Shown here: piece after piece, positions 1 through 64,000 of the stretch
Layout of the letters: every line of letters begins with the position of its first letter
Position numbering within the stretch: the first letter of the stretch is position 1
UHGV virus genome: UHGV-0057547
Length of the DNA: 64,000 bases
Direction: 5' to 3' (one strand)
Source: a virus
Notes under the pieces: generated by a model
What the model was told of the DNA's origin: nothing
The model's database searches: none
The model's input: the letters and a program-made list of their open reading frames with translations, nothing else
Program-made: the position numbers and the translations under genes

Positions 1-462
1 CTTAAGTTTACCTTCAAATTTACTTGCTAACATTACTTGATGTTGTTGTATTAAATTAGGTATAGCTTTATTAACTCCTTTTACATCCATTCCTATTTTC
101 AATGATTTTGTAAATAAACCTATACAGAATTCCTTATTAGTATCAGTTTGTTTATCGCAAAATTCTCTTACAATAGCAATATCTATATCTCTACCACTAT
201 TATGTGCTTTTAAGTATTCCATAACCTCTCTAATTGTATCTAATTTAAGTTTATCATCTTTTAATGGTATATTTTTATTTATTTTTTTCTTACTTAATCC
301 AGTGACTATATCACTATCTAATAAAAACTTCAAACATTCTATAAATAATTCATTATCTTTATTCCATCTAACTATTTTAATTTTGTCATTTTTACCACTA
401 ATTTTAGTTATTAAATTAAATATTTCCACAACTTCTTTTAAATTTTCCATATCTTCTCTCCT
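1..462 (-). CDS. hypothetical protein, N-terminal part only (C-terminus lies beyond window start)
   Basis: Minus-strand open frame from ATG at 462 (RBS GGAGAGAAG) running off the window edge; translation begins MENLKEVVEIFNLITK and ends VMLASKFEGKLK. Faint resemblance to the N-terminal region of ATP-dependent ligases, not secure. Confidence 0.35.
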
Positions 463-522
463 TATCTATCTATTATTGATTATACTAAAATTCTTATCAA
501 AAGTCAATGTTCTTTAAAAAAT

Positions 523-1386
523 TTATATTTTTCTTTTTAAGTTATATACAGAATATACATTTGCTTTTATATTCATATTGTTTAATAAACCTTTAATTTG
601 TTTTTCACTTAATTCAATTCCAGTTTCAAGTTCAAAGTTTTTGATTTTATCTGCAACATAAGAATTATATAAAGAAGTAGTTGATATTCCTTCAACATCT
701 ATTCTTCTTAATATTCTGTTTATTTTATCTCTACCTGCATTTTCTTTAATTCTATCTAATCCATCATTGTTAAATTTATTTTTTCTATTTTTCCATAGGT
801 ATGGATTGCTTTCATTATAGTAGTAGTAATCATAATTACTTTTTTCTTTAACATACATTTTATATCCACGTTCTTTAGATGCTTTATCAATTATTCCCAT
901 AGTATAATCATCTAAAACTATTTTTTTATCTTCTAATTTTATTTCATTTTTTTCAACATTAATATTATCCATTTTTATATTAATGATTTCTTCACCTTTT
1001 AATCCATTTCTTAATAATAGTACTATAGCTTTATCTAAATAGTTTTCAAATACATTAACGCCCATTATAACTTCTTCATAAGGGATATATCTTAATGTTC
1101 CATTTTCTATATCTAATAAGTCATTTTTATTTATATCTCTATATACTTTATTTCCTATAAATATTAAATATTTTTTTAATAAACTCCATTTAACTGCTAA
1201 TGTATTATATTTTCTACAGTCTAAAGAAGATAACATGTTTATACAGTCTTCTTTATTCCAATCTTCTATTGTTCTATTTATTGTTGTTTCATGTGCTTCT
1301 ATATTTTTGAATAATGTAACATATGATTTTCTAGTACTTTCACTCATTTCTTTTTCTTTTAAAAATCTACTTATATTAGTTTCCAT
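523..1386 (-). CDS. integrase-like protein (SAM-like N-terminal domain, degenerate catalytic domain)
   Basis: ORF track; paralogous to the next ORF (shared WSLLKKY..FIGNK motif); LLLRNGLKGEEI resembles the first catalytic Arg box of tyrosine recombinases, but no HxxR..Y motif is found. Confidence 0.45.
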   Translation of the reverse strand: METNISRFLKEKEMSESTRKSYVTLFKNIEAHETTINRTIEDWNKEDCINMLSSLDCRKYNTLAVKWSLLKKYLIFIGNKVYRDINKNDLLDIENGTLRYIPYEEVIMGVNVFENYLDKAIVLLLRNGLKGEEIINIKMDNINVEKNEIKLEDKKIVLDDYTMGIIDKASKERGYKMYVKEKSNYDYYYYNESNPYLWKNRKNKFNNDGLDRIKENAGRDKINRILRRIDVEGISTTSLYNSYVADKIKNFELETGIELSEKQIKGLLNNMNIKANVYSVYNLKRKI

Positions 1387-1406
1387 AACATCTCTTCTCC
1401 TTTTTA

Positions 1407-2288
1407 TTAATTATTTGCCTTTTGTTTGGTCATATTTCTAATATCATAAACATTTTTTGTAATACCAAATTCATATTTTAAATAATCCCTTAGTTCACTT
1501 TGAGTTAAATTTCTTTCTATTTTATGTTGATGTTCAATTACTTTATCAACTACATAACTAAGGGTAAGGTTGCTTAATATGATAGTGTTATCATTTAATT
1601 CCTCTTTTATTTTTTGAAGTCTACCTCTCATGCCACTTATTTTTAAATGTGATAATCCATCATTAGTCCATTTGGTTCTTCTAGTCTTAAATAGATATTC
1701 ACTATCCATATTGTATACTATTATTTTTTCATAGCTCCCTAGTGCCACATATTCTTTTTCTTCTGTTGCTCTTTTAACTAGATACATTGTATAGTCATCT
1801 ATTCTCTTATTATATATCATATTTCTTTTAAAATCAATATCTTTTACTTTTAATTTTACTAAATCTTCTGCTTCAAATTTCATTCCTATACCATTTCTAG
1901 CTAAAAATAATAATGCTTTATCAGAATAGTTTTCCAATTTGCTGACTAGTTTTATTAAATCTTCTTTATAGATATATCTTTTTTCTTCATACTCTTTATT
2001 GATTTCTATGATTTTATTCAAATCTTTTTTTGTAATTAATTTTATATTTTTATTTCCTATGAAGTCATAATACTTTTTTAGTAAACTCCATCTGCTATTA
2101 ATAGAATTGTATGTACCCTTATCTATGCAATGATTAAGTAATAATATAAATTCTTCTTTACTTTTAATATCTTCTATGTTTTTATTCAATACTTTTTCTA
2201 ATTCTATCATTTTTGCAAATAGACTTTCATACATGTTATATGTATTTTCATTATTAATTGTTGCTAAAAATATTTCTCTATACTTCAT
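1407..2288 (-). CDS. integrase-like protein paralog (probably catalytically inactive)
   Basis: ORF track; real start probably ATG at 2288 (MKYREIF) after GGAGTGAT. LFLARNGIGMKFEAEDL Arg box present, HxxR/Y not evident. Confidence 0.45.
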   Translation of the reverse strand: MKYREIFLATINNENTYNMYESLFAKMIELEKVLNKNIEDIKSKEEFILLLNHCIDKGTYNSINSRWSLLKKYYDFIGNKNIKLITKKDLNKIIEINKEYEEKRYIYKEDLIKLVSKLENYSDKALLFLARNGIGMKFEAEDLVKLKVKDIDFKRNMIYNKRIDDYTMYLVKRATEEKEYVALGSYEKIIVYNMDSEYLFKTRRTKWTNDGLSHLKISGMRGRLQKIKEELNDNTIILSNLTLSYVVDKVIEHQHKIERNLTQSELRDYLKYEFGITKNVYDIRNMTKQKANN

Positions 2289-2451
2289 GTATATCACTCC
2301 TTTTATATTTTATCTATATTATAGACAAAATTTAGAAGAATATACAAAATGATAAAGATTTTTTATTTTTTATCTTATTTACTTATATTATACTACTGAT
2401 ATTATTAAAAGTCAATAAAAAAAGAGAGAAAATTTTCTCTCATTTTAAAAT

Positions 2452-3384
2452 CTATAAATCAAATATATTTATTTTTTGCATAGATTCTTGTATATCTTTA
2501 CGTTGTTGTATATAGAATTTTTGTGATGTTGAAATATTCGAATGTCCAAGCGTATCTTTTATTTCTTGTAAAGTAATATTTGGATTTTCTCCCATTTTTG
2601 TACCTATTGTATGTCTTACATTATGAAAATGAACTCTAGGAACTCCAGCTATATCGCAACAGTCATACCAAACATTTCTTATACCTTGCTCAGTTAATTT
2701 TTCGCCATTTCTATTTGTAAATAAATATTCTCTATTTGGATTATATAATACTAATTTTTTTATAAGTTCAGCAACTTCATTATTACAATTTGTACTACGA
2801 CCAATATGACCTTTATTACCTTTAGAACGTACCATTATTTTATTGTTATCTTCTAATTTTAAATCTTCTATTTTTATTCTACTCATTTCTCCAATTCTTA
2901 ATGCAGTTGAAAATACTAATTTTACAATTACTTTATTTCTTAAATTTATATAATTACTATGACAGTTAAATTCTTCTTTATCTGTTGCTTGTAATATTGC
3001 TTTTATAATATCATCACTAAATGCTTTATCTCCTTTATAATCATTTTCCCCTTTTTCATTAACTTTAGGAAATCTATATAGACAATTATCATCTAATAAT
3101 CCTTCATTGACTAAGAAATTATAAAAACTACTCATTTGTTTTATTTTTTTATTTATTGTTGCTATTGATATATCACTTTCATCTTTTTGTTTATCTACCC
3201 ATTTAAACCAAAATTCCTTATCCATATTAACAAATTCATTAACTTCATTTATTTTTTCATCTTTGACAAATTTTTGTAGTGTACTAACATAACTTTTAAT
3301 TGTAGCTTCACTTTTGTTTAATAAATTTAAATATTTCACATATTTAAAAATGCAATTATCCATACTCATATTTTTATCTAACAT
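2452..3384 (-). CDS. tyrosine recombinase / phage integrase
   Basis: ALRIGE Arg box, HFHNVRHT (HxxR) and LGHSNISTSQKFY (H..Y) catalytic motifs; start ATG 3384 after GGAGTGG. Confidence 0.7.
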   Translation of the reverse strand: MLDKNMSMDNCIFKYVKYLNLLNKSEATIKSYVSTLQKFVKDEKINEVNEFVNMDKEFWFKWVDKQKDESDISIATINKKIKQMSSFYNFLVNEGLLDDNCLYRFPKVNEKGENDYKGDKAFSDDIIKAILQATDKEEFNCHSNYINLRNKVIVKLVFSTALRIGEMSRIKIEDLKLEDNNKIMVRSKGNKGHIGRSTNCNNEVAELIKKLVLYNPNREYLFTNRNGEKLTEQGIRNVWYDCCDIAGVPRVHFHNVRHTIGTKMGENPNITLQEIKDTLGHSNISTSQKFYIQQRKDIQESMQKINIFDL

Positions 3385-3447
3385 ATAAACCACTCCTTTA
3401 TTTATTTATATAATAATTGTAACATAAAGTTTATATAATGTCAATCA

Positions 3448-3609
3448 TTATTTGAAAATTCTTTTTACTTTTATATTCCTTTCTTTACAATAAGGGCAAT
3501 ATGATATTTCGATTTTATAAATTTTATCTTCGGTATATAATTTATAATATGTTTTATCTTTTGCTATATAAGTTATTAGACAATCTTTACATCTTCTTAT
3601 ATTAAACAT
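3448..3609 (-). CDS. small zinc-ribbon protein (53 aa)
   Basis: Unlisted short ORF MFNIRRCKDCL...YCPYCKERNIKV with two CxxC pairs, RBS GGAGTGGGTG, own promoter and terminator. Confidence 0.4.
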   Translation of the reverse strand: MFNIRRCKDCLITYIAKDKTYYKLYTEDKIYKIEISYCPYCKERNIKVKRIFK

Positions 3610-3718
3610 TCAATCACCCACTCCTTAATTATTTATTTTATACTTATATTATACTATTGATATTATATAAAGTCAATAGAATTCATAAAAAAACTAGAGA
3701 AAATTTTCTCTAGTCATT

Positions 3719-4093
3719 TTACTTTAACAAATCTTCATTCTCATATATGTTTCCCACAACTTCAACATCACCAAAATACATATAAATATATAAACTATCT
3801 TCCCATTTCCCTTCATTTACAACACGATATTCACCATTGGTATATTTTACATATAAATTGGCTTCTCCATCGTCAAGTTTAACTTTTAATATATCACCTT
3901 CATATATTTCTTTTCCGTTTTTATCTTTTAAATTTGTATATTGCATTAATCTACAAACATATGAATACGTAGCTCTCCAACGTCTACATTCTTCATCTTC
4001 CATACCAACCTCATAATCATTTAATCCTATAAAATTAACAGTTGCCATTTCTTGTTTTTCAGTATCCCATGCTCTAAATTTAAATTCTCTCAT
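3719..4093 (-). CDS. hypothetical protein
   Basis: ORF track; start ATG 4093 (MREFKF) after GGTGATGAAT; flanked by a consensus promoter and a terminator. Confidence 0.5.
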   Translation of the reverse strand: MREFKFRAWDTEKQEMATVNFIGLNDYEVGMEDEECRRWRATYSYVCRLMQYTNLKDKNGKEIYEGDILKVKLDDGEANLYVKYTNGEYRVVNEGKWEDSLYIYMYFGDVEVVGNIYENEDLLK

Positions 4094-4105
4094 ATTCATC
4101 ACCTA

Positions 4106-4660
4106 TTAATAATTTCCTAAATCTTCTTTTAGATTTTTTATTATTTTCTCAAGAAATGCTAATTCTTTTGTTATATTTTCTCTTTCTACTTTTAATTCAC
4201 CCATTCTTTTCTTTTTACAACAAATTTCTAATCCAATTTCAGGATTAAAAATATCAGTTCTATGACATTTGGTTTTAAAAATATTGAAACTATTATCTAT
4301 CACTATTACTTCAGGATTATTTATTATCACCACTTTAGCCCATTCTCTATTCGTAATCCAAAACTTATTTAGAAAATCATAAGGACAATCATCACCTAGT
4401 TTATATATTTCCATTTTATTAATTTTTGTCATAGGTTCTAGCATGCTCTTGCTAAAGCAGTATGGATTATAATAATCATCAGAATCAAGTTTTATTATAT
4501 ATCTAATACGTTCTTCGTTTCTTGATATCCTTACGATTTCTCCTACTTTACCTAAAGTATCCTTCATGTTACTTATGAATTTACACCCATCGTCATAAAA
4601 TGTATCAACTATTAAGTCATTTTTAACTCTCACTTTATCTCCAATTTTGAATTTTTCCAT
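4106..4660 (-). CDS. hypothetical protein
   Basis: ORF track, 184 aa, tightly packed behind the upstream gene. Confidence 0.5.
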   Translation of the reverse strand: MEKFKIGDKVRVKNDLIVDTFYDDGCKFISNMKDTLGKVGEIVRISRNEERIRYIIKLDSDDYYNPYCFSKSMLEPMTKINKMEIYKLGDDCPYDFLNKFWITNREWAKVVIINNPEVIVIDNSFNIFKTKCHRTDIFNPEIGLEICCKKKRMGELKVERENITKELAFLEKIIKNLKEDLGNY

Positions 4661-4681
4661 TTTACCATCTCCTTTATTTTT

Positions 4682-5242
4682 TTAAGATAATTCTAAACAT
4701 TTATGTTTTATTTTTTTAACCGCTCTATTGAAAATTTGATTTACATTTTGTTTTGATAAATGTAATATTTTACCCATTTCCTCAAACGTATAACCAGCTA
4801 AGAACAATCTTATAATTTGTCCACTTCTTTCACTTATTAAATCAGCATATTTTATTATTTCTTTAACTAAATCTTTTTCTATAATTTTATCTTCCAAATT
4901 ATAATCATATTCTATTAATTCTAATAATGTTTTACTTTCTTCTTCATGAACAATTTTTCTATCCAAACTATCAACAGTTGCATCTCCTCTTCTTTTCATT
5001 GTATTTTTATTTTGATAAAATTTTTTACAACTCCATTTAATAGAATTTTCTATAAAAACAGATTTTCCCATTACTTCATCTAATTTATCTAGGTCTTTTA
5101 ATAGATTTAATATTATTTCTGATTTCAAATCTTCAAGACCAAAATAATTATTCTTTGCATTGTTATAATAAAACATTCTTGCATATTTATCTATCAGCAT
5201 TTCATAATCATTTATTATGTTAACCTTTAATTCATTATTCAT
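4682..5242 (-). CDS. sigma-70 family sigma factor (small ECF/TcdR-like)
   Basis: Region-2-like and C-terminal region-4 HTH (ILHLSKQNVNQIFNRAVKKI); start ATG 5242 after GGAGATGGGG; E1 structured element in the 5' leader. Confidence 0.55.
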   Translation of the reverse strand: MNNELKVNIINDYEMLIDKYARMFYYNNAKNNYFGLEDLKSEIILNLLKDLDKLDEVMGKSVFIENSIKWSCKKFYQNKNTMKRRGDATVDSLDRKIVHEEESKTLLELIEYDYNLEDKIIEKDLVKEIIKYADLISERSGQIIRLFLAGYTFEEMGKILHLSKQNVNQIFNRAVKKIKHKCLELS

Positions 5243-5294
5243 ATACCCCATCTCCATTTATAATTTTTATTTTTCTAATATGTATTCTACTATA

Positions 5295-5408
5295 GTTTCA
5301 ATGCTTACATTTAAGCTTCCCTATTCAACATATCCTCTTTCACCTAATGGCTACTTGAGTTTGTGTGATACTCCCAGGGCGTAAATTCGGGTTTGAACAT
5401 CCCTACAT
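5295..5408 (-). ncRNA. E element copy 1 (structured leader RNA, TnpB right-end / omega-RNA-like)
   Basis: ~115-nt element between the promoter (5444-5472) and the sigma gene start. Identical to copy 2 and ~80% to copies 3-6. Compensatory substitutions in two hairpins between copies. Confidence 0.5.
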
Positions 5409-5443
5409 ATTAATTTTTTATTTTTATTATCTTATTTACTTAT

Positions 5444-5472
5444 ATTATACTATTGCTATTATTAAAAGTCAA
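5444..5472 (-). promoter_or_regulatory. consensus sigma-A promoter (-35 TTGACT, 17 nt, -10 TATAAT)
   Basis: Reverse complement reads TTGACTTTTAATAATAGCAATAGTATAAT. Confidence 0.6.
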
Positions 5473-5482
5473 TAATTATTTA

Positions 5483-5509
5483 AAAAAATTAAGGAGAAAA
5501 TCTCTCCTT
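5483..5509 (-). terminator. intrinsic terminator (hairpin AAGGAGAGATTTTCTCCTT plus T-run)
   Basis: Perfect inverted repeat immediately after the stop of 5508..5756, followed by TTTTTTT on the minus strand. Confidence 0.55.
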
Positions 5510-5756
5510 AATCTTCATCAACAGTAAGTTTTGCATTAGGCATGAAAACTAAAACTAAAAACCAAAACAATCCGTTTAATCCATTGCTATCATTTAACAT
5601 AGGTGCTAGCCAATTTAACCAAGGAATACCATTGACATTTACATTAACTATGTCTAGTATCCAAATTACATAAATTGCCATCTTAACTAAACTAACTAAA
5701 GTATTAAATAAAAAACATATAAAAATATTTCTATATTTCATTCTCATCCTCTCCAA
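5508..5756 (-). CDS. small membrane protein
   Basis: ORF track; two hydrophobic segments; overlaps the upstream ORF by 26 nt, so the start is uncertain. Confidence 0.35.
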   Translation of the reverse strand: MERMRMKYRNIFICFLFNTLVSLVKMAIYVIWILDIVNVNVNGIPWLNWLAPMLNDSNGLNGLFWFLVLVFMPNAKLTVDED

Positions 5757-6120
5757 TCTCTTTTAAATAATTTCCAAACTCAATAAAAACTTTCAAATCT
5801 CTTAAAGATTCATCGATATAATTAGAAGTTTTTATACTTACTTTTTCTAAGTTTTCATTTTCACATCTTAATTTATCTATTTCATATTCAATTCTATCAT
5901 TCTTCTCATCAATTGGTTCAGAATAATATACATCAATTATATAGGGAACTTTATAATCAACTCTAATCTTCAATCCTTCTATCTTTCCATTTACAATATG
6001 ATTTTGTAAATGTTTAATAGCTTCTCTACCTATTGTAACCTTATTACAACGTTTACTATGTGTCATATTATATAATTTAATGTTAACTATTAATTCATCA
6101 TAATAACTATATTCCTTCAT
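5731..6120 (-). CDS. hypothetical protein
   Basis: ORF track, 129 aa. Confidence 0.45.
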   Translation of the reverse strand: MKEYSYYDELIVNIKLYNMTHSKRCNKVTIGREAIKHLQNHIVNGKIEGLKIRVDYKVPYIIDVYYSEPIDEKNDRIEYEIDKLRCENENLEKVSIKTSNYIDESLRDLKVFIEFGNYLKEIGEDENEI

Positions 6121-6132
6121 AATATCACCATC

Positions 6133-6918
6133 CTAATCAGCAAATTTAAAAGATACTTTCATATCAGCTTTAGTACAACTAGCTTGAGCATTATATTTTT
6201 TATTTAATAGATTATATTTTATTGTATATTTGTTACAACCTAAAACTTTACAAGCTATTAAATAATTGTCAAATACTTTATGATAACCATCATTATTAAA
6301 TACAATTACTTCTTTATCTTCTATTTTATCACTTTCATCTTCATAATCATATTCATTAATACTTAATTGTTCTTTATTGTTTATTAATTCTTTTCTTAAT
6401 TTCATTATTAATTGTTGCACTCTTTGTTTACTTATTTCCATTTTACAACCTATTTCCTCATAGTTATAACCATTCATAAGCATTATAACTATATCATATA
6501 ATCTTTTATCTTTTAAATTTTTTATATAATTTAATATTTCATTTCTATAAATACCTGTAAAATCATCTAATCTTCCAACAGTTCTATCTCTAACTTTTTC
6601 GGTATCTTCATCCATACCTTCATTTTCATGAACTTTTCTTTCTCCACCTTTTTGAACATATTTATATAAATCATTATTAACAAAACTTAACATTTTATTT
6701 CTAATTGATTTTACAGCCAAAGTACTAAATTTTCCTTTACTTTCATCATAAGTTTTAATGACATTATATAAAGTTATCATTCCAATTTGTTTTAAATCAG
6801 CATATACATCATATTCAGATACAGTTGTATAGAAAAATCTTTGTATTACCCAATCCACTAAACTTTCATTTTCTATTAACATTTTTTCTATTCTTATTTC
6901 ATTTTCAAATTTTTCCAT
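6133..6918 (-). CDS. sigma-70 family sigma factor
   Basis: Region 2 (DLKQIGMITLYNVIKTYDESKGKFSTLAVKSIRNKM) and region 4 (EISKQRVQQLIMKLRKEL) signatures. Confidence 0.65.
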   Translation of the reverse strand: MEKFENEIRIEKMLIENESLVDWVIQRFFYTTVSEYDVYADLKQIGMITLYNVIKTYDESKGKFSTLAVKSIRNKMLSFVNNDLYKYVQKGGERKVHENEGMDEDTEKVRDRTVGRLDDFTGIYRNEILNYIKNLKDKRLYDIVIMLMNGYNYEEIGCKMEISKQRVQQLIMKLRKELINNKEQLSINEYDYEDESDKIEDKEVIVFNNDGYHKVFDNYLIACKVLGCNKYTIKYNLLNKKYNAQASCTKADMKVSFKFAD

Positions 6919-7016
6919 CTTTCATATCCCCCATTCTTTATCATATAATAATTATATTACATTTTTTATCTATTGTCAACAATTATCACCAACTTTATTT
7001 TTTATTTTTTTTTACT

Positions 7017-7763
7017 TTATTCCCTCCATTCAAAATTTATTTTCTTATTTAAAGTTTTACTTTTAGCACTTTTCCTTAATCCTTGACATATTTTCCTAAT
7101 AGAGTTCTTATCAATGCCTAAATCTTCACTAGCCATTTGAAGATTATCATAATTTTTATAAAATTTTCCATCTATAAAAGCTACAACACTTCCTTTACTT
7201 TTCCTAATTTCATGTTTAATATTAAATTTTTCTTTTAAGTTTTCTTTTATAAAAAACATTTTTTTATTTATAATACGATAATTATTATTTAATATTTCAC
7301 TTATTTCTTTTCCGTTGTATCCTCTTAGCATATAGTAAAATATTATATAATAATCTCCACCTAAATTCTTTACATATTGTAAATACATTTCAATGTATAA
7401 AATTGTTTCGTCATCATAATCACCCAACATATCTTCAAGAGTTAACTTTTCATCTTCTTTAGTTTGTATATCTTCATTAAGTGATAAAATATTTTTATTA
7501 TTTATTGTATGTTTTTTATTAATATAGGTTATAATAGAATTGTAAATGCATTTACTACAATAACAAATAAAGGATTTCTCATTGTTTATATTGTCAATAG
7601 GTCTATAAGTCTTATATGCTTTTACAATAGCTATTCTACCTTCTTGTAATAAATCATCATAATCATTGCTATAAATGAAATTTGAAAAATGTCTTTTGAT
7701 ATTTGATTTAATCAGATATTCATATTTGATTACAACTTCATTTATATCAATTGCGTTCTCCAT
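7017..7763 (-). CDS. sigma-factor-like regulator
   Basis: Region-2-like DLLQEGRIAIVKAYKTY and a C-terminal HTH-like segment. Confidence 0.5.
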   Translation of the reverse strand: MENAIDINEVVIKYEYLIKSNIKRHFSNFIYSNDYDDLLQEGRIAIVKAYKTYRPIDNINNEKSFICYCSKCIYNSIITYINKKHTINNKNILSLNEDIQTKEDEKLTLEDMLGDYDDETILYIEMYLQYVKNLGGDYYIIFYYMLRGYNGKEISEILNNNYRIINKKMFFIKENLKEKFNIKHEIRKSKGSVVAFIDGKFYKNYDNLQMASEDLGIDKNSIRKICQGLRKSAKSKTLNKKINFEWRE

Positions 7764-7870
7764 TTTTCAATTCCCCCTTTATTACTTTATTTACTTATAT
7801 TATACTATCATTCTTATTAAAAGTCAATAATAAAAAAAATAAAAAAGGAGAAAATTTTCTCCTTACAAAT

Positions 7871-8185
7871 TTATAAATAAGTTATTTCTAATCCTAAATT
7901 TTTAGCTACTCCTATAATCTGATATACTTCTTCATCCCTTTCAGGAAGTACATAAACTTCATCAGCAAAGGTTAATATTTTTAATGAATAATTTATCAAC
8001 TCATCCTTATCAATGTCCTTAGAAAGCCAACCAACGGCTTTCAATGGACTTATATATAATATATGTTTCCTTCCATTCTTTAAATCATCCCTAATCAATT
8101 CTCTAATTAAGGATTCAATTGCTTTTTCTTGTCCTTCCGTATTACTACCAGTAATAAATATAACCTTATAATCATCTAACTTCAT
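7871..8185 (-). CDS. DUF4406-like (nucleoside 2-deoxyribosyltransferase-fold) protein
   Basis: IFITGS N-terminus and ADEVYVLP..LGLEI C-terminus resemble the DUF4406 pattern (CDAIYMLPGWE..LGLEI). Confidence 0.35.
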   Translation of the reverse strand: MKLDDYKVIFITGSNTEGQEKAIESLIRELIRDDLKNGRKHILYISPLKAVGWLSKDIDKDELINYSLKILTFADEVYVLPERDEEVYQIIGVAKNLGLEITYL

Positions 8186-8197
8186 TATATCATCCCC

Positions 8198-8848
8198 TTA
8201 TAAATTAGTAGTTTTGTATCTAATTAATTTCATTGCCATGTCGTCAAGTTGTTGAAATGATTCTCTTAATGTTTTAGAAAAATATTGTTCTTTACCTAAT
8301 TCCTTTTCTCCTAATTGAACAGTGCTACCACTAAAATCAGTTTCTTCAAGTTCTTCATTTTCATTTAAACAGTTTACCATTTTATTATATGAAACATCAG
8401 TCATAATTAATACTTCTTTATATTGTATTTCAAATACTAATTTCCATTTTCTTTTATCCTCAGTTCCATTTTTATTAATTTTAAGTTTTAGGTAATCACT
8501 TACTTTATCTCTTATTGGTAATATTTCTATTAAACTTCTTTCAACAGATTTTTGTATATTATTGTATGTTCTATATATATTACTATCATTTTCCATATTC
8601 CTTATTAACCATTTTTCATGAGCTTTAACATGACATACGCCAAACATTATATTAAGTGAATGGTATAGCCATTTATTTTCTTTTTTACTTTGGTTTATTA
8701 TTATTCTTATTTTTGTTTTAAAACTATTTTCTTTTGCTATTCTTCTTGTGCCTTGATTACCATGTTGTTTATATTCTTCATAACTATCTAATTTTCTATA
8801 ATCTTTTCTTTCTTTTAAATTTACATTAGTTTCTAATTCTTTTTTCAC
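8198..8848 (-). CDS. hypothetical protein
   Basis: ORF track, 216 aa. Confidence 0.45.
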   Translation of the reverse strand: MKKELETNVNLKERKDYRKLDSYEEYKQHGNQGTRRIAKENSFKTKIRIIINQSKKENKWLYHSLNIMFGVCHVKAHEKWLIRNMENDSNIYRTYNNIQKSVERSLIEILPIRDKVSDYLKLKINKNGTEDKRKWKLVFEIQYKEVLIMTDVSYNKMVNCLNENEELEETDFSGSTVQLGEKELGKEQYFSKTLRESFQQLDDMAMKLIRYKTTNL

Positions 8849-8878
8849 AATATCTTCTCCCCTTTTTATAATTTATTT

Positions 8879-9250
8879 TTATTTTTTACTTTTACCTTTT
8901 CCTTTTAATTCGGATTCTTTTTCTTTTTCAGCTTTTTTTGATTTCTTAAGTTCTTCAAAATAAGTTGGTAATATTTGTTTCATTTTTTTTCTAAATTCTT
9001 TTGCAAAATATTCTTTAATTTCTTTAACTTCTTTTTCTACCTCTTTAGGAATTTCATCACTTACATCAATTTCATTTAATATACTTAAATGCAATTTTCC
9101 AAAGTCATTATTATATCTTGCACTTTCGGCTCTAGTTTCGCTAAATCTAACTAGATATTTGTTTGTGTATTCCTCATTGAAACAATATTTATATGCATCA
9201 ACTTGTCTGTCAACAAAGTTATCTAATTTTTCTTTATCACTTTTTTTCAT
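8879..9250 (-). CDS. hypothetical lysine-rich protein
   Basis: ORF track; start ATG 9250 after GGAGAGATGATT; E2 element in its leader. Confidence 0.45.
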   Translation of the reverse strand: MKKSDKEKLDNFVDRQVDAYKYCFNEEYTNKYLVRFSETRAESARYNNDFGKLHLSILNEIDVSDEIPKEVEKEVKEIKEYFAKEFRKKMKQILPTYFEELKKSKKAEKEKESELKGKGKSKK

Positions 9251-9339
9251 AATCATCTCTCCCTTTTTATAATTTTTTATATTTATTTTAATACTTGATT
9301 GTTATATTTGTATTATTCTTCTTCTTAGCTTATCGGTTT

Positions 9340-9454
9340 GTTTCAATGCTTACATTTAAGCTTCCCTATTCAACATATCCTCTTTCACCTAATGGCTACT
9401 TGAGTTTGTGTGATACTCCCAGGGCGTAAATTCGGGTTTGAACATCCCTACATA
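9340..9454 (-). ncRNA. E element copy 2
   Basis: Identical to copy 1; sits between promoter 9476-9530 and gene 8879..9250. Confidence 0.5.
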
Positions 9455-9672
9455 TTAATTTTTTATTTTTATTATCTTATTTACTTATATTATACTATTG
9501 CTATTATTAAAAGTCAAGTATTATTTTTATCTTATTTATTCGTCTACTTAGTTTCATGTTTGTTTTAGCATATGTTACATTTGTACGTAATCCATTTTTT
9601 AAATATAGAAGACTACTATCATGTTTCAGTGCTTGTTACACTTGTATGGAAAGACTACTAAAAAGACAATGG

Positions 9673-9788
9673 AGTTTCAGTGCTTTGACAAGCTTCCCTG
9701 TTCATCGTGTTCTTTTTCACTTTATATAAGCTACTCAAGTTTTTATAACACTCCAAGGGCGTAAATTCGGAACTGAACTTTCCTACAT
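9673..9788 (-). ncRNA. E element copy 3, directly 3' of tnpB (candidate right-end / omega-RNA scaffold)
   Basis: Begins ~45 nt after the tnpB stop, following a hairpin ACCGAATA..TATTCGGT, in the same orientation as tnpB. Its terminal ACAAGCACTGAAAC is duplicated 37 nt further on. Confidence 0.5.
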
Positions 9789-9832
9789 ACCGAATATATC
9801 TTGTTGGTGATTATTATTCGGTTTTATTATAT

Positions 9833-10999
9833 TTAATATTGTGCTAAGTTTATAGAGGCATTTAAGTCTCTATCCATTGTGTGTCCACATTCAGGACAAG
9901 TAAAAGTTCTATCTTTCAATTTTAATCTTTCTTTTCCTATTCTTATATATCCACATTTACTACAAGTTTGTGAACTAGGATACCATCTGTCAGCTACTAC
10001 TAATTCAATTCCATAGTCATCACATTTATAAGTTAATTGATTTTTGATTTCATTAAATCCTTGTTGCCCTATTGATTTACTTAGATGTTTATTTTTCATC
10101 ATCCCTTTTACGTTTAAATTTTCAATAACTACTCTTTGTGGTTTCTTTTCTACTATTTGATGTGTCATTGTATGTCTATAATTATTTCTTATACCTGCAA
10201 TTCTATGTTGTAATTTAAGTATTTGTTTTTCTAATTTTATTATATTATTAGTCTTATGATATTTCTTTCCTTGTCTATTCATTTCATATTTTCTACTCAC
10301 TTGTCGTTGCATACGTTTTAATTTCTTTTCTAATTTTCTAACATGAGCAGTTTTATTAATGTTTTTATATACTGTGCCATCACTACATATTGCTAAATCT
10401 TTTATTCCTAAGTCTATTCCTAATGATGTTGGATTTAATTCAGGTTTTTCTTTTATTTCTCTTAAGCCTACACTAATGCTCCAATATATCCCATTGTATG
10501 TGACTCTAGGATTTACATATTTAATTTTAGGATACATTTCGCTTTCTTCATAAGGTATATAACCTTTTCTAGCTAATTTGATTGTTCCTATCTTAGATAT
10601 TTTTACTGTATCTTCAGTGATTTTTATACGTTGATAATGTGGTGCAAAAGCTGGAGTTGTTTTATTTCTACTTTTAAATTTAGGATAACCAACATCAGGT
10701 CTTTTGAAAAAATTTTTAAAAGCATTACAACTATCTGTATATGCAATTACTAGTGCCATTGAATCACAATCTTTAAGCCATTCATTACCTTCTTGATTTT
10801 TGTAAGCAGTGAAATATTTGCTTAATCCTTTTGATGGTATAAACTTTTCTTTTTTAGGAATACTTTCATCTTCATATCTACTTTTTTGAAATGCTAAACA
10901 CCAATTATATACATGTCTTGCACATCCTGCTTGAAAGAACATTTGTTTTTCTTGTTGTTTTGTTGGATATAACCTAACTTTGAAAGTTCTAATCTCCAT
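9833..10999 (-). CDS. tnpB: TnpB (IS200/IS605-family RNA-guided RuvC-like nuclease), no adjacent TnpA
   Basis: RuvC-I IGIDLGIKDLAICSDG, RuvC-II VVIENLNVKGMMKN, zinc finger CSKCG..CPECGHTMDRDLNASINL; start ATG 10999 (MEIRTFKV) after GGGGGAATTGAAA. Confidence 0.85.
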   Translation of the reverse strand: MEIRTFKVRLYPTKQQEKQMFFQAGCARHVYNWCLAFQKSRYEDESIPKKEKFIPSKGLSKYFTAYKNQEGNEWLKDCDSMALVIAYTDSCNAFKNFFKRPDVGYPKFKSRNKTTPAFAPHYQRIKITEDTVKISKIGTIKLARKGYIPYEESEMYPKIKYVNPRVTYNGIYWSISVGLREIKEKPELNPTSLGIDLGIKDLAICSDGTVYKNINKTAHVRKLEKKLKRMQRQVSRKYEMNRQGKKYHKTNNIIKLEKQILKLQHRIAGIRNNYRHTMTHQIVEKKPQRVVIENLNVKGMMKNKHLSKSIGQQGFNEIKNQLTYKCDDYGIELVVADRWYPSSQTCSKCGYIRIGKERLKLKDRTFTCPECGHTMDRDLNASINLAQY

Positions 11000-11032
11000 T
11001 TTCAATTCCCCCATTTATCTTTATTTACTTAT

Positions 11033-11061
11033 ATTATACTATCGTCCTTATTAAAAGTCAA
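11033..11061 (-). promoter_or_regulatory. consensus promoter driving tnpB
   Basis: Reverse complement TTGACTTTTAATAAGGACGATAGTATAAT with 17-nt spacing. Confidence 0.6.
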
Positions 11062-11071
11062 TAAATTTTGA

Positions 11072-11100
11072 AAAAAACTGAGAAGAAAAATTTTCTTCTC
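11072..11100 (-). terminator. intrinsic terminator (GAGAAGAAAATTTTTCTTCTC plus T-run)
   Basis: Perfect hairpin followed by CAGTTTTTTT on the minus strand, right after the stop of 11100..11390. Confidence 0.55.
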
Positions 11101-11390
11101 TATATTAAATCATATAGTTCTATACATATTCTAGAAAGTAAATTATCTATTTCTATCAAATTGTCGGTACAAACAACATCCGTGTATTTCATTAAATTGG
11201 TAAGTGCATTTAAAACTCCTTTAATTTCTTCTTTTGATTTAAAATTTATTATTCCATTTTTAACTCTATTGTATAAAAATAATAAATAATATTCATCATC
11301 ACTCTTGAATCCTTTACCATACTTATTTAATGTTTTCTTTATGGCATCCTCTAGCATTTCACTTTCAACTAAGTTTAAATTATATTTCAT
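11100..11390 (-). CDS. hypothetical protein
   Basis: ORF track, 96 aa. Confidence 0.45.
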   Translation of the reverse strand: MKYNLNLVESEMLEDAIKKTLNKYGKGFKSDDEYYLLFLYNRVKNGIINFKSKEEIKGVLNALTNLMKYTDVVCTDNLIEIDNLLSRICIELYDLI

Positions 11391-11514
11391 AATTCCCCAA
11401 CTCCTTTTTATTTTTTTATTTTATTTACTTATATTGTACTATTACTTTTATTAAATGTCAAGTATTTTTGAAAAAAACTGAGAAGAAATTTTTCTTCTCT
11501 AAATTAAGTATTTA

Positions 11515-11799
11515 TTAAAATGTCTTAATTAAGAATACTATCATTATTACTACTCCTATGCCCCCTAAAATTGCTCCCATTTTACTAAATTTAATTTGTT
11601 CTTCCATTGCCATTATTAATCTTTCTTTGTCCTCTTGTACTGTAAATCCATCTTTTCTCATTTCCTCTATAAGCGTATCTATATTGGCTGAGTATTCATT
11701 GTAATATGCTCTATCTCTAATGTAATTTAGAATAGGTAAAAAAGCTAAACAAATACCAAATACTTCTAATGCTCTACTTATTAATAATGATAAATTCAT
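11515..11799 (-). CDS. small membrane protein (two TM segments)
   Basis: ORF track; hydrophobic N- and C-terminal segments. Confidence 0.45.
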   Translation of the reverse strand: MNLSLLISRALEVFGICLAFLPILNYIRDRAYYNEYSANIDTLIEEMRKDGFTVQEDKERLIMAMEEQIKFSKMGAILGGIGVVIMIVFLIKTF

Positions 11800-11940
11800 A
11801 AAATACCTCCAATTTAAAGTCCTTAAGACTATTTATTTTTTTTATTTTGTTTTTTTATATTTATTATACTATTATTATATCATGTAGTTTATGTTATGTC
11901 AAGCATTTTTGAAAAAACTGAGAAGAAAATTTTTCTTCTC

Positions 11941-12537
11941 TTATAAACTTAGATTTAATAAATTAACTTGTTCTATTATTTCTTTATTATCAGATAAAAA
12001 AACTTTTTTTCTTCTATCGTACAATACTACATGACTACCACATTTCTTGCAACTAGCACCTTTGAAGGCTTGCTTTTTGCTTTCTGTCAATTTACTAACA
12101 GTTCCTATTATTCCATCTTTTGGACAGATTACAAAATATTTATCATTTCTTTCTTCATATTTCAATTTTACTTTCAGACTATCAGATATTTCTAAATACT
12201 TACAAACTTCTTTCCATCTATCATCATGATTACAATTATCATCGTGTAATTCATTAGCTATATAATGTGCTAATTCATGTTTTAATACGTATTCAAGTTT
12301 TTCATTTGTTGCATTTCTAAAAAATGATTTAGATATTTGCATGTCACAAGGGACTATTTTTTTAGAGTTTCTTGTAAGATAAAATCTATAACAAGCAACT
12401 TTCTTTTTAAATCTTCCATTAAGATTTATATCTTTTTCAAATAATGGTATTTCATTTCCTGTTTTCTTATTAAACATTTCTATGTTTTCATTTAAAAATA
12501 CTCTTACTTCATTAACATTTTTTATTCTTCTTTCCAT
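11941..12537 (-). CDS. SprT-like zinc metalloprotease with C-terminal zinc ribbon
   Basis: HELAHYIANELH HExxH motif plus CKKCGSHVVL. Confidence 0.55.
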   Translation of the reverse strand: MERRIKNVNEVRVFLNENIEMFNKKTGNEIPLFEKDINLNGRFKKKVACYRFYLTRNSKKIVPCDMQISKSFFRNATNEKLEYVLKHELAHYIANELHDDNCNHDDRWKEVCKYLEISDSLKVKLKYEERNDKYFVICPKDGIIGTVSKLTESKKQAFKGASCKKCGSHVVLYDRRKKVFLSDNKEIIEQVNLLNLSL

Positions 12538-12650
12538 TCTTCATTCCCCCTAAAATATTTTTATTATTTATTTCTTTTATACTTATATTATATACTAGAT
12601 TTTATCTATTGTCAAGTATTTTTGTAAAAACTGAGAAGAAAAAATCTTCT

Positions 12651-13238
12651 CTATTCAACTTCAACTTCTATTTTTTTAAAAAAATCTATCATTTCTTTTT
12701 CGTATTTATTGAAAAGTCTGACTGCTTTTTTATCTGCTATTTTTTCACATTCGATATTCCTATAGTGTTCCATTTGCATCTCACCAATTAACCAAGTATT
12801 TATTTCATATTCCTTTTCACATTCAAAATATAATTTATTATATCCATGTTTATCAAGCGACCTATTTAGTGTTATCATATGCCCTATTTCATGTAATATA
12901 GAAACCATGCAATAAACTTGAAAAAAATTCATTTCATATTTTTTCATTATGTAATTGTAATTAAAACCATAATGCTTTAAATAATCCACAAAATATTCAT
13001 GCTGTCTAATTATACTTTCTCTTTCGGTATAAACATTTTCAGGAACATATAACAAACTATATCTATCAACTTTTTCTTGTCCTCCACATGCAAAAGATTT
13101 TTTTGAATATTTTTGTATGCAATAAGGTATTCCTTTTTTCAATTCTTTTTTCTCTATAAAAAAATCAAATATTGAATTCATAAAATCTTCTGTGATGTCA
13201 ATATATTTTCTTTTTATTAAATCACTTTTAAGTTTCAT
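12651..13238 (-). CDS. HExxH metallopeptidase-like protein
   Basis: ILHEIGHMITL motif. Confidence 0.45.
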   Translation of the reverse strand: MKLKSDLIKRKYIDITEDFMNSIFDFFIEKKELKKGIPYCIQKYSKKSFACGGQEKVDRYSLLYVPENVYTERESIIRQHEYFVDYLKHYGFNYNYIMKKYEMNFFQVYCMVSILHEIGHMITLNRSLDKHGYNKLYFECEKEYEINTWLIGEMQMEHYRNIECEKIADKKAVRLFNKYEKEMIDFFKKIEVEVE

Positions 13239-13384
13239 TTTTTATTTCCCCCTTTATACTATATATTATATATTAAGTTTTATATATTGTCAATCACTTT
13301 TGAAAAAAACTGAGAAGAAAAAATTCTTCTCTTTTAAAAAAAATTTTCTTTAATAAAATCTTTTATTTCAATTAGAATTACTCC

Positions 13385-13498
13385 GTTTCAATACTTGTTA
13401 TCAAGCTTCCCTATTCAACGTATCCTCTTCCCCTCTTATGAGGTACTCAAGTTTATATGATACTCCAAGGGCGTAAATTCGGAACTGAACTTTCCTAT
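13385..13498 (-). ncRNA. E element copy 4 (stand-alone unit: promoter, element, terminator)
   Basis: Preceded by promoter 13500-13560 and followed by a GAGAAGAATTTTTTCTTCTC terminator before the next promoter. Confidence 0.5.
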
Positions 13499-13657
13499 TT
13501 ATTTCTTATTTACTTATATTATACTATTTTTACTGTTGAATGTCAAGTATTATTTTTAAAAACTGGGAAGAAAAATTTTCTTCCCTTGATTGTTTTCGCA
13601 CAAAAGTAGGCTACGTCAGCACAAAAGTGGGCGACCCTATATTTTATTCCAATTTAA

Positions 13658-14236
13658 TTATTCCAATTTTTTAATCATATAGTGCGTAATTTTTCTTTTT
13701 CCTTTTTTCTTTCTTTTTAAATCATATCCATGCTCTTTTAATATTTTTTCTAAAGTGGGTAAACCTATTAATCTATTTCTGTTATCCCTAAGGTTATTTT
13801 TAATAATTATATCATTAAAAATAATATCTCTAGTAATCCATTTATTAAGTAGATTATCTTCAATGGAAAGGTCAATTTTTATATGTTTATGTTTTCTATG
13901 AATAACACTAAGATGACAATGTATACATAATGTTTTATAAGTATAAAACAAGTGTTTTCCTAATACTTTTTCTTCTATGTTTTTCAACTCTAATTTTGTA
14001 TAATTATCTATTGTTTTATATTCTTCTAGTCCTAACTCAATTAAAGTATCTTTTACCATATTAGCAAATGGATAAATGTGATGAACTTGTAAATCTTCAA
14101 TTCCACCGCATTGTTCACATTTATTCTTTTTAACTAACTTTACAAACTTATACCAAACTTTTATCCTTATATAATTGTTTAATGTTTGTTTTCTTTTTTC
14201 ATTATTTAACATTCCTTTTTTAATTATAATATTCAC
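13658..14236 (-). CDS. HNH endonuclease
   Basis: CEQCGG..LQVHHIYPF..CIHCH HNH/zinc motif. Confidence 0.6.
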   Translation of the reverse strand: MNIIIKKGMLNNEKRKQTLNNYIRIKVWYKFVKLVKKNKCEQCGGIEDLQVHHIYPFANMVKDTLIELGLEEYKTIDNYTKLELKNIEEKVLGKHLFYTYKTLCIHCHLSVIHRKHKHIKIDLSIEDNLLNKWITRDIIFNDIIIKNNLRDNRNRLIGLPTLEKILKEHGYDLKRKKKGKRKITHYMIKKLE

Positions 14237-14239
14237 CTT

Positions 14240-15307
14240 TTATTTTTTATTATAAATATACATTTTGTAGAAATTATCCCAAATTTGATAGTATTCTTCA
14301 GAATATTGAAGTTGTCTTAATCTACTTTCTTTCATAAGTATAGCATATTCAACATTAAATCCATTTCTAGATTTTATTTTTTCATCAATAGTTTTTTTAT
14401 TTTTATTTTGTCTTTTTAGTGCCAAAGATTTTCTAATTTCATATATATCATTTTTAATTATATCCACATCAAAACCATTTAAATAGTTCTTCTTAATATA
14501 TTCTATATCTTTAGTTAGAAAAATTTGAAATGCTTCATAAGTATATTTATATCCTAATTCACAAGTCAATTCAAAACTTAATTCTTTATCAAAGTCTTTT
14601 AATTTTTGAATATTACATTTTATATTTTCCTTTCTGTTGCCATATACTAAATCATTTCTACTTGTAATACTATATTTCTCACATATTCTATTTTCAATAT
14701 CTATTACTTTTCTTAATTGTATAGAATTTGTATTAAGATACACTTCATTATTTTCTAAGTCTACTGCAATTTTCACTTTATACCATTTTATTAAATTATC
14801 TTTTTTTTCAAGTTTATTTAAAGCAGATAAAAAATTTGAATATAAGGCAGAATTTTCAACAGAGAAAAAATCTTTTTTAACTATATCTTTATCGTTTAAA
14901 ATAGGATATTGATAATTAATATTCTTTTTTTCATTTGGATAAAATATTTCTACTAGAGCCATACTAGTTAGCCAATTGTCAAATGTTTTTACACAATATG
15001 TTTCATCTTTAAAATTGCAATAACCTATAATAGAATTTAATAAAGCTTGTTTCATTAAAAAACTCATACTCTTTTCATCCTCCTTAATATCATATACTTT
15101 CCTTTTGGAACTATCAAATTCTATCCCATTGCTCCCCATAAGAGTATAATATACTCTACTTCCTATTTTATTTTTTTCCACTGCACATACTTTGGAAAGT
15201 TTATTGATTAAAGTTTTTTCTTTTTTTCTAAAATTACTATAACTGTAGTCACAAAGTTCACAAAGTTCTTTTGATGTATAAGTCCCATCTTGTAATATTA
15301 CTTCCAT
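14240..15307 (-). CDS. hypothetical protein
   Basis: ORF track, 355 aa; start after GGAGTTGATGAT. Confidence 0.5.
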   Translation of the reverse strand: MEVILQDGTYTSKELCELCDYSYSNFRKKEKTLINKLSKVCAVEKNKIGSRVYYTLMGSNGIEFDSSKRKVYDIKEDEKSMSFLMKQALLNSIIGYCNFKDETYCVKTFDNWLTSMALVEIFYPNEKKNINYQYPILNDKDIVKKDFFSVENSALYSNFLSALNKLEKKDNLIKWYKVKIAVDLENNEVYLNTNSIQLRKVIDIENRICEKYSITSRNDLVYGNRKENIKCNIQKLKDFDKELSFELTCELGYKYTYEAFQIFLTKDIEYIKKNYLNGFDVDIIKNDIYEIRKSLALKRQNKNKKTIDEKIKSRNGFNVEYAILMKESRLRQLQYSEEYYQIWDNFYKMYIYNKK

Positions 15308-15489
15308 ATCATCAACTCCTTTTGTCCCCCAAACAGTTCTCTATATATATTATATTATATATTATATTATAGAACTGTTTGGGGGACATTATTTTTATAT
15401 ATTTATATATATTATACTATAAATTTTATTAAAAGTCAATAATAAAAATAAAAAAAAGAAAGGCTATTTAAACCTTTCTTTTATATGAA

Positions 15490-16065
15490 TTAAACATTAA
15501 ACATTAAATCACCTAAGCATAAAAGAAAATCTTTTTCTAATTCCCAGTTATCCCATATTAAAACATCATATTCATTTTTTGTATGTCCTTCATATCCTTT
15601 TTCACAATATAACCAAGTTATTAATTCACCATCGGCTTCTCTGTAAGTTGCTCTATGTGCCACTACTGTTTCTAAATAATTTGTATCATGTAAAAAATCT
15701 TCATTTTTTAAATCTTCTTCTGTTAATTTGTCTTTTGCTATTTTTAAAACAAATATATCATTACAGTTTTCTATATCTTCATCTTTATAACCTAAAGTCA
15801 CTGTTGCTTCATAATTATCATCCAATTCTTCTATATCTACATTAATCTTATCTATATCTTTAGCAGAATCTAAATATAATTTTTTATTATCATTTAATTC
15901 ATTATATTGTGGCTGATATTCTTCAATGTTTCTTTCGATTTCATTTATTATATTTTCTTTTAACAATTTTTCACCTTGTTCTATTTGGTTATTAGAACAT
16001 CCTATCATAGATATGGCCATTAGACCTCCTAAAATCAATCCTAAGCCCTTTCTAAATACTTTCAT
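15490..16065 (-). CDS. lipoprotein
   Basis: Signal peptide with lipobox MISMIGC. Confidence 0.55.
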   Translation of the reverse strand: MKVFRKGLGLILGGLMAISMIGCSNNQIEQGEKLLKENIINEIERNIEEYQPQYNELNDNKKLYLDSAKDIDKINVDIEELDDNYEATVTLGYKDEDIENCNDIFVLKIAKDKLTEEDLKNEDFLHDTNYLETVVAHRATYREADGELITWLYCEKGYEGHTKNEYDVLIWDNWELEKDFLLCLGDLMFNV

Positions 16066-16158
16066 GAATAATTCCTCCTTTAACCTTTAAAATTCATTTA
16101 AATCAATTATATCCCATTATAGGACAGAATATACAACTGAGGATATTAAATATCCTCT

Positions 16159-16314
16159 TTATTTGTTTTTATCAGGTAGACAAACTATAACTAATAGTGC
16201 GAAAAATCCAAAGAAAAATCCTAATAATAACCAAGCTACAGTACTTCTACCTTTTTCAGTAGCAATAAGACAACATCCAATTGCAAATAAAATACTCCAA
16301 ATTAATATAGCCAT
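16159..16314 (-). CDS. small membrane protein (51 aa)
   Basis: Unlisted ORF MAILIWSILFAIGCCLIATEKGRSTVAWLLLGFFFGFFALLVIVCLPDKNK, RBS AAAAGGAG. Confidence 0.4.
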   Translation of the reverse strand: MAILIWSILFAIGCCLIATEKGRSTVAWLLLGFFFGFFALLVIVCLPDKNK

Positions 16315-16380
16315 AATTTCAACTCCTTTTTAAATTTTATATTTTGTTATCAACTGAGGATATTAAATATCCTCTTTAAT

Positions 16381-16971
16381 TTAATATGTTATTAAATCCA
16401 ATTCTTCCATTTCGTTTAATAAGTCATAATCGCATACATCTTTATAATAGCCATTTTCATATTTAAATAAATTTATCTCATCGCTTAAAGCATTTACTTC
16501 TACATAATATATTTCATCATTTAATTCAACTTCTACTGATTTAGAACATTCTAAGAATAATTCTAAAAATTCTTCTTCATAATTAAATTTCAAATACATC
16601 CATTCAGAATATCCAACTCTTACATCTCCACGTCCACAATGAACTCTAAATCCAACTATATATTCATCTTCTTTAGTATCATAATAAGTTCTAAAATCAA
16701 TATGATTAATTAATGGTGCATTCCAGTTATAAGTATTATCGGCAGTTATTTCTTCTATCCAACCTTCATCAAGTCCTATTTCTAAATAATCATCAATATA
16801 ATATTCATAATCAGTTTCTTCTTCTTTATCCCATATAATACCATTAATAACTTCATAAGGTTCTAAAACATTTAATATATCCATTATATCAACTGTCAAT
16901 TCATTTTCTTTTATATTATAAGTTCCTTCTAAGCATTTTTTTACATCTTCTATTTTTGTTCTTCCAAACAT
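16381..16971 (-). CDS. hypothetical acidic protein
   Basis: ORF track; start ATG 16971 after GGAGGTTTAT. Confidence 0.5.
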   Translation of the reverse strand: MFGRTKIEDVKKCLEGTYNIKENELTVDIMDILNVLEPYEVINGIIWDKEEETDYEYYIDDYLEIGLDEGWIEEITADNTYNWNAPLINHIDFRTYYDTKEDEYIVGFRVHCGRGDVRVGYSEWMYLKFNYEEEFLELFLECSKSVEVELNDEIYYVEVNALSDEINLFKYENGYYKDVCDYDLLNEMEELDLITY

Positions 16972-17220
16972 ATAAACCTCCAAGTTTAAAGTCCTAAAGA
17001 CTATTTATTTTTTTATTTATACTTATATTATATAGTATAATTTATATCATGTCAACTATTTTTAAAAAAATATTTTAAATTTTTTATTTTGTTTTTATTG
17101 ATTGTTAATAACTGAGAACATTAAATATCCTCTTTATACTATATATTATATATTAGTTTATATGATATGTCAATATAATATTAAAAAAATATAGAGAAAA
17201 AATCTCTATATTTTTTATAT

Positions 17221-18051
17221 CTATGCCAATTGTTGTAAATCAGTTTTATTTATTTCTATTTTTAAAATTTTACTTAATGCCATTATGCCTTTAGGAGTGA
17301 TTTTAAGATTACTATAATTATGACCTTCTTTCTCTCCAACTATTACCTTAAACCACGTTTTATCAACTTCAGAATACGGTAACCAACTTTTGCCTTGCTT
17401 GAATATAATTCTATTTTCATTTAATGTTTTATTAAATTGTTGTGCTGATTTAAATTTAAATAATTTAGCAACTTGAGTTGATGTATATAATCCATTGCTA
17501 TTCATAAAATCATCAAAATAATTTACTTTAGGTTTATCTTTTTCTATTTTTTCTAATAATGGTTTCTTTTCTAGTTTTGCTAATTCTTTTGATGCTACTA
17601 TTCCCTCTTGTCCACCATTATAGATATCTAGTAATAATTTTGCTTTTAATTGTTCATCAGAATTTATTACTTCTCTCATTGCAAAATATTCTCTTCTTAA
17701 TTGTTTTCTTATTTCTTTTGCTTTTTCAGTTTTCATGAATCCAACCAATAACATATAACCTTGTTCAGATAATAAATAGCAATTTTTTTGTCTATTATTA
17801 GTTATAAATCCTAAAACCTTAGCAAGGTTTAAGGATTTTTCATCAGACATCAAATCCAATAAATCAATTCCTATTTCAAATTCATCTATATGTTCATTTA
17901 TTAATGTATTAACTTTATCCAATCTAGTATCATGTATTTCAGATATTGTTTTAGCTAAGATAGCTTTTTGACCTTCACCAAATCCACTTTCTACAACAGG
18001 TATTTCTTTACCCATAAAATCTTGTGTGCCATTAACTTTCAATTCATTCAT
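17221..18051 (-). CDS. phage antirepressor-like regulatory protein
   Basis: N-terminal NGTQDFMGKEIPVVESGFGEG motif shared with 21650..22747 (paralogs); resembles ORF6N/KilA-N-type phage regulators. Confidence 0.4.
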   Translation of the reverse strand: MNELKVNGTQDFMGKEIPVVESGFGEGQKAILAKTISEIHDTRLDKVNTLINEHIDEFEIGIDLLDLMSDEKSLNLAKVLGFITNNRQKNCYLLSEQGYMLLVGFMKTEKAKEIRKQLRREYFAMREVINSDEQLKAKLLLDIYNGGQEGIVASKELAKLEKKPLLEKIEKDKPKVNYFDDFMNSNGLYTSTQVAKLFKFKSAQQFNKTLNENRIIFKQGKSWLPYSEVDKTWFKVIVGEKEGHNYSNLKITPKGIMALSKILKIEINKTDLQQLA

Positions 18052-18167
18052 ATTACCAGCTCCTTTTATTCTTATTTGATTATATTATACTTATGCCTTT
18101 ATTAAAAGTCAATAAAAACCTAAAAATAAATTTTAGGTTTCATAACTGAGGATTAATTAAAACCCTC

Positions 18168-18602
18168 TTATTTTACTTTATGTCCATTTATGCTATAAGT
18201 ATGAGTTTTGCCTTTATTGTCAATTCCTTTCACTGTCACCTTATAAGTTCTATATTCTTTTAAATCTTTTTCCATATTTGTTCCATGTAATTTGTTAGCT
18301 ACTTGTTTTACTATCTTCTTAGTTTTAGAACTGTTTAAGTTGCTTCTAAATTTAACTACATATTCTTTACTATTCATTTTTAAACTATAACTTGTTATTC
18401 TTAAATATTTTAATACTTCTTTATTTTCTCTTTTTTCTATGCTGTCAAGTGTTATGTAAGTTCTTCCTTTTGCTCCTTGAATTACTTTAGCATTAATTAT
18501 TACTGTATTTCCTAAAACCATTAAACCTATTAAACCTACCATAGTAATTTTTTTTATTAAATTTTTCATAATATCAAATCTCCTTTTTATTTTTTTATTC
18601 AC
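18168..18602 (-). CDS. secreted protein
   Basis: N-terminal signal-peptide-like hydrophobic segment. Confidence 0.45.
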   Translation of the reverse strand: MNKKIKRRFDIMKNLIKKITMVGLIGLMVLGNTVIINAKVIQGAKGRTYITLDSIEKRENKEVLKYLRITSYSLKMNSKEYVVKFRSNLNSSKTKKIVKQVANKLHGTNMEKDLKEYRTYKVTVKGIDNKGKTHTYSINGHKVK

Positions 18603-18623
18603 CTTTTGGGTGATAACTGAGGA

Positions 18624-18839
18624 TTATAAAATCCTCTTAAAATAAAAATTGAAGTTCATTCTATTAATGTCATCATGTATCATGTCATCGTGGACTTTTA
18701 CCCACTCATCGGATACACTGCTTAACAAATCCTCTATGCCTTCATTGAAATAGCTTAAATAAAAATTGTCAAATTTAATTGCGTTCATATCCAACTCTCT
18801 ATCCTCTGAAAACATATTATTTTTTGCTTCTACTGTCAA
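18624..18839 (-). CDS. hypothetical protein
   Basis: ORF track, 71 aa; E5 in its leader. Confidence 0.4.
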   Translation of the reverse strand: MTVEAKNNMFSEDRELDMNAIKFDNFYLSYFNEGIEDLLSSVSDEWVKVHDDMIHDDINRMNFNFYFKRIL

Positions 18840-18842
18840 TAG

Positions 18843-18954
18843 GTTTCAGTGCTCATTAGTAAGCTTCCCTGTTCAACGTGTTCTCTTTCGTTTTAAACTA
18901 CTCAAGTTTTTTACAACACTCCAAGGGCGTAAATTCGGAACTGAACTTTCCTAT
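18843..18954 (-). ncRNA. E element copy 5
   Basis: Starts immediately after promoter TTGACATTATATATAAGCTAGTATATAAT (18958-18995). Confidence 0.5.
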
Positions 18955-19045
18955 TTATATTATATACTAGCTTATATATAATGTCAACTGAAAACTTAAA
19001 AATAAATTTTAAATTTTCTCACTGAGGATATTATTAAATATCCTC

Positions 19046-19303
19046 TTAATACCATTTTCCGTATCTACTTTCATATTCATCTAGTGTTATTATACTAAAA
19101 TCAATCTCTGAATCTACCTCTGATATTTCAACTATATAAGGTTTTCTATTGATAAAAACTTTTGTATCTGAAACATATTTTATATTGTCTAAAACCTTTT
19201 TTAAATTTTGTTTATTAAGTTTATCTAGCATATTATCATATATACCTAATGTATACCCTTCACTTTTTATTTTATTTATTATTATTTCCTTATTTGTTTT
19301 CAT
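19046..19303 (-). CDS. hypothetical protein
   Basis: ORF track, 85 aa. Confidence 0.45.
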   Translation of the reverse strand: MKTNKEIIINKIKSEGYTLGIYDNMLDKLNKQNLKKVLDNIKYVSDTKVFINRKPYIVEISEVDSEIDFSIITLDEYESRYGKWY

Positions 19304-19416
19304 TTTTAAAATCCTCCTAATTCATTTTTATACTATAATTGTATCATAGTATTTATCTATTGTCAAGTAAAAACTTAAAAATAATTTTTATTTTTCTTAA
19401 CTTTCATAACTGAGGA

Positions 19417-19842
19417 TTAATTAAAATCCTCCAAAGATATTAGTATTTGTTTAAATACATTATCATTGCTTAAATCTTTTATTATATTTTTTAAATCATT
19501 ATTTTTATTACTGTCTCTTATTATTAATTCTATGTCTTCTTCTATGTAATCTATGCTGTCATAGACATATTCTTCATAGTCACATCCCATATAGCTTACT
19601 AGTTCTCCATTATCATTATAATGAAATAAATCTTCATTAGAATTAAAATTACCATTTTCAATTTTATCTGCTATTTCTAGTGGCTCTAAACCTTCCATTA
19701 ATTCGTTGAATTCTTCCATATCATGAACTATTAACCAATCTAAATAAAAACTATTATAACTTATAACTTCAACAAGTTCTAATAAATCAGTGTAATTACT
19801 TCTATCCTCTAAATTTTTTCTTAAAGATTCAAATTTATTCAT
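19417..19842 (-). CDS. hypothetical acidic protein
   Basis: ORF track, 141 aa. Confidence 0.45.
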   Translation of the reverse strand: MNKFESLRKNLEDRSNYTDLLELVEVISYNSFYLDWLIVHDMEEFNELMEGLEPLEIADKIENGNFNSNEDLFHYNDNGELVSYMGCDYEEYVYDSIDYIEEDIELIIRDSNKNNDLKNIIKDLSNDNVFKQILISLEDFN

Positions 19843-19979
19843 AATAACAACTCCCTTATTTATTTTTTTTATTTATCTTTATACTATGTATTATATACTA
19901 GTAATTATATATTGTCAAGTGAAAATCTAAATTTTATTTTTAAATTTTCATAACTGAGAATACAGAATTGTATTCTCTT

Positions 19980-20309
19980 TTAGATATTTAAGAATTCATT
20001 ATCTTCTAACATTGTTACTTTATAATCATAATATTTTTTTATAATGTTGATATCGTTTTTATCATATGCTATTATATAAATATTACCTTCTACTTCAGCA
20101 ACTTCTCCAATAATAAAATTATTAAATCGTTCCAATGTTAAATCTTCCAATACAGAATCATCTTCTTCAAATAATTTTTCTTTTTCTTTTTCATCTTTTG
20201 CTAATAAATCAACTAAACATTCAAAATGTAAACTATTTTCTATAAGTTTTCCATCAGCTATAACAAAAGCATTTTTTCTATATAATTCATAATCATATTC
20301 TATTTTCAT
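19980..20309 (-). CDS. hypothetical protein
   Basis: ORF track, 109 aa. Confidence 0.45.
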   Translation of the reverse strand: MKIEYDYELYRKNAFVIADGKLIENSLHFECLVDLLAKDEKEKEKLFEEDDSVLEDLTLERFNNFIIGEVAEVEGNIYIIAYDKNDINIIKKYYDYKVTMLEDNEFLNI

Positions 20310-20437
20310 AATAATAACTCCCTTTAATTTATTTTTTATTTATCTTTATACTATGTATTATATATTAGTGATTATATATTGTCAAGCATTTAAATAAAAA
20401 AATCCATATATTTTTACATATATGGATTTTAGATATT

Positions 20438-20662
20438 TTATTTAAAATAATAATTCATATTATTTACAATTAAGTTAGTAACATATAGTAAACCTTTTTT
20501 AGTCATACAGATACCCTTAGAATTATTATTTATATTTTCATATATAAATAAATTTTTCTTTTTATTTTTATCTGTTAATCTTTCACTTGTTTTGAATTGC
20601 TTTTGTTTTATCATAAATTTATTAAATAATGTTATTCCTATTTTTTTTATGATAGAATTCAT
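20438..20662 (-). CDS. possible small basic protein
   Basis: ORF track; overlaps the upstream gene end by 41 nt and has no own promoter. Confidence 0.25.
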   Translation of the reverse strand: MNSIIKKIGITLFNKFMIKQKQFKTSERLTDKNKKKNLFIYENINNNSKGICMTKKGLLYVTNLIVNNMNYYFK

Positions 20663-21374
20663 ATTTATTAAATAAATCTACGTATTCTTTTTTACCCATA
20701 ATTACATTATCATCTAAACTATTTAAATAAGTTTTAAACTTATCTAAATTAGTTATATTAATTACTGTCATATCATTATTTTTAGTAGTTAAAGTTTTAG
20801 AACTTTTATTTAAATCATCAATCTTATCAGATAAACTTTCTATCATTTTTAATAATTCATTTATTGTTTTATTTTGTTCTTCTATTTTATCAAGTAGTTC
20901 CGTATTGTTTACTGTTAGTGTTTCATTATTAGAATTTCCATTTAAAATTATGTCAAGCATTTTACTTCTTATTTCTTGTGCTACTTTGCTATCTCTTAAT
21001 AACATTGCCATATTTAAAAAACATCTTTTATTTACCAATGTATTACTTCTATTATTAAATTTTCTATTATCTGATATAAAATAACCTTTATAGTTATGAA
21101 GGGAAATATTGTCCCCTCCTAAAAATTCTCTTGTTTCCTTACCTTTTAATATTAATAAACCATTTTTAATTAATTCTCTTTTATTGTTTTGAACTAATTT
21201 TTTAATACATTCATAATCAACTTCAAAATATTTAGCCACTCTGTCAAGTGTTTCATATTCCATATTATTAATTGTAGTTATAGTTTTATATTTATTCATT
21301 ATATCTAAACTTTTATTATTATTTAATATCTCTTGTCTTAATTCCTCTTTTTCTAAAATATCATTTAATACCAT
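20622..21374 (-). CDS. hypothetical protein (possible phage regulatory C-terminal-type domain)
   Basis: ORF track; start probably ATG 21374 after GGAGTTGGTAATA. Confidence 0.45.
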   Translation of the reverse strand: MVLNDILEKEELRQEILNNNKSLDIMNKYKTITTINNMEYETLDRVAKYFEVDYECIKKLVQNNKRELIKNGLLILKGKETREFLGGDNISLHNYKGYFISDNRKFNNRSNTLVNKRCFLNMAMLLRDSKVAQEIRSKMLDIILNGNSNNETLTVNNTELLDKIEEQNKTINELLKMIESLSDKIDDLNKSSKTLTTKNNDMTVINITNLDKFKTYLNSLDDNVIMGKKEYVDLFNKYEFYHKKNRNNII

Positions 21375-21649
21375 TATTACCAACTCCTTTTATATTTTTT
21401 ACTTATATTATACTTATACATTTATTAAAAGTCAATGAATACTCATAAAAATATTTAATTTTCCATAAATATTTTATAGAAATATAAACTCAAATCTAAA
21501 TTTAATTTTTGTCAAATTTTGTCGATTAATACCAAATAAAAAAACCCAAAGCTAAATTTAATTTTAACTTTGGGATAACTGAGGATTAATATAATCCTCT
21601 ATAAATAATACTTGTAATTAATTTTACTGTTTATTATATTACCAACTCC

Positions 21650-22747
21650 CTATTGTAATAATTCTAACAATTTATTTAAACCATCATCTGTTATTTTACT
21701 GTATTTATAATATCTATACATATAATTATTATCTCTAGCATATTGTGTTTCAATTTCATTTTTATCTAACCAATTTATTTTTTTAAGTTTATTCATTAAG
21801 TATTCTAAACTAATGTCATTGTTAAGGTTATTATTTAATATTTTTAATGCTTGTCTATATGTGTATCCTTCATTTGTTTTTCTTCTCTTTTTTTCTTCTG
21901 TCGTTCTATTAATTATTTTAGATATTTGTTGCATTAATTTTAATATGTCATTATCTATGATATAATCTACCATTTTAGGATTCCATGTATAAACGTTTGT
22001 TATGCTTGCTCTACATAAACCGTTTTTAATAAATTCATTTTCAAATTTATCATTATGTATAAATCTAGTTTTTTTATTTATTAATTTATTTTCACCATAT
22101 CCTTTTATTTCTAATGCTTCAAAGAAAATTTTTGTAAACAATTTCTTTGAAGGTAATTGTTTTATTAAATCTATTGTTGATAAATAATTTTCTATTCTTT
22201 CATTTTCTAATTCTATTTTATCAATTTCCTTTTGTTTTTCAGCCCCATATTCTTCTTTTAGTTCACCGAATAATTTTGTATTTAAAACTCTATCTTCTTC
22301 TGTATTTGAAAATATAGATTTATAAAATGTTTCAGCTAATATTTTTTCTTTTGAATTTACAATTTCTCTCATAGTAAAATAATCATCAACTAATTTATCA
22401 TGTATTTCCCAGGCTAAATCTGTATCCATTATTTTTATAAGTTTTGCATAACCTCTTTCTGATAATAAGTAAATATTTTTAGCTTGTGTTATAGATTGTT
22501 TAGCGTAACCCATTTTTGTCAACGTATCGTTGTCGTCGATACGTTTAAGATTTATAAAATCTACACCTTCTTTAAATCTTTTGATGTTTTTATTAAGTGT
22601 TTCTCTAACATGAATCATTTTCATATTATGTATTTCAGATATAACTTTATCAGTTAAACATCTTTTTCCTTCACCAAAACCACCTTCTATCACTGGTATT
22701 TTAACTCCCATAAAATCTTGTGTGCCATTAATTATGATATTATTCAT
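21650..22747 (-). CDS. phage antirepressor-like regulatory protein (paralog of 17221..18051)
   Basis: NGTQDFMGVKIPVIEGGFGEG N-terminal motif; start ATG 22747 after GGAGTTGGTAAAT. Confidence 0.4.
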   Translation of the reverse strand: MNNIIINGTQDFMGVKIPVIEGGFGEGKRCLTDKVISEIHNMKMIHVRETLNKNIKRFKEGVDFINLKRIDDNDTLTKMGYAKQSITQAKNIYLLSERGYAKLIKIMDTDLAWEIHDKLVDDYFTMREIVNSKEKILAETFYKSIFSNTEEDRVLNTKLFGELKEEYGAEKQKEIDKIELENERIENYLSTIDLIKQLPSKKLFTKIFFEALEIKGYGENKLINKKTRFIHNDKFENEFIKNGLCRASITNVYTWNPKMVDYIIDNDILKLMQQISKIINRTTEEKKRRKTNEGYTYRQALKILNNNLNNDISLEYLMNKLKKINWLDKNEIETQYARDNNYMYRYYKYSKITDDGLNKLLELLQ

Positions 22748-23142
22748 ATTTACCAACTCCTTTATATATTTGATTATATTATACTTAACATATTATTAAA
22801 AGTCAATAAATACTCATAAATATATTTAATTTTCCATAAAAATATATATCTCTGAGCCATTTAAATGGATTTTAAGCTTGTTATAACTACTTAATGGATA
22901 AACTATTCATTAAGTTATAAACTCATATTTAAATTTAATTCTTGTCAATTCTGTTTAAAAATAGGCATAAAAAAAATCCTCTACCATAATAGTAGAGGAT
23001 TAATTAGTTTCTAATAATAAAGTCCCTTCTGATTTTATTTTGTTACTTCCATAAGTATCTCTTATAGAACTCATATTTTTTCCTTATTTATTTCTTTAAA
23101 TACTTCTTCATTTTCCTTTCTATCAGGGTGAAACTTCATAGC

Positions 23143-23256
23143 GTTTCAATGCTTGTAACAAGCTTCCCTATTCAACGTGTTCTTTTTCACTTTATAAGCT
23201 ACTCAAGTTTTTGTAACACTCCCAGGGCGTAAATTCGGAACTGAACTTTCCTACAT
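23143..23256 (-). ncRNA. E element copy 6
   Basis: Downstream of promoter TTGACTTTTAATAATAATAGCAGTATAAT; followed by two tiny ORFs and a terminator. Confidence 0.5.
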
Positions 23257-23385
23257 GTTATTTTTAATTTTTTATTTTATTTACCTATATTATACTGCTA
23301 TTATTATTAAAAGTCAATAAATATTTTCATTTTTTTATTTAATTTTCACAAAACTTTTTAACTTTCAGCAATAACTGAGGATTAA

Positions 23386-23736
23386 TTAAAATCCTCTATT
23401 TGGGAAAGATAGACTTCTACAGCCTATTATTCTTCCCTTATCATCTCTTACAGATTCATTTACCAAAGCTAAATCAGTTCTAGTTTTGCAAGCATTAGCA
23501 ACCATAGCAGATACAATAAGGATAGTATCAGCTTGTTGTGGAGGTAATCCTATAACATCACCAAAAGTATTGTCAGTTATAGGAATTTCTATACCATCAG
23601 CAATTATACTTCCTGCATCAGTAGTAGTTTGTGATACTCTTATTAAAGTTCCGGAAGCTGGTATGGTAAGTATAATATTATTATCACTATCCATTATATT
23701 AATATCATGAGGCGTACAATTTATTAATTTTTTCAT
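23386..23736 (-). CDS. hypothetical protein, compositionally atypical (G/A/T/S-rich)
   Basis: ORF track; GC visibly higher than surroundings. Confidence 0.45.
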   Translation of the reverse strand: MKKLINCTPHDINIMDSDNNIILTIPASGTLIRVSQTTTDAGSIIADGIEIPITDNTFGDVIGLPPQQADTILIVSAMVANACKTRTDLALVNESVRDDKGRIIGCRSLSFPNRGF

Positions 23737-23845
23737 GATATAAAACCCTCCTAAATATTCTCATTTTTTTATTTAATTCCTATGAAAGTTTTTAACTTTC
23801 AGTAACTGAAAAAGGAATTTAATTTTCCTTTTTCTCGCACATATT

Positions 23846-24145
23846 TTAGGATACATAAGCTACTTGCTCTACTATAAAATTTCTCTTTTCTAACTCATGA
23901 GTTATTTTTTCGCTTTCATTTTTTAGTTTTTTTCTAGCTAAATCATAGAAGTCCCAAAAATACATTAAATTTATATCTATTCTATAACCACTTATTATTA
24001 TTACTTGGTCTTCATATTCTAACTGTAAATCAGCACTTAAATAATCTTCTTCATTGACATATATTGCAACCCTTATATTATCATTATCTTTTCTATTTAT
24101 CATGTTTATAGCTTTTTCAATGCTATTATATCTTATTTTTTTCAT
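23846..24145 (-). CDS. hypothetical protein
   Basis: ORF track, 99 aa. Confidence 0.45.
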   Translation of the reverse strand: MKKIRYNSIEKAINMINRKDNDNIRVAIYVNEEDYLSADLQLEYEDQVIIISGYRIDINLMYFWDFYDLARKKLKNESEKITHELEKRNFIVEQVAYVS

Positions 24146-24274
24146 AATATAAAACCCTCCTAAAATTTTATTTATTAACTATATTATAGCATTTTAGCTA
24201 TATAAAGTCAATAAAATATTTAATTCTCATGAAAGTTTTTAACTTCCATGTAACAGAGGATTATAATTAATCCT

Positions 24275-24514
24275 CTATAAATAGTATTTGTAATTAATTA
24301 TGCTATTCACATAGCAACTTTCAGCAACTTTATATGCATTTAAGCTTCTGCTTATATGCACTCCAAAAGTTCTATTTGCTATTTTAACTGCTTTTGTTAG
24401 ACTTATTAATTCTTGTTCAACTGCATAGTTTAAACAAGGATATAATGCAATAATTGCACGTCTATTGCTTTCAGCTCTAACTATTTTTCCATTTACAACG
24501 AATTTTTTATTCAT
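24275..24514 (-). CDS. hypothetical protein
   Basis: ORF track, 79 aa. Confidence 0.4.
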   Translation of the reverse strand: MNKKFVVNGKIVRAESNRRAIIALYPCLNYAVEQELISLTKAVKIANRTFGVHISRSLNAYKVAESCYVNSIINYKYYL

Positions 24515-24594
24515 ATAAGACCCTCCTAAATATTTCCATTTTTTTATTTAATTTTCATGAAAGTTTTTAGCTTTCATGTTACAGAGGATTTTAA

Positions 24595-24774
24595 TTAATC
24601 CTCTACAAATATTTCTAAGATATCATCTTTAAAATCCCACGCTTCAAGATGCTTATAGCTTACATTATGTTCTTTTGCTTCTTCTCCAATGTCTAAATCA
24701 GATATTCCTTTTATGGTATATCTATTTACTAAATCTTTAAATCCTTCAGTTACTTTAAATTCATATCTTTTCAT
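24595..24774 (-). CDS. small hypothetical protein (59 aa)
   Basis: Unlisted ORF MKRYEFKVTEGFKDLVNRYTIKGISDLDIGEEAKEHNVSYKHLEAWDFKDDILEIFVED with RBS AGGAGGG. Confidence 0.35.
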   Translation of the reverse strand: MKRYEFKVTEGFKDLVNRYTIKGISDLDIGEEAKEHNVSYKHLEAWDFKDDILEIFVED

Positions 24775-24917
24775 AATACAAAACCCTCCTAAATATTTTC
24801 ATTTTTTTATTTAATTTTCATTTATATTATATACCAGTTTTTATATAAAGTCAATATATAATATAAAAAAATCCAAAGTTAGGTTTAAATTTAACTTTGG
24901 AATAACTGAAAAAGGAA

Positions 24918-25184
24918 CTAATAAGTTAAAATTCCTTTTTCTTTATAACTTGCCATTTTAAAACCTAAGTTTTCATTTAATGTTTCTATATTGTCTAATA
25001 TGAAAATCTTATCGTCATGATTCAAATATGATATATTATATTCTTTTTCATTGTTTACAGTCCATGATAAAATTATATTTTGTTCTTCCATAGCATTTAA
25101 TAGAATATTAATATTGTTATAATTCTTTTCCTCTGCATAGAAAACTTTTAAGTCTATTTTGTTTATTTCAATTTCTTTTTTCAT
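24918..25184 (-). CDS. hypothetical protein
   Basis: ORF track; real start the second ATG (MKKEIEIN), since the listed N-terminus translates the RBS. Confidence 0.45.
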   Translation of the reverse strand: MKKEIEINKIDLKVFYAEEKNYNNINILLNAMEEQNIILSWTVNNEKEYNISYLNHDDKIFILDNIETLNENLGFKMASYKEKGILTY

Positions 25185-25267
25185 ATATAAAACCCTCCTA
25201 AATATTTTCATTTTTTTAATTAATTCTCATGAAAGTATTTAACTTTCACGATTACAGAGGATTATAA

Positions 25268-25630
25268 TTAATCCTCTATTATTTCTTCATATTCTGCAAT
25301 TGTAACTTCATTGTATATTTCATTTACCATATACTCAAAAGCTAACCAACTTAAATTATTTGCATCTACTTCAAAATCAGGACTTAAATTTTCTTTTGTG
25401 CTATTGTATATTTCAAATATTTCTTCCATATGTTTAATGAAGAAACATTTTGTTTCATTAAAGTATATTAATTCTCCTATCATACCACTTGCACACCCAT
25501 ATTGAATTACTTCCTCTAAAAATGTTATTGGATTTTCATAATCATCAATATGATTAAGAATTATATCAATAACATTATCCTTTAATTCGCTTTCTCCATA
25601 CATATTTTCTAAAAAAGTATTTAATTTCAT
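25268..25630 (-). CDS. hypothetical protein, paralog family A
   Basis: LENMYGESELKDNVIDI..NETKCFFIKHMEEIF..NANNLSWLAFEYMV shared with 27621..27986. Confidence 0.5.
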   Translation of the reverse strand: MKLNTFLENMYGESELKDNVIDIILNHIDDYENPITFLEEVIQYGCASGMIGELIYFNETKCFFIKHMEEIFEIYNSTKENLSPDFEVDANNLSWLAFEYMVNEIYNEVTIAEYEEIIED

Positions 25631-25709
25631 AAAAACCCTCCTAAATATTTTCATTTTTTTAATTAATTCTCATGAAAGTATTTAACTTTCACGATTACAG
25701 AGGATTAAT

Positions 25710-26072
25710 TTAATCCTCTAAGCTATACGCCATACACATGTTAAAATCTTTATCCTTATATTGTTCTGAAAAATCAATAACTATGAATTCGCCATTATTG
25801 CTTTTATGTTTATACCATTTTGTACCAGTTAATCCATTTAGCCATGATTTTTTACCTTTGACATCACCTTCTAACATTTCAAATACTACTTCATTATTAT
25901 TATATCTAATACCTTTTCTCTTGCTTATATCTTTTGTTAATTTTACATATTTTTCATTTTCCATATTTAACAATTCATGAGCTTTTTCTAAGCTAACATA
26001 TCCAGTTAAAACTAATTTAGATATACTTTCTCTTAATTCTATCATACCTTGTTTTTTAGTTATTTTTTTCAT
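25710..26072 (-). CDS. hypothetical protein
   Basis: ORF track, 120 aa. Confidence 0.45.
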   Translation of the reverse strand: MKKITKKQGMIELRESISKLVLTGYVSLEKAHELLNMENEKYVKLTKDISKRKGIRYNNNEVVFEMLEGDVKGKKSWLNGLTGTKWYKHKSNNGEFIVIDFSEQYKDKDFNMCMAYSLED

Positions 26073-26190
26073 AATATAAACCCTCCTAAAATTTTATTTA
26101 TTAACTATATTATAGTATAACCACTATATAAAGTCAATAAATATTTTAATTATTACAAAAGTTTTTAACTTTTGTTACTGAAGAAGGATT

Positions 26191-26526
26191 TTATTTTCCT
26201 TCTTCTATGTCTTTATTGAATAAAGATTTTATTTTCTTAGAGAATTTTTTATTACATGTCACGTCATAAAATTTGAATTCATTGTAAAAAGTATATTCTT
26301 TTAATGCTTCAAGGTGTGAATTAATCGCTTGAGTTGTAGAACTTGTATCATAATTGCAATTATCAACAATTATTTTACTTTCAAGCGTATCAATTATCAT
26401 TATTATATTTTCATGATACATTAGATAGTAACTATCATTAATCTTGCTAAATGAATGATTCCCTATTTTCATTTTAATGTTACCTTCCATTATTCCTCTA
26501 AATAATTTTTCACTATATTTTCTCAT
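26191..26526 (-). CDS. hypothetical protein
   Basis: ORF track, 111 aa. Confidence 0.45.
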   Translation of the reverse strand: MRKYSEKLFRGIMEGNIKMKIGNHSFSKINDSYYLMYHENIIMIIDTLESKIIVDNCNYDTSSTTQAINSHLEALKEYTFYNEFKFYDVTCNKKFSKKIKSLFNKDIEEGK

Positions 26527-26644
26527 ATCATACCCTCCTAAAATTCATTTATTAACTATATAATAACATAGTGTTTATATAAAGTCAATAAATATTTTAA
26601 TTATTACCAAAAGTTTTTAACTTTTGGATAACTGAAGAAGGAAT

Positions 26645-26935
26645 TTATTTTCCTTCTTCTTTTCTAAATCTGAACTCAAATATATTTTCTTTTCTATGTC
26701 CTTTGATTAAATCAATCTCACTTTCGCCTTGTTGGTCTGTATTGTGGATTAAATTATATACTAAAAATCCAACTCTTGTATCGCCTTCATATTGAAAATA
26801 AACTAAGTCATTTTTAAAATCAATTCTTATTTTATTTATCCATATATTTTCATTTATTCTTTTTTCTCTTTTAATCATGTCAATTATTTTATCCATATTC
26901 TTTAATATCTCAAGTCTTATTTGTTTTCTATTCAT
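26645..26935 (-). CDS. hypothetical protein
   Basis: ORF track, 96 aa. Confidence 0.45.
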   Translation of the reverse strand: MNRKQIRLEILKNMDKIIDMIKREKRINENIWINKIRIDFKNDLVYFQYEGDTRVGFLVYNLIHNTDQQGESEIDLIKGHRKENIFEFRFRKEEGK

Positions 26936-27062
26936 ATAAAACCCTCCTAAAATTTATTTATTAACTTTATTGTAGTATAACCACTATATAAAGTCAATAA
27001 ATATTTTAATTATTACAAAAGTTTTTAACTTTTGTTACTGAAGAAGGAAAAAATCCTTCTTC

Positions 27063-27305
27063 TTATAAGTTTTCAACTTCTATGCTTGTAATTGTATTTC
27101 CATTGCAAGTTATTAAAAATCCTACTTTACTTTTAAAGGATTTTACAAATAATGCTTGAAAAAAATTACCCTTACAGTATGAACTTTTAGGACTATAGCC
27201 TATACTGTTCATGAAAGGTATAATTCTTTTTTCACCTTTTATAATGTTTATTTCTTTTATTTCCTCTTCACTAAATATTTTTTTCATTGATTCATAATTA
27301 TTCAT
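27063..27305 (-). CDS. hypothetical protein
   Basis: ORF track, 80 aa. Confidence 0.4.
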   Translation of the reverse strand: MNNYESMKKIFSEEEIKEINIIKGEKRIIPFMNSIGYSPKSSYCKGNFFQALFVKSFKSKVGFLITCNGNTITSIEVENL

Positions 27306-27378
27306 AATGTAAACCCTCCTAAATTTTTAATTCAGTAATAAAAATTACTGTTACTGAAGAAGGAAAAAATCCTTCTTC

Positions 27379-27558
27379 TTATAATGTATCTAAAAAGTTA
27401 TTAACAATTGATATTTCTTTATCGTTTAATAATATTTCAGTATGGCAATATTTAGAATTAATGTAACTATTTTCAAAATGTATATTGTTTTCATGAAGAA
27501 AATCTATTAATAACATAGTGTCCTTTCTATTTAGTTCTATATTATAATATTTTTTCAT
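27379..27558 (-). CDS. small hypothetical protein (59 aa)
   Basis: Unlisted ORF MKKYYNIELNRKDTMLLIDFLHENNIHFENSY... with RBS AGGAGGATT. Confidence 0.35.
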   Translation of the reverse strand: MKKYYNIELNRKDTMLLIDFLHENNIHFENSYINSKYCHTEILLNDKEISIVNNFLDTL

Positions 27559-27620
27559 AATAAAAATCCTCCTAAAATTTTATTTCAGTAATTTAAAATT
27601 ACTGTTACTGAAGAAGAGAA

Positions 27621-27986
27621 TTAAATCTCTTCTTCTTCTTCTTCTTCCATTGTTTCAACTTCATTATATATTTCACTTACCATATACTCAAAAGCTAACC
27701 AGCTTAAATTATTTGCGTTTACTTCAAAATCATCACTTAAATTGTCTTTAAGTTGGTTGTAAATGTCGAATATTTCTTCCATATGTTTAATGAAGAAACA
27801 TTTTGTTTCATTATAGTATATTAATTCAGGTACTGTACCACTAATACAACCATAATTCATAATGTCTTCTAAAAATCCTTTTGGTTCTTCATAGTCTTCA
27901 ATATGGTCTAAAAGGATATCAATAACATTATCCTTTAATTCGCTTTCTCCATATAAATTTTCTAACATATTATTTATTTTTTTCAT
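27621..27986 (-). CDS. hypothetical protein, paralog family A, with poly-Glu tail
   Basis: Paralog of 25268..25630; C-terminal EEEEEEEEI. Confidence 0.5.
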   Translation of the reverse strand: MKKINNMLENLYGESELKDNVIDILLDHIEDYEEPKGFLEDIMNYGCISGTVPELIYYNETKCFFIKHMEEIFDIYNQLKDNLSDDFEVNANNLSWLAFEYMVSEIYNEVETMEEEEEEEI

Positions 27987-28103
27987 AATAAAAACCCTCC
28001 TAAAATTTATAAATTTTATTTCAGTAACTCAAAATTTATATTTGAATTACTGTCACTGAAAAAGTATAGATTTTATAAAATCCCTTGTTTTTTCTTATAT
28101 TTT

Positions 28104-28436
28104 TTATTCTTCAATTTTAAAATTTTTAATCTCAAGTCCAAAATTTTCTTGTCCCTTTTTATTTGTGTATTTTCTTATTTTAGCTCTGAAACTTATTTTT
28201 TGTCCTTCTTGAATATTTTCTTTAAACATTTTTTTAGTAACGTTGCTTATCATATCGCATAAGCAGTGACAGCATATAAAATCATTATCTTTATATATAT
28301 TGTTGATAAGTGCTATTTTTCTGCACCCTCTTTTTTCTATTTTGTTGAAAGTTCCTTTGAATTCTACAATTGATTCATTGTATTTTTCAAGTCCTTTTCT
28401 ATATTCATATCTCCCACTTTTACTATTTACATACAT
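28104..28436 (-). CDS. hypothetical Cys-containing protein
   Basis: ORF track; CCHCLC cluster. Confidence 0.45.
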   Translation of the reverse strand: MYVNSKSGRYEYRKGLEKYNESIVEFKGTFNKIEKRGCRKIALINNIYKDNDFICCHCLCDMISNVTKKMFKENIQEGQKISFRAKIRKYTNKKGQENFGLEIKNFKIEE

Positions 28437-28889
28437 TTACAAAACCTCCCTTTTTTAAAACAAGAGATTTTATAAACTCTATACCTTTTCCGATTAACTG
28501 AAAAAGGATAAAATCCTTTTTCCGTTTTTAGGAGGAGGGAACATATTCAATTATATAATAGGATTTTTACCATTGCACTTCATACGCCCTTGTAACTGTT
28601 CAATGGCTGTTGGATAATAAAATCCAACTTTTGATTATTATCTTATAACCTTTTGAGTACTTTTCAGGAGTTCCGACTTAAAAAGTATGTTTTCGTAAGT
28701 ACTTATTAATCGTCGATTAACAGTTTACCTATATAACCTTTGGTAATAGGGTTTTTACCAAAAGCACCTTTTAAGTTTTTCCTCTTGTCAGTTGCTTAAA
28801 AGTTTTAAGATAATGCTTAGCTCTAAAAAATGCTAAGCTTCTATTATATACCTTATGCGTATAGCTTAAGGATTTTTTTTATTACTTTT

Positions 28890-29260
28890 TCTTTAATTGT
28901 ATCATGTCTTTTATTCAATGTCAACTGCTTTTTTAAAAATCTTTTAAAACTTTTTAAGTAGTTCCTAAGTTGCTTTATTAACTTAATTGTAGTAGTTCTT
29001 TTATTCAATGTCAACTATTTTTTAAAAGTTTTTTAAATTTTTTTTAAGTAGCTCTTAAACTGCTTTCCTAAGTTGCTTTTGTTTTATTATCTTAATTGTA
29101 GCAGGTCTTTTATCTAATGTCAAGTACTTTTTTAAAACTTTTTAAAACTTTTTTAACTGCCTTTCCTAAGTTGCTTTTGTTTTATTAACATAATTGTAGC
29201 ATCACTTTATTGATTGTCAACTATTTTTTTATGTTTTTTTATGTTTTTTGTATACATTAA
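28890..29260 (-). repeat. four tandem ~100-bp repeats, each carrying a minus-strand consensus promoter (TTGACA-17-TACAAT)
   Basis: Repeated TAATTGTAG..CTTTTAT..AATGTCAA..TTTTTTAAAA..CCTAAGTTGCTTT units; the promoters point toward the non-coding 28440-28880 region. Confidence 0.55.
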
Positions 29261-29572
29261 ACAATATACAAAATACAATATTCATTATAATGTATACAAT
29301 ATATCTATATTCTTTTTAGTATCAGTTCTAAAATCATTTTTCTATTTTATTTTTTTTCTACTGTTGCCGTATGACGTGATATAAGGCGTTTTAAAGACTT
29401 TTAAGATAGTTAGTGGATAATTAATCAATTAGATAATATATTCTCTTATATTGTCTTCTATTGCCTTATATTGATATATGAAAAAAAATAGAAAAACTTT
29501 TGAATAATTGTTGACATTAGATAATATTATGCTAACATTAAGATAATAAATAAATAAAGGAGATTGATAAGC

Positions 29573-29773
29573 ATGAAAAAATATAGTATAGAAATAAAGG
29601 GCAATATATGGACAAAGGAATTAATTGTTAATATATGCAAGGAAAAGAGACTATTTAAATATAATGTAACAGAATTATTAAGTGGATTAAAATACTGTAT
29701 ACAATTGAATGATTTAAGCTTTTGGAACTATCATTATTTTAAAAAACTTAAAAGAATAGAAGAAAAAAAATAG
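29573..29773 (+). CDS. small hypothetical protein
   Basis: ATG after AAAGGAGATTGATAAGC; this leader is duplicated at 31100-31140. Confidence 0.35.
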   Translation: MKKYSIEIKGNIWTKELIVNICKEKRLFKYNVTELLSGLKYCIQLNDLSFWNYHYFKKLKRIEEKK

Positions 29774-29799
29774 TAGACTTTTCTACTATTTTTTTATTG

Positions 29800-30900
29800 T
29801 ATATATGAATAACTGTTCATATGTTTAATTGTATACAACATGTAATATATAGTATAATGTATCATGTATTAAATATCTTGTATGTAATATTATGCATAAT
29901 GTATTTTGTATGCAATATATAATATACTGTATACATTATTATGTATATTGTATTATATTAGTTTACATGTTAACTATTCTCATATTGATAATAAATAATA
30001 GTTGACAAATAAACAAGTGTTCTGCAATCGAACGTAGCATACTTTATGGTGTTTGTCAACAGTTAATTTTGTCCGAAAAGTTTAGTATAAGTAAACATTG
30101 CAAACGTGAAACCATTGAAAATACTATATTATCATTTTGATAAATTTACAAATACTAAGAAAAATTCATGACCTATTTAAATCGATTCTAAGAGGGCGAA
30201 CAAAATCCCTCTTTATAGTTAATTCTTTATATAAAGTCACCCTATACACTGCTTTAAAATCGACAGTAAAAGGTCGGTATGTATTTTTAAAAAGGTGACT
30301 ATAGTTTTTATTGTATGCATTTTATTGTATACAATTTATTATCATAATGATAATATATGAATAGGTATTCAAGTATTCATATATAGAATTGTATATTATA
30401 TGAATACTTATTCATATGTTTAATTATCAATATGTAAATAGTAAACATGTTAACTATTATCAATATGATAATATATGAGTGACTGTTCATATATTATGAT
30501 TAATGTATACAATATAATATATGGTGTATACGTATGAATAAATGTTCATATATTACTATGCATAATGCATAGTGTATAATGTTTAATGTATACAGTATTA
30601 TATATTATGTATGTTATACTATGTTTAATGTATACAATATATTATATAATGTATAGTGTATGATATACTAAGTACTATGTATGCTGTATAGTGTGCATTG
30701 CATACAATATGATATACTATGTATAGTGTACTATGTACTATGTATACAATATATAGTTAACATGTTAACTACTATCAATATGATAACATATGAGTGACTG
30801 TTCATACAATCAACTGTTATTAATATAACATATGAGTGACTGTTCATAGGTTCATATGATAGTATGATAGAACAACTGTTCCTATGATGTTCTATGTTAG
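29800..30900. repeat. iteron-like non-coding repeat region (candidate origin / partition site)
   Basis: Multiple copies of ATGAGTGACTGTTCATA, AACATGTTAACTANTATCAATATGATAA and TGTATACAATAT motifs; no ORFs. Confidence 0.5.
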
Positions 30901-31137
30901 AAGAACATATGATACAAAGAACGAACTGCTTAGGATTGATTGTAAGGCGTTGGCGTTGTGTCCTTCTTATGTTATATCGTTGAGAGTGTATCTCTTCTTA
31001 TATTGCCTTGTATTGTCTTATAATAGTATATGTAAAAAATAGTGTATAGAGAAAAAAATTTTCTTAAAAATTGTTGCTAAATAAGAGAGGAACTGCTATA
31101 CTTAAGATAATAAATAAATAAAGGGGATTGATAAATA

Positions 31138-31299
31138 TGAAAAAATTATTATTAGTTTTAGGATTGGTTATTATTGCTGTATTTTTTAAAGACTGTATAT
31201 TAATAGGATTAATGGATTTTGTTGATTTTGTGGGAAACTTATTTAACTTGAATGTAATTGTTCCGATTGACTTTTTAAATACTTTATATTATCTATAAG
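31138..31299 (+). CDS. small membrane peptide (53 aa)
   Basis: MKKLLLVLGLVIIAVFF...; leader AAAGGGGATTGATAAAT duplicates that of 29573. Confidence 0.3.
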
Positions 31300-32283
31300 C
31301 AGAGAATAAGTGGGACAAAATATGTCCTACTTATTTTTTATGGTGTATTGTATACAGTATTTTTTATGTTGTATATTGTATGGTGAATTGTTTATGGTGA
31401 ATTGTTTATATTGTATACATTATTATATATTATGTATGGTGAATTGATTATAATGTATTGATTGTTGTGTATTGTATGGTATAATATAATATGAAAGAGT
31501 TTTGTACATTTTTGTCAAATATTGTAATATATAAAGCCTTGTTACACGTGGAACACGGTGAAAAAACTAAGGGGATTTTGTGGGGAATTGTAGGGAATTT
31601 TAAGGAACTTATAAGGGGGGACTCTGAAAATTTTGTGGGACATATAATAGGGGGGTGGGTCGAAAAAAGTCCCACTATAAATTCTTTGTATACAGTGTTT
31701 TAAAAAAGAGTTCTTAGAGAACTATTTACCTTTTCGACATAAAGGGGGTAGTTTTCGTAACTTTTCGTGTTTTTTCGACAATATATGAGTATAGTCCCTT
31801 TATCTACACACTATCAAATTTTATCAAAGTATAACCAAATACTATCAAATTTCATAATATTTTACTATCAAAACACCATCAAAACATAATCAATATTTCT
31901 ACATCATATACCACGTAAAATTAATATCATAAAAATACACTACGTTGTATACACTATATTGTATACACTACCCACATAACACAGTATACTTTACATTGTA
32001 TACACTGTCCATACACCACCTATTCCCTATAAATAAGTAAAAGAGGGGGTACTTTATGATAATATCAATTACTGAATCAATAATATTACCTACATCCATA
32101 TACACCATACCAATAAAATAACCACACTCTAATAAAACAACTATAAAAAAACGTGTTATTTTTGACCAATTTCAGTCTATTTTTAGCCAAAAACATACCA
32201 TTTTTGACCAATTTTGGTACATTTTTGTACTATTTTTAATCAAAAATAACCATAAAATATACGATATATCATATAAAAAGTAA

Positions 32284-32326
32284 TTATATAAAGTTATCCA
32301 CAATTTCAACAAAGTTATCCACAGAA
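32284..32326. promoter_or_regulatory. DnaA-box cluster (TTATCCACA x2 plus inverted TGTGGAT)
   Basis: Exact consensus DnaA boxes at 32284-32292 and 32305-32313, inverted box at 32320-32326. Confidence 0.55.
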
Positions 32327-32570
32327 TAATGTGGATTAAAAATAACGATAAATCACGAAAATATTAATATGACTATTTTTATATCCCATTAAGTCTCGTT
32401 TTTATAGGGTAAATAAAAAAAATGTACGGTTAACCGAATAGGAAAAAATCCTACAAAAAATACATGGTTAACCGTACTCAAGAAATTGAAGTAAATAAAA
32501 TACATGATTAATGATATATAAAAGTGATAGAATGTAAAAAGGTTAAAGAAGTAATGAAAATAGACTACTA

Positions 32571-33332
32571 TTACTGTCTTAATTTGTCTTTTAAGTCAGC
32601 ATTGAAATAAAAAAATTCATCCATCTTTCTTTCAAAATCATCTACACATGAACCTCTATTTAATTTTTCAATCCATTCTTCATATGATTTAGTTATGTAA
32701 TGGTCTAAAGTTATTTTATCCATAGGCGTTAATCCATATGACATAGGACTATAAACTCTTTTGCAATTTGAATCAACAATAGTATTATAATTATTAGACA
32801 TCATAGGAAAATGAGGTGACATTGCTACAATTCTATGAGCTTTAACTATACATTTTCCTCTAATATCATTATAATAAGGTACAACTTTTGTAAATCTTTC
32901 TCTTACTAATCCATCTTCTTTTTTTATTTTGCCATTAGCATTATAAGTTAACCAATCTATATATAATCCATCATATTTTTCATATTGTTGCATAAAGTCA
33001 TTTATATTAGAATTATCCTTTATATTTATAAATTCATCAGTATCTATAAAAGCTATCCATTTTGATTCCCTACTATAATTATATAAACAATTGTTATAAC
33101 ATTTTATTTGAATATTACCATGTTCTTTTACATTTAATTTCCAATCTCTTATAGTACACTTATTTAAATATTCCTTGTTTATACTTTCTTTAATTGGTAC
33201 TGTTGACATATTATCATATATATAAAAATGATTAATACCTATACCAATATGATATTCTAACCATTCATTAATATAAGGATTTTCATCTTTGCATATAAGG
33301 CATATAGAAGTATTATATTTAAAATCCATCAT
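32571..33332 (-). CDS. GT-A glycosyltransferase (GT92/DUF23-like)
   Basis: ICKDENPYINEWLEYHIGIGINHFYIYDN and DxD-type FIDTDEF. Confidence 0.5.
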   Translation of the reverse strand: MMDFKYNTSICLICKDENPYINEWLEYHIGIGINHFYIYDNMSTVPIKESINKEYLNKCTIRDWKLNVKEHGNIQIKCYNNCLYNYSRESKWIAFIDTDEFINIKDNSNINDFMQQYEKYDGLYIDWLTYNANGKIKKEDGLVRERFTKVVPYYNDIRGKCIVKAHRIVAMSPHFPMMSNNYNTIVDSNCKRVYSPMSYGLTPMDKITLDHYITKSYEEWIEKLNRGSCVDDFERKMDEFFYFNADLKDKLRQ

Positions 33333-33637
33333 TATTTTTCTTCTTTTCTATTTGCATTTGGAATAGTTTTTGGTTCAAAATAAACATTAGTTATATTTGT
33401 TGTTATATCTTCATTATCATTCAAATCTGTTGCGTTTAAACTATATACATCTGTATAAATATATAAGTTTTTATCTTTATCATTTATTTCTTTCAATCTT
33501 ATATCACTTGTTTCAACATATAAAATTTTAAAAGAAAGGCTATGTTAGCTAACTTTGTGATTAATTATATCTAAAATAGGCTATAATATAGGTATAGACT
33601 ATATTTCAACTAATTTACAGAAAGGATACCTAATATT

Positions 33638-34684
33638 ATGTCAAAAATAGATATAAAAGCTATGATAAAAGATTTAAAAAAGAATGAACTTACAGAGTTA
33701 ATTTCAGTAGCACAAGAAGTATTAAGTACTTTATTTAATTCTTCTGAAATTAGAGATAATGTTAAAGAAAGTAGATTTTCTAAAGGATACGAGTGCCCAA
33801 AATGTCAATGTAAAGATGTAAATAAAAATGGGAAATCTAATGGAAGACAAAGATATATATGTAAACGTTGTCGTACAAGTTTTGATGAGTTTACTATGTC
33901 CCCATTCTCTAATACAAAATTAGGGTTAGATAAATGGCTAAAATACTGCGAATTAATGATATTAGGACTTTCTATAAGAAAATGTGCTGAAGAAGTAGGA
34001 GTAGGTGTTAAAACGTCTTTTTACATGCGTCATAGGATACTTGATGTAATCAATTTATCATTAAAAAATGATAAAGTTGAAGGTATAGTTGAAGTAGATG
34101 AATGCTTTATTAAGGAGTCTTTTAAAGGGAATCATTCTAAAAGTACTACATTTGTAATGCCTAGAAATCCTAGAAAAAGAGGTAAAGGTAAAAATGATAA
34201 GAAGAAAAGAGGAATATCAAAAGAGCAGATTTGTATAGAGACAGCAATTGATAGAAAAGGAAATATCCTTATGGGTGCTGTTTGTAATGGTAGAATTACA
34301 ACAAATCAAATAGTTAACTTCTTTGACAATAAAATATGTGAAGATGCTACTTTTTGTGTAGATTCACATAAATCATATATGGGAATAAAGGATAAGTTGA
34401 ACATAGAGTTAAAGCAAGTTCCTAGAGGAAAATCAATGATAGATAGTGTTTATCATTTACAGCATATAAATGCTCTTCACAGTAGCTTTAAGAGATGGTT
34501 AATGACTTTTAATGGTGTATCCACAAAATATATCAATAATTATTTGGCTTGGTTTAAATTTCTACAACTAAGTAAGAAGAATAAAAAGAATGACCGAATT
34601 AAAGATATGCTAGTGAATGTAGCTACTAAGGATACATATGTAACTAGAGCCACTATTAGAAATAGATTCATTGAATTAACATAA
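33638..34684 (+). CDS. IS1595-family transposase
   Basis: N-terminal zinc ribbon CPKCQC..CKRC, VEVDECFI first DDE Asp region, C-terminal NNYLAWFKF. Confidence 0.6.
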   Translation: MSKIDIKAMIKDLKKNELTELISVAQEVLSTLFNSSEIRDNVKESRFSKGYECPKCQCKDVNKNGKSNGRQRYICKRCRTSFDEFTMSPFSNTKLGLDKWLKYCELMILGLSIRKCAEEVGVGVKTSFYMRHRILDVINLSLKNDKVEGIVEVDECFIKESFKGNHSKSTTFVMPRNPRKRGKGKNDKKKRGISKEQICIETAIDRKGNILMGAVCNGRITTNQIVNFFDNKICEDATFCVDSHKSYMGIKDKLNIELKQVPRGKSMIDSVYHLQHINALHSSFKRWLMTFNGVSTKYINNYLAWFKFLQLSKKNKKNDRIKDMLVNVATKDTYVTRATIRNRFIELT

Positions 34685-34817
34685 AGTAAGGAACTTTACT
34701 TCAAATTAATGAAACCATTTTATAATTGGAAAACAATTGAATACTTTATATAATATAATTAAGTTCGTAATTATTATATATTGAGAATTAATTATAAATA
34801 AAAAGGGGAAATTTTAT

Positions 34818-35525
34818 ATGGTAAAAGTAATTAGGTTAAGTTTATTTTTAATTGCTATATCATTATTTTTAACAGGGTGCAGTAATTCAAAAGAAGATAT
34901 AACTTTGGATATTAATAAAAATGAGAATTTAATTGATACTAATAATATTAATCAAATTATTTCTAATGATATTTATTCAAAAGAAACCGAAGAACAAGAA
35001 TTGATAAATATAATAGAATCAGTAGAAAAAAATAAACCTACTATGTCAGATGAAGAACGATATGATTTAAGAACTGATATATTCTTTAACTTAAATCAAG
35101 AGCAAGTTCTTAAATTTGGAGACTGTTATACTGCATTGAACCAAGTTATTTTTGATGATAGATATAAAGAATTATTCGATAAGGCAAATAATCGATGGGA
35201 TGCTTATGATAATAATGATTTATATGGAATTGTAAATACTATAAGATACATATCTAATTCAGTAAAAAATCAAGCGTTTAAAAATGATTTAAATAGAATT
35301 GAAGAATTGTGTTCATATGGATTAGAATATAGAGATATAATCGCACTTATTGATGCAAGAAGAATAATGAGAGATATTCAATATCACATATTTGAAGTTC
35401 CATATTTTAAAGAGGGAGATGCTATAGTTGAAATAAATGAAGAAGATTATAGCATATATTATGGAGCTAGTGAAGTATTAGAAGGAGATAGATATAAAAC
35501 TATAGGTATATATAGATATAAATAG
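34818..35525 (+). CDS. lipoprotein
   Basis: Signal peptide with lipobox LTGC; hairpin terminator AACATAGCC..GGCTATGTT downstream. Confidence 0.55.
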   Translation: MVKVIRLSLFLIAISLFLTGCSNSKEDITLDINKNENLIDTNNINQIISNDIYSKETEEQELINIIESVEKNKPTMSDEERYDLRTDIFFNLNQEQVLKFGDCYTALNQVIFDDRYKELFDKANNRWDAYDNNDLYGIVNTIRYISNSVKNQAFKNDLNRIEELCSYGLEYRDIIALIDARRIMRDIQYHIFEVPYFKEGDAIVEINEEDYSIYYGASEVLEGDRYKTIGIYRYK

Positions 35526-35641
35526 TTTAACATAGCCTTTTATAAAATTAGGCTATGTTTTAAATAAGTGTTGAAAATGATATAATATAAACTAAATCGC
35601 AATTGTCATATATTGTGACTTATAAGTAAAACACTATAATA

Positions 35642-35998
35642 GTGTTGATTATGAAGAAAGGTGATGCGATGAAACAAGAAAAAAGGATATATATACGAAA
35701 GTATGTTTCAGCAATTATATTTTCTAACATAATAGTATGGTTTAGCTGGGCATTGCCATTAATACTACTAGATGGTATAAAACTTAATGATGAATATCTT
35801 TTACAATTGGGATTTCTGTTAAGAATAGTGCTAAGTACAATACCTTTCATAGTGCTATTTGATTATACTAAGAGGAAGTATAAAGAAAATAAATTTACGA
35901 AAATGTGCTATATTTGTAGTATTATAAGTATGTTGTTATTACCAACTTTGTTTTTCATATTACATCTTGAAATAGGATATGGAGGTTGGTTTTGGTAA
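35642..35998 (+). CDS. membrane protein (3-4 TM)
   Basis: ORF track; probable start ATG at 35651 (MKKGDAMKQEK). Confidence 0.4.
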   Translation: MLIMKKGDAMKQEKRIYIRKYVSAIIFSNIIVWFSWALPLILLDGIKLNDEYLLQLGFLLRIVLSTIPFIVLFDYTKRKYKENKFTKMCYICSIISMLLLPTLFFILHLEIGYGGWFW

Positions 35999-36106
35999 AA
36001 GTTATAATTTATAGAAGTAGCTTAATAGACAATATTAATATATTACGAACAATTTATAGTAAGTTATATAATCAACCACATATTAGAATTCAATATATTG
36101 AAAATT

Positions 36107-36505
36107 CTAAGGTGTGGTTGTTTTTATGTCATATTTATCACGAAGATAGCTAACATAGCCAAAAGAAATATCAGTACCATATTGACTAGCTTTATAACAT
36201 ATTAATTCATTTTTTTTAACAATATAAACTGGCATGTCTTCATATGAATCATAAGAAAGTAAATTCTTTTTATCGAATAAAAGTGGAATATCTATGCTTG
36301 ATGTACCAACATCAACTATAACATGTATATATCCACCCATATCTAATAATTTTTCAATATTTACATCTTCCTGTGAAATGGTAGCATTACCATATGTATC
36401 TGAAGTAAATGTTATAGGAATCATTTTTGAATCATTAGTATTTACTCCACCTGTTTCATTATTGTTATTAACAATAAAACCAAATTTATTATTTTTATCA
36501 AACAT
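36107..36505 (-). CDS. hypothetical protein with MFDKNNKFGFI N-terminus
   Basis: N-terminal 12 aa and 5' leader are duplicated in the next gene. Confidence 0.45.
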   Translation of the reverse strand: MFDKNNKFGFIVNNNNETGGVNTNDSKMIPITFTSDTYGNATISQEDVNIEKLLDMGGYIHVIVDVGTSSIDIPLLFDKKNLLSYDSYEDMPVYIVKKNELICYKASQYGTDISFGYVSYLRDKYDIKTTTP

Positions 36506-36531
36506 ATTATTTCTCCTTTCTATTCTTTTAT

Positions 36532-37689
36532 TTATTCACTTTTAGGTACAAATATTTTACTAACTCCATTTATTGTTACAACTAGTTCACCATTTTCATT
36601 AAAAGATAACATATTATTTAGACTATCATCTACATATTTTTTAGTAGCTATTTCATCAATTTCTAATATTTTTTTACTCTTTATAATTAAATCATTAGTA
36701 AACACATAATTTTTAACAGATGCTAATGCAGTACTACAAGTAACCAAGTTATTATTAGAAAATGTCATACATAACTCAATGACATGTCCATCTTCCAATT
36801 CGCAAAGAGTGCCAGTATATCCAACTGTTTTATTTGAAACATATGTTAATTCATTAATAATATCTCCATAACAAGCATAATAAATATGTTTTCCATCATT
36901 AGGATTTATAACATTTAAATTTTGACTTGGTGAAATTCCAGCTCCACTATCATTACATTTGTCCAACTCAGACTGTGGTACAGTTAAAACAGTTTCTAAT
37001 TCATCAATTAAAAATTTATTATCTACATATCTTTTAGTTACTGGTTGATATGTATCTGTAGGTGTAAATTCATTAGAATTATCTAATGTTAAATAATTTC
37101 TTCTTCTCACATATACAGATACAACACTATTTTTAATTGAATTAATATCTTCTTCTGATATATATCCTGATGAGATTCTTACTTGCAATACACAATAAGA
37201 ATTATCATCTATTGTTGTTGTAGCGTTTGTACATCTCTTATTAGGTAATACTTTTACTGCTATATAACCATATTTTATTTTAACGCCGGAATAATTGATT
37301 GCATCTGATAATTCCATTTGAAAAGATTTTCCATATTTAATATCACCTGATATAGCACCAGTTTTTATTTCGTTTCCAATTTTATATTTTACACTAAAGA
37401 ATAATTCATCTAAATCATTTAAACCATCTAAAGATTTATTTATATTACAAACGAATAAAGGTGCTTTATAATTATTGTTGACAGTTGAGTTTCTCATTTG
37501 TTCAAATGAAATTATATCAGATAATTTTGATTCTACAATTAAAAAATTTTTTGAATATAAATTTTCACTAATAGTTTGGATATTTTTAAGTTCTAAAACA
37601 TCAGCTTTATCATCTATATATTTTTTTATATCTGAACTATTTGATTCATTGTTATTAATGAATCCAAATTTATTATCTTTATCAAACAT
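36532..37689 (-). CDS. hypothetical protein (possible virion / receptor-binding protein) with MFDKDNKFGFI N-terminus
   Basis: 385 aa, S/T/N-rich. Confidence 0.45.
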   Translation of the reverse strand: MFDKDNKFGFINNNESNSSDIKKYIDDKADVLELKNIQTISENLYSKNFLIVESKLSDIISFEQMRNSTVNNNYKAPLFVCNINKSLDGLNDLDELFFSVKYKIGNEIKTGAISGDIKYGKSFQMELSDAINYSGVKIKYGYIAVKVLPNKRCTNATTTIDDNSYCVLQVRISSGYISEEDINSIKNSVVSVYVRRRNYLTLDNSNEFTPTDTYQPVTKRYVDNKFLIDELETVLTVPQSELDKCNDSGAGISPSQNLNVINPNDGKHIYYACYGDIINELTYVSNKTVGYTGTLCELEDGHVIELCMTFSNNNLVTCSTALASVKNYVFTNDLIIKSKKILEIDEIATKKYVDDSLNNMLSFNENGELVVTINGVSKIFVPKSE

Positions 37690-37769
37690 TTTATTTCTCC
37701 TTTCTATTTATTATAAAAAAATAAAGGGAAATATATAGAATCATATCTATTATTTCCCTTTATACAAAA

Positions 37770-38063
37770 TTAATTTAACCCTATATATCTAACTTTTGAA
37801 CCACTTTCAACAACAACTATTGATTCTATTATTACATTTCCTAAACTTAAAGTTTCATTAGCACGCATTAATATTTTGTCTCCGTCATTGAATATAACAT
37901 TTATTTCTCCTTCACCCATGTTTTGAACTTGAACGTTAGTTATTGATTCTATAGTTCCTTCATTACCATCAGATAATATTTCTTGATTTTCTTTTTCAGT
38001 TGTAACTACTTTACCTCTAACTTTAACTGCCATTGTCTTCACCTCCTTAATTACATTATACAT
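37770..38063 (-). CDS. hypothetical protein
   Basis: ORF track, 97 aa. Confidence 0.45.
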   Translation of the reverse strand: MYNVIKEVKTMAVKVRGKVVTTEKENQEILSDGNEGTIESITNVQVQNMGEGEINVIFNDGDKILMRANETLSLGNVIIESIVVVESGSKVRYIGLN

Positions 38064-38127
38064 ATATAATATAATACTTGATTTTTAAAAAAAACATTAG
38101 TATAATAAAATTAAAAGGAGAGATTTA

Positions 38128-38295
38128 ATGGAAGAAAAGAAAGTAAGTTGTGGATTTTGCAAATATTTTAGGGTAAAAGATTTAGGAAATGGATTTTGTG
38201 AAATCCTATGTGATAAAAATGAAGTAAATTTACCTTATCAACCTTGCGAGGTTTATGAAGAAAAACTAAAATCTAATGAACAGAATGGAGAATAA
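38128..38295 (+). CDS. small Cys-rich protein (55 aa)
   Basis: Unlisted ORF MEEKKVSCGFCKYF..CEILCDK..PCEVYEE with RBS AAAAGGAGAG. Confidence 0.4.
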   Translation: MEEKKVSCGFCKYFRVKDLGNGFCEILCDKNEVNLPYQPCEVYEEKLKSNEQNGE

Positions 38296-38297
38296 AT

Positions 38298-38540
38298 ATG
38301 GATAAAAAATACAACAAAATGGATATGGAAATGTTAAATGTACCTTGTGGTAGTGTTATTATGGAATTTGAAAAAGATGGAGAAGAATATAAGGCTGAAA
38401 TAATAAAAATACCTATTAAATATTTTTTAATAACTGATATGCTAGATGGATTTATGAAAAGAATTATAGAAGATTTATATAAGCAAGGTTGGGATTTTTC
38501 TAAAGCAATAGATTTTACTGAAATAGTTAATGAAGATTAG
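38298..38540 (+). CDS. hypothetical protein
   Basis: ORF track, 80 aa. Confidence 0.45.
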   Translation: MDKKYNKMDMEMLNVPCGSVIMEFEKDGEEYKAEIIKIPIKYFLITDMLDGFMKRIIEDLYKQGWDFSKAIDFTEIVNED

Positions 38541-38566
38541 AGAGGATACTATCCTCTCTTTTTATA

Positions 38567-39517
38567 TTATTTATAATCTCTAAATACCATAATAATACCA
38601 TTATTTCTTAAGACTATATAACCTGTTTTTACAGTAAAAGAATATTCATATCTACTTCTAAATAATTTCATATTTTTTACATTTGCTCTAAGACCTAAAT
38701 TGTTCATCTTTAAAAGATGGTCTTCATATTTATGGCAAGGAATACCATATAATGTATATGCCATTTGAATAAAATCTAAACTATCTTTATCTTTAGGTAT
38801 TATCTTATTGTTCATATCATTTAATCTATCTAATTTATCAACTATAAATCTTATTTCATCATAAGAATAATTAAGTATACTCTTAAGAAATACATCTTTA
38901 TCTCTAGGTAAACTAAAACTTAATGTTCTCCAACGAACATCTTTTTTATATCTTACTTTACATTTATTTAATAAAACTTCCCAAGGTTTCATGGTTTTTT
39001 CAAACTTTTCAATAGATTCATCTCTCATATCCAAAGTGCATACATTAGATTTGTCTATATTTCCATACATTATACTTCTTAACATTAGTTCCATTTTATT
39101 TTCTGTTAATTGACTGCTAGTATTAGAAATATAAGTAAAAGTATTTATAAATAAAAAATGAGAAAATATTGATTTTTTAAGTGGAATATCTTTAGTCATA
39201 ATATCTACATATCTATTATCATGTCTAAATATTACATCTCCATATTCATTTATACTAGTATCTCTATATTTACCAAAGAATATTCCTTCATCATTTATTA
39301 ATATATCTAATTTTCTTTGAAAAGTAATCCTATTTAATCCTTTAGATTTTCTTTTAATATAATTGAGTGGTAATAATAATTCAACATGTTTATCTTTAGG
39401 AAAATATGTTAATACCTTTTCTCCTTTTTTATAATCTTTTATATATTTCCATTCTTGTCCATTAAAATACTCCATATTTTCTCCAAAGAAAGTATTTCTT
39501 GTTTCTAATCTTGGCAT
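38567..39517 (-). CDS. hypothetical protein
   Basis: ORF track; start ATG 39517 (MPRLETRN) after AGGATTGATATTA. Confidence 0.5.
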   Translation of the reverse strand: MPRLETRNTFFGENMEYFNGQEWKYIKDYKKGEKVLTYFPKDKHVELLLPLNYIKRKSKGLNRITFQRKLDILINDEGIFFGKYRDTSINEYGDVIFRHDNRYVDIMTKDIPLKKSIFSHFLFINTFTYISNTSSQLTENKMELMLRSIMYGNIDKSNVCTLDMRDESIEKFEKTMKPWEVLLNKCKVRYKKDVRWRTLSFSLPRDKDVFLKSILNYSYDEIRFIVDKLDRLNDMNNKIIPKDKDSLDFIQMAYTLYGIPCHKYEDHLLKMNNLGLRANVKNMKLFRSRYEYSFTVKTGYIVLRNNGIIMVFRDYK

Positions 39518-39743
39518 TAATATCAATCCTTTCTATTTTATTTACATATATTAAATAAGACAATAAAATTTTATACGATATTTCGAGTAATTTATTTTAC
39601 TTTTAATAAAATTATGAGTATAATATATATAAAATAAATAAAAACAAAGGGGAGATAACAGTTAAAGATAAGTTATAAAATTTTATAAAATACTATTGAT
39701 TTTTATCACTTATCTTAGTATTTTATAATAAAGAGGTGATAAA

Positions 39744-40874
39744 ATGATAAAATCATTCACTATTAAATTATATCCAAATAAACAACAAGAATTATTATTT
39801 TATAAACATATTAATTGCCAAAGATATATTTATAATTGGGCATTAAATTTAAATAATGAATTGTATAAAAAAGATAAAAAGAAATATTCTTCAACAGAAT
39901 TAGGTAAAATACTAACGCAATATAAAAAGCAAGAAATTTGGTTGAATGAAGTTTCTAATGCAACATTAAAAGAATCAATTAGAAATTTAGACAAAGCATA
40001 TACTAATTTTTATAAGAAAAAAGCAAATTTACCTAGATTTAAAAGTAAAAAGAAATCTAAATTAAGTTTCTATAGTAGATATGAGAAAATTAAATTTTAT
40101 GAAAATAATAGAGTTAATTTAGAAAAAATAGGTAAAGTTAAATATAAATCTAGTTACAATATTGATTTTAGTAAAGAAACTTCATTCAAGAATCCACATG
40201 TTAGTTATAATGGTAGATGTTGGATTTTAACTTTTGCATTAGATATTGAAGATAAAATTGAGTTTTTGACAAATGAAGTAATAGGAATAGATTTAGGAAT
40301 TAAATATTTAGCAATTTGTAGTGATGGTGTTGTTTACAAAAATATCAATAAAGAAATGAAAGTTAAAAAATTAGAAAAAAGATTAAAGAGATTACAAAAA
40401 CAAGTAAGTAGAAAATATGAAATGAATAAGAAAGGAGGTCGTTACTTTAAGACTAATAATATTAAAAAGTTAGAAAAAGACATTAAACGTATTCATCGAA
40501 GACTTAAAAATATAAGATTGAACTATTTACATCAAACAACTGCTGATATTGTGAAAACCAAACCATACAGAGTTGTAATGGAAGATTTGAGTATAACTAA
40601 TATGATGAAGAACAAATCAATAGCTAAGCAAGTATCTAAATTAGGCTTGTATGAGTTTATAAGACAAATGAAATATAAATGCGAGTGGAATGGTATTGAA
40701 TTTATACAAGTAAATAGATATTATCCTTCAAGTAAAAAATGTAGCAATTGTGGAAATATTAAAAAAGATTTGAAGTTATCAGATAGAGTTTATAAATGTG
40801 ATAAATGTGGATTAGATATTGATAGAGACTTTAATGCTAGTTTAAATCTTATGAATTATGGATTATCACATTAA
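39744..40874 (+). CDS. tnpB: TnpB (IS200/IS605-family RNA-guided nuclease), no adjacent TnpA
   Basis: IGIDLGIKYLAICSDG, VVMEDLSITNMMKN, CSNCG..CDKCGLDIDRDFNASLNL. About 55% identical to the first TnpB over the C-terminal half. Consensus promoter TTTACTTTTAATAAAATTATGAGTATAAT upstream. Confidence 0.85.
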   Translation: MIKSFTIKLYPNKQQELLFYKHINCQRYIYNWALNLNNELYKKDKKKYSSTELGKILTQYKKQEIWLNEVSNATLKESIRNLDKAYTNFYKKKANLPRFKSKKKSKLSFYSRYEKIKFYENNRVNLEKIGKVKYKSSYNIDFSKETSFKNPHVSYNGRCWILTFALDIEDKIEFLTNEVIGIDLGIKYLAICSDGVVYKNINKEMKVKKLEKRLKRLQKQVSRKYEMNKKGGRYFKTNNIKKLEKDIKRIHRRLKNIRLNYLHQTTADIVKTKPYRVVMEDLSITNMMKNKSIAKQVSKLGLYEFIRQMKYKCEWNGIEFIQVNRYYPSSKKCSNCGNIKKDLKLSDRVYKCDKCGLDIDRDFNASLNLMNYGLSH

Positions 40875-40888
40875 AAGATAACCATAAT

Positions 40889-40958
40889 ATGTACCTATTC
40901 GTTAGTGGGGAATTTAAGTCCTTCAAATATTATTACTAGAGTAGGTTTGCTGAAATAG
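40889..40958 (+). ncRNA. reduced E-like element 3' of the second tnpB (candidate omega-RNA / right end)
   Basis: ATGTACC..GGAATTTAAGTCC..GCTGAAATAG parallels the start (ATGTAGG..CGAATTTACGCCC) and end (CACTGAAAC) of the E elements in RNA sense. Confidence 0.35.
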
Positions 40959-41012
40959 AATAATAAAAGGAAATTATAACTTTTTTATAAGTTTTAAGTA
41001 ACGGAGATAGAT

Positions 41013-42155
41013 ATGAACGAATTTGAAAAATTCATGATAATAAATGAAAATAAAAGTTTAAAGAAAGAAATTGAAAATTTAGAAAAAATAATAAAAGGTT
41101 ATGAAAACAATAAATGTGATGAAAGTAATGAAGAAGTTGAAGGAATAGAATGTGCATATGACTATGATACTTCTAAAGAATTTGAAAATCAACTTAAAGA
41201 AATAAGAAGAAAACAAAAAGTGTTAATTAAAAATAAAGAAGCTATAATACATGACATGGAATGGACAGTTCAAGGAAGTGAAGCTAAAGGTAATAAGCTT
41301 ATGAAAGATATATCTAACTTAGCACTTATGAGTTTCAATGATTATTGCGATACATTAATAATTAAATTAAAATATAGTGGAATTGACAAAGTAAAAGACA
41401 ATATTACAAATAAATATAATAAAATAAATAAATTACTTAAATCTTTCTGTACAAGAATATCTGTTGATTTACTTAAATTAAAATATATAGAAGCTGATTT
41501 ACGATGTGGCTGGTTAAGAAAAAAAGAAGAAGAAAAAGAAGAAATTAGAAGAAAAGAAGCTGAAATAAGAGAACAATTAAAATTAGAAGAAGAAATAAAC
41601 AAAGCTAAAGAAAAAATACAATATGAACAAGCACAGTATAATTCTGAGATAGTAAGATTACAAGAACAATTAATTAATGAACAAGGTAATAATAAAGTTA
41701 TAAAGAAACAATTAGCTAAATTAGAAGACAAAATAGCTAAATTAGAAGAAAAGAAAAAAGATGTATTAAATAGACAAATAAATAAAAAGGCTGGTTGGGT
41801 ATATGTAATAAGTAATGATTCATTTGAAGGTAAAGAAGTATACAAAGTGGGAACAACAAGAAGATTAGAACCTTTAACTAGAGTTGCAGAATTATCTAGT
41901 GCTTCTGTTCCATTTAAATTTAAAGTACATTCAATAATATTTAGCGAAGATTGTTATGATTTAGAGTCTACTTTACATAAGGCTTTAGATGACAAACGTT
42001 GGAATTTAGCAAACAAACATAAAGAGTTTTTTGTTTGTAGTCTTGATGAAATAAAAGAAGAAGTATTAAAATATAATCCTACTGCAACATTCATAGATAA
42101 TCCAACTGATGATGAATATGAAATAACTCAACAATTAAGTAAGAAGGTGATTTAA
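41013..42155 (+). CDS. DUF4041-type coiled-coil protein with C-terminal T5orf172 (GIY-YIG-like) domain
   Basis: C-terminus GWVYVISN..YKVGTTRRLEPLTRVAELSSASVPFKFKVHSIIFSED..LHKAL; long K/E-rich coiled-coil middle. Confidence 0.55.
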   Translation: MNEFEKFMIINENKSLKKEIENLEKIIKGYENNKCDESNEEVEGIECAYDYDTSKEFENQLKEIRRKQKVLIKNKEAIIHDMEWTVQGSEAKGNKLMKDISNLALMSFNDYCDTLIIKLKYSGIDKVKDNITNKYNKINKLLKSFCTRISVDLLKLKYIEADLRCGWLRKKEEEKEEIRRKEAEIREQLKLEEEINKAKEKIQYEQAQYNSEIVRLQEQLINEQGNNKVIKKQLAKLEDKIAKLEEKKKDVLNRQINKKAGWVYVISNDSFEGKEVYKVGTTRRLEPLTRVAELSSASVPFKFKVHSIIFSEDCYDLESTLHKALDDKRWNLANKHKEFFVCSLDEIKEEVLKYNPTATFIDNPTDDEYEITQQLSKKVI

Positions 42156-42159
42156 TTAT

Positions 42160-42621
42160 ATGGGGTTTTTTAAGGAAAGAAAAGATAGAAAAAATGAAGA
42201 AAAAAGAATGAAAGAATATATTAGAGAATATATAAAAGTATGTGATACAATATGCTATGAAGATATTTATATGAAAGAAATTATTATACAATATGATGAA
42301 TTAATACCTGATATGTTTATTAGTATACATGTTGATAATAAAGATATAGATGAAGTTTTATATGATATATACAATAGAAGATTACATGAAGTTTTATTAA
42401 AGTTTCCAAATGGACTTGAAGAAAAATGTAAAGTTAATGGAAAAATAGAGAAACGTATTGTTGATGAATTAAATGATGTAATATGGGAAGAACCTTTAGT
42501 AAAACTAAAACATTATAAAATAGATGTATCATTATTTGATTTAATAGCTCAAGATGTTAAAGTCTATATATTAGATTATGATTTGAAAGGAATTGATATT
42601 GATGAAAACACAAGAAGATAA
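42160..42621 (+). CDS. hypothetical protein
   Basis: ORF track, 153 aa. Confidence 0.45.
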   Translation: MGFFKERKDRKNEEKRMKEYIREYIKVCDTICYEDIYMKEIIIQYDELIPDMFISIHVDNKDIDEVLYDIYNRRLHEVLLKFPNGLEEKCKVNGKIEKRIVDELNDVIWEEPLVKLKHYKIDVSLFDLIAQDVKVYILDYDLKGIDIDENTRR

Positions 42622-43111
42622 GAGTATATGTTCAACTTGTAAACATTTGAAAGGTATATTTACTTACACCGAAGATGGTATTAAACCTAGTTATATATGT
42701 ATGGCTAATGATAACTGTTGGATAACAATAACAGAATTGTGTACTAATAAAGATTTTGCTGAATGTGAAGATTATGAAAGTTTTGATAGGTTATTAACAG
42801 AAGATGTGTCAATATGTCCAATTAAATATGATAATAATGGTGAAATTAACCCAACTGATTGTACTAACTGTGCATATTTTTTAACTACACCGATTCAATT
42901 TCCTTGTGGGCATTGTATGATAAAGACTGACTTGAATGTTGGCTGTTTTAGATTTTGTGAACACTTTACAACAGAAAGACCAAAAATGCAATTACGAATT
43001 GAAGCAAATGATATGGACTTACAAAAACTTTATATACAAAGAAATCAATTATTATTAAAGAAAGCAACTAAAAATAAAAGAAAGGATAACGAAAATGATG
43101 GAAGTAACTAA
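42602..43111 (+). CDS. hypothetical Cys-rich protein (18 Cys)
   Basis: ORF track; start probably ATG 42602. Confidence 0.45.
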   Translation: MKTQEDKSICSTCKHLKGIFTYTEDGIKPSYICMANDNCWITITELCTNKDFAECEDYESFDRLLTEDVSICPIKYDNNGEINPTDCTNCAYFLTTPIQFPCGHCMIKTDLNVGCFRFCEHFTTERPKMQLRIEANDMDLQKLYIQRNQLLLKKATKNKRKDNENDGSN

Positions 43112-43574
43112 TGTAGATAAATATTATTCATTGTTAGGCATAAGACCCTCAATGATAAATGATTCAATATTTGGAAATGTATATGTATTAATTAATTTAG
43201 ATAAGTCAAATTATCCTAAAGTATTCATAGGATATTCAACTAAGAAAGAAAAGTTTTATTTATTTAACTGTATATATCTTGAAGATGCTATTTATCCTTT
43301 TGGGAAATTAGTAGAATATATAGTAGTTGATTTAACATCAGCAGATTTATTTAAGATTGTAAATAAAGGAACAAAAATAAAAGACATATATGATAATAAA
43401 ACAATATTTTCATATGTAATAGATGATACAGATGGTGACTTAGAACAAGTACAAAAAAGTTATTTATCCAAAGAAGAAGATATATCAAATGTAAATTTTT
43501 ATGATACTTTAGAAATGGAACTTAAATTAACAAATGAACAATTTAATGAAATTATTTTATTATCTGCTCTTTAG
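43095..43574 (+). CDS. hypothetical protein
   Basis: ORF track, 159 aa. Confidence 0.45.
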   Translation: MMEVTNVDKYYSLLGIRPSMINDSIFGNVYVLINLDKSNYPKVFIGYSTKKEKFYLFNCIYLEDAIYPFGKLVEYIVVDLTSADLFKIVNKGTKIKDIYDNKTIFSYVIDDTDGDLEQVQKSYLSKEEDISNVNFYDTLEMELKLTNEQFNEIILLSAL

Positions 43575-43594
43575 AAAAAATAAAAAAGAAGAGA

Positions 43595-43783
43595 TTAATT
43601 CTCTTCTTTATCTTCTAAACATTCTCCAAAAACCAATAATGGATAAATAAAAATCATGATAATGCCACTAAGTAAATCTAATAAACTTAAACATATATTA
43701 TATATAATTTTTATAATATCTTTTATTAAATTTATAATAATTTCAAAATGAAAATTTTTAATATATCTTTTTATAAATTTCAT
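43595..43783 (-). CDS. possible small membrane protein
   Basis: ORF track; hydrophobic C-terminal half. Confidence 0.3.
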   Translation of the reverse strand: MKFIKRYIKNFHFEIIINLIKDIIKIIYNICLSLLDLLSGIIMIFIYPLLVFGECLEDKEEN

Positions 43784-43865
43784 TCTATCAACTCCTTTGG
43801 GTTTTATATAAATTATACTAAAAATTTTATTAGAAGTAAATAATAAATAAAGAAAGGTGAAAAAT

Positions 43866-44081
43866 ATGAAAAAATTTTTAGAAAAAATAGGAAAGAAATT
43901 ATGTAAGGATTATTTACAAACTGTCAATGCAGAATCAGAAAACTTAAAACTTATGTTAGAAAAAAGTAGTAAAGATTTTGAAATGTTACATAAAGAAATC
44001 GAAGAATTAAGAAGTGAATTAAACATAGAAGAACCTAAAGAAATAATTGAAGAATTAGATGAAGAAGAAAAAGAAGAATAA
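43866..44081 (+). CDS. small coiled-coil acidic protein
   Basis: ATG after AGGTGAAAAAT. Confidence 0.4.
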   Translation: MKKFLEKIGKKLCKDYLQTVNAESENLKLMLEKSSKDFEMLHKEIEELRSELNIEEPKEIIEELDEEEKEE

Positions 44082-44200
44082 AAAAATAGCCTACTTAATA
44101 GTAGGCTATTTTAATTTTTCTTTTAAACTTATACTAAGATTCACTATATTTATTATATCTATTTTTTTAATATTTTAAGATATTATTCATTAATAATTTA

Positions 44201-46543
44201 TTATCCATAGACAATTACTACACCTAACCATTCTGTGGTATAAGTGAAAATAAACTCATATGTTTTATTAGCTGAAATTGTTGGAATATTTCCATTTTGC
44301 CACTTACAAGTTGGTAATGTTAAAGTTAAATCTGCTGTTGTACTAAAGAATAAATGAATTTTTGTAAAAGAAGTAACTGCTGGTAATGTAATTTCAGTAC
44401 CATTTACGATAGTAGCAGTTTGATATTTGTCTGTTGTTAATGATAAAGTAGTACCTGATATATTAGTAGTTACTAGAGTATTATTAATTTTATCGTCTAA
44501 GTATTTCTTAGTAACTACATCCATATCATCAGTAGGATTTTTACCTACAGTTAATTTACCTGCATACCAAGCATTACCTTGCCAATCTAAAGTGTGTGCA
44601 TTTGACCTTTTAGCATCACCAGCACCATTACCTACTATATGAGCATATTTATTAGCAGTATCTTCTATATTATATTTACCTTGTACATGTTGATATTTAG
44701 AAGAAGCTTTAGTATTATTACCTTCTGCATGTGAAGATTCACCTGAAGCTGTTGTCGTAGAGCCTTCTGCATGTGAACCATAATTACCTGAAGCTGTTGT
44801 ATTATTACCTTCTGCATGTGAACCATAACTACCTGAAGCTGTTGTATTATTACCTTCTGCATGCGGACCATAATCACCTGAAGCCTTTGAAGACCATCCT
44901 TCTGCATGTGAAGAATAACCTGAAGCCTTTGAAGACCATCCTTCTGCATGTGAACAATCACCTGAAGCTTCTACATCTTCTCCCGTAGTAAAACTATTTT
45001 CTCCTACTGTAGTCCCTTCTTTTCTTCCTAAACTTACACTTCCTGTAAATACTGGATTATTTGTAGTAGCATATCCATTCAAACTTTGATGTTCTGTTAA
45101 ATATTGACTATGTGTATGTGAAGTTACATCACCAGTTAATTTAGCTTCTATTTCTGCTTTAGTTATATCACTATTTTTCTGTGCTGTACTTGGTGCATGA
45201 GCTGCTTGACTATGTGTATAAGCAGCATCATAATTAGATTTTAAAGCATTAGTTAAGTCATTAGTAGATAAACCTTTACCTGTTTCTTTTTTAACGAAAT
45301 TTGAGGTATCAACAGTTGTTCCTCCTGAACCTTTATTTGCATCGAAGTATTTCTTAGTAACTACATCCATATCATCAGTAGGTTCTTTACCTACAGTTAA
45401 TTTACCTGCATACCAAGCATTACCTTGCCAATCTAAGGTATGGGCATTGGAATTTTTACCATCCTCACCATTACCAACTATATGTGCATAAGTACCATTT
45501 AAGTCTTCTATATTATACTTACCTTGCACGTGTTGATTTTGAGAAGAAGCAATAGTACTAGCGCCTTCTGCGTGAGAATTTTCTCCCGAAGCTGTTGTAC
45601 AATTACCTTCGGCATGAGAACAATATGCTGAAGCAGTCGTACTATCACCTTCGGCATGCGAAGATTCACCTGAAGCTGTTGTATATTTACCTTCTGAGTG
45701 AGAATTTTCTCCTGAAGCAGTCGTACTATCGCCTTCTGCATGTGAATAATAATTTGAAGCAGTTGTAGAACTGCCTTCAGCATGAGAAGCAACACCACTA
45801 GCTATTGTATTACTACCTTCAGCATGTGAACCATAATCACCTGAGGCAGTTGTACCTTCACCTTCTGTATGTGAACCATTACCTGAAGCAGTTGTATCAC
45901 TACCTTCTGCATGTGAATAATCGCCTGAAGCTATTGTCATAGAGCCTTCAGCATGTGAATAATCGCCTGAAGCTGTTGTCATAGAGCCTTCAGCATGTGA
46001 ATTCATACCTGAGGCAGTTGTACCTTCACCTTCTGCATGTGAACAATCACCTGAAGCTTCTACATGCATACCTATAGCACTACTTCCTGCTCCTATATCT
46101 CCTACTCTTCCTAAACTTATACTATTTTGTAATACTAAATCAGTTTCTAAATATTTACTATCTAAATATTTAACTTCTTCTTCGTAAATAACTAAATCAG
46201 TAAAAGTATTAGTAGTAATATCATTTTTACCTAGTTCAATAAGTAACATTATATTTGTTAAATCCTCAAATGCTTGTATACTATAATTGCCAATACTACA
46301 TACAATACAATTACCAATTTCTTCACTTACTAATAAAGTACATAATTTTTTACTACCTAAGAATTCTATATAATATCTTCTATCTTTATTAATAGAAACA
46401 TTATTTACAGTAATATTATCATTTAATTTTATATCACTAGCAGGTACAGTAACTAATACTTTACTAGAAATAGTTTTTATTACATTATTATCATTGTTAT
46501 TTCCATTGGTTTTATCTTCTCTAATAAACCCCATTAAATTCAT
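44201..46543 (-). CDS. tail-fibre / adhesin-like protein with Hep_Hag-type heptad repeats and an internal module duplication
   Basis: Tens of SHAEG..TTASG 7-residue repeats; two copies of HTLDWQGNAWYAGKLTVGK-PTDDMDVVTKKY; ~130-bp near-identical DNA direct repeats at 44520-44650 and 45350-45480. Confidence 0.55.
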   Translation of the reverse strand: MNLMGFIREDKTNGNNNDNNVIKTISSKVLVTVPASDIKLNDNITVNNVSINKDRRYYIEFLGSKKLCTLLVSEEIGNCIVCSIGNYSIQAFEDLTNIMLLIELGKNDITTNTFTDLVIYEEEVKYLDSKYLETDLVLQNSISLGRVGDIGAGSSAIGMHVEASGDCSHAEGEGTTASGMNSHAEGSMTTASGDYSHAEGSMTIASGDYSHAEGSDTTASGNGSHTEGEGTTASGDYGSHAEGSNTIASGVASHAEGSSTTASNYYSHAEGDSTTASGENSHSEGKYTTASGESSHAEGDSTTASAYCSHAEGNCTTASGENSHAEGASTIASSQNQHVQGKYNIEDLNGTYAHIVGNGEDGKNSNAHTLDWQGNAWYAGKLTVGKEPTDDMDVVTKKYFDANKGSGGTTVDTSNFVKKETGKGLSTNDLTNALKSNYDAAYTHSQAAHAPSTAQKNSDITKAEIEAKLTGDVTSHTHSQYLTEHQSLNGYATTNNPVFTGSVSLGRKEGTTVGENSFTTGEDVEASGDCSHAEGWSSKASGYSSHAEGWSSKASGDYGPHAEGNNTTASGSYGSHAEGNNTTASGNYGSHAEGSTTTASGESSHAEGNNTKASSKYQHVQGKYNIEDTANKYAHIVGNGAGDAKRSNAHTLDWQGNAWYAGKLTVGKNPTDDMDVVTKKYLDDKINNTLVTTNISGTTLSLTTDKYQTATIVNGTEITLPAVTSFTKIHLFFSTTADLTLTLPTCKWQNGNIPTISANKTYEFIFTYTTEWLGVVIVYG
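44520..44650. repeat. intragenic direct repeat copy 1
   Basis: CTTAGTAACTACATCCATATCATCAGTAGG..TTTACCTACAGTTAATTTACCTGCATACCAAGCATTACCTTGCCAATCTAA matches 45350-45480. Confidence 0.6.
45350..45480. repeat. intragenic direct repeat copy 2
   Basis: See copy 1. Confidence 0.6.
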
Positions 46544-46645
46544 CTCCTTTAAAGATATTTTTACATATCTTAATTTTTTAATAATCTACATTACGATAAT
46601 AAGACCAGCCTATTATATTTAATTATGATTTATCATACATTTTAT

Positions 46646-46674
46646 TTGACTTTTAATAACTATATTAGTATAAT
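46646..46674 (+). promoter_or_regulatory. consensus promoter for the helicase gene
   Basis: TTGACTTTTAATAACTATATTAGTATAAT. Confidence 0.55.
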
Positions 46675-46705
46675 TTATGTAAAATATAATTTGGTGGGTG
46701 ATGAA

Positions 46706-49018
46706 ATGAGCAAACTTATAAAATTAGATAATCCTATTGAAATAGAATTTACTTTGGATAAAAAGGTATATAAAAGTCCTAATAGCAACTTTATGATATT
46801 AAGAATATTCAGTGACACAATGGAAATTAAACCTTATTTAAATCCTGTATACAACAATGTTAGTATGAAAGTAAATACAGTAGGAGATATAAAATATAAT
46901 GTAAAATATAAAGCTAAAATAATGGAATTAGAATACGATAAAAAATGGGGGTATTCAATCAAAGGACAAGAGATAATACCTTCTGACTTTTCAGCAGATT
47001 CCATTAATGATGATGATACAATGTTAAATTTTATAGAATTATTTATAGGTGAAAGTGTAGCAGATAAATTAAAAAATGTAATCGGTATATGTGATATAAT
47101 AAAAAATAAAAATACTGAAGAATTATTAAAGGTACATGGGATAGGAGAAAAGACAGTAAATAAAATATATAATTCTTATCAAGAGAATGTTGAAAATGCA
47201 CATTATCTTATGACATTAAAACAATTAGGATTTACAGATAATGCTATAAATAAATTAAACACAGTATATAATAAAAATTTATATGAAGCATGTCAACAAA
47301 TAAAGAGTAATATATTTGATTTAGTATTTAAAGGATTTAGATTAGATATTATAGATAATATATTCTTAAGCAAAATGGAAGGAAATAAAAGAGACGAAAG
47401 AAGATTAGAATGTTATACTTATAAAGCTATTAATGATGTATTATATGAAGATTTTGAAAGTTTTATAAGTATTAGTAGATTTATGAGATTACCAGTAATA
47501 GAAAATACAATAGATAATGTTGGAGATAAAATATTTAATAAATGTATAGATAAATTAATAAAAGATAGAAAGATTTATATCATAGAAGATAAGTATATAA
47601 CAACTTATGGTATTTATAATTGCGATGTTAATTTATATAGAAATTTAAGAAGATTAATAAATGGAGATAACAAAAGTAATGTAAACATAGATATAGATAA
47701 AGAAATAAATTATGAAGAAGAAAGATTAGGAGTAAAATTAAACAAAGGACAAAGAAATTGCGTTAAATCTGTATTAACTCATAATATATCTCTATTAACA
47801 GGTGGTGGAGGTGTTGGTAAGACTTTCACTTTAAACATAATATTAAATATAATGGATAGATTATATGAACCATTCTTACCTACTTTAGTAGCCTTAAGTG
47901 GTAAAGCTAGTGGAGTATTAGCTGAATCAACTCATAGAGAAGCAAGTACAATCCATAGAGCTTTAGGTTTCTCAGGTGGATTTTTTATGTATGATAAAAC
48001 TAACCCATTAAAAACTGATATACTAGTTATAGATGAAGTTTCTATGGTATCAAATGAATTAATGCTAGATTTATTAAGTGCTATTGAGACTGGAACTAAA
48101 ATATTATTTATAGGAGATGAAAAACAATTAACTAGTATTGGACATTCTAATACTATAAATGATTTAAATAAATTACCAATAAATAAATGTCAATTAACTG
48201 AACCTATGAGACAAGCGATGAAAAGTGGTATATTAAATGTATGTACAGACATAAGAAATGATAAGAATCCATTTGTAAATAAAAAATCTGCATTATATGG
48301 TGAATTAAAAGATATGTCAGTTACTATAGGTGATGATAAATATTGGGAAATGATTAATGATTATGTAGAAAACTTTGATGTTAATAATAAATTAGATTAT
48401 GTAGTTTTAGCTTGTACTAAAAAAGAAACAAGTAAAATAAATATAGATATTCAAAATGAATTAATTAAAAAAGGTAAACTTAATAAAAACAGTAATTATA
48501 TAGAAATTAGTACTGACCTTAAGGAAAATGATAAAAAAGTTAAAATGAAAATATACCCAGGAAGTGTATTACTTATAACAAAAAATAAATATAACGTATT
48601 ATCAGAAGAAGATTATTATAACAATAGAAAAGATGGAAATAAAAGTTTATTCAATGGTAATACAGTAATAGTAGAAGAAATATATTCTGATGCAATTAAA
48701 GTTAGTTTCAATAATGAAAACTTTATAATTCTTAGTGCATTTTATGATATATTAAGTGGTGGCTATAGCTATTCAATACATCGTTCTCAAGGAAGTACTA
48801 TAAAGTATTTATATATCTACTTAAGCAACACATATGTTGTAAAAGAAATGTTATTAGTAAATGAAGCATTATACACTGCTATATCAAGAGGAAAAATAAG
48901 ATGTAAGCTATATGTAGAAAAATACATTGTATTGACAAAAGCAATAAATAATAGAGAGATAAACAAAAGACAAACAATATTAGAATTATTAATAGATGGT
49001 AAAATATCTCTTAGATAA
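46706..49018 (+). CDS. RecD-like SF1 helicase (HhH N-terminus, AAA_30 and UvrD_C-like)
   Basis: GIGEKTVNKIY HhH, Walker A LLTGGGGVGKTF, Walker B VIDEVSMV, motif VI SIHRSQGST; start ATG 46706 after GGTGGGTG. Confidence 0.7.
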   Translation: MSKLIKLDNPIEIEFTLDKKVYKSPNSNFMILRIFSDTMEIKPYLNPVYNNVSMKVNTVGDIKYNVKYKAKIMELEYDKKWGYSIKGQEIIPSDFSADSINDDDTMLNFIELFIGESVADKLKNVIGICDIIKNKNTEELLKVHGIGEKTVNKIYNSYQENVENAHYLMTLKQLGFTDNAINKLNTVYNKNLYEACQQIKSNIFDLVFKGFRLDIIDNIFLSKMEGNKRDERRLECYTYKAINDVLYEDFESFISISRFMRLPVIENTIDNVGDKIFNKCIDKLIKDRKIYIIEDKYITTYGIYNCDVNLYRNLRRLINGDNKSNVNIDIDKEINYEEERLGVKLNKGQRNCVKSVLTHNISLLTGGGGVGKTFTLNIILNIMDRLYEPFLPTLVALSGKASGVLAESTHREASTIHRALGFSGGFFMYDKTNPLKTDILVIDEVSMVSNELMLDLLSAIETGTKILFIGDEKQLTSIGHSNTINDLNKLPINKCQLTEPMRQAMKSGILNVCTDIRNDKNPFVNKKSALYGELKDMSVTIGDDKYWEMINDYVENFDVNNKLDYVVLACTKKETSKINIDIQNELIKKGKLNKNSNYIEISTDLKENDKKVKMKIYPGSVLLITKNKYNVLSEEDYYNNRKDGNKSLFNGNTVIVEEIYSDAIKVSFNNENFIILSAFYDILSGGYSYSIHRSQGSTIKYLYIYLSNTYVVKEMLLVNEALYTAISRGKIRCKLYVEKYIVLTKAINNREINKRQTILELLIDGKISLR

Positions 49019-49332
49019 TTTATAAGTTGTATTTGCTTTAGGAATGTTTATAAAAGGAGAGTAAAAATACTCTTCTTTTTTTAAAAGAATTAAATAATTT
49101 CATGAGCTTAAGCAATGAAAAAAATGTAAAACTGTCAATATAAATTGTACATAATTTAAAGAAACTCGTACATCTTTTAAAAATGTAAAAAAATTAATTA
49201 CTAATGTCTTATAGTATATATGAAAAACAAATAAAGGTAGGTGAAAAATTTTGTACAGAATATAATTATTATTATATATTATATATTATATATATATTAT
49301 AATAAGATTCTAATTCTGTGCAAAAAATAAAT

Positions 49333-50730
49333 ATGAATATAGAAAATCTAGAGTTAAATAAAGAGTATACATGGAAACAAATTTGTGAATTAACCGATAT
49401 ACCATATAAAACGGGTAATACTAAAGTAAAACAAATGAAACAATTTGAAAGTCTATGTAGATTTACTAAAGAAAAAACTAAATTTACAATACATGAAATA
49501 TATAATAAACCTAAAGAAATAGAAGATGGTAGGAAAAATAATGGAAGTTTTGATAGAAAAAGTAAATATGAACCTTTAGACGACCAACTGTTTGCAATGT
49601 TTGATGATATACTTGAGAATAATTCCAATTTACCTATTATAGAAGATAAAACAAATGAGTTATATAAAGTGTATCTTTGGACAAGTGAAATAAAGAAAGT
49701 AACTGGAATGGTCAATAGTGAATTTAAAGGAAATAGAAACGATACGACAAAAACACATATTAAAGAAAGTGTAAAAAATATTACCCCTTATGAAAAATAT
49801 AAAAAAAATATTAAAGAGGATATAAAAAACGAGGAGGAGATACTTATAAAAGAATATGAAAAATATGTTGATGAGAGTGTTAATTTAATATTTAATGATA
49901 TATTCCCAACTTGTAAACAAAGAACAGATGAAATGTTACATGGAGCTTTAGGAAGGTTAGAAAAACAACATGTGATATTTGTAAATAGAGCCTATATGTT
50001 GCAATTTAAATATGAGACTGGAGAATATGATGAAGATGGGAATGAAATAATTTTATATTGTCAACAATATACAAATGGAGTAGAAGAAACAGCTGTAATA
50101 GATAATATAAAGTTATCAGTAATTGAAGATTGGAATAAAATACTTGATAGAAAAAAATTTATTAAAGGAATTGAATTAAAAATATATAAATATTTTAAAA
50201 ATAGAAAAGATGAAAATGGTAATATAAGAAAAATATCTAATATGAATGATATACCTAATGATTTATTGAATATATTTAATAAATGTTTTAAAGAAAAAAT
50301 GATAAAAAAATTTGGAGATTCTGCAATGTATTTTGATGGTGCTTTTGCTTGTAATGAAGTATTAATTAATAAAAAAATGATGAATTTTAAATATGATGAT
50401 AATAAAAGAAAACAAATAATAACTTGTAAAAAGGATTTAACTAATAAAAAGAAAATTAATCAATTAGTTACAACTAGTTTAGTTAATACTTTTAAAAAGA
50501 AAATAGAAAATTCTAAAAACAATACTTCATCTTTTAGTAATAAAAAATATGATAAGGTAAGAAATGATTTTGAGGAAATATATCTAACAACAGTTGAGGA
50601 TAAAGTAAGAATAGATTTCAAGAAAGATAATTCAGAAATACTTAGATTATCATCACCAAAAATAAAAAATGAAAGTGATACAATAATTAATTTGCTTAAA
50701 GATGATGATGATAGTAAGAATATTAAATAG
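49333..50730 (+). CDS. hypothetical protein (possible Rep-like protein flanked by direct repeats)
   Basis: ORF track; ATG MNIENLE; TGTGCAAAAA motif just upstream and two 23-bp copies downstream. Confidence 0.45.
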   Translation: MNIENLELNKEYTWKQICELTDIPYKTGNTKVKQMKQFESLCRFTKEKTKFTIHEIYNKPKEIEDGRKNNGSFDRKSKYEPLDDQLFAMFDDILENNSNLPIIEDKTNELYKVYLWTSEIKKVTGMVNSEFKGNRNDTTKTHIKESVKNITPYEKYKKNIKEDIKNEEEILIKEYEKYVDESVNLIFNDIFPTCKQRTDEMLHGALGRLEKQHVIFVNRAYMLQFKYETGEYDEDGNEIILYCQQYTNGVEETAVIDNIKLSVIEDWNKILDRKKFIKGIELKIYKYFKNRKDENGNIRKISNMNDIPNDLLNIFNKCFKEKMIKKFGDSAMYFDGAFACNEVLINKKMMNFKYDDNKRKQIITCKKDLTNKKKINQLVTTSLVNTFKKKIENSKNNTSSFSNKKYDKVRNDFEEIYLTTVEDKVRIDFKKDNSEILRLSSPKIKNESDTIINLLKDDDDSKNIK

Positions 50731-50739
50731 TAATTATAT

Positions 50740-50796
50740 TGTGCAAAAATGTGGAGTAAGCTTAAATAGAGCTTGTGCAAAAATGTGGAGTAAGCT
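50740..50796. repeat. two direct repeats TGTGCAAAAATGTGGAGTAAGCT (iteron-like)
   Basis: Copies at 50740-50762 and 50775-50796; a related TGTGCAAAAAAT sits at 49316. Confidence 0.55.
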
Positions 50797-50883
50797 CATA
50801 TGAAAACAGTATATTTTGTACATAAACTAAAATCTTTCTATAGGATAAGAAGTTTGTGTGAAAATAAAAAAAGGAACAGAAAA

Positions 50884-51618
50884 TTAATCTGTTCCTTTTT
50901 TGCTATCTAAAACCTTATTAATTATATTCATTCCATTTTTCTCTTTATGTTTATTAAATGATAAGAGATAATCTTTGGCACTTTGTTTTTTAGGTTTTTT
51001 TAATAACTTATCAATTATTTTCTTATTTGTTTTGGTGTTTGTTCTTCTAACAGTGACACCCTCATGTTTTTCTTTTTTAGATTTTTTAGGAGTTTTATCT
51101 TCTATTGATTTAATTCCATGCATTTGTTTTAATAACATATGATAATATCCATTATCACATCCATTTTCTACCCAATACATATCTCCTAAATCTTGTATAT
51201 AATGACATGAATTAAAATAGTAAGTGTTGGATTTTCTAACTCCTGACATTACAGCAAGTTTATCAATCATTGCTTTATAACCATCTTTGATATTTTTAAA
51301 TCTCATCCAACCATGAGTAGCTTTTAAACCTCCAGGGTTATTATAGCTTCTAAAAAGATGACTTTTACCATAGCCTGTTTCTATGCTTGTCATTGCTATA
51401 ACTAATGTTGCATCTATTCCTACTTTATCACAGTATTCATAGATATAATCAACACAACCCATTAATTTTTTACTAGTGTTTCTATTGTATAAAAATACTT
51501 TAGCTTGATAAGGTGTTGATGTATTATCAGTTGCTATTATTGGTTTACTCGCATAACTAGAGCAAGGAAGTAAAACCATTAATGCACATAAAAATAAAGT
51601 AAATATTTTCTTTTTCAT
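50884..51618 (-). CDS. secreted N-acetylglucosaminidase-domain peptidoglycan hydrolase
   Basis: Signal peptide; AMTSIETGYGKSHLFRSYNNPGGLKA matches the mannosyl-glycoprotein endo-beta-N-acetylglucosaminidase motif. Confidence 0.55.
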   Translation of the reverse strand: MKKKIFTLFLCALMVLLPCSSYASKPIIATDNTSTPYQAKVFLYNRNTSKKLMGCVDYIYEYCDKVGIDATLVIAMTSIETGYGKSHLFRSYNNPGGLKATHGWMRFKNIKDGYKAMIDKLAVMSGVRKSNTYYFNSCHYIQDLGDMYWVENGCDNGYYHMLLKQMHGIKSIEDKTPKKSKKEKHEGVTVRRTNTKTNKKIIDKLLKKPKKQSAKDYLLSFNKHKEKNGMNIINKVLDSKKGTD

Positions 51619-52508
51619 TATTTATCATCTCGACGATAATAAATATTCATATCAACTTTACCTATGCCATCAACATAACCCTTATCTGTATATTGCCACA
51701 TTTTAAACTTACCTACTTTTATACATTTTCCATTCCATGAAGCAATCCATGTATAGTGATTATTTAATAAATCTTTTGTAAAATAATTATCGCTAAAATC
51801 TAAATTTGTATATATACCACTATCGTATCCATCTTTTTCTACTATTCTACAGAATTCGTCACCAAGAGATGTAACTAATTTCTTAGTAGGTATAACTCCA
51901 AATTGAGTAGAATATCGTACTGAATCATATTCATAGTCAAACCATACTCCTAATGTTATATGTTTTCTGTATGGTTCAATTAATTTTAAACAGAGGCTTG
52001 TCTCTTTCTTGACATCATTTAAATTCATAGCATAACTGAAATGATACACACCTATTTCCATATCATTTTTTATCGCTTGTTCTATATTGTATTTAAATTT
52101 ATAATCTTCTGTTTTAGCATATCCAGTTCTTATTATACAAAAGTCTATCCCTGCCTTTTTAACTCTCTTCCAATCTATAGTCCCATTCCATTTAGAAACA
52201 TCTATTCCTTTAAGTTGTTTCTTATCTGATTTTATATTACCCTTCTTTTTAGATTCTTTATTTATCTCTTTTTCTAATTCTCTACTGTTGCTTATTACTT
52301 TAGTTTTCTCTTCTTTGTTTTTCTTACTTTCTTCAACTTTAGAATTCTTTCCGATAAGAGAATTTATCAAATCTAAACCATTACTTTTTGGTCTTTGATT
52401 GCTATTGTCTAAAATATTGTAAATAATGTCAGCTGGTTGGGCATTAATTGTTTGTATTGGGAAAGTTAATACACATAAAGTAATTAAAAAAGACAGTATC
52501 TTTTTCAA
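51618..52508 (-). CDS. GH25 muramidase (endolysin-like) with signal peptide
   Basis: GIDVSKWNGTIDWKRVKKAGIDFCIIRTGYA..GVYHFSYA GH25 signature. Confidence 0.7.
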   Translation of the reverse strand: MKKILSFLITLCVLTFPIQTINAQPADIIYNILDNSNQRPKSNGLDLINSLIGKNSKVEESKKNKEEKTKVISNSRELEKEINKESKKKGNIKSDKKQLKGIDVSKWNGTIDWKRVKKAGIDFCIIRTGYAKTEDYKFKYNIEQAIKNDMEIGVYHFSYAMNLNDVKKETSLCLKLIEPYRKHITLGVWFDYEYDSVRYSTQFGVIPTKKLVTSLGDEFCRIVEKDGYDSGIYTNLDFSDNYFTKDLLNNHYTWIASWNGKCIKVGKFKMWQYTDKGYVDGIGKVDMNIYYRRDDK

Positions 52509-52509
52509 T

Positions 52510-53124
52510 CTAGTCGTCTTCTTTATCTTTTGGTATTATTACTTTAAAAGTTAATATACCAGCGACAACAAATAATCCCATTTTAAACAAATCAACCAAA
52601 ATATTAACAAAACTTTCTTGTAGAGTTGTAAACCATGCTCCTTGTGGTGATATGCCTAAAGCTAAAACGAACATGATTGCCCACATTATCCCAATTGCTA
52701 GTTTCTTTTTATTTCTTTGAAACCAAGTTTTTTTAGGATGAGGACAACATTTTTCACAATGACATCCTGTTGGATGTTGTTCAGTTTTAGGAGATTCAAC
52801 GACTACTTTCTTTTCCACAATACAGGATTCAACGCCTTTACAAGTAAGAGGTTCGTATTGTTCTCGTTGTTGAATTTCACCATTAATAGGACAACCTATT
52901 CCATTTTTACTTGTGCTGTTTAAGATGTTATTTATTTCATCTAGTTTCTTCATTTCAGCACATAACTCATCTTTTTTCAATCTTATGTCTAAGTTTTGAG
53001 TTTCTCTTATTCTTTTTTCCTCTAAAGCTTCTTTAATTTCACGAATGTTCTCATTTCTATCTTTTTCATTCATAGTGATTTTTTCAGCTCCTTCTAACAT
53101 ATTTTTGATTTTTAGAGATTTCAT
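52510..53124 (-). CDS. holin-like membrane protein with central Cys-rich segment
   Basis: Two C-terminal TM helices (LAIGIMWAIMFVLALGI, LFVVAGILTFKVII); sits immediately upstream of the hydrolases. Confidence 0.4.
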   Translation of the reverse strand: MKSLKIKNMLEGAEKITMNEKDRNENIREIKEALEEKRIRETQNLDIRLKKDELCAEMKKLDEINNILNSTSKNGIGCPINGEIQQREQYEPLTCKGVESCIVEKKVVVESPKTEQHPTGCHCEKCCPHPKKTWFQRNKKKLAIGIMWAIMFVLALGISPQGAWFTTLQESFVNILVDLFKMGLFVVAGILTFKVIIPKDKEDD

Positions 53125-53267
53125 GCTTCCACCTCACAATCTCTTATTATTTTGGTGATAATTATTTTACATATATTTAATAATACATTTTTATTAATTT
53201 TATATTAAAACTATTTACTTTTAATAAAAACATTAGTATATTATATATATAAAATTTTTTAAACATA

Positions 53268-53296
53268 TTTACTTTTAATGAGAATCATAGTATAAT
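53268..53296 (+). promoter_or_regulatory. consensus-type promoter (TTTACT-17-TATAAT)
   Basis: TTTACTTTTAATGAGAATCATAGTATAAT, then RBS GGAAGGAG. Confidence 0.5.
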
Positions 53297-53321
53297 ATAA
53301 ATAAAGGAAGGAGATGAAGGT

Positions 53322-53645
53322 ATGAAAAATCCAGCTAATCAAATTCATAAGAAGATGTTAGAAGAATTTGAGAATAAAAGAAAATACAACAAAAGAATGA
53401 TAGAAGAAGATATATCTTGGAGAAAAGTACCATTTGAAGTAAAGGAAATGTTTTATAATGCATATGATTTAACAAATGAATTATCAGATAAATTATTAGT
53501 AAAAATAGAGAATAGTAAAGAAGAATTTGATTATGAGGTAGATGAATACTTTAATTATATTACATTAGAAGAAGAATGGTATAATTTAATATTTTTCTCA
53601 TTATGTAAGAAATATGGAATAAAGAAAAGTGTTTTATCAATTTAG
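53322..53645 (+). CDS. hypothetical protein
   Basis: ORF track, 107 aa. Confidence 0.45.
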   Translation: MKNPANQIHKKMLEEFENKRKYNKRMIEEDISWRKVPFEVKEMFYNAYDLTNELSDKLLVKIENSKEEFDYEVDEYFNYITLEEEWYNLIFFSLCKKYGIKKSVLSI

Positions 53646-53699
53646 TAAAATATAAAATAAAAATAAAGTAAATATAGTTAGAAAATGGAGAGATAATAA

Positions 53700-54725
53700 A
53701 TGGAAGAAAAGGAAAAAAGAGCAATAGATATAGAAGATATGTTTGAAATCTGTGTTATAAAAGATGAACATGGAGAAGATGGTTATAGTCTAGGAACATA
53801 TAAGGATAGACAAGCTTTAAGTGGTTTTTATATAAAAGCAAAAAAAGATAGTTTATTGGAAAAAGTAGAAGGTTTCTTTTGTGGTAAATTTAAGTTAGAA
53901 AATGACCCTGAAAATTATAGACAAGAAGCAAGGATAGAGCTTTGGTTGTCAATAGATAAATACTATAATAAGCTTGGTTATGATGATACTGTTAAAGGAG
54001 ATGGGTTAATATTTACCAATTGCAAATATAAGGCAATGGATATGGCTAAATTAGCTAAAGGAAACGTATCTGTTTGTGATAGAACAACTGGTAAATATTA
54101 TATAAATAAAATAGAATCATTTGAGCAGAAATTTATTGAAGAAAATGATAAAATGAGAAATCAAAAAGATGAAAAATACTTAAGTGAAAAATATAATATT
54201 GAAGATTTTAATAAAGTATTTACAGGAGAATATGAGACAACAAATGAATTTATTCGATGGTTTGAAAAAAATAAAAGTTACATATTAACAAAAAAACAAA
54301 TAGATTATTTAAATGGAGATGCAATAATAAAAAACGCAAGTGGTGTTTGGATAATAAATAAAAATATAAGAAAAAGAGTAGAAAGTTGTTATGCAAACGA
54401 TAAATTAAAAAAAGAAAGAATTAAGAAATTAAATAAAAAATTAAAAAATGTAAATTATTTATTGGATTTCAGTGATGAAGAAGATTTGATTAATAGACTT
54501 AAGAAAATGTCTAAGAGAAAAGATGATAGAATCTTAATGAAATTATTTGAATATCTAACTAAAGACGAATGTATTCTATTAACTAGAATATTAAATGATA
54601 AAGATTATGAAGTTGAAAATAAAAAATTTTATTATAACATAATAGAAATATTGATAAATGAAGAAGCATACATTAATAATTTAATTGAAAATATGAAGAA
54701 GGAAGGTGAAATCCCTTGGGATTAA
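53700..54725 (+). CDS. hypothetical protein (weak sigma-region-2-like segment)
   Basis: ORF track, 341 aa; ENYRQEARIELWLSIDKY is faintly sigma-like. Confidence 0.45.
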   Translation: MEEKEKRAIDIEDMFEICVIKDEHGEDGYSLGTYKDRQALSGFYIKAKKDSLLEKVEGFFCGKFKLENDPENYRQEARIELWLSIDKYYNKLGYDDTVKGDGLIFTNCKYKAMDMAKLAKGNVSVCDRTTGKYYINKIESFEQKFIEENDKMRNQKDEKYLSEKYNIEDFNKVFTGEYETTNEFIRWFEKNKSYILTKKQIDYLNGDAIIKNASGVWIINKNIRKRVESCYANDKLKKERIKKLNKKLKNVNYLLDFSDEEDLINRLKKMSKRKDDRILMKLFEYLTKDECILLTRILNDKDYEVENKKFYYNIIEILINEEAYINNLIENMKKEGEIPWD

Positions 54726-55321
54726 AAAGAAGAAATGTTAGAAGTGTTAATAAAAAAGATAAAGATATTGGTGGAATAAGTTTAAGTGATTATCAAAAAG
54801 AAGCAATAAAAATAGCAATAGCTAATAAAAAAGAAAATAATAAAATAGAGATATGTACTTCAGAGGAAAATAAAGAAGATATAAAGGAAGTTGCTACTGA
54901 AAAGGTAGAATTAGCTAATGACATGGTTAAAACTCCAACAGAGCCAATTAATGAGCTTACAGATACAACTGAAGAAGATACTAATGTTGCAGAAGTAGCT
55001 GAAGAAAAGGTAATTGAAGTTCAAGAAGAAAAAGTAGTAGTCGAAGATGTTGATGCCGAAGAAAAAGAAGAAAAAGAAGTAGAAGATTTAAATACAGAAA
55101 AAGATGATGTAGCAAAAATAATAGAAGAAGAAAACAATAAATCTGAAGAAGATAAAAGGGTTATATGTTTAGATACTGGAATAGTATATGAAAACAGTAA
55201 AGATGCAGAAAGTAAAACTGTTGCCAAAGCCAATGCTATCACTAGGTGTTGTAGAGGAAATTGTAAAAAAGCTGGTAAATTGAGATGGCAATACTATAGT
55301 GATTATTTACTTGAAAAATAA
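54716..55321 (+). CDS. acidic protein with C-terminal Cys cluster
   Basis: ORF track; E/D/V-rich middle; start uncertain (TTG, overlaps previous gene). Confidence 0.4.
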   Translation: MGLKRRNVRSVNKKDKDIGGISLSDYQKEAIKIAIANKKENNKIEICTSEENKEDIKEVATEKVELANDMVKTPTEPINELTDTTEEDTNVAEVAEEKVIEVQEEKVVVEDVDAEEKEEKEVEDLNTEKDDVAKIIEEENNKSEEDKRVICLDTGIVYENSKDAESKTVAKANAITRCCRGNCKKAGKLRWQYYSDYLLEK

Positions 55322-55332
55322 AATAAAAACAT

Positions 55333-55361
55333 TTGACTTTTAATGAAAGTCTTAGTATTAT
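55333..55361 (+). promoter_or_regulatory. consensus promoter
   Basis: TTGACTTTTAATGAAAGTCTTAGTATTAT. Confidence 0.5.
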
Positions 55362-55482
55362 ATAAGTAAAGCTACGATAAATCAATAAAAAATATATATA
55401 GTTGTCTTACATAAAAAATGTAATATTTCGATTAATGCACCATAAATGGTATATTAATTAATATGTAAGGAGAGATGCGACA

Positions 55483-56268
55483 ATGACTGAAAAAGAATTT
55501 GTAAGGGCATTGGTAGCAGAATGTAAAAGGAATGGTTATAGAATATCGCAACCCAATGTTAAAAAAGTAATAAAATCTTTAAGAAATTTGACATTTAAAA
55601 CTTGCTTAGAAGGAGAAGAAGTTAGATTGTTAGGATTTTGCACATTTACACCTGAAGAAACAAGAGATGTAATCCTACCAAATGGAGAACATAATAAAAA
55701 GAGAACAGTCATAAGAGTAAAATTAACAGAAGTGTTTAAAAGAAGATTTAGAGATACAGCAGTATTAGTAAGAGATGGAGCTATGGATTTATCAGATATT
55801 CATTATAATATGTTTTTTGAAGATGATGAAGAATATGATGATTTGTTTGATGACTTAGACGAAGAAATAGAGGAAATAGAAGAACAGATAGCAGAATTAG
55901 AAGATGAGGACGACGAAGATGAATCAGAGGATGAGGATGATACTGACACAGGTGATGAAGAAGATACAGATAGTGAAGATGTTGAAGATGATGTAAGTGA
56001 AGAAGATAGTGACACAGATGACGATGAAATTGGTACAGAAGATGAAGAAATCATTGAAGAAGAAGACGATACAGAAGAAATGGAAGAAGACGAAGATGAT
56101 GAAAATACAGATGACGATACTGATTCTGATGATGAATTAGAAGATGAAGACGACGAAGAAGATACTAATAGTGATGAAGAAGATGAAAATTCTGAAACAG
56201 AAGAATTATTAGAAAAATTAAATAGTTTATATGAAGAATTTAAAAATAATTTAAGAGGTGAAAAATAG
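55483..56268 (+). CDS. HU/IHF-like DNA-binding domain fused to a ~160-aa polyacidic tail
   Basis: N-terminus aligns with the HU fold (LLGFCTFTPEETRDVILPNGEH..KLTEVFKRRF); the C-terminus is almost pure D/E. Confidence 0.55.
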   Translation: MTEKEFVRALVAECKRNGYRISQPNVKKVIKSLRNLTFKTCLEGEEVRLLGFCTFTPEETRDVILPNGEHNKKRTVIRVKLTEVFKRRFRDTAVLVRDGAMDLSDIHYNMFFEDDEEYDDLFDDLDEEIEEIEEQIAELEDEDDEDESEDEDDTDTGDEEDTDSEDVEDDVSEEDSDTDDDEIGTEDEEIIEEEDDTEEMEEDEDDENTDDDTDSDDELEDEDDEEDTNSDEEDENSETEELLEKLNSLYEEFKNNLRGEK

Positions 56269-56660
56269 TGGAATTAAAAGCTATAAACAATATTAGTGAT
56301 GTAATCATAAGTACAGAAAATTGTAATAAATATTTATTAAAAACAATTAATTCTATAAAATTAATTTATTACAATAATGAAATCTATATTAAACTATCTA
56401 TTGAAGTATTTTCAGAAAAAGAAATAGAATTATATAAGAAGTTCATACAAAAAACAATAGAAAAAGAAAAAAGTAAAGTATTTGTAGATTTTCATATAAA
56501 TGAAGTAAATACAAATGGTAAAAAACATAATAAATATAATCATTTAAGTTGTTCTTATGGTATACCAAATAATATATGTTTATTAGAATTAAATTACACT
56601 GAAATCACATCAATAGATTATTATTTTAAAATTAATGATATTAATGAATTAAATTTATAA
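56268..56660 (+). CDS. hypothetical protein
   Basis: ORF track, 130 aa; GTG start overlapping the previous stop. Confidence 0.45.
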   Translation: MELKAINNISDVIISTENCNKYLLKTINSIKLIYYNNEIYIKLSIEVFSEKEIELYKKFIQKTIEKEKSKVFVDFHINEVNTNGKKHNKYNHLSCSYGIPNNICLLELNYTEITSIDYYFKINDINELNL

Positions 56661-56681
56661 TTAAAAAGGAGAGATGTTATT

Positions 56682-56891
56682 ATGGCAAAAATTTCAAAAA
56701 GTATGAGTTTTAAAAATTTTAGTTTTCGCATTAATAAAGATGAAGTGTTAAATAAAGATGTTATATATTTAGTTGAAGAAACTAAAGATGACCAATTATT
56801 CCATTCATTAGATGAAATATTAGAATATTTTGCTGGTGAAGATGGATTATCAATGACTATAAAAATAGAAAAGAACCTTGGCGAAGAATAG
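56682..56891 (+). CDS. hypothetical protein
   Basis: ORF track, 69 aa, RBS AAAAGGAGAG. Confidence 0.4.
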   Translation: MAKISKSMSFKNFSFRINKDEVLNKDVIYLVEETKDDQLFHSLDEILEYFAGEDGLSMTIKIEKNLGEE

Positions 56892-56929
56892 TAATTAAAA
56901 AGAAAAAAAATAATAGAGGTGAAATAACA

Positions 56930-57199
56930 GTGATAACAAGTCCAAAAAGATTAAGAAGTAAACATGGGGTATTTGATAAAGAATATGATATGATAGAATA
57001 TCCTGAAGGCGTTGATATACAATTAGCTTATGAATTTAATGTTTATAACTTAGGTGAAGAAAATGTAGAAATACAATTTAACAAAGAAGGAGATTTCTTA
57101 ACTTTAGAACCTGGTGAAGGATTTGAAGTTTTCTTACCTATAACTCATGCAGTAGTTAAAACTGCTAATTCGAGATTGAAATATTCTTATTGGTGTTAA
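56930..57199 (+). CDS. hypothetical protein
   Basis: ORF track; GTG start after AGAGGTGAAATAACA. Confidence 0.4.
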   Translation: MITSPKRLRSKHGVFDKEYDMIEYPEGVDIQLAYEFNVYNLGEENVEIQFNKEGDFLTLEPGEGFEVFLPITHAVVKTANSRLKYSYWC

Positions 57200-57529
57200 T
57201 AATATTTTTTTCAAAAAGTGTTTACAAAATTAAATAAAAATGTTATATTATATATATAAGATAAAATAAGGCTACGATAATTATTCCTTCTAATTATATA
57301 AAATAAAAGATTAGGAAATATAAATATAATTATACCGTCTATCGGTATAATGAAAGTATAATTATCAATTTCCTTATTAATAAATAAAATTATGTTTGGC
57401 TATATTAATTATTCCTTCTAATTGGTGCAGATTACATATATATAATTAATGCTTTCCAAACAACAATATAATTTTATAATAAATATTTCATATACATCAC
57501 CCCCTTTTATATATAATATCCACTCGGTT

Positions 57530-57560
57530 CGTTCGAGTGGATATTTTTCAAAGGTTAAAT
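57530..57560 (+). terminator. intrinsic terminator (CCACTCGGTTCGTTCGAGTGG plus T-run)
   Basis: GC-rich 7-bp stem followed by ATATTTTTC. Confidence 0.5.
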
Positions 57561-57585
57561 TAATGAATTTTCCTTTTGATAGTAT

Positions 57586-57644
57586 GTCGCATTATATATG
57601 GCTATGTGTTTAGAATAAACAATTTCCATTAAATATAATGCGAC
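57586..57644 (+). promoter_or_regulatory. perfect 12-bp inverted repeat (GTCGCATTATAT / ATATAATGCGAC) with 35-nt loop in the leader of the TerD-fusion gene
   Basis: Seen directly; no consensus promoter of the local type precedes this gene. Confidence 0.4.
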
Positions 57645-57734
57645 TTTTATTGTTTATGTGTTGAACAGATGGAGATAATAATTTTTATCTCTATGTATTG
57701 AATATATAAATAAAAATTAAGGAGTTGGTATTTA

Positions 57735-59840
57735 ATGAAAGAAATGAACACTATGTATTTAAGAAGAAGAAATAAAATGATAGTTAGCTTTAATGACAAA
57801 GATAGCGAAAAAGTTAGTGAACAAATAATAGCAACTTCATTAGTAAATTTAGAAAGTTATGGATATACATTTTCAGAAAAACTTATAGAAGAATTAAAAT
57901 TATTATCTGTTGAACAATATATAGATTTTTATAATATGACAGTATCAATAATTAAAGAATTAGTAGGAGCAGATAAAGTTACCGAACCTATGTATCCTAA
58001 TTTCCCACAACAAGTAATGGAAATGGATGAAGTTGAATTATATCTTAATGCAATAATTCATTATGCTACTGATGGTCAATTAGTTCCTGAATATGAAAAG
58101 AAAGAAAGATTCCCTTTAATAGGAAATTATGACTTAACTGTTATAGACTTAGGAAATGTTGAAGATTTCAATACAATATTTACTAATTTAGTATCTTCTA
58201 AAGTAAGTATATCTGCTTCAGATAAATCAGATATATCATGGTTTTTAAAAAAATTCAATAAAGAATATCTAAAGAAAATTATGCCTGAAGAAATTCCATT
58301 TAAAGAAATATTGAGTTATGTGACTTCTGAATTATGGTTTGGTGAATACAATGATGACATTAAAGAAATATTGATACCTTATTATAAAACAGCCACTGAT
58401 GTCTTAAGATTAGCAACAGTTTTAAGTGATGGAGATGAAAGTTTATCAAAAGATTATTATTATAATTCATTTAAAAGAAAAGACAGAAGAATACTATTAA
58501 CAATGTTAGAAAATGCAAATAACATAGAAGAGGATATGCTTAGATATAAAAATAGATGGATAAGATTAGGAGAGGTATTACACCCAGGTGAATATAAGAA
58601 ATTTAAAAAAGTTAATAGAGCATTTGATAAAATAAGAAATGATAAAAAAATAGATACATTTAATAGTAATATAGAAAAAGCATTTGAAGAAAAAGACTTA
58701 GATAAAATTCTTGAATTATTAACTAGTAGACCTGGTGAATTCGCTAGAAGATTAGATAGAACTCTTAGATTAGCAACTGATAAAAATGAAAGCAATAAAA
58801 TAGTATTAGCATTTAGTCAAATAGCTGAAAAAATTCCTACTCCTCTTTTACTACAAATTAGAAGTTATTTCATAAAAAGAAAAGAAAACAACAACTTAAG
58901 AGTTTTCTCAATAAAAGGTTCAGGAAAATTATATGGTAAAGAAAATGATTTAAAAGAACTAGATAAAATAACTTGTACTAGAATAGAAAACATTTGTAAT
59001 CTTAGATTAATGAATGAATATTCTAAAAGAGATTATTTAGGGAAAGTTTATATAGACGAAGAATTAAAAGATTATATAGCACCAACATCTCAAAGAAACT
59101 CTAGTAAAGCATTAAAATCAATGGCAAAAGGTAGTAAAATGAAAATAAAAGATGGAACAAATTTTTTAAGAAATTTCGTATATTGGAAACAAAAAAATGG
59201 TTGTAGAACAGATTTAGACTTGAATGCATTATGTTTTACTAATGAGTTAGAAGTTATTGATGAAATATGGTATGGTAATTTAAGAGGTCGTAAAACAAAT
59301 ATTTGTCATAGTGGAGATTTTATATCAGCTAAAGATGGTGCAAGTGAATTTATTGACATTGATATTGAAAAATGTAAAGAAAGTGGCGTTAGATATATCT
59401 TAGTTTCAATTAATAGTTTTTCAGAAGAATATTTCAGTGAATTAGAAGATTGTTTTATAGGTTACATGGAATTAGATAATAATACAACTGGCGAAGTATT
59501 TGAGCCAAAAGCAGTAGCCAATAAATCTGACTTAAGTTCTGATTGTGAACAAGTAATCGCTAACATAATAGATTTAGAGGAAATGTGTATTTATTGGGCT
59601 GATATGCCAGTATCAAAAAGCTATGGATATAATAATATAAAATTTAATAAAAAGAATTTGACATATACCCTAGAATCAATAATGAATATATGCAAACCTA
59701 ATTTATACGATGTAATATTCATGAATGCAATTGCTAGAGGAGAAGTAGTAGATAATAAAGAAGAAGCAGAAATAGTTTATTCAACAGATGGAGATATTAC
59801 ACCATTTGATGTAGATATAATTGTCGGAGAATATATATAA
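57735..59840 (+). CDS. large protein with C-terminal TerD-family domain and ~480-aa unrecognised N-terminal region
   Basis: C-terminus TDLDLNALCF..IWYGNL..CHSGDFISAKDGASEFIDIDIEKC..VRYILVSINSFSEE..TGEVFE..IIDLEEMCIYW follows the TerD pattern (DLDxSAL, FYNNL, HSGDNLTGEG..IDVDLSK, RIAFAVTIH). Confidence 0.6.
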   Translation: MKEMNTMYLRRRNKMIVSFNDKDSEKVSEQIIATSLVNLESYGYTFSEKLIEELKLLSVEQYIDFYNMTVSIIKELVGADKVTEPMYPNFPQQVMEMDEVELYLNAIIHYATDGQLVPEYEKKERFPLIGNYDLTVIDLGNVEDFNTIFTNLVSSKVSISASDKSDISWFLKKFNKEYLKKIMPEEIPFKEILSYVTSELWFGEYNDDIKEILIPYYKTATDVLRLATVLSDGDESLSKDYYYNSFKRKDRRILLTMLENANNIEEDMLRYKNRWIRLGEVLHPGEYKKFKKVNRAFDKIRNDKKIDTFNSNIEKAFEEKDLDKILELLTSRPGEFARRLDRTLRLATDKNESNKIVLAFSQIAEKIPTPLLLQIRSYFIKRKENNNLRVFSIKGSGKLYGKENDLKELDKITCTRIENICNLRLMNEYSKRDYLGKVYIDEELKDYIAPTSQRNSSKALKSMAKGSKMKIKDGTNFLRNFVYWKQKNGCRTDLDLNALCFTNELEVIDEIWYGNLRGRKTNICHSGDFISAKDGASEFIDIDIEKCKESGVRYILVSINSFSEEYFSELEDCFIGYMELDNNTTGEVFEPKAVANKSDLSSDCEQVIANIIDLEEMCIYWADMPVSKSYGYNNIKFNKKNLTYTLESIMNICKPNLYDVIFMNAIARGEVVDNKEEAEIVYSTDGDITPFDVDIIVGEYI

Positions 59841-59881
59841 TAATAATTTATGGTAGAAAAGTAATTTTCTACCTTTTTTTA

Positions 59882-59910
59882 TTTACTTTTAATAAGAATC
59901 TTAGTATAAT
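59882..59910 (+). promoter_or_regulatory. consensus-type promoter
   Basis: TTTACTTTTAATAAGAATCTTAGTATAAT. Confidence 0.5.
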
Positions 59911-59948
59911 ATAAGTAAAAAGGATAATAACAGATATAGAAGGAGAGA

Positions 59949-61208
59949 TTGTATATGTTAGATGAAAAGTTCTTAAGAAAAGAAAATGAAACATTAGAAG
60001 AATATCAACTGAGATTATCTGTGATGAAATTAAAAGATGGAGAAGATATAGAATGGCAAGACATTAAAGAGTTATTAGATAGTGACGAACATAGAGATAC
60101 TCTTAGAAGAAAAGGAAAAGGTCTTGTTATGGCTTATGATATATACGAAGAAAAAATAGCAAAATTAGAAGATGAATATTACTACAAACTTAAGAAAATG
60201 AGAGAAAAAGTTGATGAAGACATAGAAGATAAAAGATTAAGAGAAATCAATAACAAAGTGTTACAGCTTGAAAAAGAAAAAATTAAATTAAAAGACCAAA
60301 GAAATGATTTAAATGCAACAAAAAGAACAATAGCTAGAGTAGAACATTTAGTTGAATGCATGGAAGATAAAATAGAAGAATTAAGTAAAGCTAAACCATT
60401 ACTTGAAAAAGAAGTTATTAAACCAATTAATAATACAATTGGGATAGCAATGATATCAGATATTCACTTAGGAGTTGGAGTTGATAATGAATTATCACAA
60501 TATAATCCTGAGATATGTAAGAAAAAAATGAATCATTATATCAATGAAGTTATTAGATATGGAGAATTTAATAATATAAGTGAATTGTATGTATTAGGCT
60601 TAGGCGATTATGTTACTGGAATTATAAGAAATACAAATAGATTAGAATCAAGATTAAATATAGTTCAACAAGTTTTAGTAGTAAGTGAATTGTTATCTGA
60701 AGCCATTGGAAGACTATCAGAACATTTTATATGTAAAGTTGGTTTAGTTCAAGGTAATCATGATGAGATTAGATTGGGTGATAAGGATAATACATTGATA
60801 GAAGAATCATTTACATTTTTTATAGATGAATATATAAAACAAAGATTAAAAGAAAATAAAAATGTTGAATTCTTACCAACTGAAGATAAAGAAAAAGAAT
60901 ACATAACTTTTAAAATAAATGGATTAAATTTCTTTGCATCTCATGGACAACGAGATAAAGATAGACAACTTGATAGAACTATTGAAATGTTTGATGAAAG
61001 AATAGATGTTGTATTAAGAGGACATTTTCATCAACCGTCAAAACATTATAAGAATAAAACATTGGTAATAACCAATGGTTGCTATTCCGGTGAACCTTAT
61101 TCAAAAAGAGCTAGATTGTATACACCTAGTATTCAAAAATTCTTAATATTTGATGAATATGGATTAGTATGTGATTACGACATCAATATAGATAGATATG
61201 AAAATTAA
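59949..61208 (+). CDS. coiled-coil protein with C-terminal calcineurin-like metallophosphoesterase domain
   Basis: MPP motifs DIHLG, GDYVTG, GNHDE, GHFH in order; N-terminal ~150-aa K/E-rich coiled coil. Confidence 0.7.
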   Translation: MYMLDEKFLRKENETLEEYQLRLSVMKLKDGEDIEWQDIKELLDSDEHRDTLRRKGKGLVMAYDIYEEKIAKLEDEYYYKLKKMREKVDEDIEDKRLREINNKVLQLEKEKIKLKDQRNDLNATKRTIARVEHLVECMEDKIEELSKAKPLLEKEVIKPINNTIGIAMISDIHLGVGVDNELSQYNPEICKKKMNHYINEVIRYGEFNNISELYVLGLGDYVTGIIRNTNRLESRLNIVQQVLVVSELLSEAIGRLSEHFICKVGLVQGNHDEIRLGDKDNTLIEESFTFFIDEYIKQRLKENKNVEFLPTEDKEKEYITFKINGLNFFASHGQRDKDRQLDRTIEMFDERIDVVLRGHFHQPSKHYKNKTLVITNGCYSGEPYSKRARLYTPSIQKFLIFDEYGLVCDYDINIDRYEN

Positions 61209-61452
61209 CACATATAAATTTTATTATACGGTGAGAAATTAATTAAAGATATTAAAAATGTAAAAAGTAGTCTTATAAAAATAGTGTAAGTCAATGTGGA
61301 AGGACGGTTTCACAGCTTACAATTTCCTTCTTTTTTACTATACTATTCTTATAATAATCTATATTTACTTTAATATCTCTCCGATTTGGGTATCATAGTC
61401 CTTTCAACTATGATACCCTTTTTTTATTATATAAAACAGAAAGGAGAAAAAT

Positions 61453-62023
61453 ATGGCAAAAGCAAAAAAAGAAATAAAGAAAATAATATGTACTACATGT
61501 GGAAGAGAATTGCCTGAAAAAGACTTTGGTAAATCTTATTCATTTAGAGATAAGTTAAATGGAAGATTACCGATTTGCAAAGACTGTTGTGCTAGTTTAT
61601 ATGATAAGTTAATGGTAGATTATCAAGATGAAATGAAGGCGTTATATAGATTTTGTATGATATTAGATTTATATTTTTCTAAAGATACAGTTATGGGATT
61701 AATAAGTAAGAATAGAAATTCTGAAAGTAATCTTGGATATCTATATGTATTAAAATATAATTTGGTACAATATAAAAATAAAACATTTCAAGATACAACA
61801 GCATTTGTAAATATATTTGGTATGACAGAAGAAGAGATGGAAGAAGCATTATATTTAAATACTGAAAAAACAAAAGAAGAAATAGAAAGAAAAACTAAGA
61901 AAATAGTTACTCCGGAAGTAATCAAACGTTGGGGCTCGGATTTAGAGCTAGACGATTATATTTTTCTTGAAGATAGATATAACCAAATGCTTCTTGCTTA
62001 TGATGTAATTATGCGTCCTATGT
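61453..62023 (+). CDS. exon 1 of an intron-interrupted gene (zinc-ribbon N-terminus, product unknown)
   Basis: ORF ends in TAA exactly where the intron-like repeat starts; CTATGT at the exon end is complementary (with U-G) to GCATAG 13 nt into the repeat. Confidence 0.45.
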
Positions 62024-62234
62024 AAAGAAATTTGCATAGAAAATCTCCTTAATTGCAGGTAATTCCTAAAGCCTTACACCAAAACGGAAGGTGAAAACCT
62101 AAACGGCAACGGTACGAAAGTAGAAAAAACGTAAGGATGGATATAAGGTTAAATCCTAAGTATCCAAACATATTTATATATGTTAAAATGGATGTTCATG
62201 CAGGTAAGATTCTAAATTAAATTATTTTAAATAC

Positions 62235-62263
62235 TTAACTTTTAATAAGATAAATTGTATAAT
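62235..62263 (+). promoter_or_regulatory. consensus-type promoter inside the intron driving the HNH gene
   Basis: TTAACTTTTAATAAGATAAATTGTATAAT. Confidence 0.45.
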
Positions 62264-62285
62264 ATAAATAAAGAGAGGTGATAAA

Positions 62286-63203
62286 ATGGCAAAAAAGAAA
62301 TCTCATGAGGAGTTTGTTAATGAATTAAATATAAAAAATCCTAATATAAAAGTATTGAATAAATATGTAAATGTGTCTACGAAAATAATGGTTAAATGTA
62401 TAATTTGTGGAAATGAATGGATGGCAATACCTGGTAGTTTATTAAATGGAACTGGGTGTCCAAAATGTGCAAATAAAAATAAATCAAATAAACAAAGAAA
62501 GACAAAAGAACAATTTATAGAAGAGATGAAAATTATTAATCCTAATGTTAAAATAATCGGTGATTATATTAATAATCATACGAAGATAAAATGTGAATGT
62601 TTAATATGTGGGAATATATATTTTATGATACCTAAAAATTTAAGGAAAGGGCAAAATTGTCCTGAATGTGCTATGAAACAAAGAGTATCTAAAAAATCTA
62701 AAATTCATGAACAATTTATAATTGAATTAAATGATATAAATAAAAATATTAAAGTATCAAATAAATATATAAATGCAAAAACAATCATGGAATGTTCTTG
62801 TGATATTTGTGGTCATAAATGGAAATCTAATGCTGATAATTTATTAAGAGGTCATGGGTGTCCAAAGTGTGCAATAGAAAATAGTAGAGGTGAAAATAAC
62901 CATAATTGGAATCCTAATCTTACACAAGAAGATAGAGAAAATAAAAGAAATTATATGGAATATAAAGAATGGAGAAAAAATTGTTATGAACGAGATGATT
63001 ATACTTGTCAAGTTACAGGGAAAAGAGGAGTAGAATTATGCGTACATCATTTATATTCTTATAATAAATATTATTGTTTAAGAACTGCATTAGATAATGG
63101 TATAACAGTATCTAAAGAAATACATGAATTGTTTCATAAAATATATGGACGAGGAGATAACACATTAGAACAATGGGAAGAATTTATTAAAAGTTTAGAA
63201 TAA
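62286..63203 (+). CDS. HNH homing endonuclease with three N-terminal zinc-ribbon repeats
   Basis: Three ~50-aa repeats each with CxxCG..W and GxGCPxCA; C-terminal CQVTG..VHHLYSY..HELFH HNH motif. Confidence 0.65.
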   Translation: MAKKKSHEEFVNELNIKNPNIKVLNKYVNVSTKIMVKCIICGNEWMAIPGSLLNGTGCPKCANKNKSNKQRKTKEQFIEEMKIINPNVKIIGDYINNHTKIKCECLICGNIYFMIPKNLRKGQNCPECAMKQRVSKKSKIHEQFIIELNDINKNIKVSNKYINAKTIMECSCDICGHKWKSNADNLLRGHGCPKCAIENSRGENNHNWNPNLTQEDRENKRNYMEYKEWRKNCYERDDYTCQVTGKRGVELCVHHLYSYNKYYCLRTALDNGITVSKEIHELFHKIYGRGDNTLEQWEEFIKSLE

Positions 63204-63395
63204 TTTAATATGAATCAAAGCTCAACGACTATTCCGTAAGGAAGTAAAACCACAAGCTATTGGTGGAAGAAAAGGGAGATACCTTAACAGATAATGCTGA
63301 AGGTGAAGAAATAGTCTACTCTCATATGAAAGTATGAGCAGTTTTGTATATATACAAAACGGATTAAGTGTAGCGAACTTAATTGAATATAAAGG

Positions 63396-63696
63396 ATAAG
63401 AATCCCTCATCCCTTTGGTCATATCAAGAAATATGTATGAATTATTTACTCCTTAGAAAAGATAGAGGAAATGTTCAACTTCAAAAAAGTATTCAAGAAA
63501 TTAATAGTAAATTACAAGCTGACTGTAAAATGAAATTATCACAAATAGATAATGATGATGATGACAATGCTTGTTTTGGGAAATTTATAGATAGAATAGA
63601 ATTATATGAACCATGTAATAAAAAGTTACCATTTTTTGAAGATATAGATGGAATAAGACAATACTTAAAACGATGGAAACAAAAAGCCACGACTGT
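63396..63696 (+). CDS. putative exon 2 of the intron-interrupted gene
   Basis: Frame of ORF 63383..63700. It ends GACTGT then TAG, exactly where intron-like copy B begins (pairs with GCAGTG in copy B). Boundaries tentative. Confidence 0.35.
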
Positions 63697-64000
63697 ATAG
63701 AAATATGCAGTGGACACAGATTTAATTGCAGGTAATTCCTAAAGCCTTACACCAAAACGGAAGGTGAAAACCTAAACGGCAACGGTACGAAAGTAGAAAA
63801 AACGTAAGGATGGATATAAGGTTAAATCCTAAGTATCCAAACATATTTATATATGTTAAAATGGGTGTTCATGCAGGTAAGATTCTAAGTGATAATTTTA
63901 TATCATATGAATAAACTTCAACGACTAGAATGCAAATTCGTAGGGTGTAAGCGATTGACACTCGAAAAGGTCTGCCCTTAACAGGTAATGCTGAAGGTGA
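63697..64000 (+). mobile_element. putative group I intron copy B (ORF-less; 3' end beyond window)
   Basis: Near-identical to copy A over its first ~190 nt; contains TCAACGACTAGA (R-like) and ends in the window at the segment equal to A 63283-63304. Confidence 0.45.

What the first reader, a model, noticed from the sequence alone, without database searches (positions are those of the whole stretch)
2300..28440. At least 30 single-gene cassettes, each with the same consensus promoter and hairpin terminator
Almost every minus-strand gene between 2.3 and 28.4 kb has the same layout. First comes a promoter of the type TTGACTTTTAAT-N11-TATAAT, with exact -35 and -10 boxes and 17-nt spacing. Then a GGAG-type RBS and the ORF. 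Right after the stop codon comes a perfect hairpin followed by TCAGTT(T-run). The hairpins are GAGAAGAAA..TTTCTTCTC, GGAGAAAATTTTCTCC or GAGGATTAAT..ATTAATCCTC. The same promoter motif reappears on the plus strand for genes after 46.6 kb. Two hairpin-stem families segregate by region (GAGAAG type 11-13.6 kb, GAGGATT type 16-24 kb, GAAGAAGGA type 26-28 kb). This suggests block duplication of regulatory cassettes. It resembles the host-takeover modules of large virulent Bacillus phages and implies strong, individually insulated early transcription.
Basis: seen in the sequence. Interest (0 to 1): 0.55.

Follow-up and report, generated by a model that had tools for sequence, protein, structure and literature searches.

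The report
Phage early cassettes hiding TnpB guides
The repeated promoter-and-hairpin units are real and frame the swappable early genes of a large gut phage, but six of them drive guide RNAs for a transposon-type RNA-guided nuclease (TnpB) whose guides match intact genes in sister phages.

Summary
The repeats are real. There are 34 minus-strand TTGAC[AT]-N17-TA[TC]AAT promoters between 0.5 and 29.2 kb (0.3 expected for the stricter TTGACT/TATAAT search), and 34 short perfect hairpins sit right after stop codons.

"At least 30 insulated single-gene cassettes" overstates it. Only about 17 units are promoter, one ORF, hairpin. Only 12 of 34 hairpins have a U-tract. Ten ORFs have no promoter of their own and sit behind U-tract-less hairpins.

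The sequence is 23% GC. Its relatives are 147-198 kb viral contigs, and related RNA units occur in human-gut metagenomes. It is not a Bacillus phage.

Comparison with two sister phages puts gene replacements just after the promoter leader and at the hairpins. That matches the PeSL promoter/stem-loop cassettes of T4-type phages.

The new result is that six "cassettes" are RAGATH-18 guide-RNA scaffolds of TnpB. One follows an apparently intact tnpB. Five are stand-alone and fused to cassette promoters. Each ends exactly at ...TGAAAC and runs into the 3' remnant of a resident gene. Sister phages keep that gene intact, with TTA or TTG directly 5' of the match (13 of 17, p=2e-13).

I infer, without a direct test, RNA-guided homing or exclusion between co-infecting phages.

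The parts
479..29220 (-). Leftward early/accessory arm. It holds 34 consensus promoters, 34 post-gene hairpins, about 46 ORFs (mostly without a known family) and 6 reRNA scaffolds.
479..507 (-). promoter TTGACT-17-TATAAT
2387..2415 (-). promoter (class TTGACTTTTAATAA); drives ORFs 1407-2297 and 523-1386
3416..3444 (-). promoter TTGACA-17-TACAAT; drives integrase-family ORF 2452-3393
3648..3676 (-). promoter
5444..5472 (-). promoter fused to stand-alone reRNA c5472
6951..6979 (-). promoter; drives sigma-like ORF 6133-6918 and two more ORFs
7799..7827 (-). promoter; drives sigma-like ORF 7017-7763
9489..9517 (-). promoter fused to stand-alone reRNA c9517
11033..11061 (-). promoter driving tnpB1 and its reRNA
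11433..11461 (-). promoter
11874..11902 (-). promoter
12587..12615 (-). promoter; drives SprT-like ORF 11941-12537
13265..13293 (-). promoter
13518..13546 (-). promoter of the RNA-only cassette c13546
15411..15439 (-). promoter of a two-gene operon (14240-15307, 13658-14236)
17027..17055 (-). promoter
17145..17173 (-). promoter of an 'empty cassette' (followed directly by a degenerate hairpin, no gene)
18084..18112 (-). promoter; drives antirepressor ORF 17221-18051
18959..18987 (-). promoter fused directly (5 nt after the -10 box) to reRNA c18987
19338..19366 (-). promoter
19890..19918 (-). promoter
20357..20385 (-). promoter
21407..21435 (-). promoter
22778..22806 (-). promoter; drives ORF6N-domain ORF 21650-22756
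23289..23317 (-). promoter fused to reRNA c23317
24183..24211 (-). promoter
24826..24854 (-). promoter
26109..26137 (-). promoter (93% identical unit to P26997)
26560..26588 (-). promoter variant (-10 box TATTAT), found by the position-weight-matrix scan only
26969..26997 (-). promoter
28896..29220 (-). four tandem consensus promoters (-35 boxes at 29220, 29123, 29014, 28924) at the head of the arm
2424..7864 (-). hairpin family GAGAGAAAA/GGAGAAAA followed by a U-tract: 2424-2441, 3693-3714, 5488-5512, 7845-7864. These look like standard intrinsic terminators.
11080..13585 (-). hairpin family GAGAAGAAA..TTTCTTCTC followed by AGTTTTTTT: 11080-11100, 11480-11499, 11920-11940, 12633-12651, 13312-13331, 13565-13585. 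All have a U-tract.
15454..15482 (-). hairpin with U-tract after ORF 15490-16065
16139..25719 (-). hairpin family (A)GAGGAT..ATCCTC(T) followed by AGTTAT/GTAATC and no U-tract: 16139-16157, 16356-16374, 18619-18636, 19024-19045, 19412-19431, 19956-19977, 21581-21599, 23377-23396, 24255-24276, 24583-24604, 25256-25277, 25699-25719. Other hairpins in the same range: 17184-17216, 18116-18140, 20399-20430, 22975-23001, 23808-23834.
26180..28522 (-). hairpin family GAAGAAGGA..TCCTTCTTC followed by AGTAAC and no U-tract: 26180-26205, 26634-26659, 27040-27062, 27356-27378, 27610-27635. A related hairpin lies at 28500-28522.
9833..11014 (-). tnpB1, 393 aa. Closest solved structure is ISFba1 TnpB (8iaz, E=4e-68). 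The RuvC catalytic D/E/D positions are conserved. The four TAM-reading residues of ISFba1 are all replaced.
9654..9786 (-). tnpB1-linked RAGATH-18 reRNA: scaffold 9674-9786, guide TCCATTGTCTTTTTAGTAGT at 9654-9673
9562..9641 (-). two partial copies of the scaffold 3' end (9623-9641 GTGTAACAAGCACTGAAAC; 9562-9580 ATGTAACATATGCTAAAAC)
5275..5406 (-). stand-alone reRNA c5472: scaffold 5295-5406, guide TATAGTAGAATACATATTAG. The guide is the 3' remnant of a small gene that is intact in L005. The unit lies upstream of the sigma-like ORF 4682-5257.
9320..9451 (-). stand-alone reRNA c9517: scaffold 9340-9451, guide AAACCGATAAGCTAAGAAGA. The guide segment differs completely from the orthologous unit in L004.
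13365..13498 (-). stand-alone reRNA c13546: scaffold 13385-13498, guide GGAGTAATTCTAATTGAAAT. The guide is the 3' remnant of a 41-aa membrane ORF that is intact in L005. The unit ends at U-tract hairpin 13312-13331, so it is an RNA-only cassette.
18823..18954 (-). stand-alone reRNA c18987: scaffold 18843-18954, guide CTATTGACAGTAGAAGCAAA. The guide corresponds to codons 3-9 of the downstream ORF, which keeps its ribosome-binding site and ATG in L005.
23123..23254 (-). stand-alone reRNA c23317: scaffold 23143-23254, guide GCTATGAAGTTTCACCCTGA. The guide falls in an ORF reading ...KFHPD..., which resembles a J-domain motif (my reading, not scanned). The matching sequence is uninterrupted in L004 and L083.
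3759..3782 (-). in the yopX gene: protospacer with 0 mismatches, flanked by TTTA, for a guide found in a metagenome relative (L150)
3990..4013 (-). in the yopX gene: protospacer (2 mismatches, flanked by ATTA) for the L004 reRNA that replaces yopX codons 1-26 in that phage
5252..5275 (-). protospacer with 0 mismatches, flanked by ATTA, for a second L150 guide
16440..16463 (-). in ORF 16381-16983: protospacer (1 mismatch, flanked by TTTA) for the reRNA of contigs 152729 and 166499 (L080, L083)
39651..41008 (+). tnpB2 element (ORF 39744-40874, 44% identical to tnpB1). It is inserted between the Shine-Dalgarno sequence and the ATG of the T5orf172 gene. Its boundaries are ambiguous by 6 bp (GGAGAT). 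Its 3' RNA is a degenerate relative of RAGATH-18.
46646..46674 (+). exact consensus promoter upstream of the RecD-like helicase. Near-consensus sites also at 53268, 59882 and 62235.
4682..7763 (-). three sigma-factor-like genes (4682-5257, 6133-6918, 7017-7763) inside the promoter array

Best explanation
The stretch from 0.5 to 29.2 kb is the leftward early/accessory arm of a phage of about 150-200 kb. Related RNA units occur in human-gut metagenomes. A low-GC Firmicute host is inferred, not shown.

The arm is punctuated by about 34 near-identical host sigma-A-type consensus promoters and about 34 short perfect hairpins placed right after stop codons. Each hairpin, A/T-rich spacer, promoter and leader form a unit of about 100 bp. 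I propose these units do two jobs.
1. They give whatever gene lies between them ready-made expression signals.
2. Because they are repeated, they act as homologous joints at which genes are inserted, deleted and replaced between sister phages.
This is the logic of the PeSL cassettes of T4-type phages.

The arm is not a row of 30 insulated monocistrons.
- About 17 units are promoter, one ORF, hairpin.
- Only the two hairpin families with a U-tract look like real terminators.
- The U-tract-less families must be read through, because promoterless genes lie behind them.

Six promoter-driven units are guide RNAs of the RNA-guided nuclease TnpB (RAGATH-18 reRNA).
- One follows tnpB1, whose catalytic residues appear intact.
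- Five are stand-alone scaffolds fused to a resident cassette promoter.
- Each ends exactly at ...TGAAAC and continues into the 3' remnant of the gene it truncated. That remnant is the guide.
- Sister phages that keep the gene intact carry the matching sequence directly 3' of TTA or TTG.

Inferred step, probability about 0.4: early in infection, TnpB loaded with these RNAs cuts co-infecting or resident sister genomes at the intact alleles. The break is either lethal to that genome or is repaired from the reRNA-bearing genome. Repair would spread the unit and its flanking DNA, as in homing or marker exclusion.
For: Shown:
- Promoter and hairpin counts far exceed chance.
- The ordered map gives the layout of each unit.
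- In 14 gaps between the window and two sister phages, the left break falls 32-69 nt after the -35 box in 10. The right break falls at a hairpin in 4 and within 4 nt of an reRNA 3' end in 3. Whole ORFs are swapped between conserved frames.
- One cassette is empty.
- Most ORFs have no known family. Three sigma factors, antirepressors, YopX and endolysins support a phage origin.
- Six RAGATH-18 hits score 57-68 bits against a gathering score of 44.9.
- tnpB1 matches ISFba1 TnpB at E=4e-68 and keeps D/E/D.
- Across 18 distinct scaffolds, 11 of 24 pairs show compensatory changes and almost none are broken.
- Occupied and intact alleles were aligned at five loci.
- This RNA subfamily has 26 distinct guides in viral and gut-metagenome contigs: 18 promoter-fused, 4 tnpB-linked, 4 neither. 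My estimate from the promoter density is that about 5% of random sites in this arm would lie that close behind a promoter.
- TTA or TTG sits directly 5' of the guide match in 13 of 17 uninterrupted alleles (p=2.4e-13).
- The window itself carries 0-mismatch, TTA-flanked protospacers for foreign guides.
- All four TAM-reading residues of ISFba1 (K80, K83, N121, N122) are replaced in tnpB1 by M, V, H, Y.

Suggestive:
- Tracts of 99.8-100% identity between the window and L004 lie next to shared reRNAs, against 83-95% elsewhere.

From the literature:
- Stand-alone omega RNAs work in trans and their role is unknown (PMC10691335).
- Definition of PeSLs (PMC2839356).
Against: - No transcript data exist. 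Promoter strength, timing and termination are inferred from consensus sequence only.
- The TTA/TTG motif differs from every published TAM of IS607-type TnpBs: AGGAG/GAGGG and TGGG. It could reflect the insertion preference of a transposase rather than what TnpB reads.
- No tnpA gene was seen next to either tnpB, or among the window ORFs scanned.
- tnpB1 was found only in the window and in contig 166499. Contigs 152729 and 160472 carry a tnpB2-type gene at the equivalent locus. In contig 159628 that locus holds only a promoter-reRNA unit, and a tnpB2 homologue lies near the helicase. Some carriers may therefore lack a cognate nuclease.
- Compensatory changes among scaffolds may predate their stand-alone state.
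- Many sister alleles differ from the guide by 1-3 bases. ISFba1 TnpB is reported to be sensitive to mismatches.
- How a promoter-scaffold unit acquires a new guide is not explained.
- The high-identity tracts could come from ordinary phage recombination.
Confidence: 0.62

Rival explanations
1. This is a host-takeover module of a large virulent Bacillus-type phage, made of at least 30 strong, individually insulated monocistronic early cassettes that arose by block duplication.
For: - Consensus sigma-A promoters occur at high density.
- The genes are small and mostly of unknown family.
- The hairpin families are regional and neighbouring units are more alike.
- Phage sigma factors in the same arm fit an early-to-middle transcription switch like that of SPO1 (SPO1 background in PMC13401047).
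Against: - GC content is 23% and there is no nucleotide match to any deposited phage.
- Only about 17 strict single-gene units exist.
- 22 of 34 hairpins lack a U-tract, and ten promoterless ORFs lie behind such hairpins.
- Integrase-family and antirepressor genes are present.
- Six units are RNA genes.
- Host shut-off functions were not identified for any gene.
Confidence: 0.15
2. The stand-alone reRNA scaffolds are inert scars. TnpB-carrying insertion sequences landed in early genes, and later deletions removed tnpA, tnpB and the upstream gene part. The leftover right ends happen to lie behind promoters because promoters are everywhere in this arm.
For: - Each unit truncates a resident gene.
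- L004 carries promoter plus reRNA exactly where the window has promoter, tnpB1 and reRNA. This looks like a tnpB deletion.
- Partial right-end remnants exist at 9562-9641.
- Some carrier phages show no tnpB1.
Against: - No copy retains any tnpB or left-end fragment.
- All copies are full length from the 5' stem to ...TGAAAC, with pairs kept through compensatory changes.
- 18 of 22 stand-alone guides are promoter-fused and in the sense orientation, against my estimate of about 5% by chance.
- The same promoter-scaffold unit sits at several different TTA/TTG junctions within one gene in different phages.
- The guide segment at c9517 is replaced while the flanks are 96% identical.
Confidence: 0.25
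3. The U-tract-less hairpins (GAGGAT and GAAGAAGGA families with the conserved 3' AGTTAT/AGTAAC) are not terminators. They would be mRNA 3'-end stabilisers or processing sites. Alternatively they are DNA-level sites, either REP-like elements spread by a Y1 transposase or attC-like sites used by the three tyrosine recombinases at 0.5-3.4 kb.
For: - They have no U-tract, and promoterless genes lie behind them.
- A conserved flanking pentamer is shared across different stem families.
- Three tyrosine-recombinase-like genes sit at the end of the array.
- Right-hand indel breakpoints fall at hairpins.
Against: - The stems are short, perfect and lack the bulged R/L-box architecture of attC sites (my knowledge of attC; stems).
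- Most cassettes carry their own promoter, unlike integron cassettes.
- No Y1 transposase was found among the window ORFs scanned.
- Left-hand breakpoints lie after promoters, as expected for homologous exchange in conserved frames.
Confidence: 0.2

Closest known systems
PeSL (promoter-early stem-loop) mobile regulatory cassettes of T4-type phages (Arbiol et al. 2010, PMC2839356; Comeau et al. 2014, PMC4122927)
   Same: - A composite intergenic unit of about 100 bp holds a strong sigma-70-type promoter, an A/T-rich region and a stem-loop.
- The units are concentrated in a region rich in genes of unknown family.
- Differences between close relatives are insertions, deletions and replacements bounded by the units.
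   Different: - The phage lineage and host phylum are different, and the motif sequences are unrelated (stems GAGAAG/GAGGAT/GAAGAAGGA rather than GGGG..CCCC).
- Here the hairpin always precedes the promoter and abuts the stop codon.
- Mini-circles and promoter or terminator activity are untested here.
- Some units here drive guide RNAs.
SPO1 host-takeover module and other clusters of strong early promoters (T7 A1-A3, T5)
   Same: - Many small early genes lie behind host-sigma consensus promoters.
- Phage sigma factors are encoded for the next transcription stage.
- Tandem strong promoters stand at the head of the arm (28896-29220).
   Different: - No sequence relationship was found.
- GC content is 23%.
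- Host shut-off functions are not identified.
- Integrase and antirepressor genes are present.
- The SPO1, T7 and T5 architecture is recalled from my own knowledge. It was not compared here.
RAGATH-18 reRNA with IS607-type TnpB (Ren et al. 2024, PMC11061315; PDB 8iaz)
   Same: - The RNA matches the Rfam family above its gathering score.
- The scaffold lies downstream of, and does not overlap, tnpB1.
- The guide follows the scaffold 3' end.
- tnpB1 resembles ISFba1 TnpB and keeps the RuvC catalytic triad.
   Different: - Five of the six copies have no adjacent tnpB and have their own promoter.
- The 3' flank after the Rfam core is about 22 nt, against 64 nt in ISFba1.
- The motif 5' of targets is TTA/TTG, not AGGAG/GAGGG.
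- The TAM-reading residues are replaced.
- No tnpA is seen.
Stand-alone omega RNAs of OMEGA systems (Altae-Tran et al. 2021, as summarised in PMC10691335)
   Same: - Guide-RNA scaffolds lie without an adjacent effector in a genome that also encodes a compatible effector.
- They provide additional target sites.
   Different: - Here they sit in a phage, each fused to a consensus early promoter.
- Each truncates a resident gene whose remnant is the guide.
- Intact alleles are found in sister phages, which suggests a role. That paper states the role of stand-alone omega RNAs is unknown.
Free-standing homing endonucleases of T-even phages (SegF, SegB, Mob) and 'transposon non-restorative homing' (review PMC13565253)
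   Same: The proposed outcome is the same: a co-infecting relative is cut at an allele that the donor lacks, followed by co-conversion or exclusion of flanking markers.
   Different: - Recognition here would be by RNA guides, several per genome and spaced about 4-5 kb apart, not by protein.
- This is untested.

Membership tests
PeSL-type regulatory cassettes | Composite intergenic unit with a sigma-70-type promoter, an A/T-rich region and a stem-loop | tested here: met
   34 promoters and 34 hairpins. The hairpin, spacer, promoter and leader are seen together in the intergenic gaps.
PeSL-type regulatory cassettes | Concentrated in a variable region rich in genes of unknown family | tested here: met
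   About half of the 30 ORFs of this arm that were scanned against Pfam had any hit. The arm is mosaic when compared with sister phages.
PeSL-type regulatory cassettes | Indels and replacements between close relatives are bounded by the units | tested here: met
   of 14 gaps, 10 left breaks fall 32-69 nt after a -35 box, 4 right breaks fall at hairpins and 3 at reRNA 3' ends.
PeSL-type regulatory cassettes | Promoter and terminator activity, and mini-circle formation, shown experimentally | not testable with these tools
   Needs reporter fusions, inverse PCR and transcript mapping.
PeSL-type regulatory cassettes | Member of the T4-like phages, or motif homology (GGGG..CCCC stem) | tested here: not met
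   The stems differ. There is no DNA match to deposited phages. The nearest proteins are from SPbeta-like phages and Clostridium plasmids. This is an analogue, not a homologue.
Sigma-A/sigma-70 promoters | TTGACA-like -35 box, 17-nt spacer, TATAAT-like -10 box | tested here: met
   Transcription starts are not testable here.
Intrinsic (Rho-independent) terminators | Stable stem-loop followed directly by a U-tract | tested here: inconclusive
   Met by 12 of 34 hairpins (2.4-7.9 kb, 11.0-13.6 kb, 15482, 23001). Not met by 22 of 34.
RAGATH-18 (RF03064) / TnpB reRNA | Covariance-model score above the Rfam gathering threshold | tested here: met
   Six hits at 57.3-68.4 bits against a threshold of 44.9.
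RAGATH-18 (RF03064) / TnpB reRNA | Conserved secondary structure with covariation | tested here: met
   18 distinct copies and 24 pairs, of which 11 show both-side changes.
RAGATH-18 (RF03064) / TnpB reRNA | Lies directly downstream of an IS607-type tnpB | tested here: inconclusive
   True for 1 of 6 copies in the window (9674-9786, after tnpB1). The other five follow a promoter.
RAGATH-18 (RF03064) / TnpB reRNA | G-rich TAM (AGGAG/GAGGG, or TGGG) 5' of the target | tested here: not met
   Uninterrupted alleles show TTA or TTG in 13 of 17. The tnpB2 family does sit after AGGGG/GGGGGG.
RAGATH-18 (RF03064) / TnpB reRNA | Element carries a serine-recombinase tnpA | tested here: not met
   No ORF lies between the promoter and tnpB1. 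The ORFs scanned across the window gave no resolvase or Y1 transposase hit. Not every small ORF was scanned.
RAGATH-18 (RF03064) / TnpB reRNA | RNA binds TnpB and guides DNA cleavage | not testable with these tools
   Needs RNA immunoprecipitation sequencing, a TAM-library assay and interference assays.
Stand-alone omega RNAs | Scaffold without an adjacent effector or transposase, in a genome that also encodes a compatible effector | tested here: met
   Five stand-alone copies plus tnpB1 with a near-identical scaffold in the same 64 kb.
SPO1-type host-takeover module | Relatedness to SPO1 or Herelleviridae and their host shut-off genes | tested here: not met
   No megablast match in 50,697 phage records. 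GC content is 23%. Protein-level comparison with SPO1 gp37-60 was not done.
Integron cassette array | Promoterless cassettes ending in long imperfect attC sites, next to an intI/attI/Pc platform | tested here: not met
   Most cassettes carry their own promoter. The hairpins are perfect, with 7-14-bp stems. The tyrosine recombinases at 523-3393 are of the MrpR/phage-integrase type.

The most novel reading that the evidence does not exclude
A family of large human-gut phages carries a natural multiplexed guide-RNA set. One TnpB gene is accompanied by five or more separately promoted, full-scaffold guide RNAs. Each guide is derived from a gene the unit has truncated, and each is aimed at the intact allele in sister phages, next to a T-rich TTA/TTG motif not previously reported for RAGATH-18-type TnpBs.

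Different sister phages carry different guide sets that target one another. This would be RNA-guided inter-phage warfare, or a gene drive. It would also give the hitherto unexplained stand-alone omega RNAs a biological role, and it would be a possible stepping stone between a one-guide transposon nuclease and multi-guide CRISPR-like systems.
Probability: 0.38. Interest if true: 0.85.

Novelty: new variant of a known kind. Interest (0 to 1): 0.66.

Why it matters
The promoter/hairpin architecture alone extends the PeSL idea to a very different phage. PeSLs are repeated regulatory units that double as recombination joints for gene shuffling, and they were described in T4-like phages of Gram-negative hosts. 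Here the same logic appears in a large low-GC gut phage. That is useful but not surprising.

The embedded guide RNAs matter more. The role of stand-alone omega/reRNAs is stated to be unknown (PMC10691335). This locus offers a concrete, testable case:
- defined promoters;
- defined scaffold ends;
- 26 natural guides;
- natural target alleles in sister phages;
- a predicted non-canonical TAM (TTA/TTG).

If confirmed, it would show TnpB used as a multi-guide weapon or gene drive between phages. It would also supply a compact T-rich-TAM nuclease with natural trans-acting guides.

Tried and rejected
- Megablast of 17.7 kb against phage records found nothing.
- An exact-protein look-up of the helicase found nothing.
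- A scan of genome contigs with the helicase gave only an irrelevant 24% hit, so the host stays unidentified.
- No tRNA genes were found.
- I looked for second matches of the six guides inside the window and found none with up to 3 mismatches, so there is no self-targeting.
- I looked for the published AGGAG/GAGGG TAM beside the targets. It overlaps the junction at one site only and is not general.
- I first thought a TTA preceded the left end of the tnpB2 element. Alignment with the empty site in L002 showed the junction is AAAGGGG|AGAT, which is G-rich.
- Rfam in E-value mode on the tnpB2 3' region gave no RAGATH-18 hit. Alignment of homologues shows a degenerate relative.
- An attempt to define the left end and TAM of tnpB1-type elements from loci L006-L013 was inconclusive, because there were too few independent contexts.
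- The three partial scaffold-end repeats after tnpB1 were considered as a proto-CRISPR array. They look like duplicated or nested right-end remnants with related 'spacers', so I do not claim an array.
- Integron-like and REP/RAYT-like readings of the hairpins were considered and ranked low (see rival explanations).
- Mismatch positions between guides and sister alleles, compared by eye, show no obvious bias toward the TAM-proximal end.

Full report
**1. Observation**

The promoter motif is real.
- TTGACT-N16-18-TATAAT occurs 16 times against 0.30 expected.
- Allowing TTGAC[AT] and TA[TC]AAT gives 33 minus-strand sites from 479 to 29220. All but one have a 17-nt spacer.
- A position-weight matrix (PWM) built from these sites adds one more at 26588. 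It finds only four plus-strand sites: 46646 is exact, and 53268, 59882 and 62235 are near-consensus.
- Conservation extends into the spacer (TTTAATAA / ATAGATAA) and the leader (ATAAGTAAATAA).

The hairpins are real too.
- The minus strand of the first 30 kb holds 36 perfect hairpins, against 0-3 in shuffles.
- Of these, 34 are intergenic and abut or overlap stop codons. Their folding energies run from -7.2 to -14.5 kcal/mol.
- Neighbouring promoter units are more alike than distant ones: identity is 0.51 below 3 kb and 0.45 above 10 kb, with Spearman p=2e-5. P26997 and P26137 are 93% identical.

The count and the layout are overstated. Ordering all features gives the following.
- About 17 units are promoter, one ORF, hairpin.
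- There are operons of two or three genes.
- One cassette is empty: promoter P17173 is followed at once by a degenerate hairpin.
- Ten ORFs have no promoter. They sit in gaps of 21-117 nt filled by a hairpin, a second A/T hairpin and a ribosome-binding site.
- Only 12 of 34 hairpins have a U-tract.
- The GAGGAT and GAAGAAGGA families are followed by AGTTAT, AGTAAC or GTAATC. Transcription must pass through them, or the genes behind them would be silent.

**2. What the sequence is**

- GC content is 23%, with a strand-skew switch near 29 kb.
- There is no nucleotide match in deposited phages.
- The RecD-like helicase (46625-49018) has only 26-30% relatives, in SPbeta-like phages and about 200-kb Clostridium botulinum plasmids.
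- Close relatives at 93-98% protein identity are IMG/VR contigs of 174-198 kb. A further relative is a 147-kb contig.
- Related RNA units occur in human-gut metagenome contigs.
- The left arm encodes three tyrosine-recombinase-like proteins, YopX, three sigma-factor-like proteins, a SprT-like protein, ANT/ORF6N antirepressors and DUF7222 paralogues. About half of the 30 ORFs scanned have no known family.
- The right part holds endolysins, an HNH endonuclease and a T5orf172 protein.

I conclude that this is the early/accessory arm of a large phage of a low-GC host. It is not a Bacillus phage, and a virulent lifestyle is not shown.

**3. The units are recombination joints**

Loci L004 and L005 come from two sister phages and cover window positions of about 3.3-26.1 kb.
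- In 14 gaps of the collinear alignment, 10 left breaks lie 32-69 nt after a -35 box, that is, just after the leader.
- Of the right breaks, 4 lie at a hairpin and 3 lie within 4 nt of the 3' end of an RNA scaffold.
- Whole ORFs are exchanged between conserved frames. Examples are 24142-23835, 20328-19961 and 17140-16164.
- One 1.9-kb block of two cassettes is absent from L005.

These features match three defining traits of the PeSL cassettes of T4-type phages: a composite promoter plus stem-loop, location in a region rich in genes of unknown family, and indels bounded by the motifs (PMC2839356; PMC4122927). The motif sequences and the phage lineage differ, so this is an analogue and not a family member.

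**4. Six 'cassettes' are guide RNAs**

Rfam finds six RAGATH-18 RNAs, all on the minus strand. RAGATH-18 is the scaffold of the guide RNA (reRNA) of IS607-type TnpB nucleases (PMC11061315).
- One copy (9674-9786) follows a 393-aa TnpB, tnpB1 (9833-11014). This protein matches ISFba1 TnpB (8iaz) at E=4e-68 and keeps the RuvC catalytic D/E/D residues.
- The other five copies each start 5-38 nt after the -10 box of a cassette promoter.
- All six share a scaffold of about 112 nt, from (A/G)TAGGAAAG to ...A[CT]TGAAAC. They lose all similarity immediately after GAAAC.
- Among 18 distinct copies from the window and its relatives, 11 of 24 base pairs keep pairing through changes on both sides. Almost none are broken.

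**5. Occupied and intact alleles**

L005 has none of these RNAs. L004 has six. At each site, the phage without the RNA carries an intact small gene. The phage with the RNA has the resident promoter and leader, then the scaffold, then the 3' part of that gene.

| Unit | What the RNA-free allele shows |
|---|---|
| c18987 | L005 keeps the ribosome-binding site and ATG, then CTATTAACAATAGAACC; the guide is CTATTGACAGTAGAAGC |
| c13546 | the guide is the 3' part of a 41-aa membrane ORF |
| c5472 | the guide is the 3' end of a small ORF (about 90 aa) |
| c23317 | the guide falls in an ORF reading ...KFHPD...; I read this as a J-domain-like motif but did not scan the ORF; the sequence is uninterrupted in L004 |
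| L004 unit in yopX | the unit replaces yopX codons 1-26; the window is the intact allele |

- At c9517 the flanks are 96% identical between the window and L004, but the guide segment is entirely different.
- Where the window has promoter, tnpB1 and reRNA, L004 has promoter and reRNA only.

**6. How general this is, and a motif beside the targets**

- Pattern scans of viral and metagenome contigs yield 26 distinct guides for this scaffold subfamily. Of these, 18 are promoter-fused, 4 are tnpB-linked and 4 are neither.
- From the promoter density in this arm, I estimate that about 5% of random sites would lie that close behind a promoter.
- I searched every guide against all loci. In the best-matching uninterrupted allele, the three bases 5' of the match are TTA (7), TTG (6) or other (4). 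That is 13 of 17 against a background of 0.06, p=2.4e-13. An earlier count gave TTA at 7 of 8 loci.
- The same gene is joined to the scaffold at different TTA/TTG sites in different phages. There are three junctions in the c5472 gene and two in yopX.
- The window itself holds protospacers for foreign guides:
  - 3759-3782 (0 mismatches, TTTA)
  - 5252-5275 (0 mismatches, ATTA)
  - 16440-16463 (1 mismatch, TTTA)
  - 3990-4013 (2 mismatches, ATTA)

**7. Is TTA/TTG a plausible TAM?**

- Published TAMs for IS607-type TnpBs are G-rich: AGGAG/GAGGG and TGGG.
- In ISFba1 the TAM bases are read by K80, K83, N121 and N122. In the alignment these positions are M, V, H and Y in tnpB1. A different TAM is therefore plausible.
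- The second TnpB, tnpB2 (39744-40874), is 44% identical to tnpB1. It keeps the lysine equivalent to K83.
- The tnpB2 element is a clean insertion. The empty site in L002 reads AAAGGGG|AGATAGATATG.
- Three independent tnpB2-family insertions sit after AGGGG or GGGGGG, between a Shine-Dalgarno sequence and its ATG.
- The RNA 3' of tnpB2 is a degenerate relative of RAGATH-18 that Rfam does not detect.
- tnpB1 therefore looks like the cognate nuclease of the stand-alone RNAs. It was found only in the window and in contig 166499. Contigs 152729 and 160472 carry a tnpB2-type gene at the equivalent locus. In contig 159628 that locus holds only a promoter-reRNA unit, and a tnpB2 homologue lies near the helicase.

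**8. Mechanism**

Shown:
- the architecture and its statistics;
- the breakpoints relative to promoters and hairpins;
- the identity and structural conservation of the RNA;
- promoter fusion and the precise 3' end of the scaffold;
- guides that match intact sister alleles next to TTA or TTG.

Inferred:
- the promoters are early and strong;
- the U-tract hairpins terminate transcription, and the other hairpins stabilise or attenuate;
- TnpB loaded with these RNAs cuts sister genomes at intact alleles, causing exclusion or homing.

The identity profile between the window and L004 has tracts of 99.8-100% beside shared reRNAs (4500-6000, 8500-9000, 12500-13000), against 83-95% elsewhere. This fits co-conversion but does not prove it.

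Stand-alone omega RNAs are known and work in trans, but their role is stated to be unknown (PMC10691335). A 2026 review lists homing into co-infecting phages as a conceptual class (PMC13565253). My literature searches found no report of promoter-driven multi-guide reRNA sets in phages.

**9. Verdict**

- The repeats are real, and they are best explained as PeSL-like portable regulatory joints of a phage early arm. This is a new member of a known kind.
- The claim of at least 30 insulated monocistrons and the link to Bacillus phages are not supported.
- The embedded stand-alone TnpB guide RNAs, with a T-rich motif beside their targets and reciprocal targets among sister phages, are a new variant of a known kind. 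They are the part worth following up.

Noticed in passing
window 29300-32500: About 3 kb has no ORF of 70 aa or more. It is packed with TGTATAC/ATTGTATACA-type repeats and 'TATGAACAGTCACTCATAT' repeats. It lies at the cumulative GC-skew minimum, between the two diverging gene arms. It is a candidate replication origin or partition region.
   Followed up: partly
window 28440-29220 (-): Four tandem consensus promoters with a period of about 100 bp (28896-29220) are followed by an untranslated leader of about 450 nt before ORF 28104-28436. The leader has several local hairpins and no Rfam match.
   Followed up: partly
window 17056-17173 (-): An 'empty cassette': promoter P17173 is followed directly by a degenerate GAGGAT-type hairpin and then the next promoter, with no gene. 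L005 has 1.7 kb of other genes at this place.
   Followed up: partly
window 39651-41008 (+): A second TnpB element (tnpB2) is inserted between the Shine-Dalgarno sequence and the ATG of a T5orf172/DUF4041 gene. The site is empty in L002. The sister phage 163643 carries a different TnpB, 34% identical, at the same place.
   Followed up: yes
window 9562-9641 (-): Two partial copies of the last ~19 nt of the reRNA scaffold follow the tnpB1 guide, and the intervening segments are related to each other. L004 has a similar 11-nt remnant 2 nt after a scaffold end. These could be nested right-end scars or an incipient repeat-spacer arrangement.
   Followed up: partly
window 33638-34684 (+): An IS1595-like DDE transposase gene lies in the region between the arms.
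   Followed up: no
window 44201-46543 (-): A 780-aa ORF lies in a 34% GC island. It has internal DNA repeats (44.5-46 kb) and five matched stretches to phrog_25468. Its function is unknown.
   Followed up: no
window 15308-15410 (-): The leader of about 100 nt after promoter P15439 contains a CCCCC run and TATAATATAATATATAATATAAT repeats. It is unlike the other leaders.
   Followed up: no
window 25268-25654 and 27621-27986 (-); 17221-18051 and 21650-22756 (-): Paralogous gene pairs lie inside the array: two similar ORFs (one scanned, DUF7222) and two ORF6N antirepressors with near-identical N-termini. This fits cassette duplication.
   Followed up: no
L081 5372-5900: In contig 160472 an reRNA sits after a complete 110-aa ORF. 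Its guide is the 3' end of a different allele of that same ORF, so the gene's C-terminus is present twice (ENRILEELNIDNK* and ENKILKELGDEK*). This looks like a recombination footprint.
   Followed up: partly

Follow-up and report, generated by a model that had tools for sequence, protein, structure and literature searches.

The RAGATH-18 RNA family (RF03064) supplies the core of the IS607 reRNA, and experiments have shown that this RNA binds and guides IS607 TnpB, for which the published TAM is AGGAG or GAGGG (ISFba1, 8iaz; Cell Res 2024, PMC11061315). Canonical IS607 loci contain one RNA directly after tnpB (20 of 20 bacterial loci) and an upstream IS607 TnpA, and their RNA ends in ..UUGGCAACGG with a GG crossover core. 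TranC systems (Cell 2025) are presented in review descriptions as transposon-CRISPR intermediates marked by 'functional RNA splitting' (PMC13565253, PMC13639567), and a phage-borne, TnpB-sized member with a phage-targeting array, CauTranC9, has been reported (bioRxiv 10.64898/2026.03.27.714800). Judged from sequence, the elements described here appear to vary this known reRNA/TranC theme.

The window (the whole stretch of DNA analysed, 64,000 nucleotides, UHGV-0057547) derives from a phage of roughly 200 kb and holds a tnpB1 nuclease gene together with six guide-RNA scaffold copies, five of them dispersed. The copies are 112-115 nt long and, in line with the single orientation given in a first-pass annotation, all lie on the minus strand, as do all genes between 523 and 28436.

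5295-5408, minus strand: E1, free-standing scaffold (RAGATH-18, 58.4 bits)
9340-9453, minus strand: E2, free-standing scaffold (RAGATH-18 match)
9674-9788, minus strand: E3, reRNA scaffold directly 3' of tnpB1, in fused (single-guide) form (RAGATH-18, 68.4 bits)
13385-13498, minus strand: E4, free-standing scaffold with its own promoter and its own terminator
18843-18954, minus strand: E5, free-standing scaffold beginning about at the transcription start of its promoter
23143-23256, minus strand: E6, free-standing scaffold (RAGATH-18 match)

These positions agree with those first given, apart from the end of E3, which is set at 9674 since base 9673 is the first guide base; E3 starts 44 nt past the tnpB1 stop codon, close to the 45 nt estimated earlier. 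E1 and E2, already described as identical, are so over 178 nt, E2 being an exact duplicate of E1 from the -35 hexamer through GAAAC with the promoter included, and the remaining copy pairs share 70-90% identity. With 57-68 bits, all six copies pass the RAGATH-18 gathering threshold of Rfam (44.9 bits; E values of 1e-8 to 2e-11). The covariance-model check thus confirmed a guide-RNA family, namely that of IS607 and not the IS200/IS605 family proper that had been proposed. Each scaffold has a 5' hairpin, which the GAAUUUACG linker joins to the RAGATH-18 core; a short 3' hairpin comes next, and eight unpaired nucleotides, A(U/C)UGAAAC, form the tail ahead of the 3' guide. All 20 canonical bacterial reRNAs compared show the same order, from 5' hairpin through core and 3' hairpin to a final 8 nt that close with AAC, and, as in IS607 reRNA, which also has the GAAUUUACG linker, the tnpB reading frame and the RNA do not overlap. 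By contrast with canonical IS607 loci, there are six RNAs for one tnpB, five of which are remote from it behind phage promoters, TnpA is missing, and the RNA ends in A(U/C)UGAAAC.

A covariation alignment of 18 distinct copies from the window and sister phages, 17 of them free-standing, bears out the compensatory changes and conserved fold suggested at the outset: 24 pairs in six helices are 99.1% paired, with 11 pairs changed on both sides, as against 40-54% pairing and one to three such changes in controls with partners slid by 1-3 columns. The single-stranded motifs are invariant across the free-standing copies. Since 17 of the 18 aligned sequences are free-standing, the fold is under selection in the solo copies themselves. 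Family, fold, TnpB1 and target matches support the original proposal that the six elements are TnpB guide-RNA scaffolds, of which one adjoins tnpB on its 3' side and five stand alone, and that the guide differs from copy to copy.

The nuclease gene and its immediate surroundings are organized as follows.

9833-11014, minus strand: tnpB1, 393-aa TnpB nuclease without TnpA, behind a phage class promoter
11033-11061, minus strand: class promoter of tnpB1
9789-9822, minus strand: hairpin ACCGAATA..TATTCGGT, past the tnpB1 stop codon and ahead of E3, of putative role
9562-9673, minus strand: decayed mini-array after E3
9649-9673, minus strand: mini-array slot 1
9623-9648, minus strand: truncated repeat of the mini-array, ATACAAGTGTAA/CAAGCACTGAAAC
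9587-9622, minus strand: 36-nt spacer of the mini-array
9562-9586, minus strand: degenerate terminal repeat of the mini-array

TnpB1 contains the Pfam domains HTH_OrfB_IS605, OrfB_IS605 and Cas12f1-like_TNB, scores 306 bits against NCBIfam guided_TnpB, and has as its best solved relative the IS607 TnpB of ISFba1 (8iaz_A, E = 4e-68), with which it shares its size and an intact RuvC triad (D201/E298/D383). Every ISFba1 residue that reads the AGGAG TAM is replaced in TnpB1, which fits a changed TAM; unlike the published AGGAG/GAGGG, the one inferred here is TTA.

In a sister phage with a 93%-identical TnpB1, the RNA takes a split form in which the same core and an anti-repeat are followed by a CRISPR-like array of 37-nt repeats, and split tracrRNA plus array was found with 71-93% identical nucleases in sister phages. 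E3 is identical to the sister-phage locus L009 up to GGGAAGCTTGT, after which L009 continues as anti-repeat; the hairpin at 9789-9822 is conserved in L009 and L011-L013, the loci with intact 37-nt repeats. The anti-repeat is 27 nt long, spacers measure about 36 nt, and the anti-repeat/repeat duplex of 27-29 bp (-32.8 kcal/mol versus -6.9 +/- 2.6 for shuffles) leaves the same AUUGAAAC tail single-stranded. Given this split form alongside a 93%-identical TnpB1, the window elements look like natural single-guide fusions and would be the fused counterpart of the split tracrRNA and CRISPR-like array, a link that is absent from the earlier reading of the elements. As far as the review descriptions of TranC go, the 71-93% identical TnpB1 relatives resemble it in their RAGATH-18-core tracrRNA with anti-repeat and repeat array and in being phage-borne, TnpB-sized and devoid of adaptation genes beside the one array checked. 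The window departs from TranC as so described in its unsplit form with only a decayed array, in guides that are dispersed single units continuous with the flank and not spacers, and in belonging to one phage lineage in which both fused and split forms occur, the nuclease being 93% identical.

With true arrays in close TnpB1 relatives (24 different spacers in eight arrays), the phage-targeting array of CauTranC9 as precedent, and guides of E2 and E3 that have no sister-phage match, it can be envisioned that E2, E3 and the mini-array slots hold CRISPR-like spacers against host defence genes, plasmids or unrelated phages. We consider this quite unlikely: searches of IMG/VR and the compared loci turned up no protospacer for any of the spacers or guides, the only metagenome matches of the E3 guide lie without TTA in unrelated GC-rich contigs, and the array checked has no adaptation genes beside it.

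The regulatory signals around the free-standing copies are listed below.

5444-5472, minus strand: E1 promoter, near-consensus match
9489-9517, minus strand: E2 promoter, duplicate of the E1 promoter
13518-13546, minus strand: E4 promoter
13312-13331, minus strand: E4 terminator
18959-18987, minus strand: E5 promoter
23289-23317, minus strand: E6 promoter
22975-23001, minus strand: E6 terminator

The five free-standing copies start 5-35 nt downstream of the -10 hexamer of promoters matching 11-12 of 12 consensus positions (sigma-70). Each copy other than E3 had been credited with its own consensus promoter; near-consensus promoters do adjoin these copies, but they belong to a resident phage class and not to the element, as this class has 14 members in the window, among them promoters of tnpB1 and of genes without the element. 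One promoter class is common to tnpB1 and four solo copies (E1, E2, E4 and E6). E3 is probably co-transcribed with tnpB1, and the other five copies would be transcribed from strong resident phage promoters of the tnpB1 class, so that guides and nuclease would be expected at the same time. E4, bounded by its own promoter and terminator, forms a self-contained unit with its scaffold and guide; a guide RNA within an operon leader would require 3' trimming, which counts against a guide function.

TnpB processes its own transcript, and five copies are preceded by a promoter and followed by genes, hence part of the transcripts of those genes unless terminated. The copies might accordingly act in cis as 5' UTR elements controlling stability, processing or translation of what lies downstream, possibly through TnpB1 binding. 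This appears very unlikely in that E4 has a terminator of its own, with a new promoter ahead of the next gene, the downstream genes differ without a common function, sister phages have the same genes behind the same promoters without the element, and the insertions delete the RBS and start codon instead of regulating them.

As first noticed, a different segment follows GAAAC in each copy; those of the free-standing copies are the following.

5275-5294, minus strand: E1 guide, TATAGTAGAATACATATTAG
9320-9339, minus strand: E2 guide, AAACCGATAAGCTAAGAAGA
13365-13384, minus strand: E4 guide, GGAGTAATTCTAATTGAAAT
18823-18842, minus strand: E5 guide, CTATTGACAGTAGAAGCAAA
23123-23142, minus strand: E6 guide, GCTATGAAGTTTCACCCTGA

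These segments were compared with sister phages from the same metagenome as the window, in whose element-free alleles the sequence matching the post-GAAAC segment continues an intact gene. Such alleles match the variable 3' segment of three window copies (E4, E5 and E6, with 0-3 mismatches to the guide) and of four sister-phage elements. TTA precedes the target in six of eight independent junctions (background frequency 0.044, P = 1.9e-7), which suggests that TTA is the TAM, although the bias could stem from the insertion mechanism instead of nuclease specificity. Specifically, E4 stands in place of the 5' portion of an ORF for a small membrane protein; its site is element-free in L004, L007 and L010, with the target behind TTA or ATA. 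At the element-free E5 site of L004 and L007, the same promoter is followed by 35 nt with an RBS and ATG, replaced by the element in the window; the target lies behind TTA with one mismatch in L007 and three in L004, and a mismatch at the TAM-proximal position 6 counts against a guide function. E6 took the place of the RBS and 22 codons in a J-domain (HPD) gene, and in the element-free L007 its guide finds a perfect 24-nt match behind CTA. The E1 promoter in sister phage L006 is followed by a different scaffold variant, with 171 extra nt of gene 3' end after GAAAC, and, in the opposite direction, sister-phage elements match three TTA-preceded sites of the window. The proposed search for guide matches next to a conserved TAM was thus fruitful for E4, E5 and E6; E1, E2 and E3 yielded no TTA-flanked target in sister-phage loci, IMG/VR and metagenome contigs, with no target at all for the E2 guide in IMG/VR. 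The window contains no self-match of TAM plus target.

Guide-RNA units that lack a nuclease gene of their own and depend on one supplied in trans recall non-autonomous IS200/IS605 derivatives (PATE/MITE-like, omega-RNA); unlike these, the scaffold-only units revealed no TnpA, left end, terminal structures or target duplication, and the insertions replace 35-75 nt or more of resident sequence instead of adding to it. The guides are merely insertion flanks, as in ordinary TnpB biology, a trait also expected if the copies were selfish relics, that is, right ends left behind by earlier tnpB1 insertions after tnpB was deleted, unused and harmless in non-essential early genes. Such an origin would fit the polymorphism between promoter-tnpB1-scaffold in the window and promoter-scaffold in L014, the visible decay of the array after E3, and the sister phages UViG _159628, _160472 and _152729, which all carry free-standing copies and in which a peptide-pattern scan detected no TnpB1 orthologue (the place orthologous to tnpB1 in _159628 is occupied by promoter-scaffold). 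If these contigs are complete, a cis nuclease is thus not required for copies to persist. Relics, however, would be expected to decay like the neighbouring repeat remnants, whereas compensatory changes maintain the pairing of the 17 free-standing copies with their single-stranded motifs intact, a near-perfect promoter directly precedes every copy, and the promoter-plus-scaffold duplication of E1 and E2 is recent, exact and ends precisely at GAAAC. On balance, we regard the copies as unlikely to be unused leftovers.

Our best reading, with a probability of roughly 0.55, is that the six elements are complete single-molecule reRNA/omega-RNA scaffolds that guide the phage's own TnpB1 in trans against element-free sister-phage genomes, in exclusion or homing. 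It builds on the RNA family, the conserved fold, the intact catalytic residues, the anatomy of the insertions, the matching targets and the bias for TTA, and we infer transcription, TnpB1 loading, cleavage and the biological outcome. The DNA directly after the scaffold tail, whatever its sequence, would be read as guide; each free-standing copy has replaced the stretch from the promoter to a point inside the downstream gene, and the guide is therefore what remains of that gene. Element-free relatives have this sequence uninterrupted after TTA, which is the likely TAM, whereas the carrier has it behind GAAAC and should thus be immune. During co-infection, guide-loaded TnpB1 would cut the element-free alleles of sister phages, and either the competitor would be destroyed or the promoter-scaffold cassette would be copied in by recombinational repair. 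If true, this would constitute an RNA-guided counterpart of free-standing homing endonucleases. Similar to the T-even Seg and Mob enzymes of intronless homing and marker exclusion, the elements are small selfish units between or within phage genes, with phage promoters, present or absent among related phages and putatively acting on the allele that lacks them, an analogy taken in part from PMC13565253. Unlike Seg and Mob, recognition would rely on an RNA guide and TAM, and a single nuclease gene would serve several cheap RNA 'warheads'.

The guides had been suggested to serve both TnpA-less nucleases of the window; this is supported for TnpB1 and doubtful for the second.

39744-40874: tnpB2, second TnpB nuclease gene

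TnpB2 keeps the RuvC triad, its RNA has the same 5' hairpin and linker as the scaffolds, and in two copy-carrying sister phages the tnpB2 cassette lies at a distance of 1.3-1.7 kb and tnpB1 went undetected, all of which would be compatible with free-standing copies that serve TnpB2 or both nucleases. However, TnpB2 is only 44% identical to TnpB1, its reRNA has a shrunken core below Rfam scoring and ends in ..AACGG, its junctions show a GG core and an AGGGG-type neighbour, not TTA, and the scaffold that the free-standing copies resemble is the tnpB1-adjacent E3. With its different reRNA and junctions, sharing of these guides by TnpB2 is highly improbable. The shortened scaffold relative noted after tnpB2 is real, and its RNA end lies about 46 nt further than first placed, at ..AAGTAACGG (41004) and not at GAAATAG.

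The six scaffold copies of the window (E1–E6) all match the RAGATH-18 covariance model of Rfam (RF03064) over its full length (model positions 1–71) on the minus strand, scoring 57.3–68.4 bits for a gathering score of 44.9 bits, and the Rfam scan returned no other gathering-score match anywhere in the window. IS607-type TnpB nucleases are bound and guided to DNA by an reRNA that has RAGATH-18 as its core and the guide at its 3′ end (Cell Res 2024, PMC11061315). The covariance-model search thus ties the elements to a known TnpB-binding RNA. The first-pass annotation had read them as omega-RNAs of IS200/IS605 type; their nature as TnpB guide-RNA scaffolds stands, and the family becomes IS607/RAGATH-18, with the TnpA and GG-core features of IS607 absent. 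The minus strand is the coding strand of every gene in 523–28436, and the six elements make sense there only.

Scaffold copies, each running from ATGTAGG or ATAGG to GAAAC
E1: 5295–5408, minus strand, free-standing scaffold
E2: 9340–9453, minus strand, free-standing scaffold
E3: 9674–9788, minus strand, scaffold directly 3′ of tnpB1
E4: 13385–13498, minus strand, free-standing scaffold
E5: 18843–18954, minus strand, free-standing scaffold
E6: 23143–23256, minus strand, free-standing scaffold

The boundaries initially assigned to E1, E4, E5 and E6 are retained, and those of E2 and E3 are corrected to the positions listed. The identity noticed earlier between E1 and E2 proves exact over 178 nt, from the promoter −35 hexamer to GAAAC; the remaining scaffold pairs are 70–90% identical. 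An AT-rich palindrome at 15322–15389 gave weak plant-miRNA matches in Rfam, which are spurious (E 0.07–0.12).

A 21-nt scaffold motif, used to scan viral contigs, brought up sister phages of the same metagenome with more copies of the element, and the fold was assessed on 18 distinct fused copies (scaffold and guide in one RNA), 17 of them free-standing. In the six-helix fold, 99.1% of cells are paired and 11 pairs have changed on both sides, against only 40–54% pairing in a control with partners slid by 1–3 columns, and the unpaired motifs GAAUUUACG, GGAGU, GAGUA, GGGAA and A(U/C)UGAAAC are invariant across the 18 copies. Because nearly the whole set is free-standing, the pairing, compensatory changes and invariant single-stranded motifs argue that selection maintains the fold in the free-standing copies as such; the conserved structure proposed for the six same-strand elements is thereby confirmed. 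The phage elements follow the order of parts in 20 canonical bacterial loci, from the 5′ hairpin and linker to the 3′ hairpin and the 8-nt tail, the differences being a shorter 3′ hairpin, the tail AUUGAAAC and a shorter 3′ flank (22 nt versus about 41). By this layout they are complete scaffolds rather than fragments.

The nuclease gene next to E3 is as follows.

tnpB1: 9833–11014, minus strand, 393 aa, with the TnpB domain set (Pfam, NCBIfam guided_TnpB)

The closest solved relative of TnpB1 is the IS607 TnpB of ISFba1 (8iaz, E 4e-68). In a residue mapping checked on eleven landmark residues, D201/E298/D383 of TnpB1 align with the catalytic D194/E290/D371 of ISFba1, so that the RuvC D-E-D triad is intact, and the residues by which ISFba1 reads its AGGAG TAM (the bases 5′ of the target) are all replaced (K80 by M86, K83 by V89, N121 by H126, N122 by Y127 and N61 by T69). 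Bacterial relatives of TnpB1 (n = 20, 54% identity or less) have one RAGATH-18 each, about 65 nt past tnpB, in the order 5′ hairpin, linker, core, 3′ hairpin, ..UUGGCAACGG and guide. The window copies share the flanking-motif layout and the 3′ guide of the IS607 reRNA, whereas its position directly 3′ of tnpB holds in the window for E3 only, which starts 44 nt past the tnpB1 stop codon, outside the reading frame; the other five lie 0.4–12 kb away from tnpB1, each behind its own promoter. IS607 transposons carry a serine-recombinase TnpA and a GG core, and their RNA ends in ..AACGG; by contrast, the window elements end in GAAAC, with no GG in their flanks, and tblastn with four bacterial IS607 TnpAs found no partner for tnpB1 in the window. 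Movement of E1–E6 by an IS607 TnpA is therefore unlikely.

The bases directly after GAAAC, which would form the guide, were compared with alleles of the same sites in related phages (IMG/VR loci, L-numbers). At the E4 site, a small membrane-protein ORF is intact in L004, L010 and L007 by synteny; in the window and in L014, an element stands for its first ~25 codons (about 75 nt replaced), and the sequence after GAAAC of E4 is the rest of that ORF. The E4 guide matches L004 perfectly and L010 and L007 with one mismatch, at position 12. For E5, L004 and L007 show the same promoter followed by 35 nt with RBS and ATG, for which the 110-nt element substitutes exactly; its guide has one mismatch to L007 and three to L004. 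At the E6 site, the element displaced the RBS and 22 codons of a J-domain (HPD) gene that is whole in L007, where the guide has a perfect 24-nt match, its sole other occurrence in IMG/VR. The E1 site in L006 holds a different scaffold variant behind the same promoter, then 171 extra nt of the gene 3′ end. The sister-allele sequences with their 5′ flank read TTA/CTA followed by GCTATGAAGTTTCACCCTGA, TTA followed by CTATTAACAGTAGAAGCAAA and TTA followed by GGAGTAATTCTAATTGAAAT. Element-free alleles were also found for four more elements of sister phages, three of these alleles lying in the window.

Element-free alleles in the window, each behind TTA and matched with 1–2 mismatches
16440–16466, minus strand, matched by the L004/L007 element
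3994–4016, minus strand, matched by an L002 element
11925–11946, minus strand, matched by an L004 element

Since sister-phage elements match these sites, targeting between the phages is predicted to be reciprocal. At eight independent junctions, the 5′ trinucleotide is TTA in six, CTA in one and TTG in one; with a TTA background of 0.044, the probability of six or more of eight is 1.9e-7. The candidate TAM inferred from these junctions is thus apparently TTA, as opposed to the AGGAG or GAGGG published for IS607-type TnpBs (PMC11061315). A carrier should be immune, because GAAAC occupies the place of the TAM. TTA also stands just before ATATGTAGG at some left ends (E1, 5409–5411; E2, 9454–9456; two L004 copies; L007), where the candidate TAM may be retained; other copies begin with ATAGG and have no left-end TTA.

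The search for guide targets in co-resident elements, suggested at first pass, was therefore productive for E4, E5 and E6, which match sister alleles mostly behind TTA, and gave none for E2 and E3 in viral contigs of IMG/VR. In the metagenome, two contigs matched the E3 guide; both are GC-rich and unrelated and lack TTA, and the matches were judged to be chance. Within the window, the six guides and the two slots of the mini-array (decayed repeats after E3) yielded only AT-rich noise with 2–5 mismatches as self-targets, and no target of the mini-array slots was found there.

Homology, covariation and target logic together support the reading of these elements as TnpB guide RNAs. We put at slightly better than even (about 0.55) the probability that E1–E6 act in trans, guiding TnpB1 against sister phages whose genomes lack the element. 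This reading is weakened by the presence of free-standing copies in sister phages (UViG _159628, _160472 and _152729) in which a peptide-pattern scan detected no tnpB1. The main rival, that the free-standing copies are unused relics, would account for such orphans and has to accommodate a fold apparently under selection in those very copies; we consider it unlikely. A cis-regulatory leader or riboswitch, which should go constantly with one class of downstream genes and have an expression platform, is improbable, the downstream genes being unrelated, sister phages having the same genes with no element, and E4 being terminated ahead of the next gene. A non-autonomous transposable element (MITE/PATE) does not fit: such elements have two recognisable ends and insert simply, with or without target duplication, whereas the window elements are sharp at the right boundary (GAAAC) only, blend on the left into resident promoter leaders and replace resident sequence (35 nt for E5, ~75 nt for E4 and more for E6).

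A consensus promoter had been proposed upstream of each copy other than E3, and five such promoters are indeed present.

Promoters of the free-standing copies, each with 11–12 of 12 consensus positions
E1 promoter: 5444–5472, minus strand
E2 promoter: 9489–9517, minus strand
E4 promoter: 13518–13546, minus strand
E5 promoter: 18959–18987, minus strand
E6 promoter: 23289–23317, minus strand

The class shared by the E1, E2, E4, E6 and tnpB1 promoters (TAGTATAATATAAGTAAATAA after TTGACx-17) occurs 14 times, in 2375–23297 on the minus strand and at 53288 and 59902 on the plus strand. The promoters of the free-standing copies are resident: at the E5 and E6 sites, the promoter occurs in sister phages with no element behind it, and a promoter travelling as a general part of a mobile cassette was rejected; E1 and E2 are the exception, their promoter having been duplicated together with the scaffold. 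E4 is a closed unit, with a terminator (13312–13331) 54 nt beyond the scaffold and a new promoter for the next gene. In the 5–24 kb segment there are also 22 sigma-70 promoters that are near-perfect, together with 17 terminators where 1.5 would be expected; many of the terminators belong to one family (GAGAAGAAAAnTTTTCTTCTC then AGTTTTTTT).

The sites themselves are in flux. L014 has two tandem free-standing copies in place of the tnpB1–E3–remnant–E2 segment of the window, and L010 a single recombinant of both. Different scaffold variants occupy one site (E4 in the window versus L014; E1 in the window versus L002 and L006), left junctions fall inside the conserved promoter leader, and right junctions are exactly GAAAC versus TTA-preceded sequence. 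Both junction types would fit a model in which new cassettes arise by recombination, with a crossover in a class promoter at the left end and a match of guide or spacer to its target at the right end.

The same lineage also carries a split form, in which a tracrRNA with an anti-repeat is accompanied by a CRISPR-like array. Sister phage UViG _166499 (L009), whose TnpB1 orthologue is 93% identical, has the same locus as the window until GGGAAGCUUGU; past this point come a 27-nt anti-repeat and, ~190 nt on, three 37-nt repeats (GTACAAGTGYAATATACAATATAACAAGCATTGAAAC) with 36-nt spacers. Smaller phages (L011–L013 and L096–L098; nucleases 71–79% identical) have arrays of 2–6 or more repeats with their own spacers; in all these loci the array period is 73 nt, and eight arrays hold 24 distinct spacers. 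The anti-repeat/repeat duplex (27–29 bp, −32.8 kcal/mol versus −6.9 ± 2.6 for shuffles) leaves AUUGAAAC unpaired ahead of the spacer, and the 3′ hairpin of E6, GCUUGUUA/CAAGC followed by AUUGAAAC, corresponds to the start of the anti-repeat fused to the end of a repeat. The window scaffolds accordingly read as natural single-guide fusions. After E3, the window has a truncated repeat (9623–9648) and a degenerate terminal repeat (9562–9586), with no anti-repeat. No adaptation domains of cas1/cas2/cas4 type were found in the eight ORFs flanking the L011 array (one locus), and no protospacers for the 24 spacers in the 0.76 Mb of DNA compared; one L013 and one L009 spacer had no match in viral contigs beyond the arrays that carry them. 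A second phage TnpB clade, 56–60% identical to TnpB1, shows both forms in IMG/VR contigs of metagenome 3300045988, with a fused long hairpin in L110 and arrays in L109 and L117 whose repeats end in ACAAGGATTAAAAC.

Reviewed work on TranC systems describes ‘functional RNA splitting’ and an origin from IS605 and IS607 TnpBs (PMC13565253), and the anti-repeat and array of the sister phages fit that description. A phage-borne TnpB-sized TranC with an array aimed at phages has also been reported (bioRxiv 10.64898/2026.03.27.714800); the sister-phage split form resembles it. Already known are the RNA family, what it does with TnpB, and the split form. The literature searched gave no case of a phage nuclease with multiple scattered single guides under separate promoters, of guides aimed at sister-phage alleles behind TTA, or of fused and split forms coexisting in one lineage.

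Cas12 descends from TnpB, and at the centre of that transition stands the move from a single guide bound to a transposon to many free ones. One phage lineage, whose nucleases are nearly identical and whose TAM is apparently shortened, presents three states side by side: a fused guide beside the nuclease gene, dispersed guides under separate promoters, and a split tracrRNA plus array. As a tentative proposal, this jumbo-phage lineage may use a TnpB-sized nuclease with dispersed, individually promoted single guides for RNA-guided ‘intronless homing’ or allelic exclusion: each cassette would have replaced the start of a gene that is dispensable and would aim at the intact form of that gene, behind TTA, in sister phages that compete with the carrier, and new cassettes would arise by promoter and guide/spacer recombination; with the split form in the same lineage, a transition from reRNA to CRISPR, or its reversal, might therefore have been caught in progress inside phages. 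If the dispersed guides are active, TnpB would serve these phages as a weapon or gene drive with several targets, directed at their closest relatives, and multiplexed guides would have a natural route that needs no CRISPR adaptation machinery; a compact nuclease (393 aa) that combines a 3-nt TAM with a natural single guide of ~112 nt would also be of practical interest.

The suggestion that the scaffolds serve both TnpBs of the window is unlikely to hold, as tnpB2 has its own RNA, GG core and AGGGG neighbour.

tnpB2 cassette: 39653–41004, plus strand, TnpA-less IS607-like element
tnpB2 reRNA: 40875–41004, plus strand, ending ..AAGUAACGG / ..AAGTAACGG, with a reduced core below Rfam scoring

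In L004 and L010 this cassette sits elsewhere, at the equivalent of window 12534–12555 (minus strand), which is empty in the window, and its junctions have a common GG core behind AGGGG. The guide begins at 41005, just ahead of the start codon of a T5orf172/DUF4041 gene. TnpB2 has retained its RuvC triad, as well as an equivalent of K83. Judged by sequence, tnpB2 is a system separate from TnpB1 and E1–E6.

The window derives from a 204-kb metagenome contig (JGI 3300045988; G+C 23–25%) and encodes endolysin, exonucleases, a Dda-like helicase, anti-repressors, integrases and sigma-like factors, which indicates a large phage; megablast of the 5–24 kb segment found no match among GenBank phages and PLSDB plasmids. 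A 780-aa ORF of unassigned role (phrog_25468; 44201–46543, minus strand) has a local G+C of 0.34 versus about 0.24 elsewhere. Other genes of mobile or homing type, all on the plus strand, encode an IS1595-like DDE transposase (33638–34684), a T5orf172 protein (GIY-YIG-like; 41013–42155) and an HNH endonuclease (62286–63203). Two sigma-factor-like genes (phrog_351; 4682–5257 and 6133–6918, minus strand) lie in the same early-gene block, and the leader of the first holds E1.

What the first reader, a model, noticed from the sequence alone, without database searches (positions are those of the whole stretch)
9833..10999. Two TnpB genes with intact RuvC motifs, no TnpA and no recognisable IS ends, each under the island's standard promoter
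TnpB1 (9833..10999, minus) and TnpB2 (39744..40874, plus) keep the D/E/D RuvC triad and zinc finger. Neither has an adjacent Y1 transposase, left-end hairpin or flanking duplication. Both are fitted with the same TTGACTTTTAAT-N11-TATAAT promoter used by the surrounding early genes. This looks like domestication of TnpB by the phage-like element rather than passive IS insertion, comparable in principle to TldR / Fanzor-like repurposing.
Basis: partly seen in the sequence, partly recalled or inferred. Interest (0 to 1): 0.7.

Follow-up and report, generated by a model that had tools for sequence, protein, structure and literature searches.

The report
Phage TnpB nuclease with six guide RNAs
A roughly 204-kb human-gut phage carries an intact TnpB nuclease plus six guide-RNA genes, five scattered under early promoters, whose guides match TTA-flanked genes of sibling phages, which suggests an RNA-guided weapon or gene drive between phages; the second TnpB is an ordinary mobile element.

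Summary
Both genes are real and intact: HTH, OrfB and TNB domains, the RuvC D/E/D triad and two CxxC pairs. No TnpA is in the window.

TnpB1 (9833..10999, -) belongs to the RAGATH-18 reRNA class. The window holds six 111-113-nt scaffolds, all on the minus strand. One is cis to tnpB1. Five are stand-alone, each behind its own early promoter and each ending ...TGAAAC followed by a different guide.

Sibling phages carry or lack these cassettes site by site. Homology breaks at the scaffold/guide junction at three of the window's four comparable stand-alone sites. Seven of eight guides with an allelic target lie next to 5'-TTA in a sibling (P about 3e-9).

Closer and more distant TnpB1 relatives carry CRISPR-like 37-nt repeat arrays with an anti-repeat in the scaffold (TranC-like). 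Their spacers hit sibling phages at 5'-TTTA.

Most likely, TnpB1 is a resident, early-expressed, multi-guide nuclease for conflict or homing between phages.

TnpB2 (39744..40874, +) is a separate 1352-bp IS607-like element without TnpA. It has GG-type ends and is precisely absent from two siblings. A 93% copy sits at another site. The "standard promoter" belongs to the gene it interrupted. All function is inferred.

The parts
9833..10999 (-). tnpB1 CDS (388 aa from the SD-preceded ATG; the ORF extends to 11014). RuvC D201/E298/DRD381-383 and CxxC at 351 and 373, in 393-aa numbering.
   Evidence: best solved relative is 8IAZ (ISFba1 TnpB), E=4e-68
11033..11061 (-). Early promoter of tnpB1: TTGACTTTTAATAAGGACGATAGTATAAT
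9674..9785 (-). cis reRNA scaffold (contains RAGATH-18 at 9694-9759), 47 nt after the tnpB1 stop codon. It ends ...GCACTGAAAC. The guide starts at 9673 (TCCATTGTCTTTTTAGTAGT).
9551..9647 (-). Two degenerate copies of the 37-nt array repeat seen in sibling L001 (9647..9623 and 9586..9551). Read as a decayed mini-array.
   Evidence: (no window hit at 10 or fewer mismatches)
9320..9517 (-). Stand-alone cassette R9362: promoter 9517..9489, scaffold 9450..9340, guide from 9339 (AAACCGATAAGCTAAGAAGA). Promoter and scaffold are identical to R5317.
5275..5472 (-). Stand-alone cassette R5317: promoter 5472..5444, scaffold 5405..5295, guide from 5294 (TATAGTAGAATACATATTAG). The guide is the 3' end of a gene that is longer in siblings.
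13365..13546 (-). Stand-alone cassette R13407: promoter 13546..13518, scaffold 13497..13385, guide from 13384 (GGAGTAATTCTAATTGAAAT). The guide lies inside a small membrane-protein ORF of siblings. The match is perfect with ATTA in contig _152729.
18823..18987 (-). Stand-alone cassette R18865: promoter 18987..18959, scaffold 18953..18843 starting 5 nt after the -10 box, guide from 18842 (CTATTGACAGTAGAAGCAAA). The guide equals codons 3-9 of a sibling gene, preceded there by GTTA.
23123..23317 (-). Stand-alone cassette R23164: promoter 23317..23289, scaffold 23253..23143, guide from 23142 (GCTATGAAGTTTCACCCTGA). The guide covers the HPD-motif region of a J-domain gene that is intact in three siblings (ATTA or ACTA flank).
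16440..16467 (-). Protospacer in this phage matched by the stand-alone guide of siblings _166499 and _152729 (one mismatch, at position 19), with TTTA 5' of it.
3990..4017 (-). Protospacer in this phage matched by a stand-alone guide of sibling _159628 (mismatches at positions 1 and 17), with ATTA 5' of it.
39653..41004 (+). TnpB2 element (1352 bp): left end AGATAACAG..., tnpB2 CDS 39744-40874, divergent reRNA about 40892-41004 ending ...AAGTAACGG. The 7 nt GGAGATA are shared by both junctions.
41005..41024 (+). TnpB2 guide (AGATAGATATGAACGAATTT). It equals the empty site of sibling L073. It spans the start codon of the SNIPE/T5orf172 gene (41013-42155).
39596..39652 (+). Promoter (TTTACTTTTAAT-N11-TATAAT, 39596-39624) and Shine-Dalgarno/TAM (AAAGGGG, ending at 39652) of the interrupted gene. 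Both are present unchanged in the empty alleles.

Best explanation
There are two unrelated things here.

(1) TnpB1 is the nuclease of a resident, early-expressed RNA-guided DNA-targeting system of a roughly 204-kb human-gut phage. It is co-transcribed with one cis reRNA. The genome also encodes five stand-alone, single-guide-like reRNAs, each made from its own early promoter and each ending in a different 20-nt-class guide.

Inferred mechanism: TnpB1 loads these RNAs in trans and cuts DNA that carries 5'-TTA/TTTA followed by the guide match. Such sites exist in the equivalent early genes of co-infecting sibling phages. The phage's own copy is safe because the scaffold has replaced the TAM side of the gene (...GAAAC instead of ...TTA).

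Cleavage would either destroy the rival or be repaired from the cassette-bearing genome. Homology for repair would be the shared promoter on the left and the gene remainder on the right. That copies the cassette into the rival, which is homing or marker exclusion.

The same nuclease clade has elsewhere split the reRNA into a tracr-like scaffold plus a mini-array (TranC-like). The window keeps only decayed repeats of such an array.

(2) TnpB2 is a TnpA-less IS607-type element with its own reRNA. It inserted at the GGGG of a Shine-Dalgarno sequence, between the SD and the ATG of a SNIPE/T5orf172 gene. Its fixed guide matches the empty site, which is classical transposon-type homing logic.

Shown: the anatomy, the RNA conservation, the polymorphism, the TAM-flanked targets and the element boundaries. 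Inferred: trans loading, cleavage and the biological role.
For: RNA genes. There are six RAGATH-18 hits at 57-68 bits against a gathering score of 44.9. The scaffolds align over 111-113 nt and diverge exactly after TGAAAC. Five are preceded by a consensus promoter.

Structure. Across 30 distinct copies, 95.7% of cells are paired. Twenty of 24 pairs show compensatory change, and 0 of 500 shuffles reach the observed values. The hairpin-1 loop (GUUCAR) is complementary to the 3' tag (YUGAAAC). It co-varies with the second repeat family (GUUUAA with UUAAAAC).

Nuclease. TnpB1 is intact and is closest to ISFba1 TnpB, an experimentally shown RAGATH-18-guided nuclease (PMC11061315).

Targets. At three of the window's four comparable stand-alone sites, and at the sibling cassette opposite window 16464, window/sibling homology breaks at the scaffold/guide junction. 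At R23164 it stops about 57 nt further on, but the aligned guide matches the sibling J-domain gene. Of 13 distinct stand-alone guides in five siblings, eight have allelic targets, and seven of those are flanked by TTA in at least one sibling (P about 3e-9). Targeting is reciprocal: this window is hit by sibling guides at 16463..16440 and 4013..3990. Escape-like variants exist, such as TTA changed to ATA or CTA and single mismatches.

Clade context. About 24 relatives at 56-93% identity carry arrays of 2-8 repeats of 37 nt. A 28-nt anti-repeat in the scaffold was shown for L001. Their spacers hit sibling phages with TTTA in 18 of 26 flanks. Matches in a phage's own genome carry mismatches at positions 2 and 5.

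Residency. TnpB1 has the same neighbours in all 24 contigs read.

TnpB2. It is absent at the same site in L073 and L075 and present in L074. The junctions share GGAGATA. The right end ...AACGG is conserved in L031 and L004b, after which the sequences diverge. The guide is identical to the L073 empty site, which is preceded by AGGGG. A 93% copy sits after TAGGGG(G) of the SprT-like gene's SD in L112.
Against: There is no experimental or expression data. Trans use of stand-alone reRNAs by TnpB1 is inferred.

Two window guides have no identifiable target: the cis guide and R9362. One guide (R5317) has allelic matches without TTA.

Most sibling targets carry one mismatch, and ISFba1 TnpB is reported to be mismatch-sensitive (PMC11061315). 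Present-day siblings may therefore mostly be escapers.

Two siblings (_159628 and _160472) keep 3-6 scaffolds but lack tnpB1 at its locus. So the cassettes can persist without the nuclease.

The scaffold here is shorter (about 112 nt) than the 187-nt ISFba1 reRNA.

How a cassette comes to lie next to a new TTA site is unexplained.

TnpB2's reRNA is weak (27 bits against my model and below the Rfam threshold). It may be decaying.
Confidence: 0.68

Rival explanations
1. The stand-alone scaffolds are non-autonomous IS607/IS605-type derivatives: solo right ends or MITE-like elements. A transposase supplied in trans would have scattered them. They would have no function for the phage, and the guide would simply be whatever flanks the insertion. 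Insertion next to TTA would then reflect transposase target choice.
For: TAM-adjacent insertion is exactly what TnpB-family transposons produce (PMC13565253). In public data, 36% of RAGATH-18 RNAs are not next to a TnpB (PMC11061315). Siblings without tnpB1 still carry cassettes. TnpB2 in the same genome shows that such elements do move.
Against: No transposase is in the window. The left side is never a simple insertion. The TAM and the 5' part of the target gene are replaced, and the left junction lies in the phage's own promoter. Each copy is placed to be transcribed; in R18865 the scaffold starts 5 nt after the -10 box. The scaffolds are under strong structural constraint with many compensatory changes. 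Own alleles and rival alleles differ in the seed or TAM in the pattern expected of selection by cleavage.
Confidence: 0.17
2. The scaffolds are cis-regulatory 5'-leader RNAs of early genes, for example processing, stability or translation elements. They would be only historically related to TnpB guides.
For: Several stand-alone copies lie in the sense orientation between a promoter and the next gene's RBS with no terminator visible between them. Examples are R9362 before the 125-aa ORF and R5317 before 4682-5257.
Against: The RNA family has a demonstrated role as a TnpB guide scaffold (PMC11061315). The conserved 3' tag, the pseudoknot and the TTA-flanked allelic targets have no explanation under this model. 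R13407 is followed by a gene remnant and an inverted repeat plus a T-run that reads as a terminator, not by a gene (sequence read directly in the alignment).
Confidence: 0.05
3. Both TnpBs are passive, decaying IS remnants, and tnpB1 is simply a not-yet-inactivated pseudogene-to-be.
For: No TnpA is present. The mini-array next to tnpB1 is degenerate. tnpB1 is deleted in two siblings.
Against: The catalytic and zinc motifs are intact. The exact protein recurs on 27 contigs and its 90% cluster has 152 members. It has a dedicated early promoter. The nearest relatives have intact arrays with targets.
Confidence: 0.07

Closest known systems
IS607-type TnpB guided by RAGATH-18-derived reRNA (ISFba1 TnpB, PDB 8IAZ; Ren et al. 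2024, PMC11061315)
   Same: The protein has the same size and domain order. 8IAZ is the best solved relative (E=4e-68). The reRNA lies entirely downstream of the CDS and contains RAGATH-18. The guide follows the scaffold's 3' end. TnpB2 also shares the G-rich TAM and the ...GG end.
   Different: The TAM inferred for the TnpB1 clade is TTA/TTTA, not AGGAG or GAGGG. The four base-reading residues of ISFba1 (K80, K83, N121, N122) align to M86, V89, H126 and Y127 in TnpB1. The scaffold is about 112 nt rather than 187 nt. There is no TnpA. There are six guide RNAs instead of one, five of them unlinked and promoter-driven.
TranC, the transposon-CRISPR intermediates (Jin et al. 2025, known here only through bioRxiv 10.64898/2026.03.27.714800 and PMC13565253; includes CauTranC9 from a Caudoviricetes genome)
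   Same: TnpB-sized nucleases that use several guides. Relatives of TnpB1 at 56-93% identity have 37-nt repeat arrays without cas1/cas2 nearby in the loci read. L001 has an anti-repeat in the scaffold. Their spacers target phages.
   Different: The window has no functional array, only two decayed repeats. Its scaffolds have a closed terminal hairpin, like a natural single-guide RNA. Multiplexing is achieved by dispersed complete reRNA genes. I could not read the original TranC paper. Whether this clade is one of its numbered clades is therefore untested. LaTranC (9JFO) matches only the RuvC half.
Free-standing homing endonucleases of large lytic phages (T4 Seg/Mob; intronless homing and localized marker exclusion)
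   Same: Early-expressed nuclease. The targets are the equivalent loci of co-infecting relatives. Self and non-self are told apart by small sequence differences at the site. The predicted outcome is co-conversion of flanking markers (PMC13565253).
   Different: Recognition is by RNA guides plus a 3-4-nt TAM, so one protein serves many sites. The mobile unit would be the guide cassette, not the nuclease gene.
Phage- and virus-borne CRISPR mini-arrays used in conflicts between viruses (review PMC11656645)
   Same: Short guide sets carried by viruses that target close relatives. Some carriers lack the effector gene.
   Different: Here each guide unit is a full scaffold-plus-guide gene with its own promoter, and the effector is a 388-aa TnpB.
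TldR (nuclease-dead TnpB-like repressors in phages)
   Same: A TnpB homologue kept by a phage together with a dedicated guide RNA.
   Different: The RuvC triad is intact in both proteins here. The targets are sibling-phage genes, not host promoters.

Membership tests
IS607-type TnpB / RAGATH-18 reRNA system (Ren et al. 2024) | TnpB of 330-433 aa with a RuvC D/E/D triad and a zinc finger | tested here: met
   (both proteins)
IS607-type TnpB / RAGATH-18 reRNA system (Ren et al. 2024) | RAGATH-18-containing RNA immediately 3' of tnpB, outside the CDS | tested here: met
   TnpB1: Rfam RF03064 at 9694-9759, 68.4 bits against a gathering score of 44.9. TnpB2: only 27 bits against my own model and below the Rfam threshold, but homologous to the L031 and L004b scaffolds. 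It is therefore met for TnpB1 and inconclusive for TnpB2.
IS607-type TnpB / RAGATH-18 reRNA system (Ren et al. 2024) | TAM 5'-AGGAG or 5'-GAGGG | tested here: not met
   TnpB1 clade: TTTA in 18 of 26 protospacer flanks, and TTA at 7 of 8 stand-alone-guide targets. The TAM-reading residues differ. TnpB2: AGGGG or GGGGG at two independent insertion sites, so it is close to the family TAM.
IS607-type TnpB / RAGATH-18 reRNA system (Ren et al. 2024) | Serine-recombinase TnpA in the element (reported for 80% of loci) | tested here: not met
   No resolvase among the 53 ORFs of 110 aa or more. The immediate neighbours have no such domain.
IS607 insertion sequence (as a mobile element) | Discrete ends terminating in GG, insertion at or after GG, no TIR or TSD, and presence/absence polymorphism | tested here: met
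   TnpB2 only. TnpB1 does not meet it. It has the same context in 24 contigs, and its indel is bounded by duplicated promoters.
TranC (TnpB-CRISPR intermediate) | Repeat-spacer array next to the nuclease gene | tested here: not met
   The window has no repeat within 10 mismatches of either 37-nt repeat family. Only two decayed copies remain at 9647..9623 and 9586..9551. It is met in L001-L019, L036/37, L042 and L067.
TranC (TnpB-CRISPR intermediate) | tracr-like RNA with an anti-repeat complementary to the array repeat | tested here: not met
   The window scaffolds close the terminal hairpin in cis (GCTT-loop-AAGC). L001's scaffold has a 28-nt anti-repeat that is 89-96% complementary to its repeats.
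   There is no Y1_Tnp domain. The reRNA starts after the stop codon. The best relatives are of IS607 type.
TldR (nuclease-dead TnpB-like repressor) | Loss of RuvC catalytic residues | tested here: not met
   The triad is intact in both proteins.
Homing endonuclease / gene-drive behaviour | Cleavage of the cassette-free allele and copying of the cassette during co-infection | not testable with these tools
   Only the footprint is seen: site-by-site presence or absence among five siblings, with TAM-flanked targets.

The most novel reading that the evidence does not exclude
The five dispersed promoter-plus-reRNA cassettes would be a natural, array-free way of multiplexing a TnpB. They would be complete single-guide RNA genes that act in trans with one nuclease. 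They would also behave as non-autonomous RNA-guided gene drives among co-infecting jumbo phages: each cassette overwrites the TTA-flanked 5' part of a rival's early gene, using promoter homology for repair. Siblings that keep the cassettes but have lost tnpB1 could even exploit a rival's TnpB1 against that rival. Together with the tracr/array versions in 93%-identical relatives, this would show the steps from single-guide TnpB to multi-guide immunity, all in one phage lineage.
Probability: 0.35. Interest if true: 0.9.

Novelty: new variant of a known kind. Interest (0 to 1): 0.74.

Why it matters
TnpB is normally described as a one-guide nuclease tied to its own transposon end. Multi-guide capacity is thought to have arrived with CRISPR arrays, through TranC and Cas12.

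Here one lineage of gut jumbo phages shows three states side by side with nearly the same protein: a cis single guide, a tracr-like scaffold plus mini-array, and dispersed stand-alone guide genes under early promoters.

The targets are visible. They are TTA-flanked alleles of sibling phages, with reciprocal hits and escape-like variants. The hypothesis that RNA-guided nucleases drive marker exclusion or homing between phages therefore becomes directly testable with defined guides and targets.

It also offers a compact (388 aa, about 112-nt scaffold) nuclease with a short AT-rich TAM. The case further shows that the G-rich TAM of IS607-type elements coincides with Shine-Dalgarno sequences, which explains insertion between the SD and the start codon.

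Tried and rejected
1. A megablast of the TnpB1 locus against GenBank phages found nothing. Protein-level hits showed roughly 50%-identical 'transposases' in Staphylococcus Twort-like phages. I did not examine those further.

2. I looked for self-targets of the six window guides inside the window and found none beyond the scaffold-adjacent copies.

3. I searched IMG/VR for the cis guide and the R9362 guide. The cis guide gave one 18-nt match with an ATTT flank in an unrelated contig, judged to be chance. The R9362 guide gave none.

4. I tested whether TnpB2 shares the TnpB1-type scaffold. It gives only a weak match and has a different 3' end (...AACGG against ...TGAAAC) and a different TAM. The two systems therefore look orthogonal.

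5. I considered a TAM of AGGAG for TnpB1, taken from the literature. The protospacer flanks and the TAM-reading residues reject it.

6. I considered that the repeated '...AGCACTGAAAC' after the cis scaffold is a working mini-array in the window. I rejected this. The repeats are truncated or diverged, and the window scaffold lacks the anti-repeat.

7. There are no tRNAs in the window, and the host was not identified.

8. The original TranC paper is not in the library, so clade assignment could not be checked.

9. I did not run structure prediction or the large protein-database searches. A solved close relative (8IAZ) already answers the fold question.
Full report
**1. What is at the coordinates.**

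The two ORFs exist. TnpB1 is 9833..11014 on the minus strand. TnpB2 is 39744..40874 on the plus strand, 376 aa.

Both carry HTH_OrfB_IS605, OrfB_IS605 and Cas12f1-like_TNB. They are 44% identical to each other.

The best solved relative of TnpB1 is 8IAZ (E=4e-68). 8IAZ is ISFba1 TnpB, an IS607-type nuclease guided by a RAGATH-18-derived RNA (PMC11061315).

The catalytic motifs are intact:
- TnpB1: GIDLG (D201), VIENL (E298), DRD (381-383), CxxC at 351 and 373.
- TnpB2: D183, E280, DRD 360-362, CxxC at 333 and 352.

None of the 53 ORFs of 110 aa or more has a resolvase or Y1-transposase domain.

The window is 23% G+C. Positions 479..29220 form a minus-strand early region with 33 near-consensus TTGAC-N17-TATAAT promoters. 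The exact TnpB1 and TnpB2 proteins occur on human-gut metagenome contigs of about 204.4-204.7 kb. The element is therefore a large phage.

**2.

Rfam finds six RAGATH-18 RNAs, all on the minus strand, at 57-68 bits against a gathering score of 44.9. Aligned, they are 111-113-nt scaffolds at 5405..5295, 9450..9340, 9785..9674, 13497..13385, 18953..18843 and 23253..23143. Each runs from TAGGRA... to ...GCAYTGAAAC. After that point the six sequences are unrelated.

One scaffold lies 47 nt after the tnpB1 stop codon and is the cis copy. The other five each follow their own early promoter. In R18865 the scaffold begins 5 nt after the -10 box. R5317 and R9362 are identical through promoter and scaffold.

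A covariance model built from the six copies finds no further strong copy in the window. It gives a weak hit (27 bits) immediately 3' of tnpB2.

Across 30 distinct copies from this phage and its relatives, 95.7% of cells are paired. Twenty of 24 pairs show compensatory changes, and no shuffle or slid control comes close.

The loop of the first hairpin (GUUCAR) is complementary to the 3' tag (YUGAAAC) next to the guide. In the second repeat family the two sides change together (GUUUAA with UUAAAAC). This indicates a pseudoknot next to the guide, as in other TnpB and Cas12 RNAs.

**3. Relatives.**

IMG/VR holds 72 loci encoding TnpB1 relatives. Most have one cis scaffold.

About 24 of them, at 56-93% identity, also carry arrays of 2-8 repeats of 37 nt with a period of about 73 nt. 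The repeats fall into two families. The order is tnpB-scaffold-array in most loci and scaffold-array-tnpB in L002-L008.

In L001 (93% identical TnpB, a 147-kb contig) the scaffold's 3' end is a 28-nt anti-repeat, 89-96% complementary to the repeats. The repeat's 3' end equals the scaffold's 3' tag. That is a tracrRNA/crRNA split of the reRNA, the arrangement described for TranC systems. I know TranC only second-hand, through bioRxiv 10.64898/2026.03.27.714800 and PMC13565253.

Ten of the 77 unique array spacers have protospacers in the small sample of related phage DNA I held. The 5' flank is TTTA in 18 of 26 cases (P about 1e-26). Where a phage's own genome carries the homologous site, it differs at positions 2 and 5, while rivals match perfectly.

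The window itself has no intact repeat. Only two decayed copies remain, at 9647..9623 and 9586..9551. Its scaffolds close the terminal hairpin in cis.

**4. The stand-alone cassettes are polymorphic and point at sibling phages.**

Five sibling genomes at 87-98% nucleotide identity could be compared: IMG/VR contigs _166499, _152729, _159628, _160472 and _163643.

Occupancy differs site by site:
- R23164 is found only in the window.
- R18865 and R13407 are in the window and in _159628.
- A cassette at the position equivalent to window 16464 is in _166499 and _152729.
- Further cassettes occur in _159628 and _160472.
- No cassette occurs in the region held for _163643.

At R13407, at R18865 and at the sibling cassette opposite window 16464, homology to the cassette-free sibling stops exactly at the scaffold/guide junction. 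At R23164 the pairwise match stops about 57 nt beyond the junction, because the gene remnant there is rearranged, but the aligned guide still matches the sibling gene.

In the sibling, the guide sequence lies inside an intact gene. R18865 corresponds to codons 3-9 of a gene. R13407 lies inside a 42-codon membrane-protein ORF. R23164 covers the HPD-motif region of a J-domain gene.

In the cassette-bearing genome, the promoter is followed directly by the scaffold. The gene's 5' part, including the flank next to the target, is gone.

Pooling 13 distinct stand-alone guides, eight have allelic targets. In seven of those the target is preceded by TTA in at least one sibling (GTTA, ATTA or TTTA) (P about 3e-9). 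This matches the TTTA of the arrays.

Some alleles carry TTA changed to ATA or CTA, or single mismatches. Those are what escape from cleavage would look like.

Targeting is reciprocal. This window carries TTTA- and ATTA-flanked matches to sibling guides at 16463..16440 and 4013..3990.

In _166499 an intact copy of the targeted gene sits upstream of the cassette. In that copy the target is broken by a 6-nt deletion.

**5. TnpB1 is resident but dispensable.**

The exact protein has the same neighbours in all 24 contigs read.

In _159628 and _160472, however, the block tnpB1 + cis scaffold + decayed repeats is missing. The breakpoints lie in the duplicated early promoter. Both phages still keep three to six scaffolds.

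The TAM-reading residues of ISFba1 (K80, K83, N121, N122; PMC11061315) align to M86, V89, H126 and Y127 in TnpB1. This fits a different TAM.

**6. TnpB2 is a different story.**

Window 39653..41004 (1352 bp) is absent from L073 (_152729) and L075 (_166499) at exactly this place. It is present in L074 (_159628).
- Empty site: ...CAAAGGGGAGATAGATATGAAC...
- Filled site: ...CAAAGGGG|AGATAACAG...tnpB2...AAGTAACGG|AGATAGATATGAAC...

The 7 nt GGAGATA are common to both junctions.

The scaffold end ...AAGTAACGG is conserved in the 69%-identical relatives L031 and L004b. The sequences diverge after it. The guide is therefore AGATAGATATGAACGAATTT. It is identical to the L073 empty site, where it is preceded by AGGGG.

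The features are those of IS607: ends in GG, insertion at GG, no TIR or TSD, and a G-rich TAM (PMC13565253, PMC11061315).

A 93%-identical copy sits in _160472 at another site, after the TAGGGG(G) Shine-Dalgarno of the SprT-like gene (window equivalent 12547). In both cases the element lies between a gene's SD and its ATG, and the ...ACGG end partly rebuilds the SD.

The 'standard promoter' upstream of tnpB2 reads TTTAC, not TTGAC, and lies at 39596-39624. It is unchanged in the empty alleles, so it belongs to the interrupted SNIPE/T5orf172 gene.

**7. Mechanism proposed.**

Shown: an intact nuclease of a family with demonstrated RNA-guided cleavage; six structurally constrained guide-RNA genes placed for early transcription; TTA/TTTA-flanked targets in siblings; loss of the TAM side at the phage's own loci; and polymorphism at single-cassette resolution.

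Inferred:
- TnpB1 binds the stand-alone RNAs in trans and cuts sibling genomes during co-infection.
- Repair from the cassette-bearing genome spreads the cassette. Homology would be the promoter on the left and the gene remainder on the right.
- Otherwise the rival is simply damaged.

How a scaffold first becomes joined to a new TTA-adjacent sequence is unresolved.

**8. Comparison and novelty.**

RAGATH-18-guided TnpBs, TnpB homing, TranC arrays and virus-borne mini-arrays against relatives are all known. I found no description of dispersed, individually promoted, complete reRNA genes serving one TnpB in a phage. Nor did I find one of reciprocal TTA-flanked allelic targeting among sibling jumbo phages. 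The library lacks the original TranC paper, so this is not proof of absence.

I rate the TnpB1 system as a new variant of a known kind. TnpB2 is an ordinary member of a known kind.

Noticed in passing
L001:11230-11712 (IMGVR_UViG_3300045988_166499); also L002-L019, L036/37, L042, L067: TnpB1 relatives at 56-93% identity carry arrays of 2-8 repeats of 37 nt. In L001 a 28-nt anti-repeat is built into the reRNA scaffold. This is a tracr/crRNA split (TranC-like) next to a 390-aa TnpB, with spacers against sibling phages at TTTA.
   Followed up: yes
L113:9040-9640 and L112 (contigs _159628, _160472): These sibling phages have lost tnpB1, with breakpoints in the duplicated promoter, yet keep 3-6 promoter-driven scaffolds. 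These are orphan guide RNAs without their nuclease at the locus.
   Followed up: partly
window:41013-42155 (+): The gene interrupted by the TnpB2 element encodes a SNIPE (DUF4041) plus T5orf172/GIY-YIG-like protein. This architecture is listed as a nuclease-type defence protein, here encoded by a phage.
   Followed up: no
window:62049-62170 and 63722-63843 (+): A perfect 122-nt direct repeat flanks an HNH-endonuclease ORF (62286-63203). It is 77% similar to sequences in three other viral contigs (L039-L041). It may be an intron or homing-element boundary, or a structured RNA. It gives no Rfam hit.
   Followed up: partly
window:33638-34684 (+): An ORF with a weak IS1595/ISXO2-like DDE transposase domain and an N-terminal zinc ribbon. 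It is unrelated to either TnpB.
   Followed up: no
window:28896-29220 (-): Four tandem promoter-like units (TTGACATTGAATAAAAGA...TACAAT), about 100 nt apart, each followed by a similar short leader (…AGCAACTTAGGAA…). They could be repeated small transcription units or sRNA genes.
   Followed up: no
window:523-2297 (-): Two adjacent ORFs with tyrosine-recombinase features (MrpR/Phage_int_SAM N-terminal domains; a Phage_integrase hit was also seen in the ORF set). This is unexpected in the early region of a large lytic-looking phage.
   Followed up: no
window:44201-46543 (-): A 780-aa gene lies in a local G+C peak (34% against 23%) and has internal DNA repeats. Its repeat segments also match each other across sibling contigs.
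   Followed up: no
window:23040-23142 (-) compared with L080/L082:9180-9720: The J-domain (HPD) gene that is intact in three siblings is destroyed in this phage. The scaffold replaces its 5' end, and a further deletion of about 300 nt removes most of the remainder.
   Followed up: partly
GenBank phages: Staphylococcus Twort-like phages (Twort, phiIBB-SEP1, Romulus, Remus and others) encode roughly 50%-identical TnpBs annotated as 'transposase', some with 2-4 matching places per genome. Whether they also carry stand-alone reRNAs was not checked.
   Followed up: no
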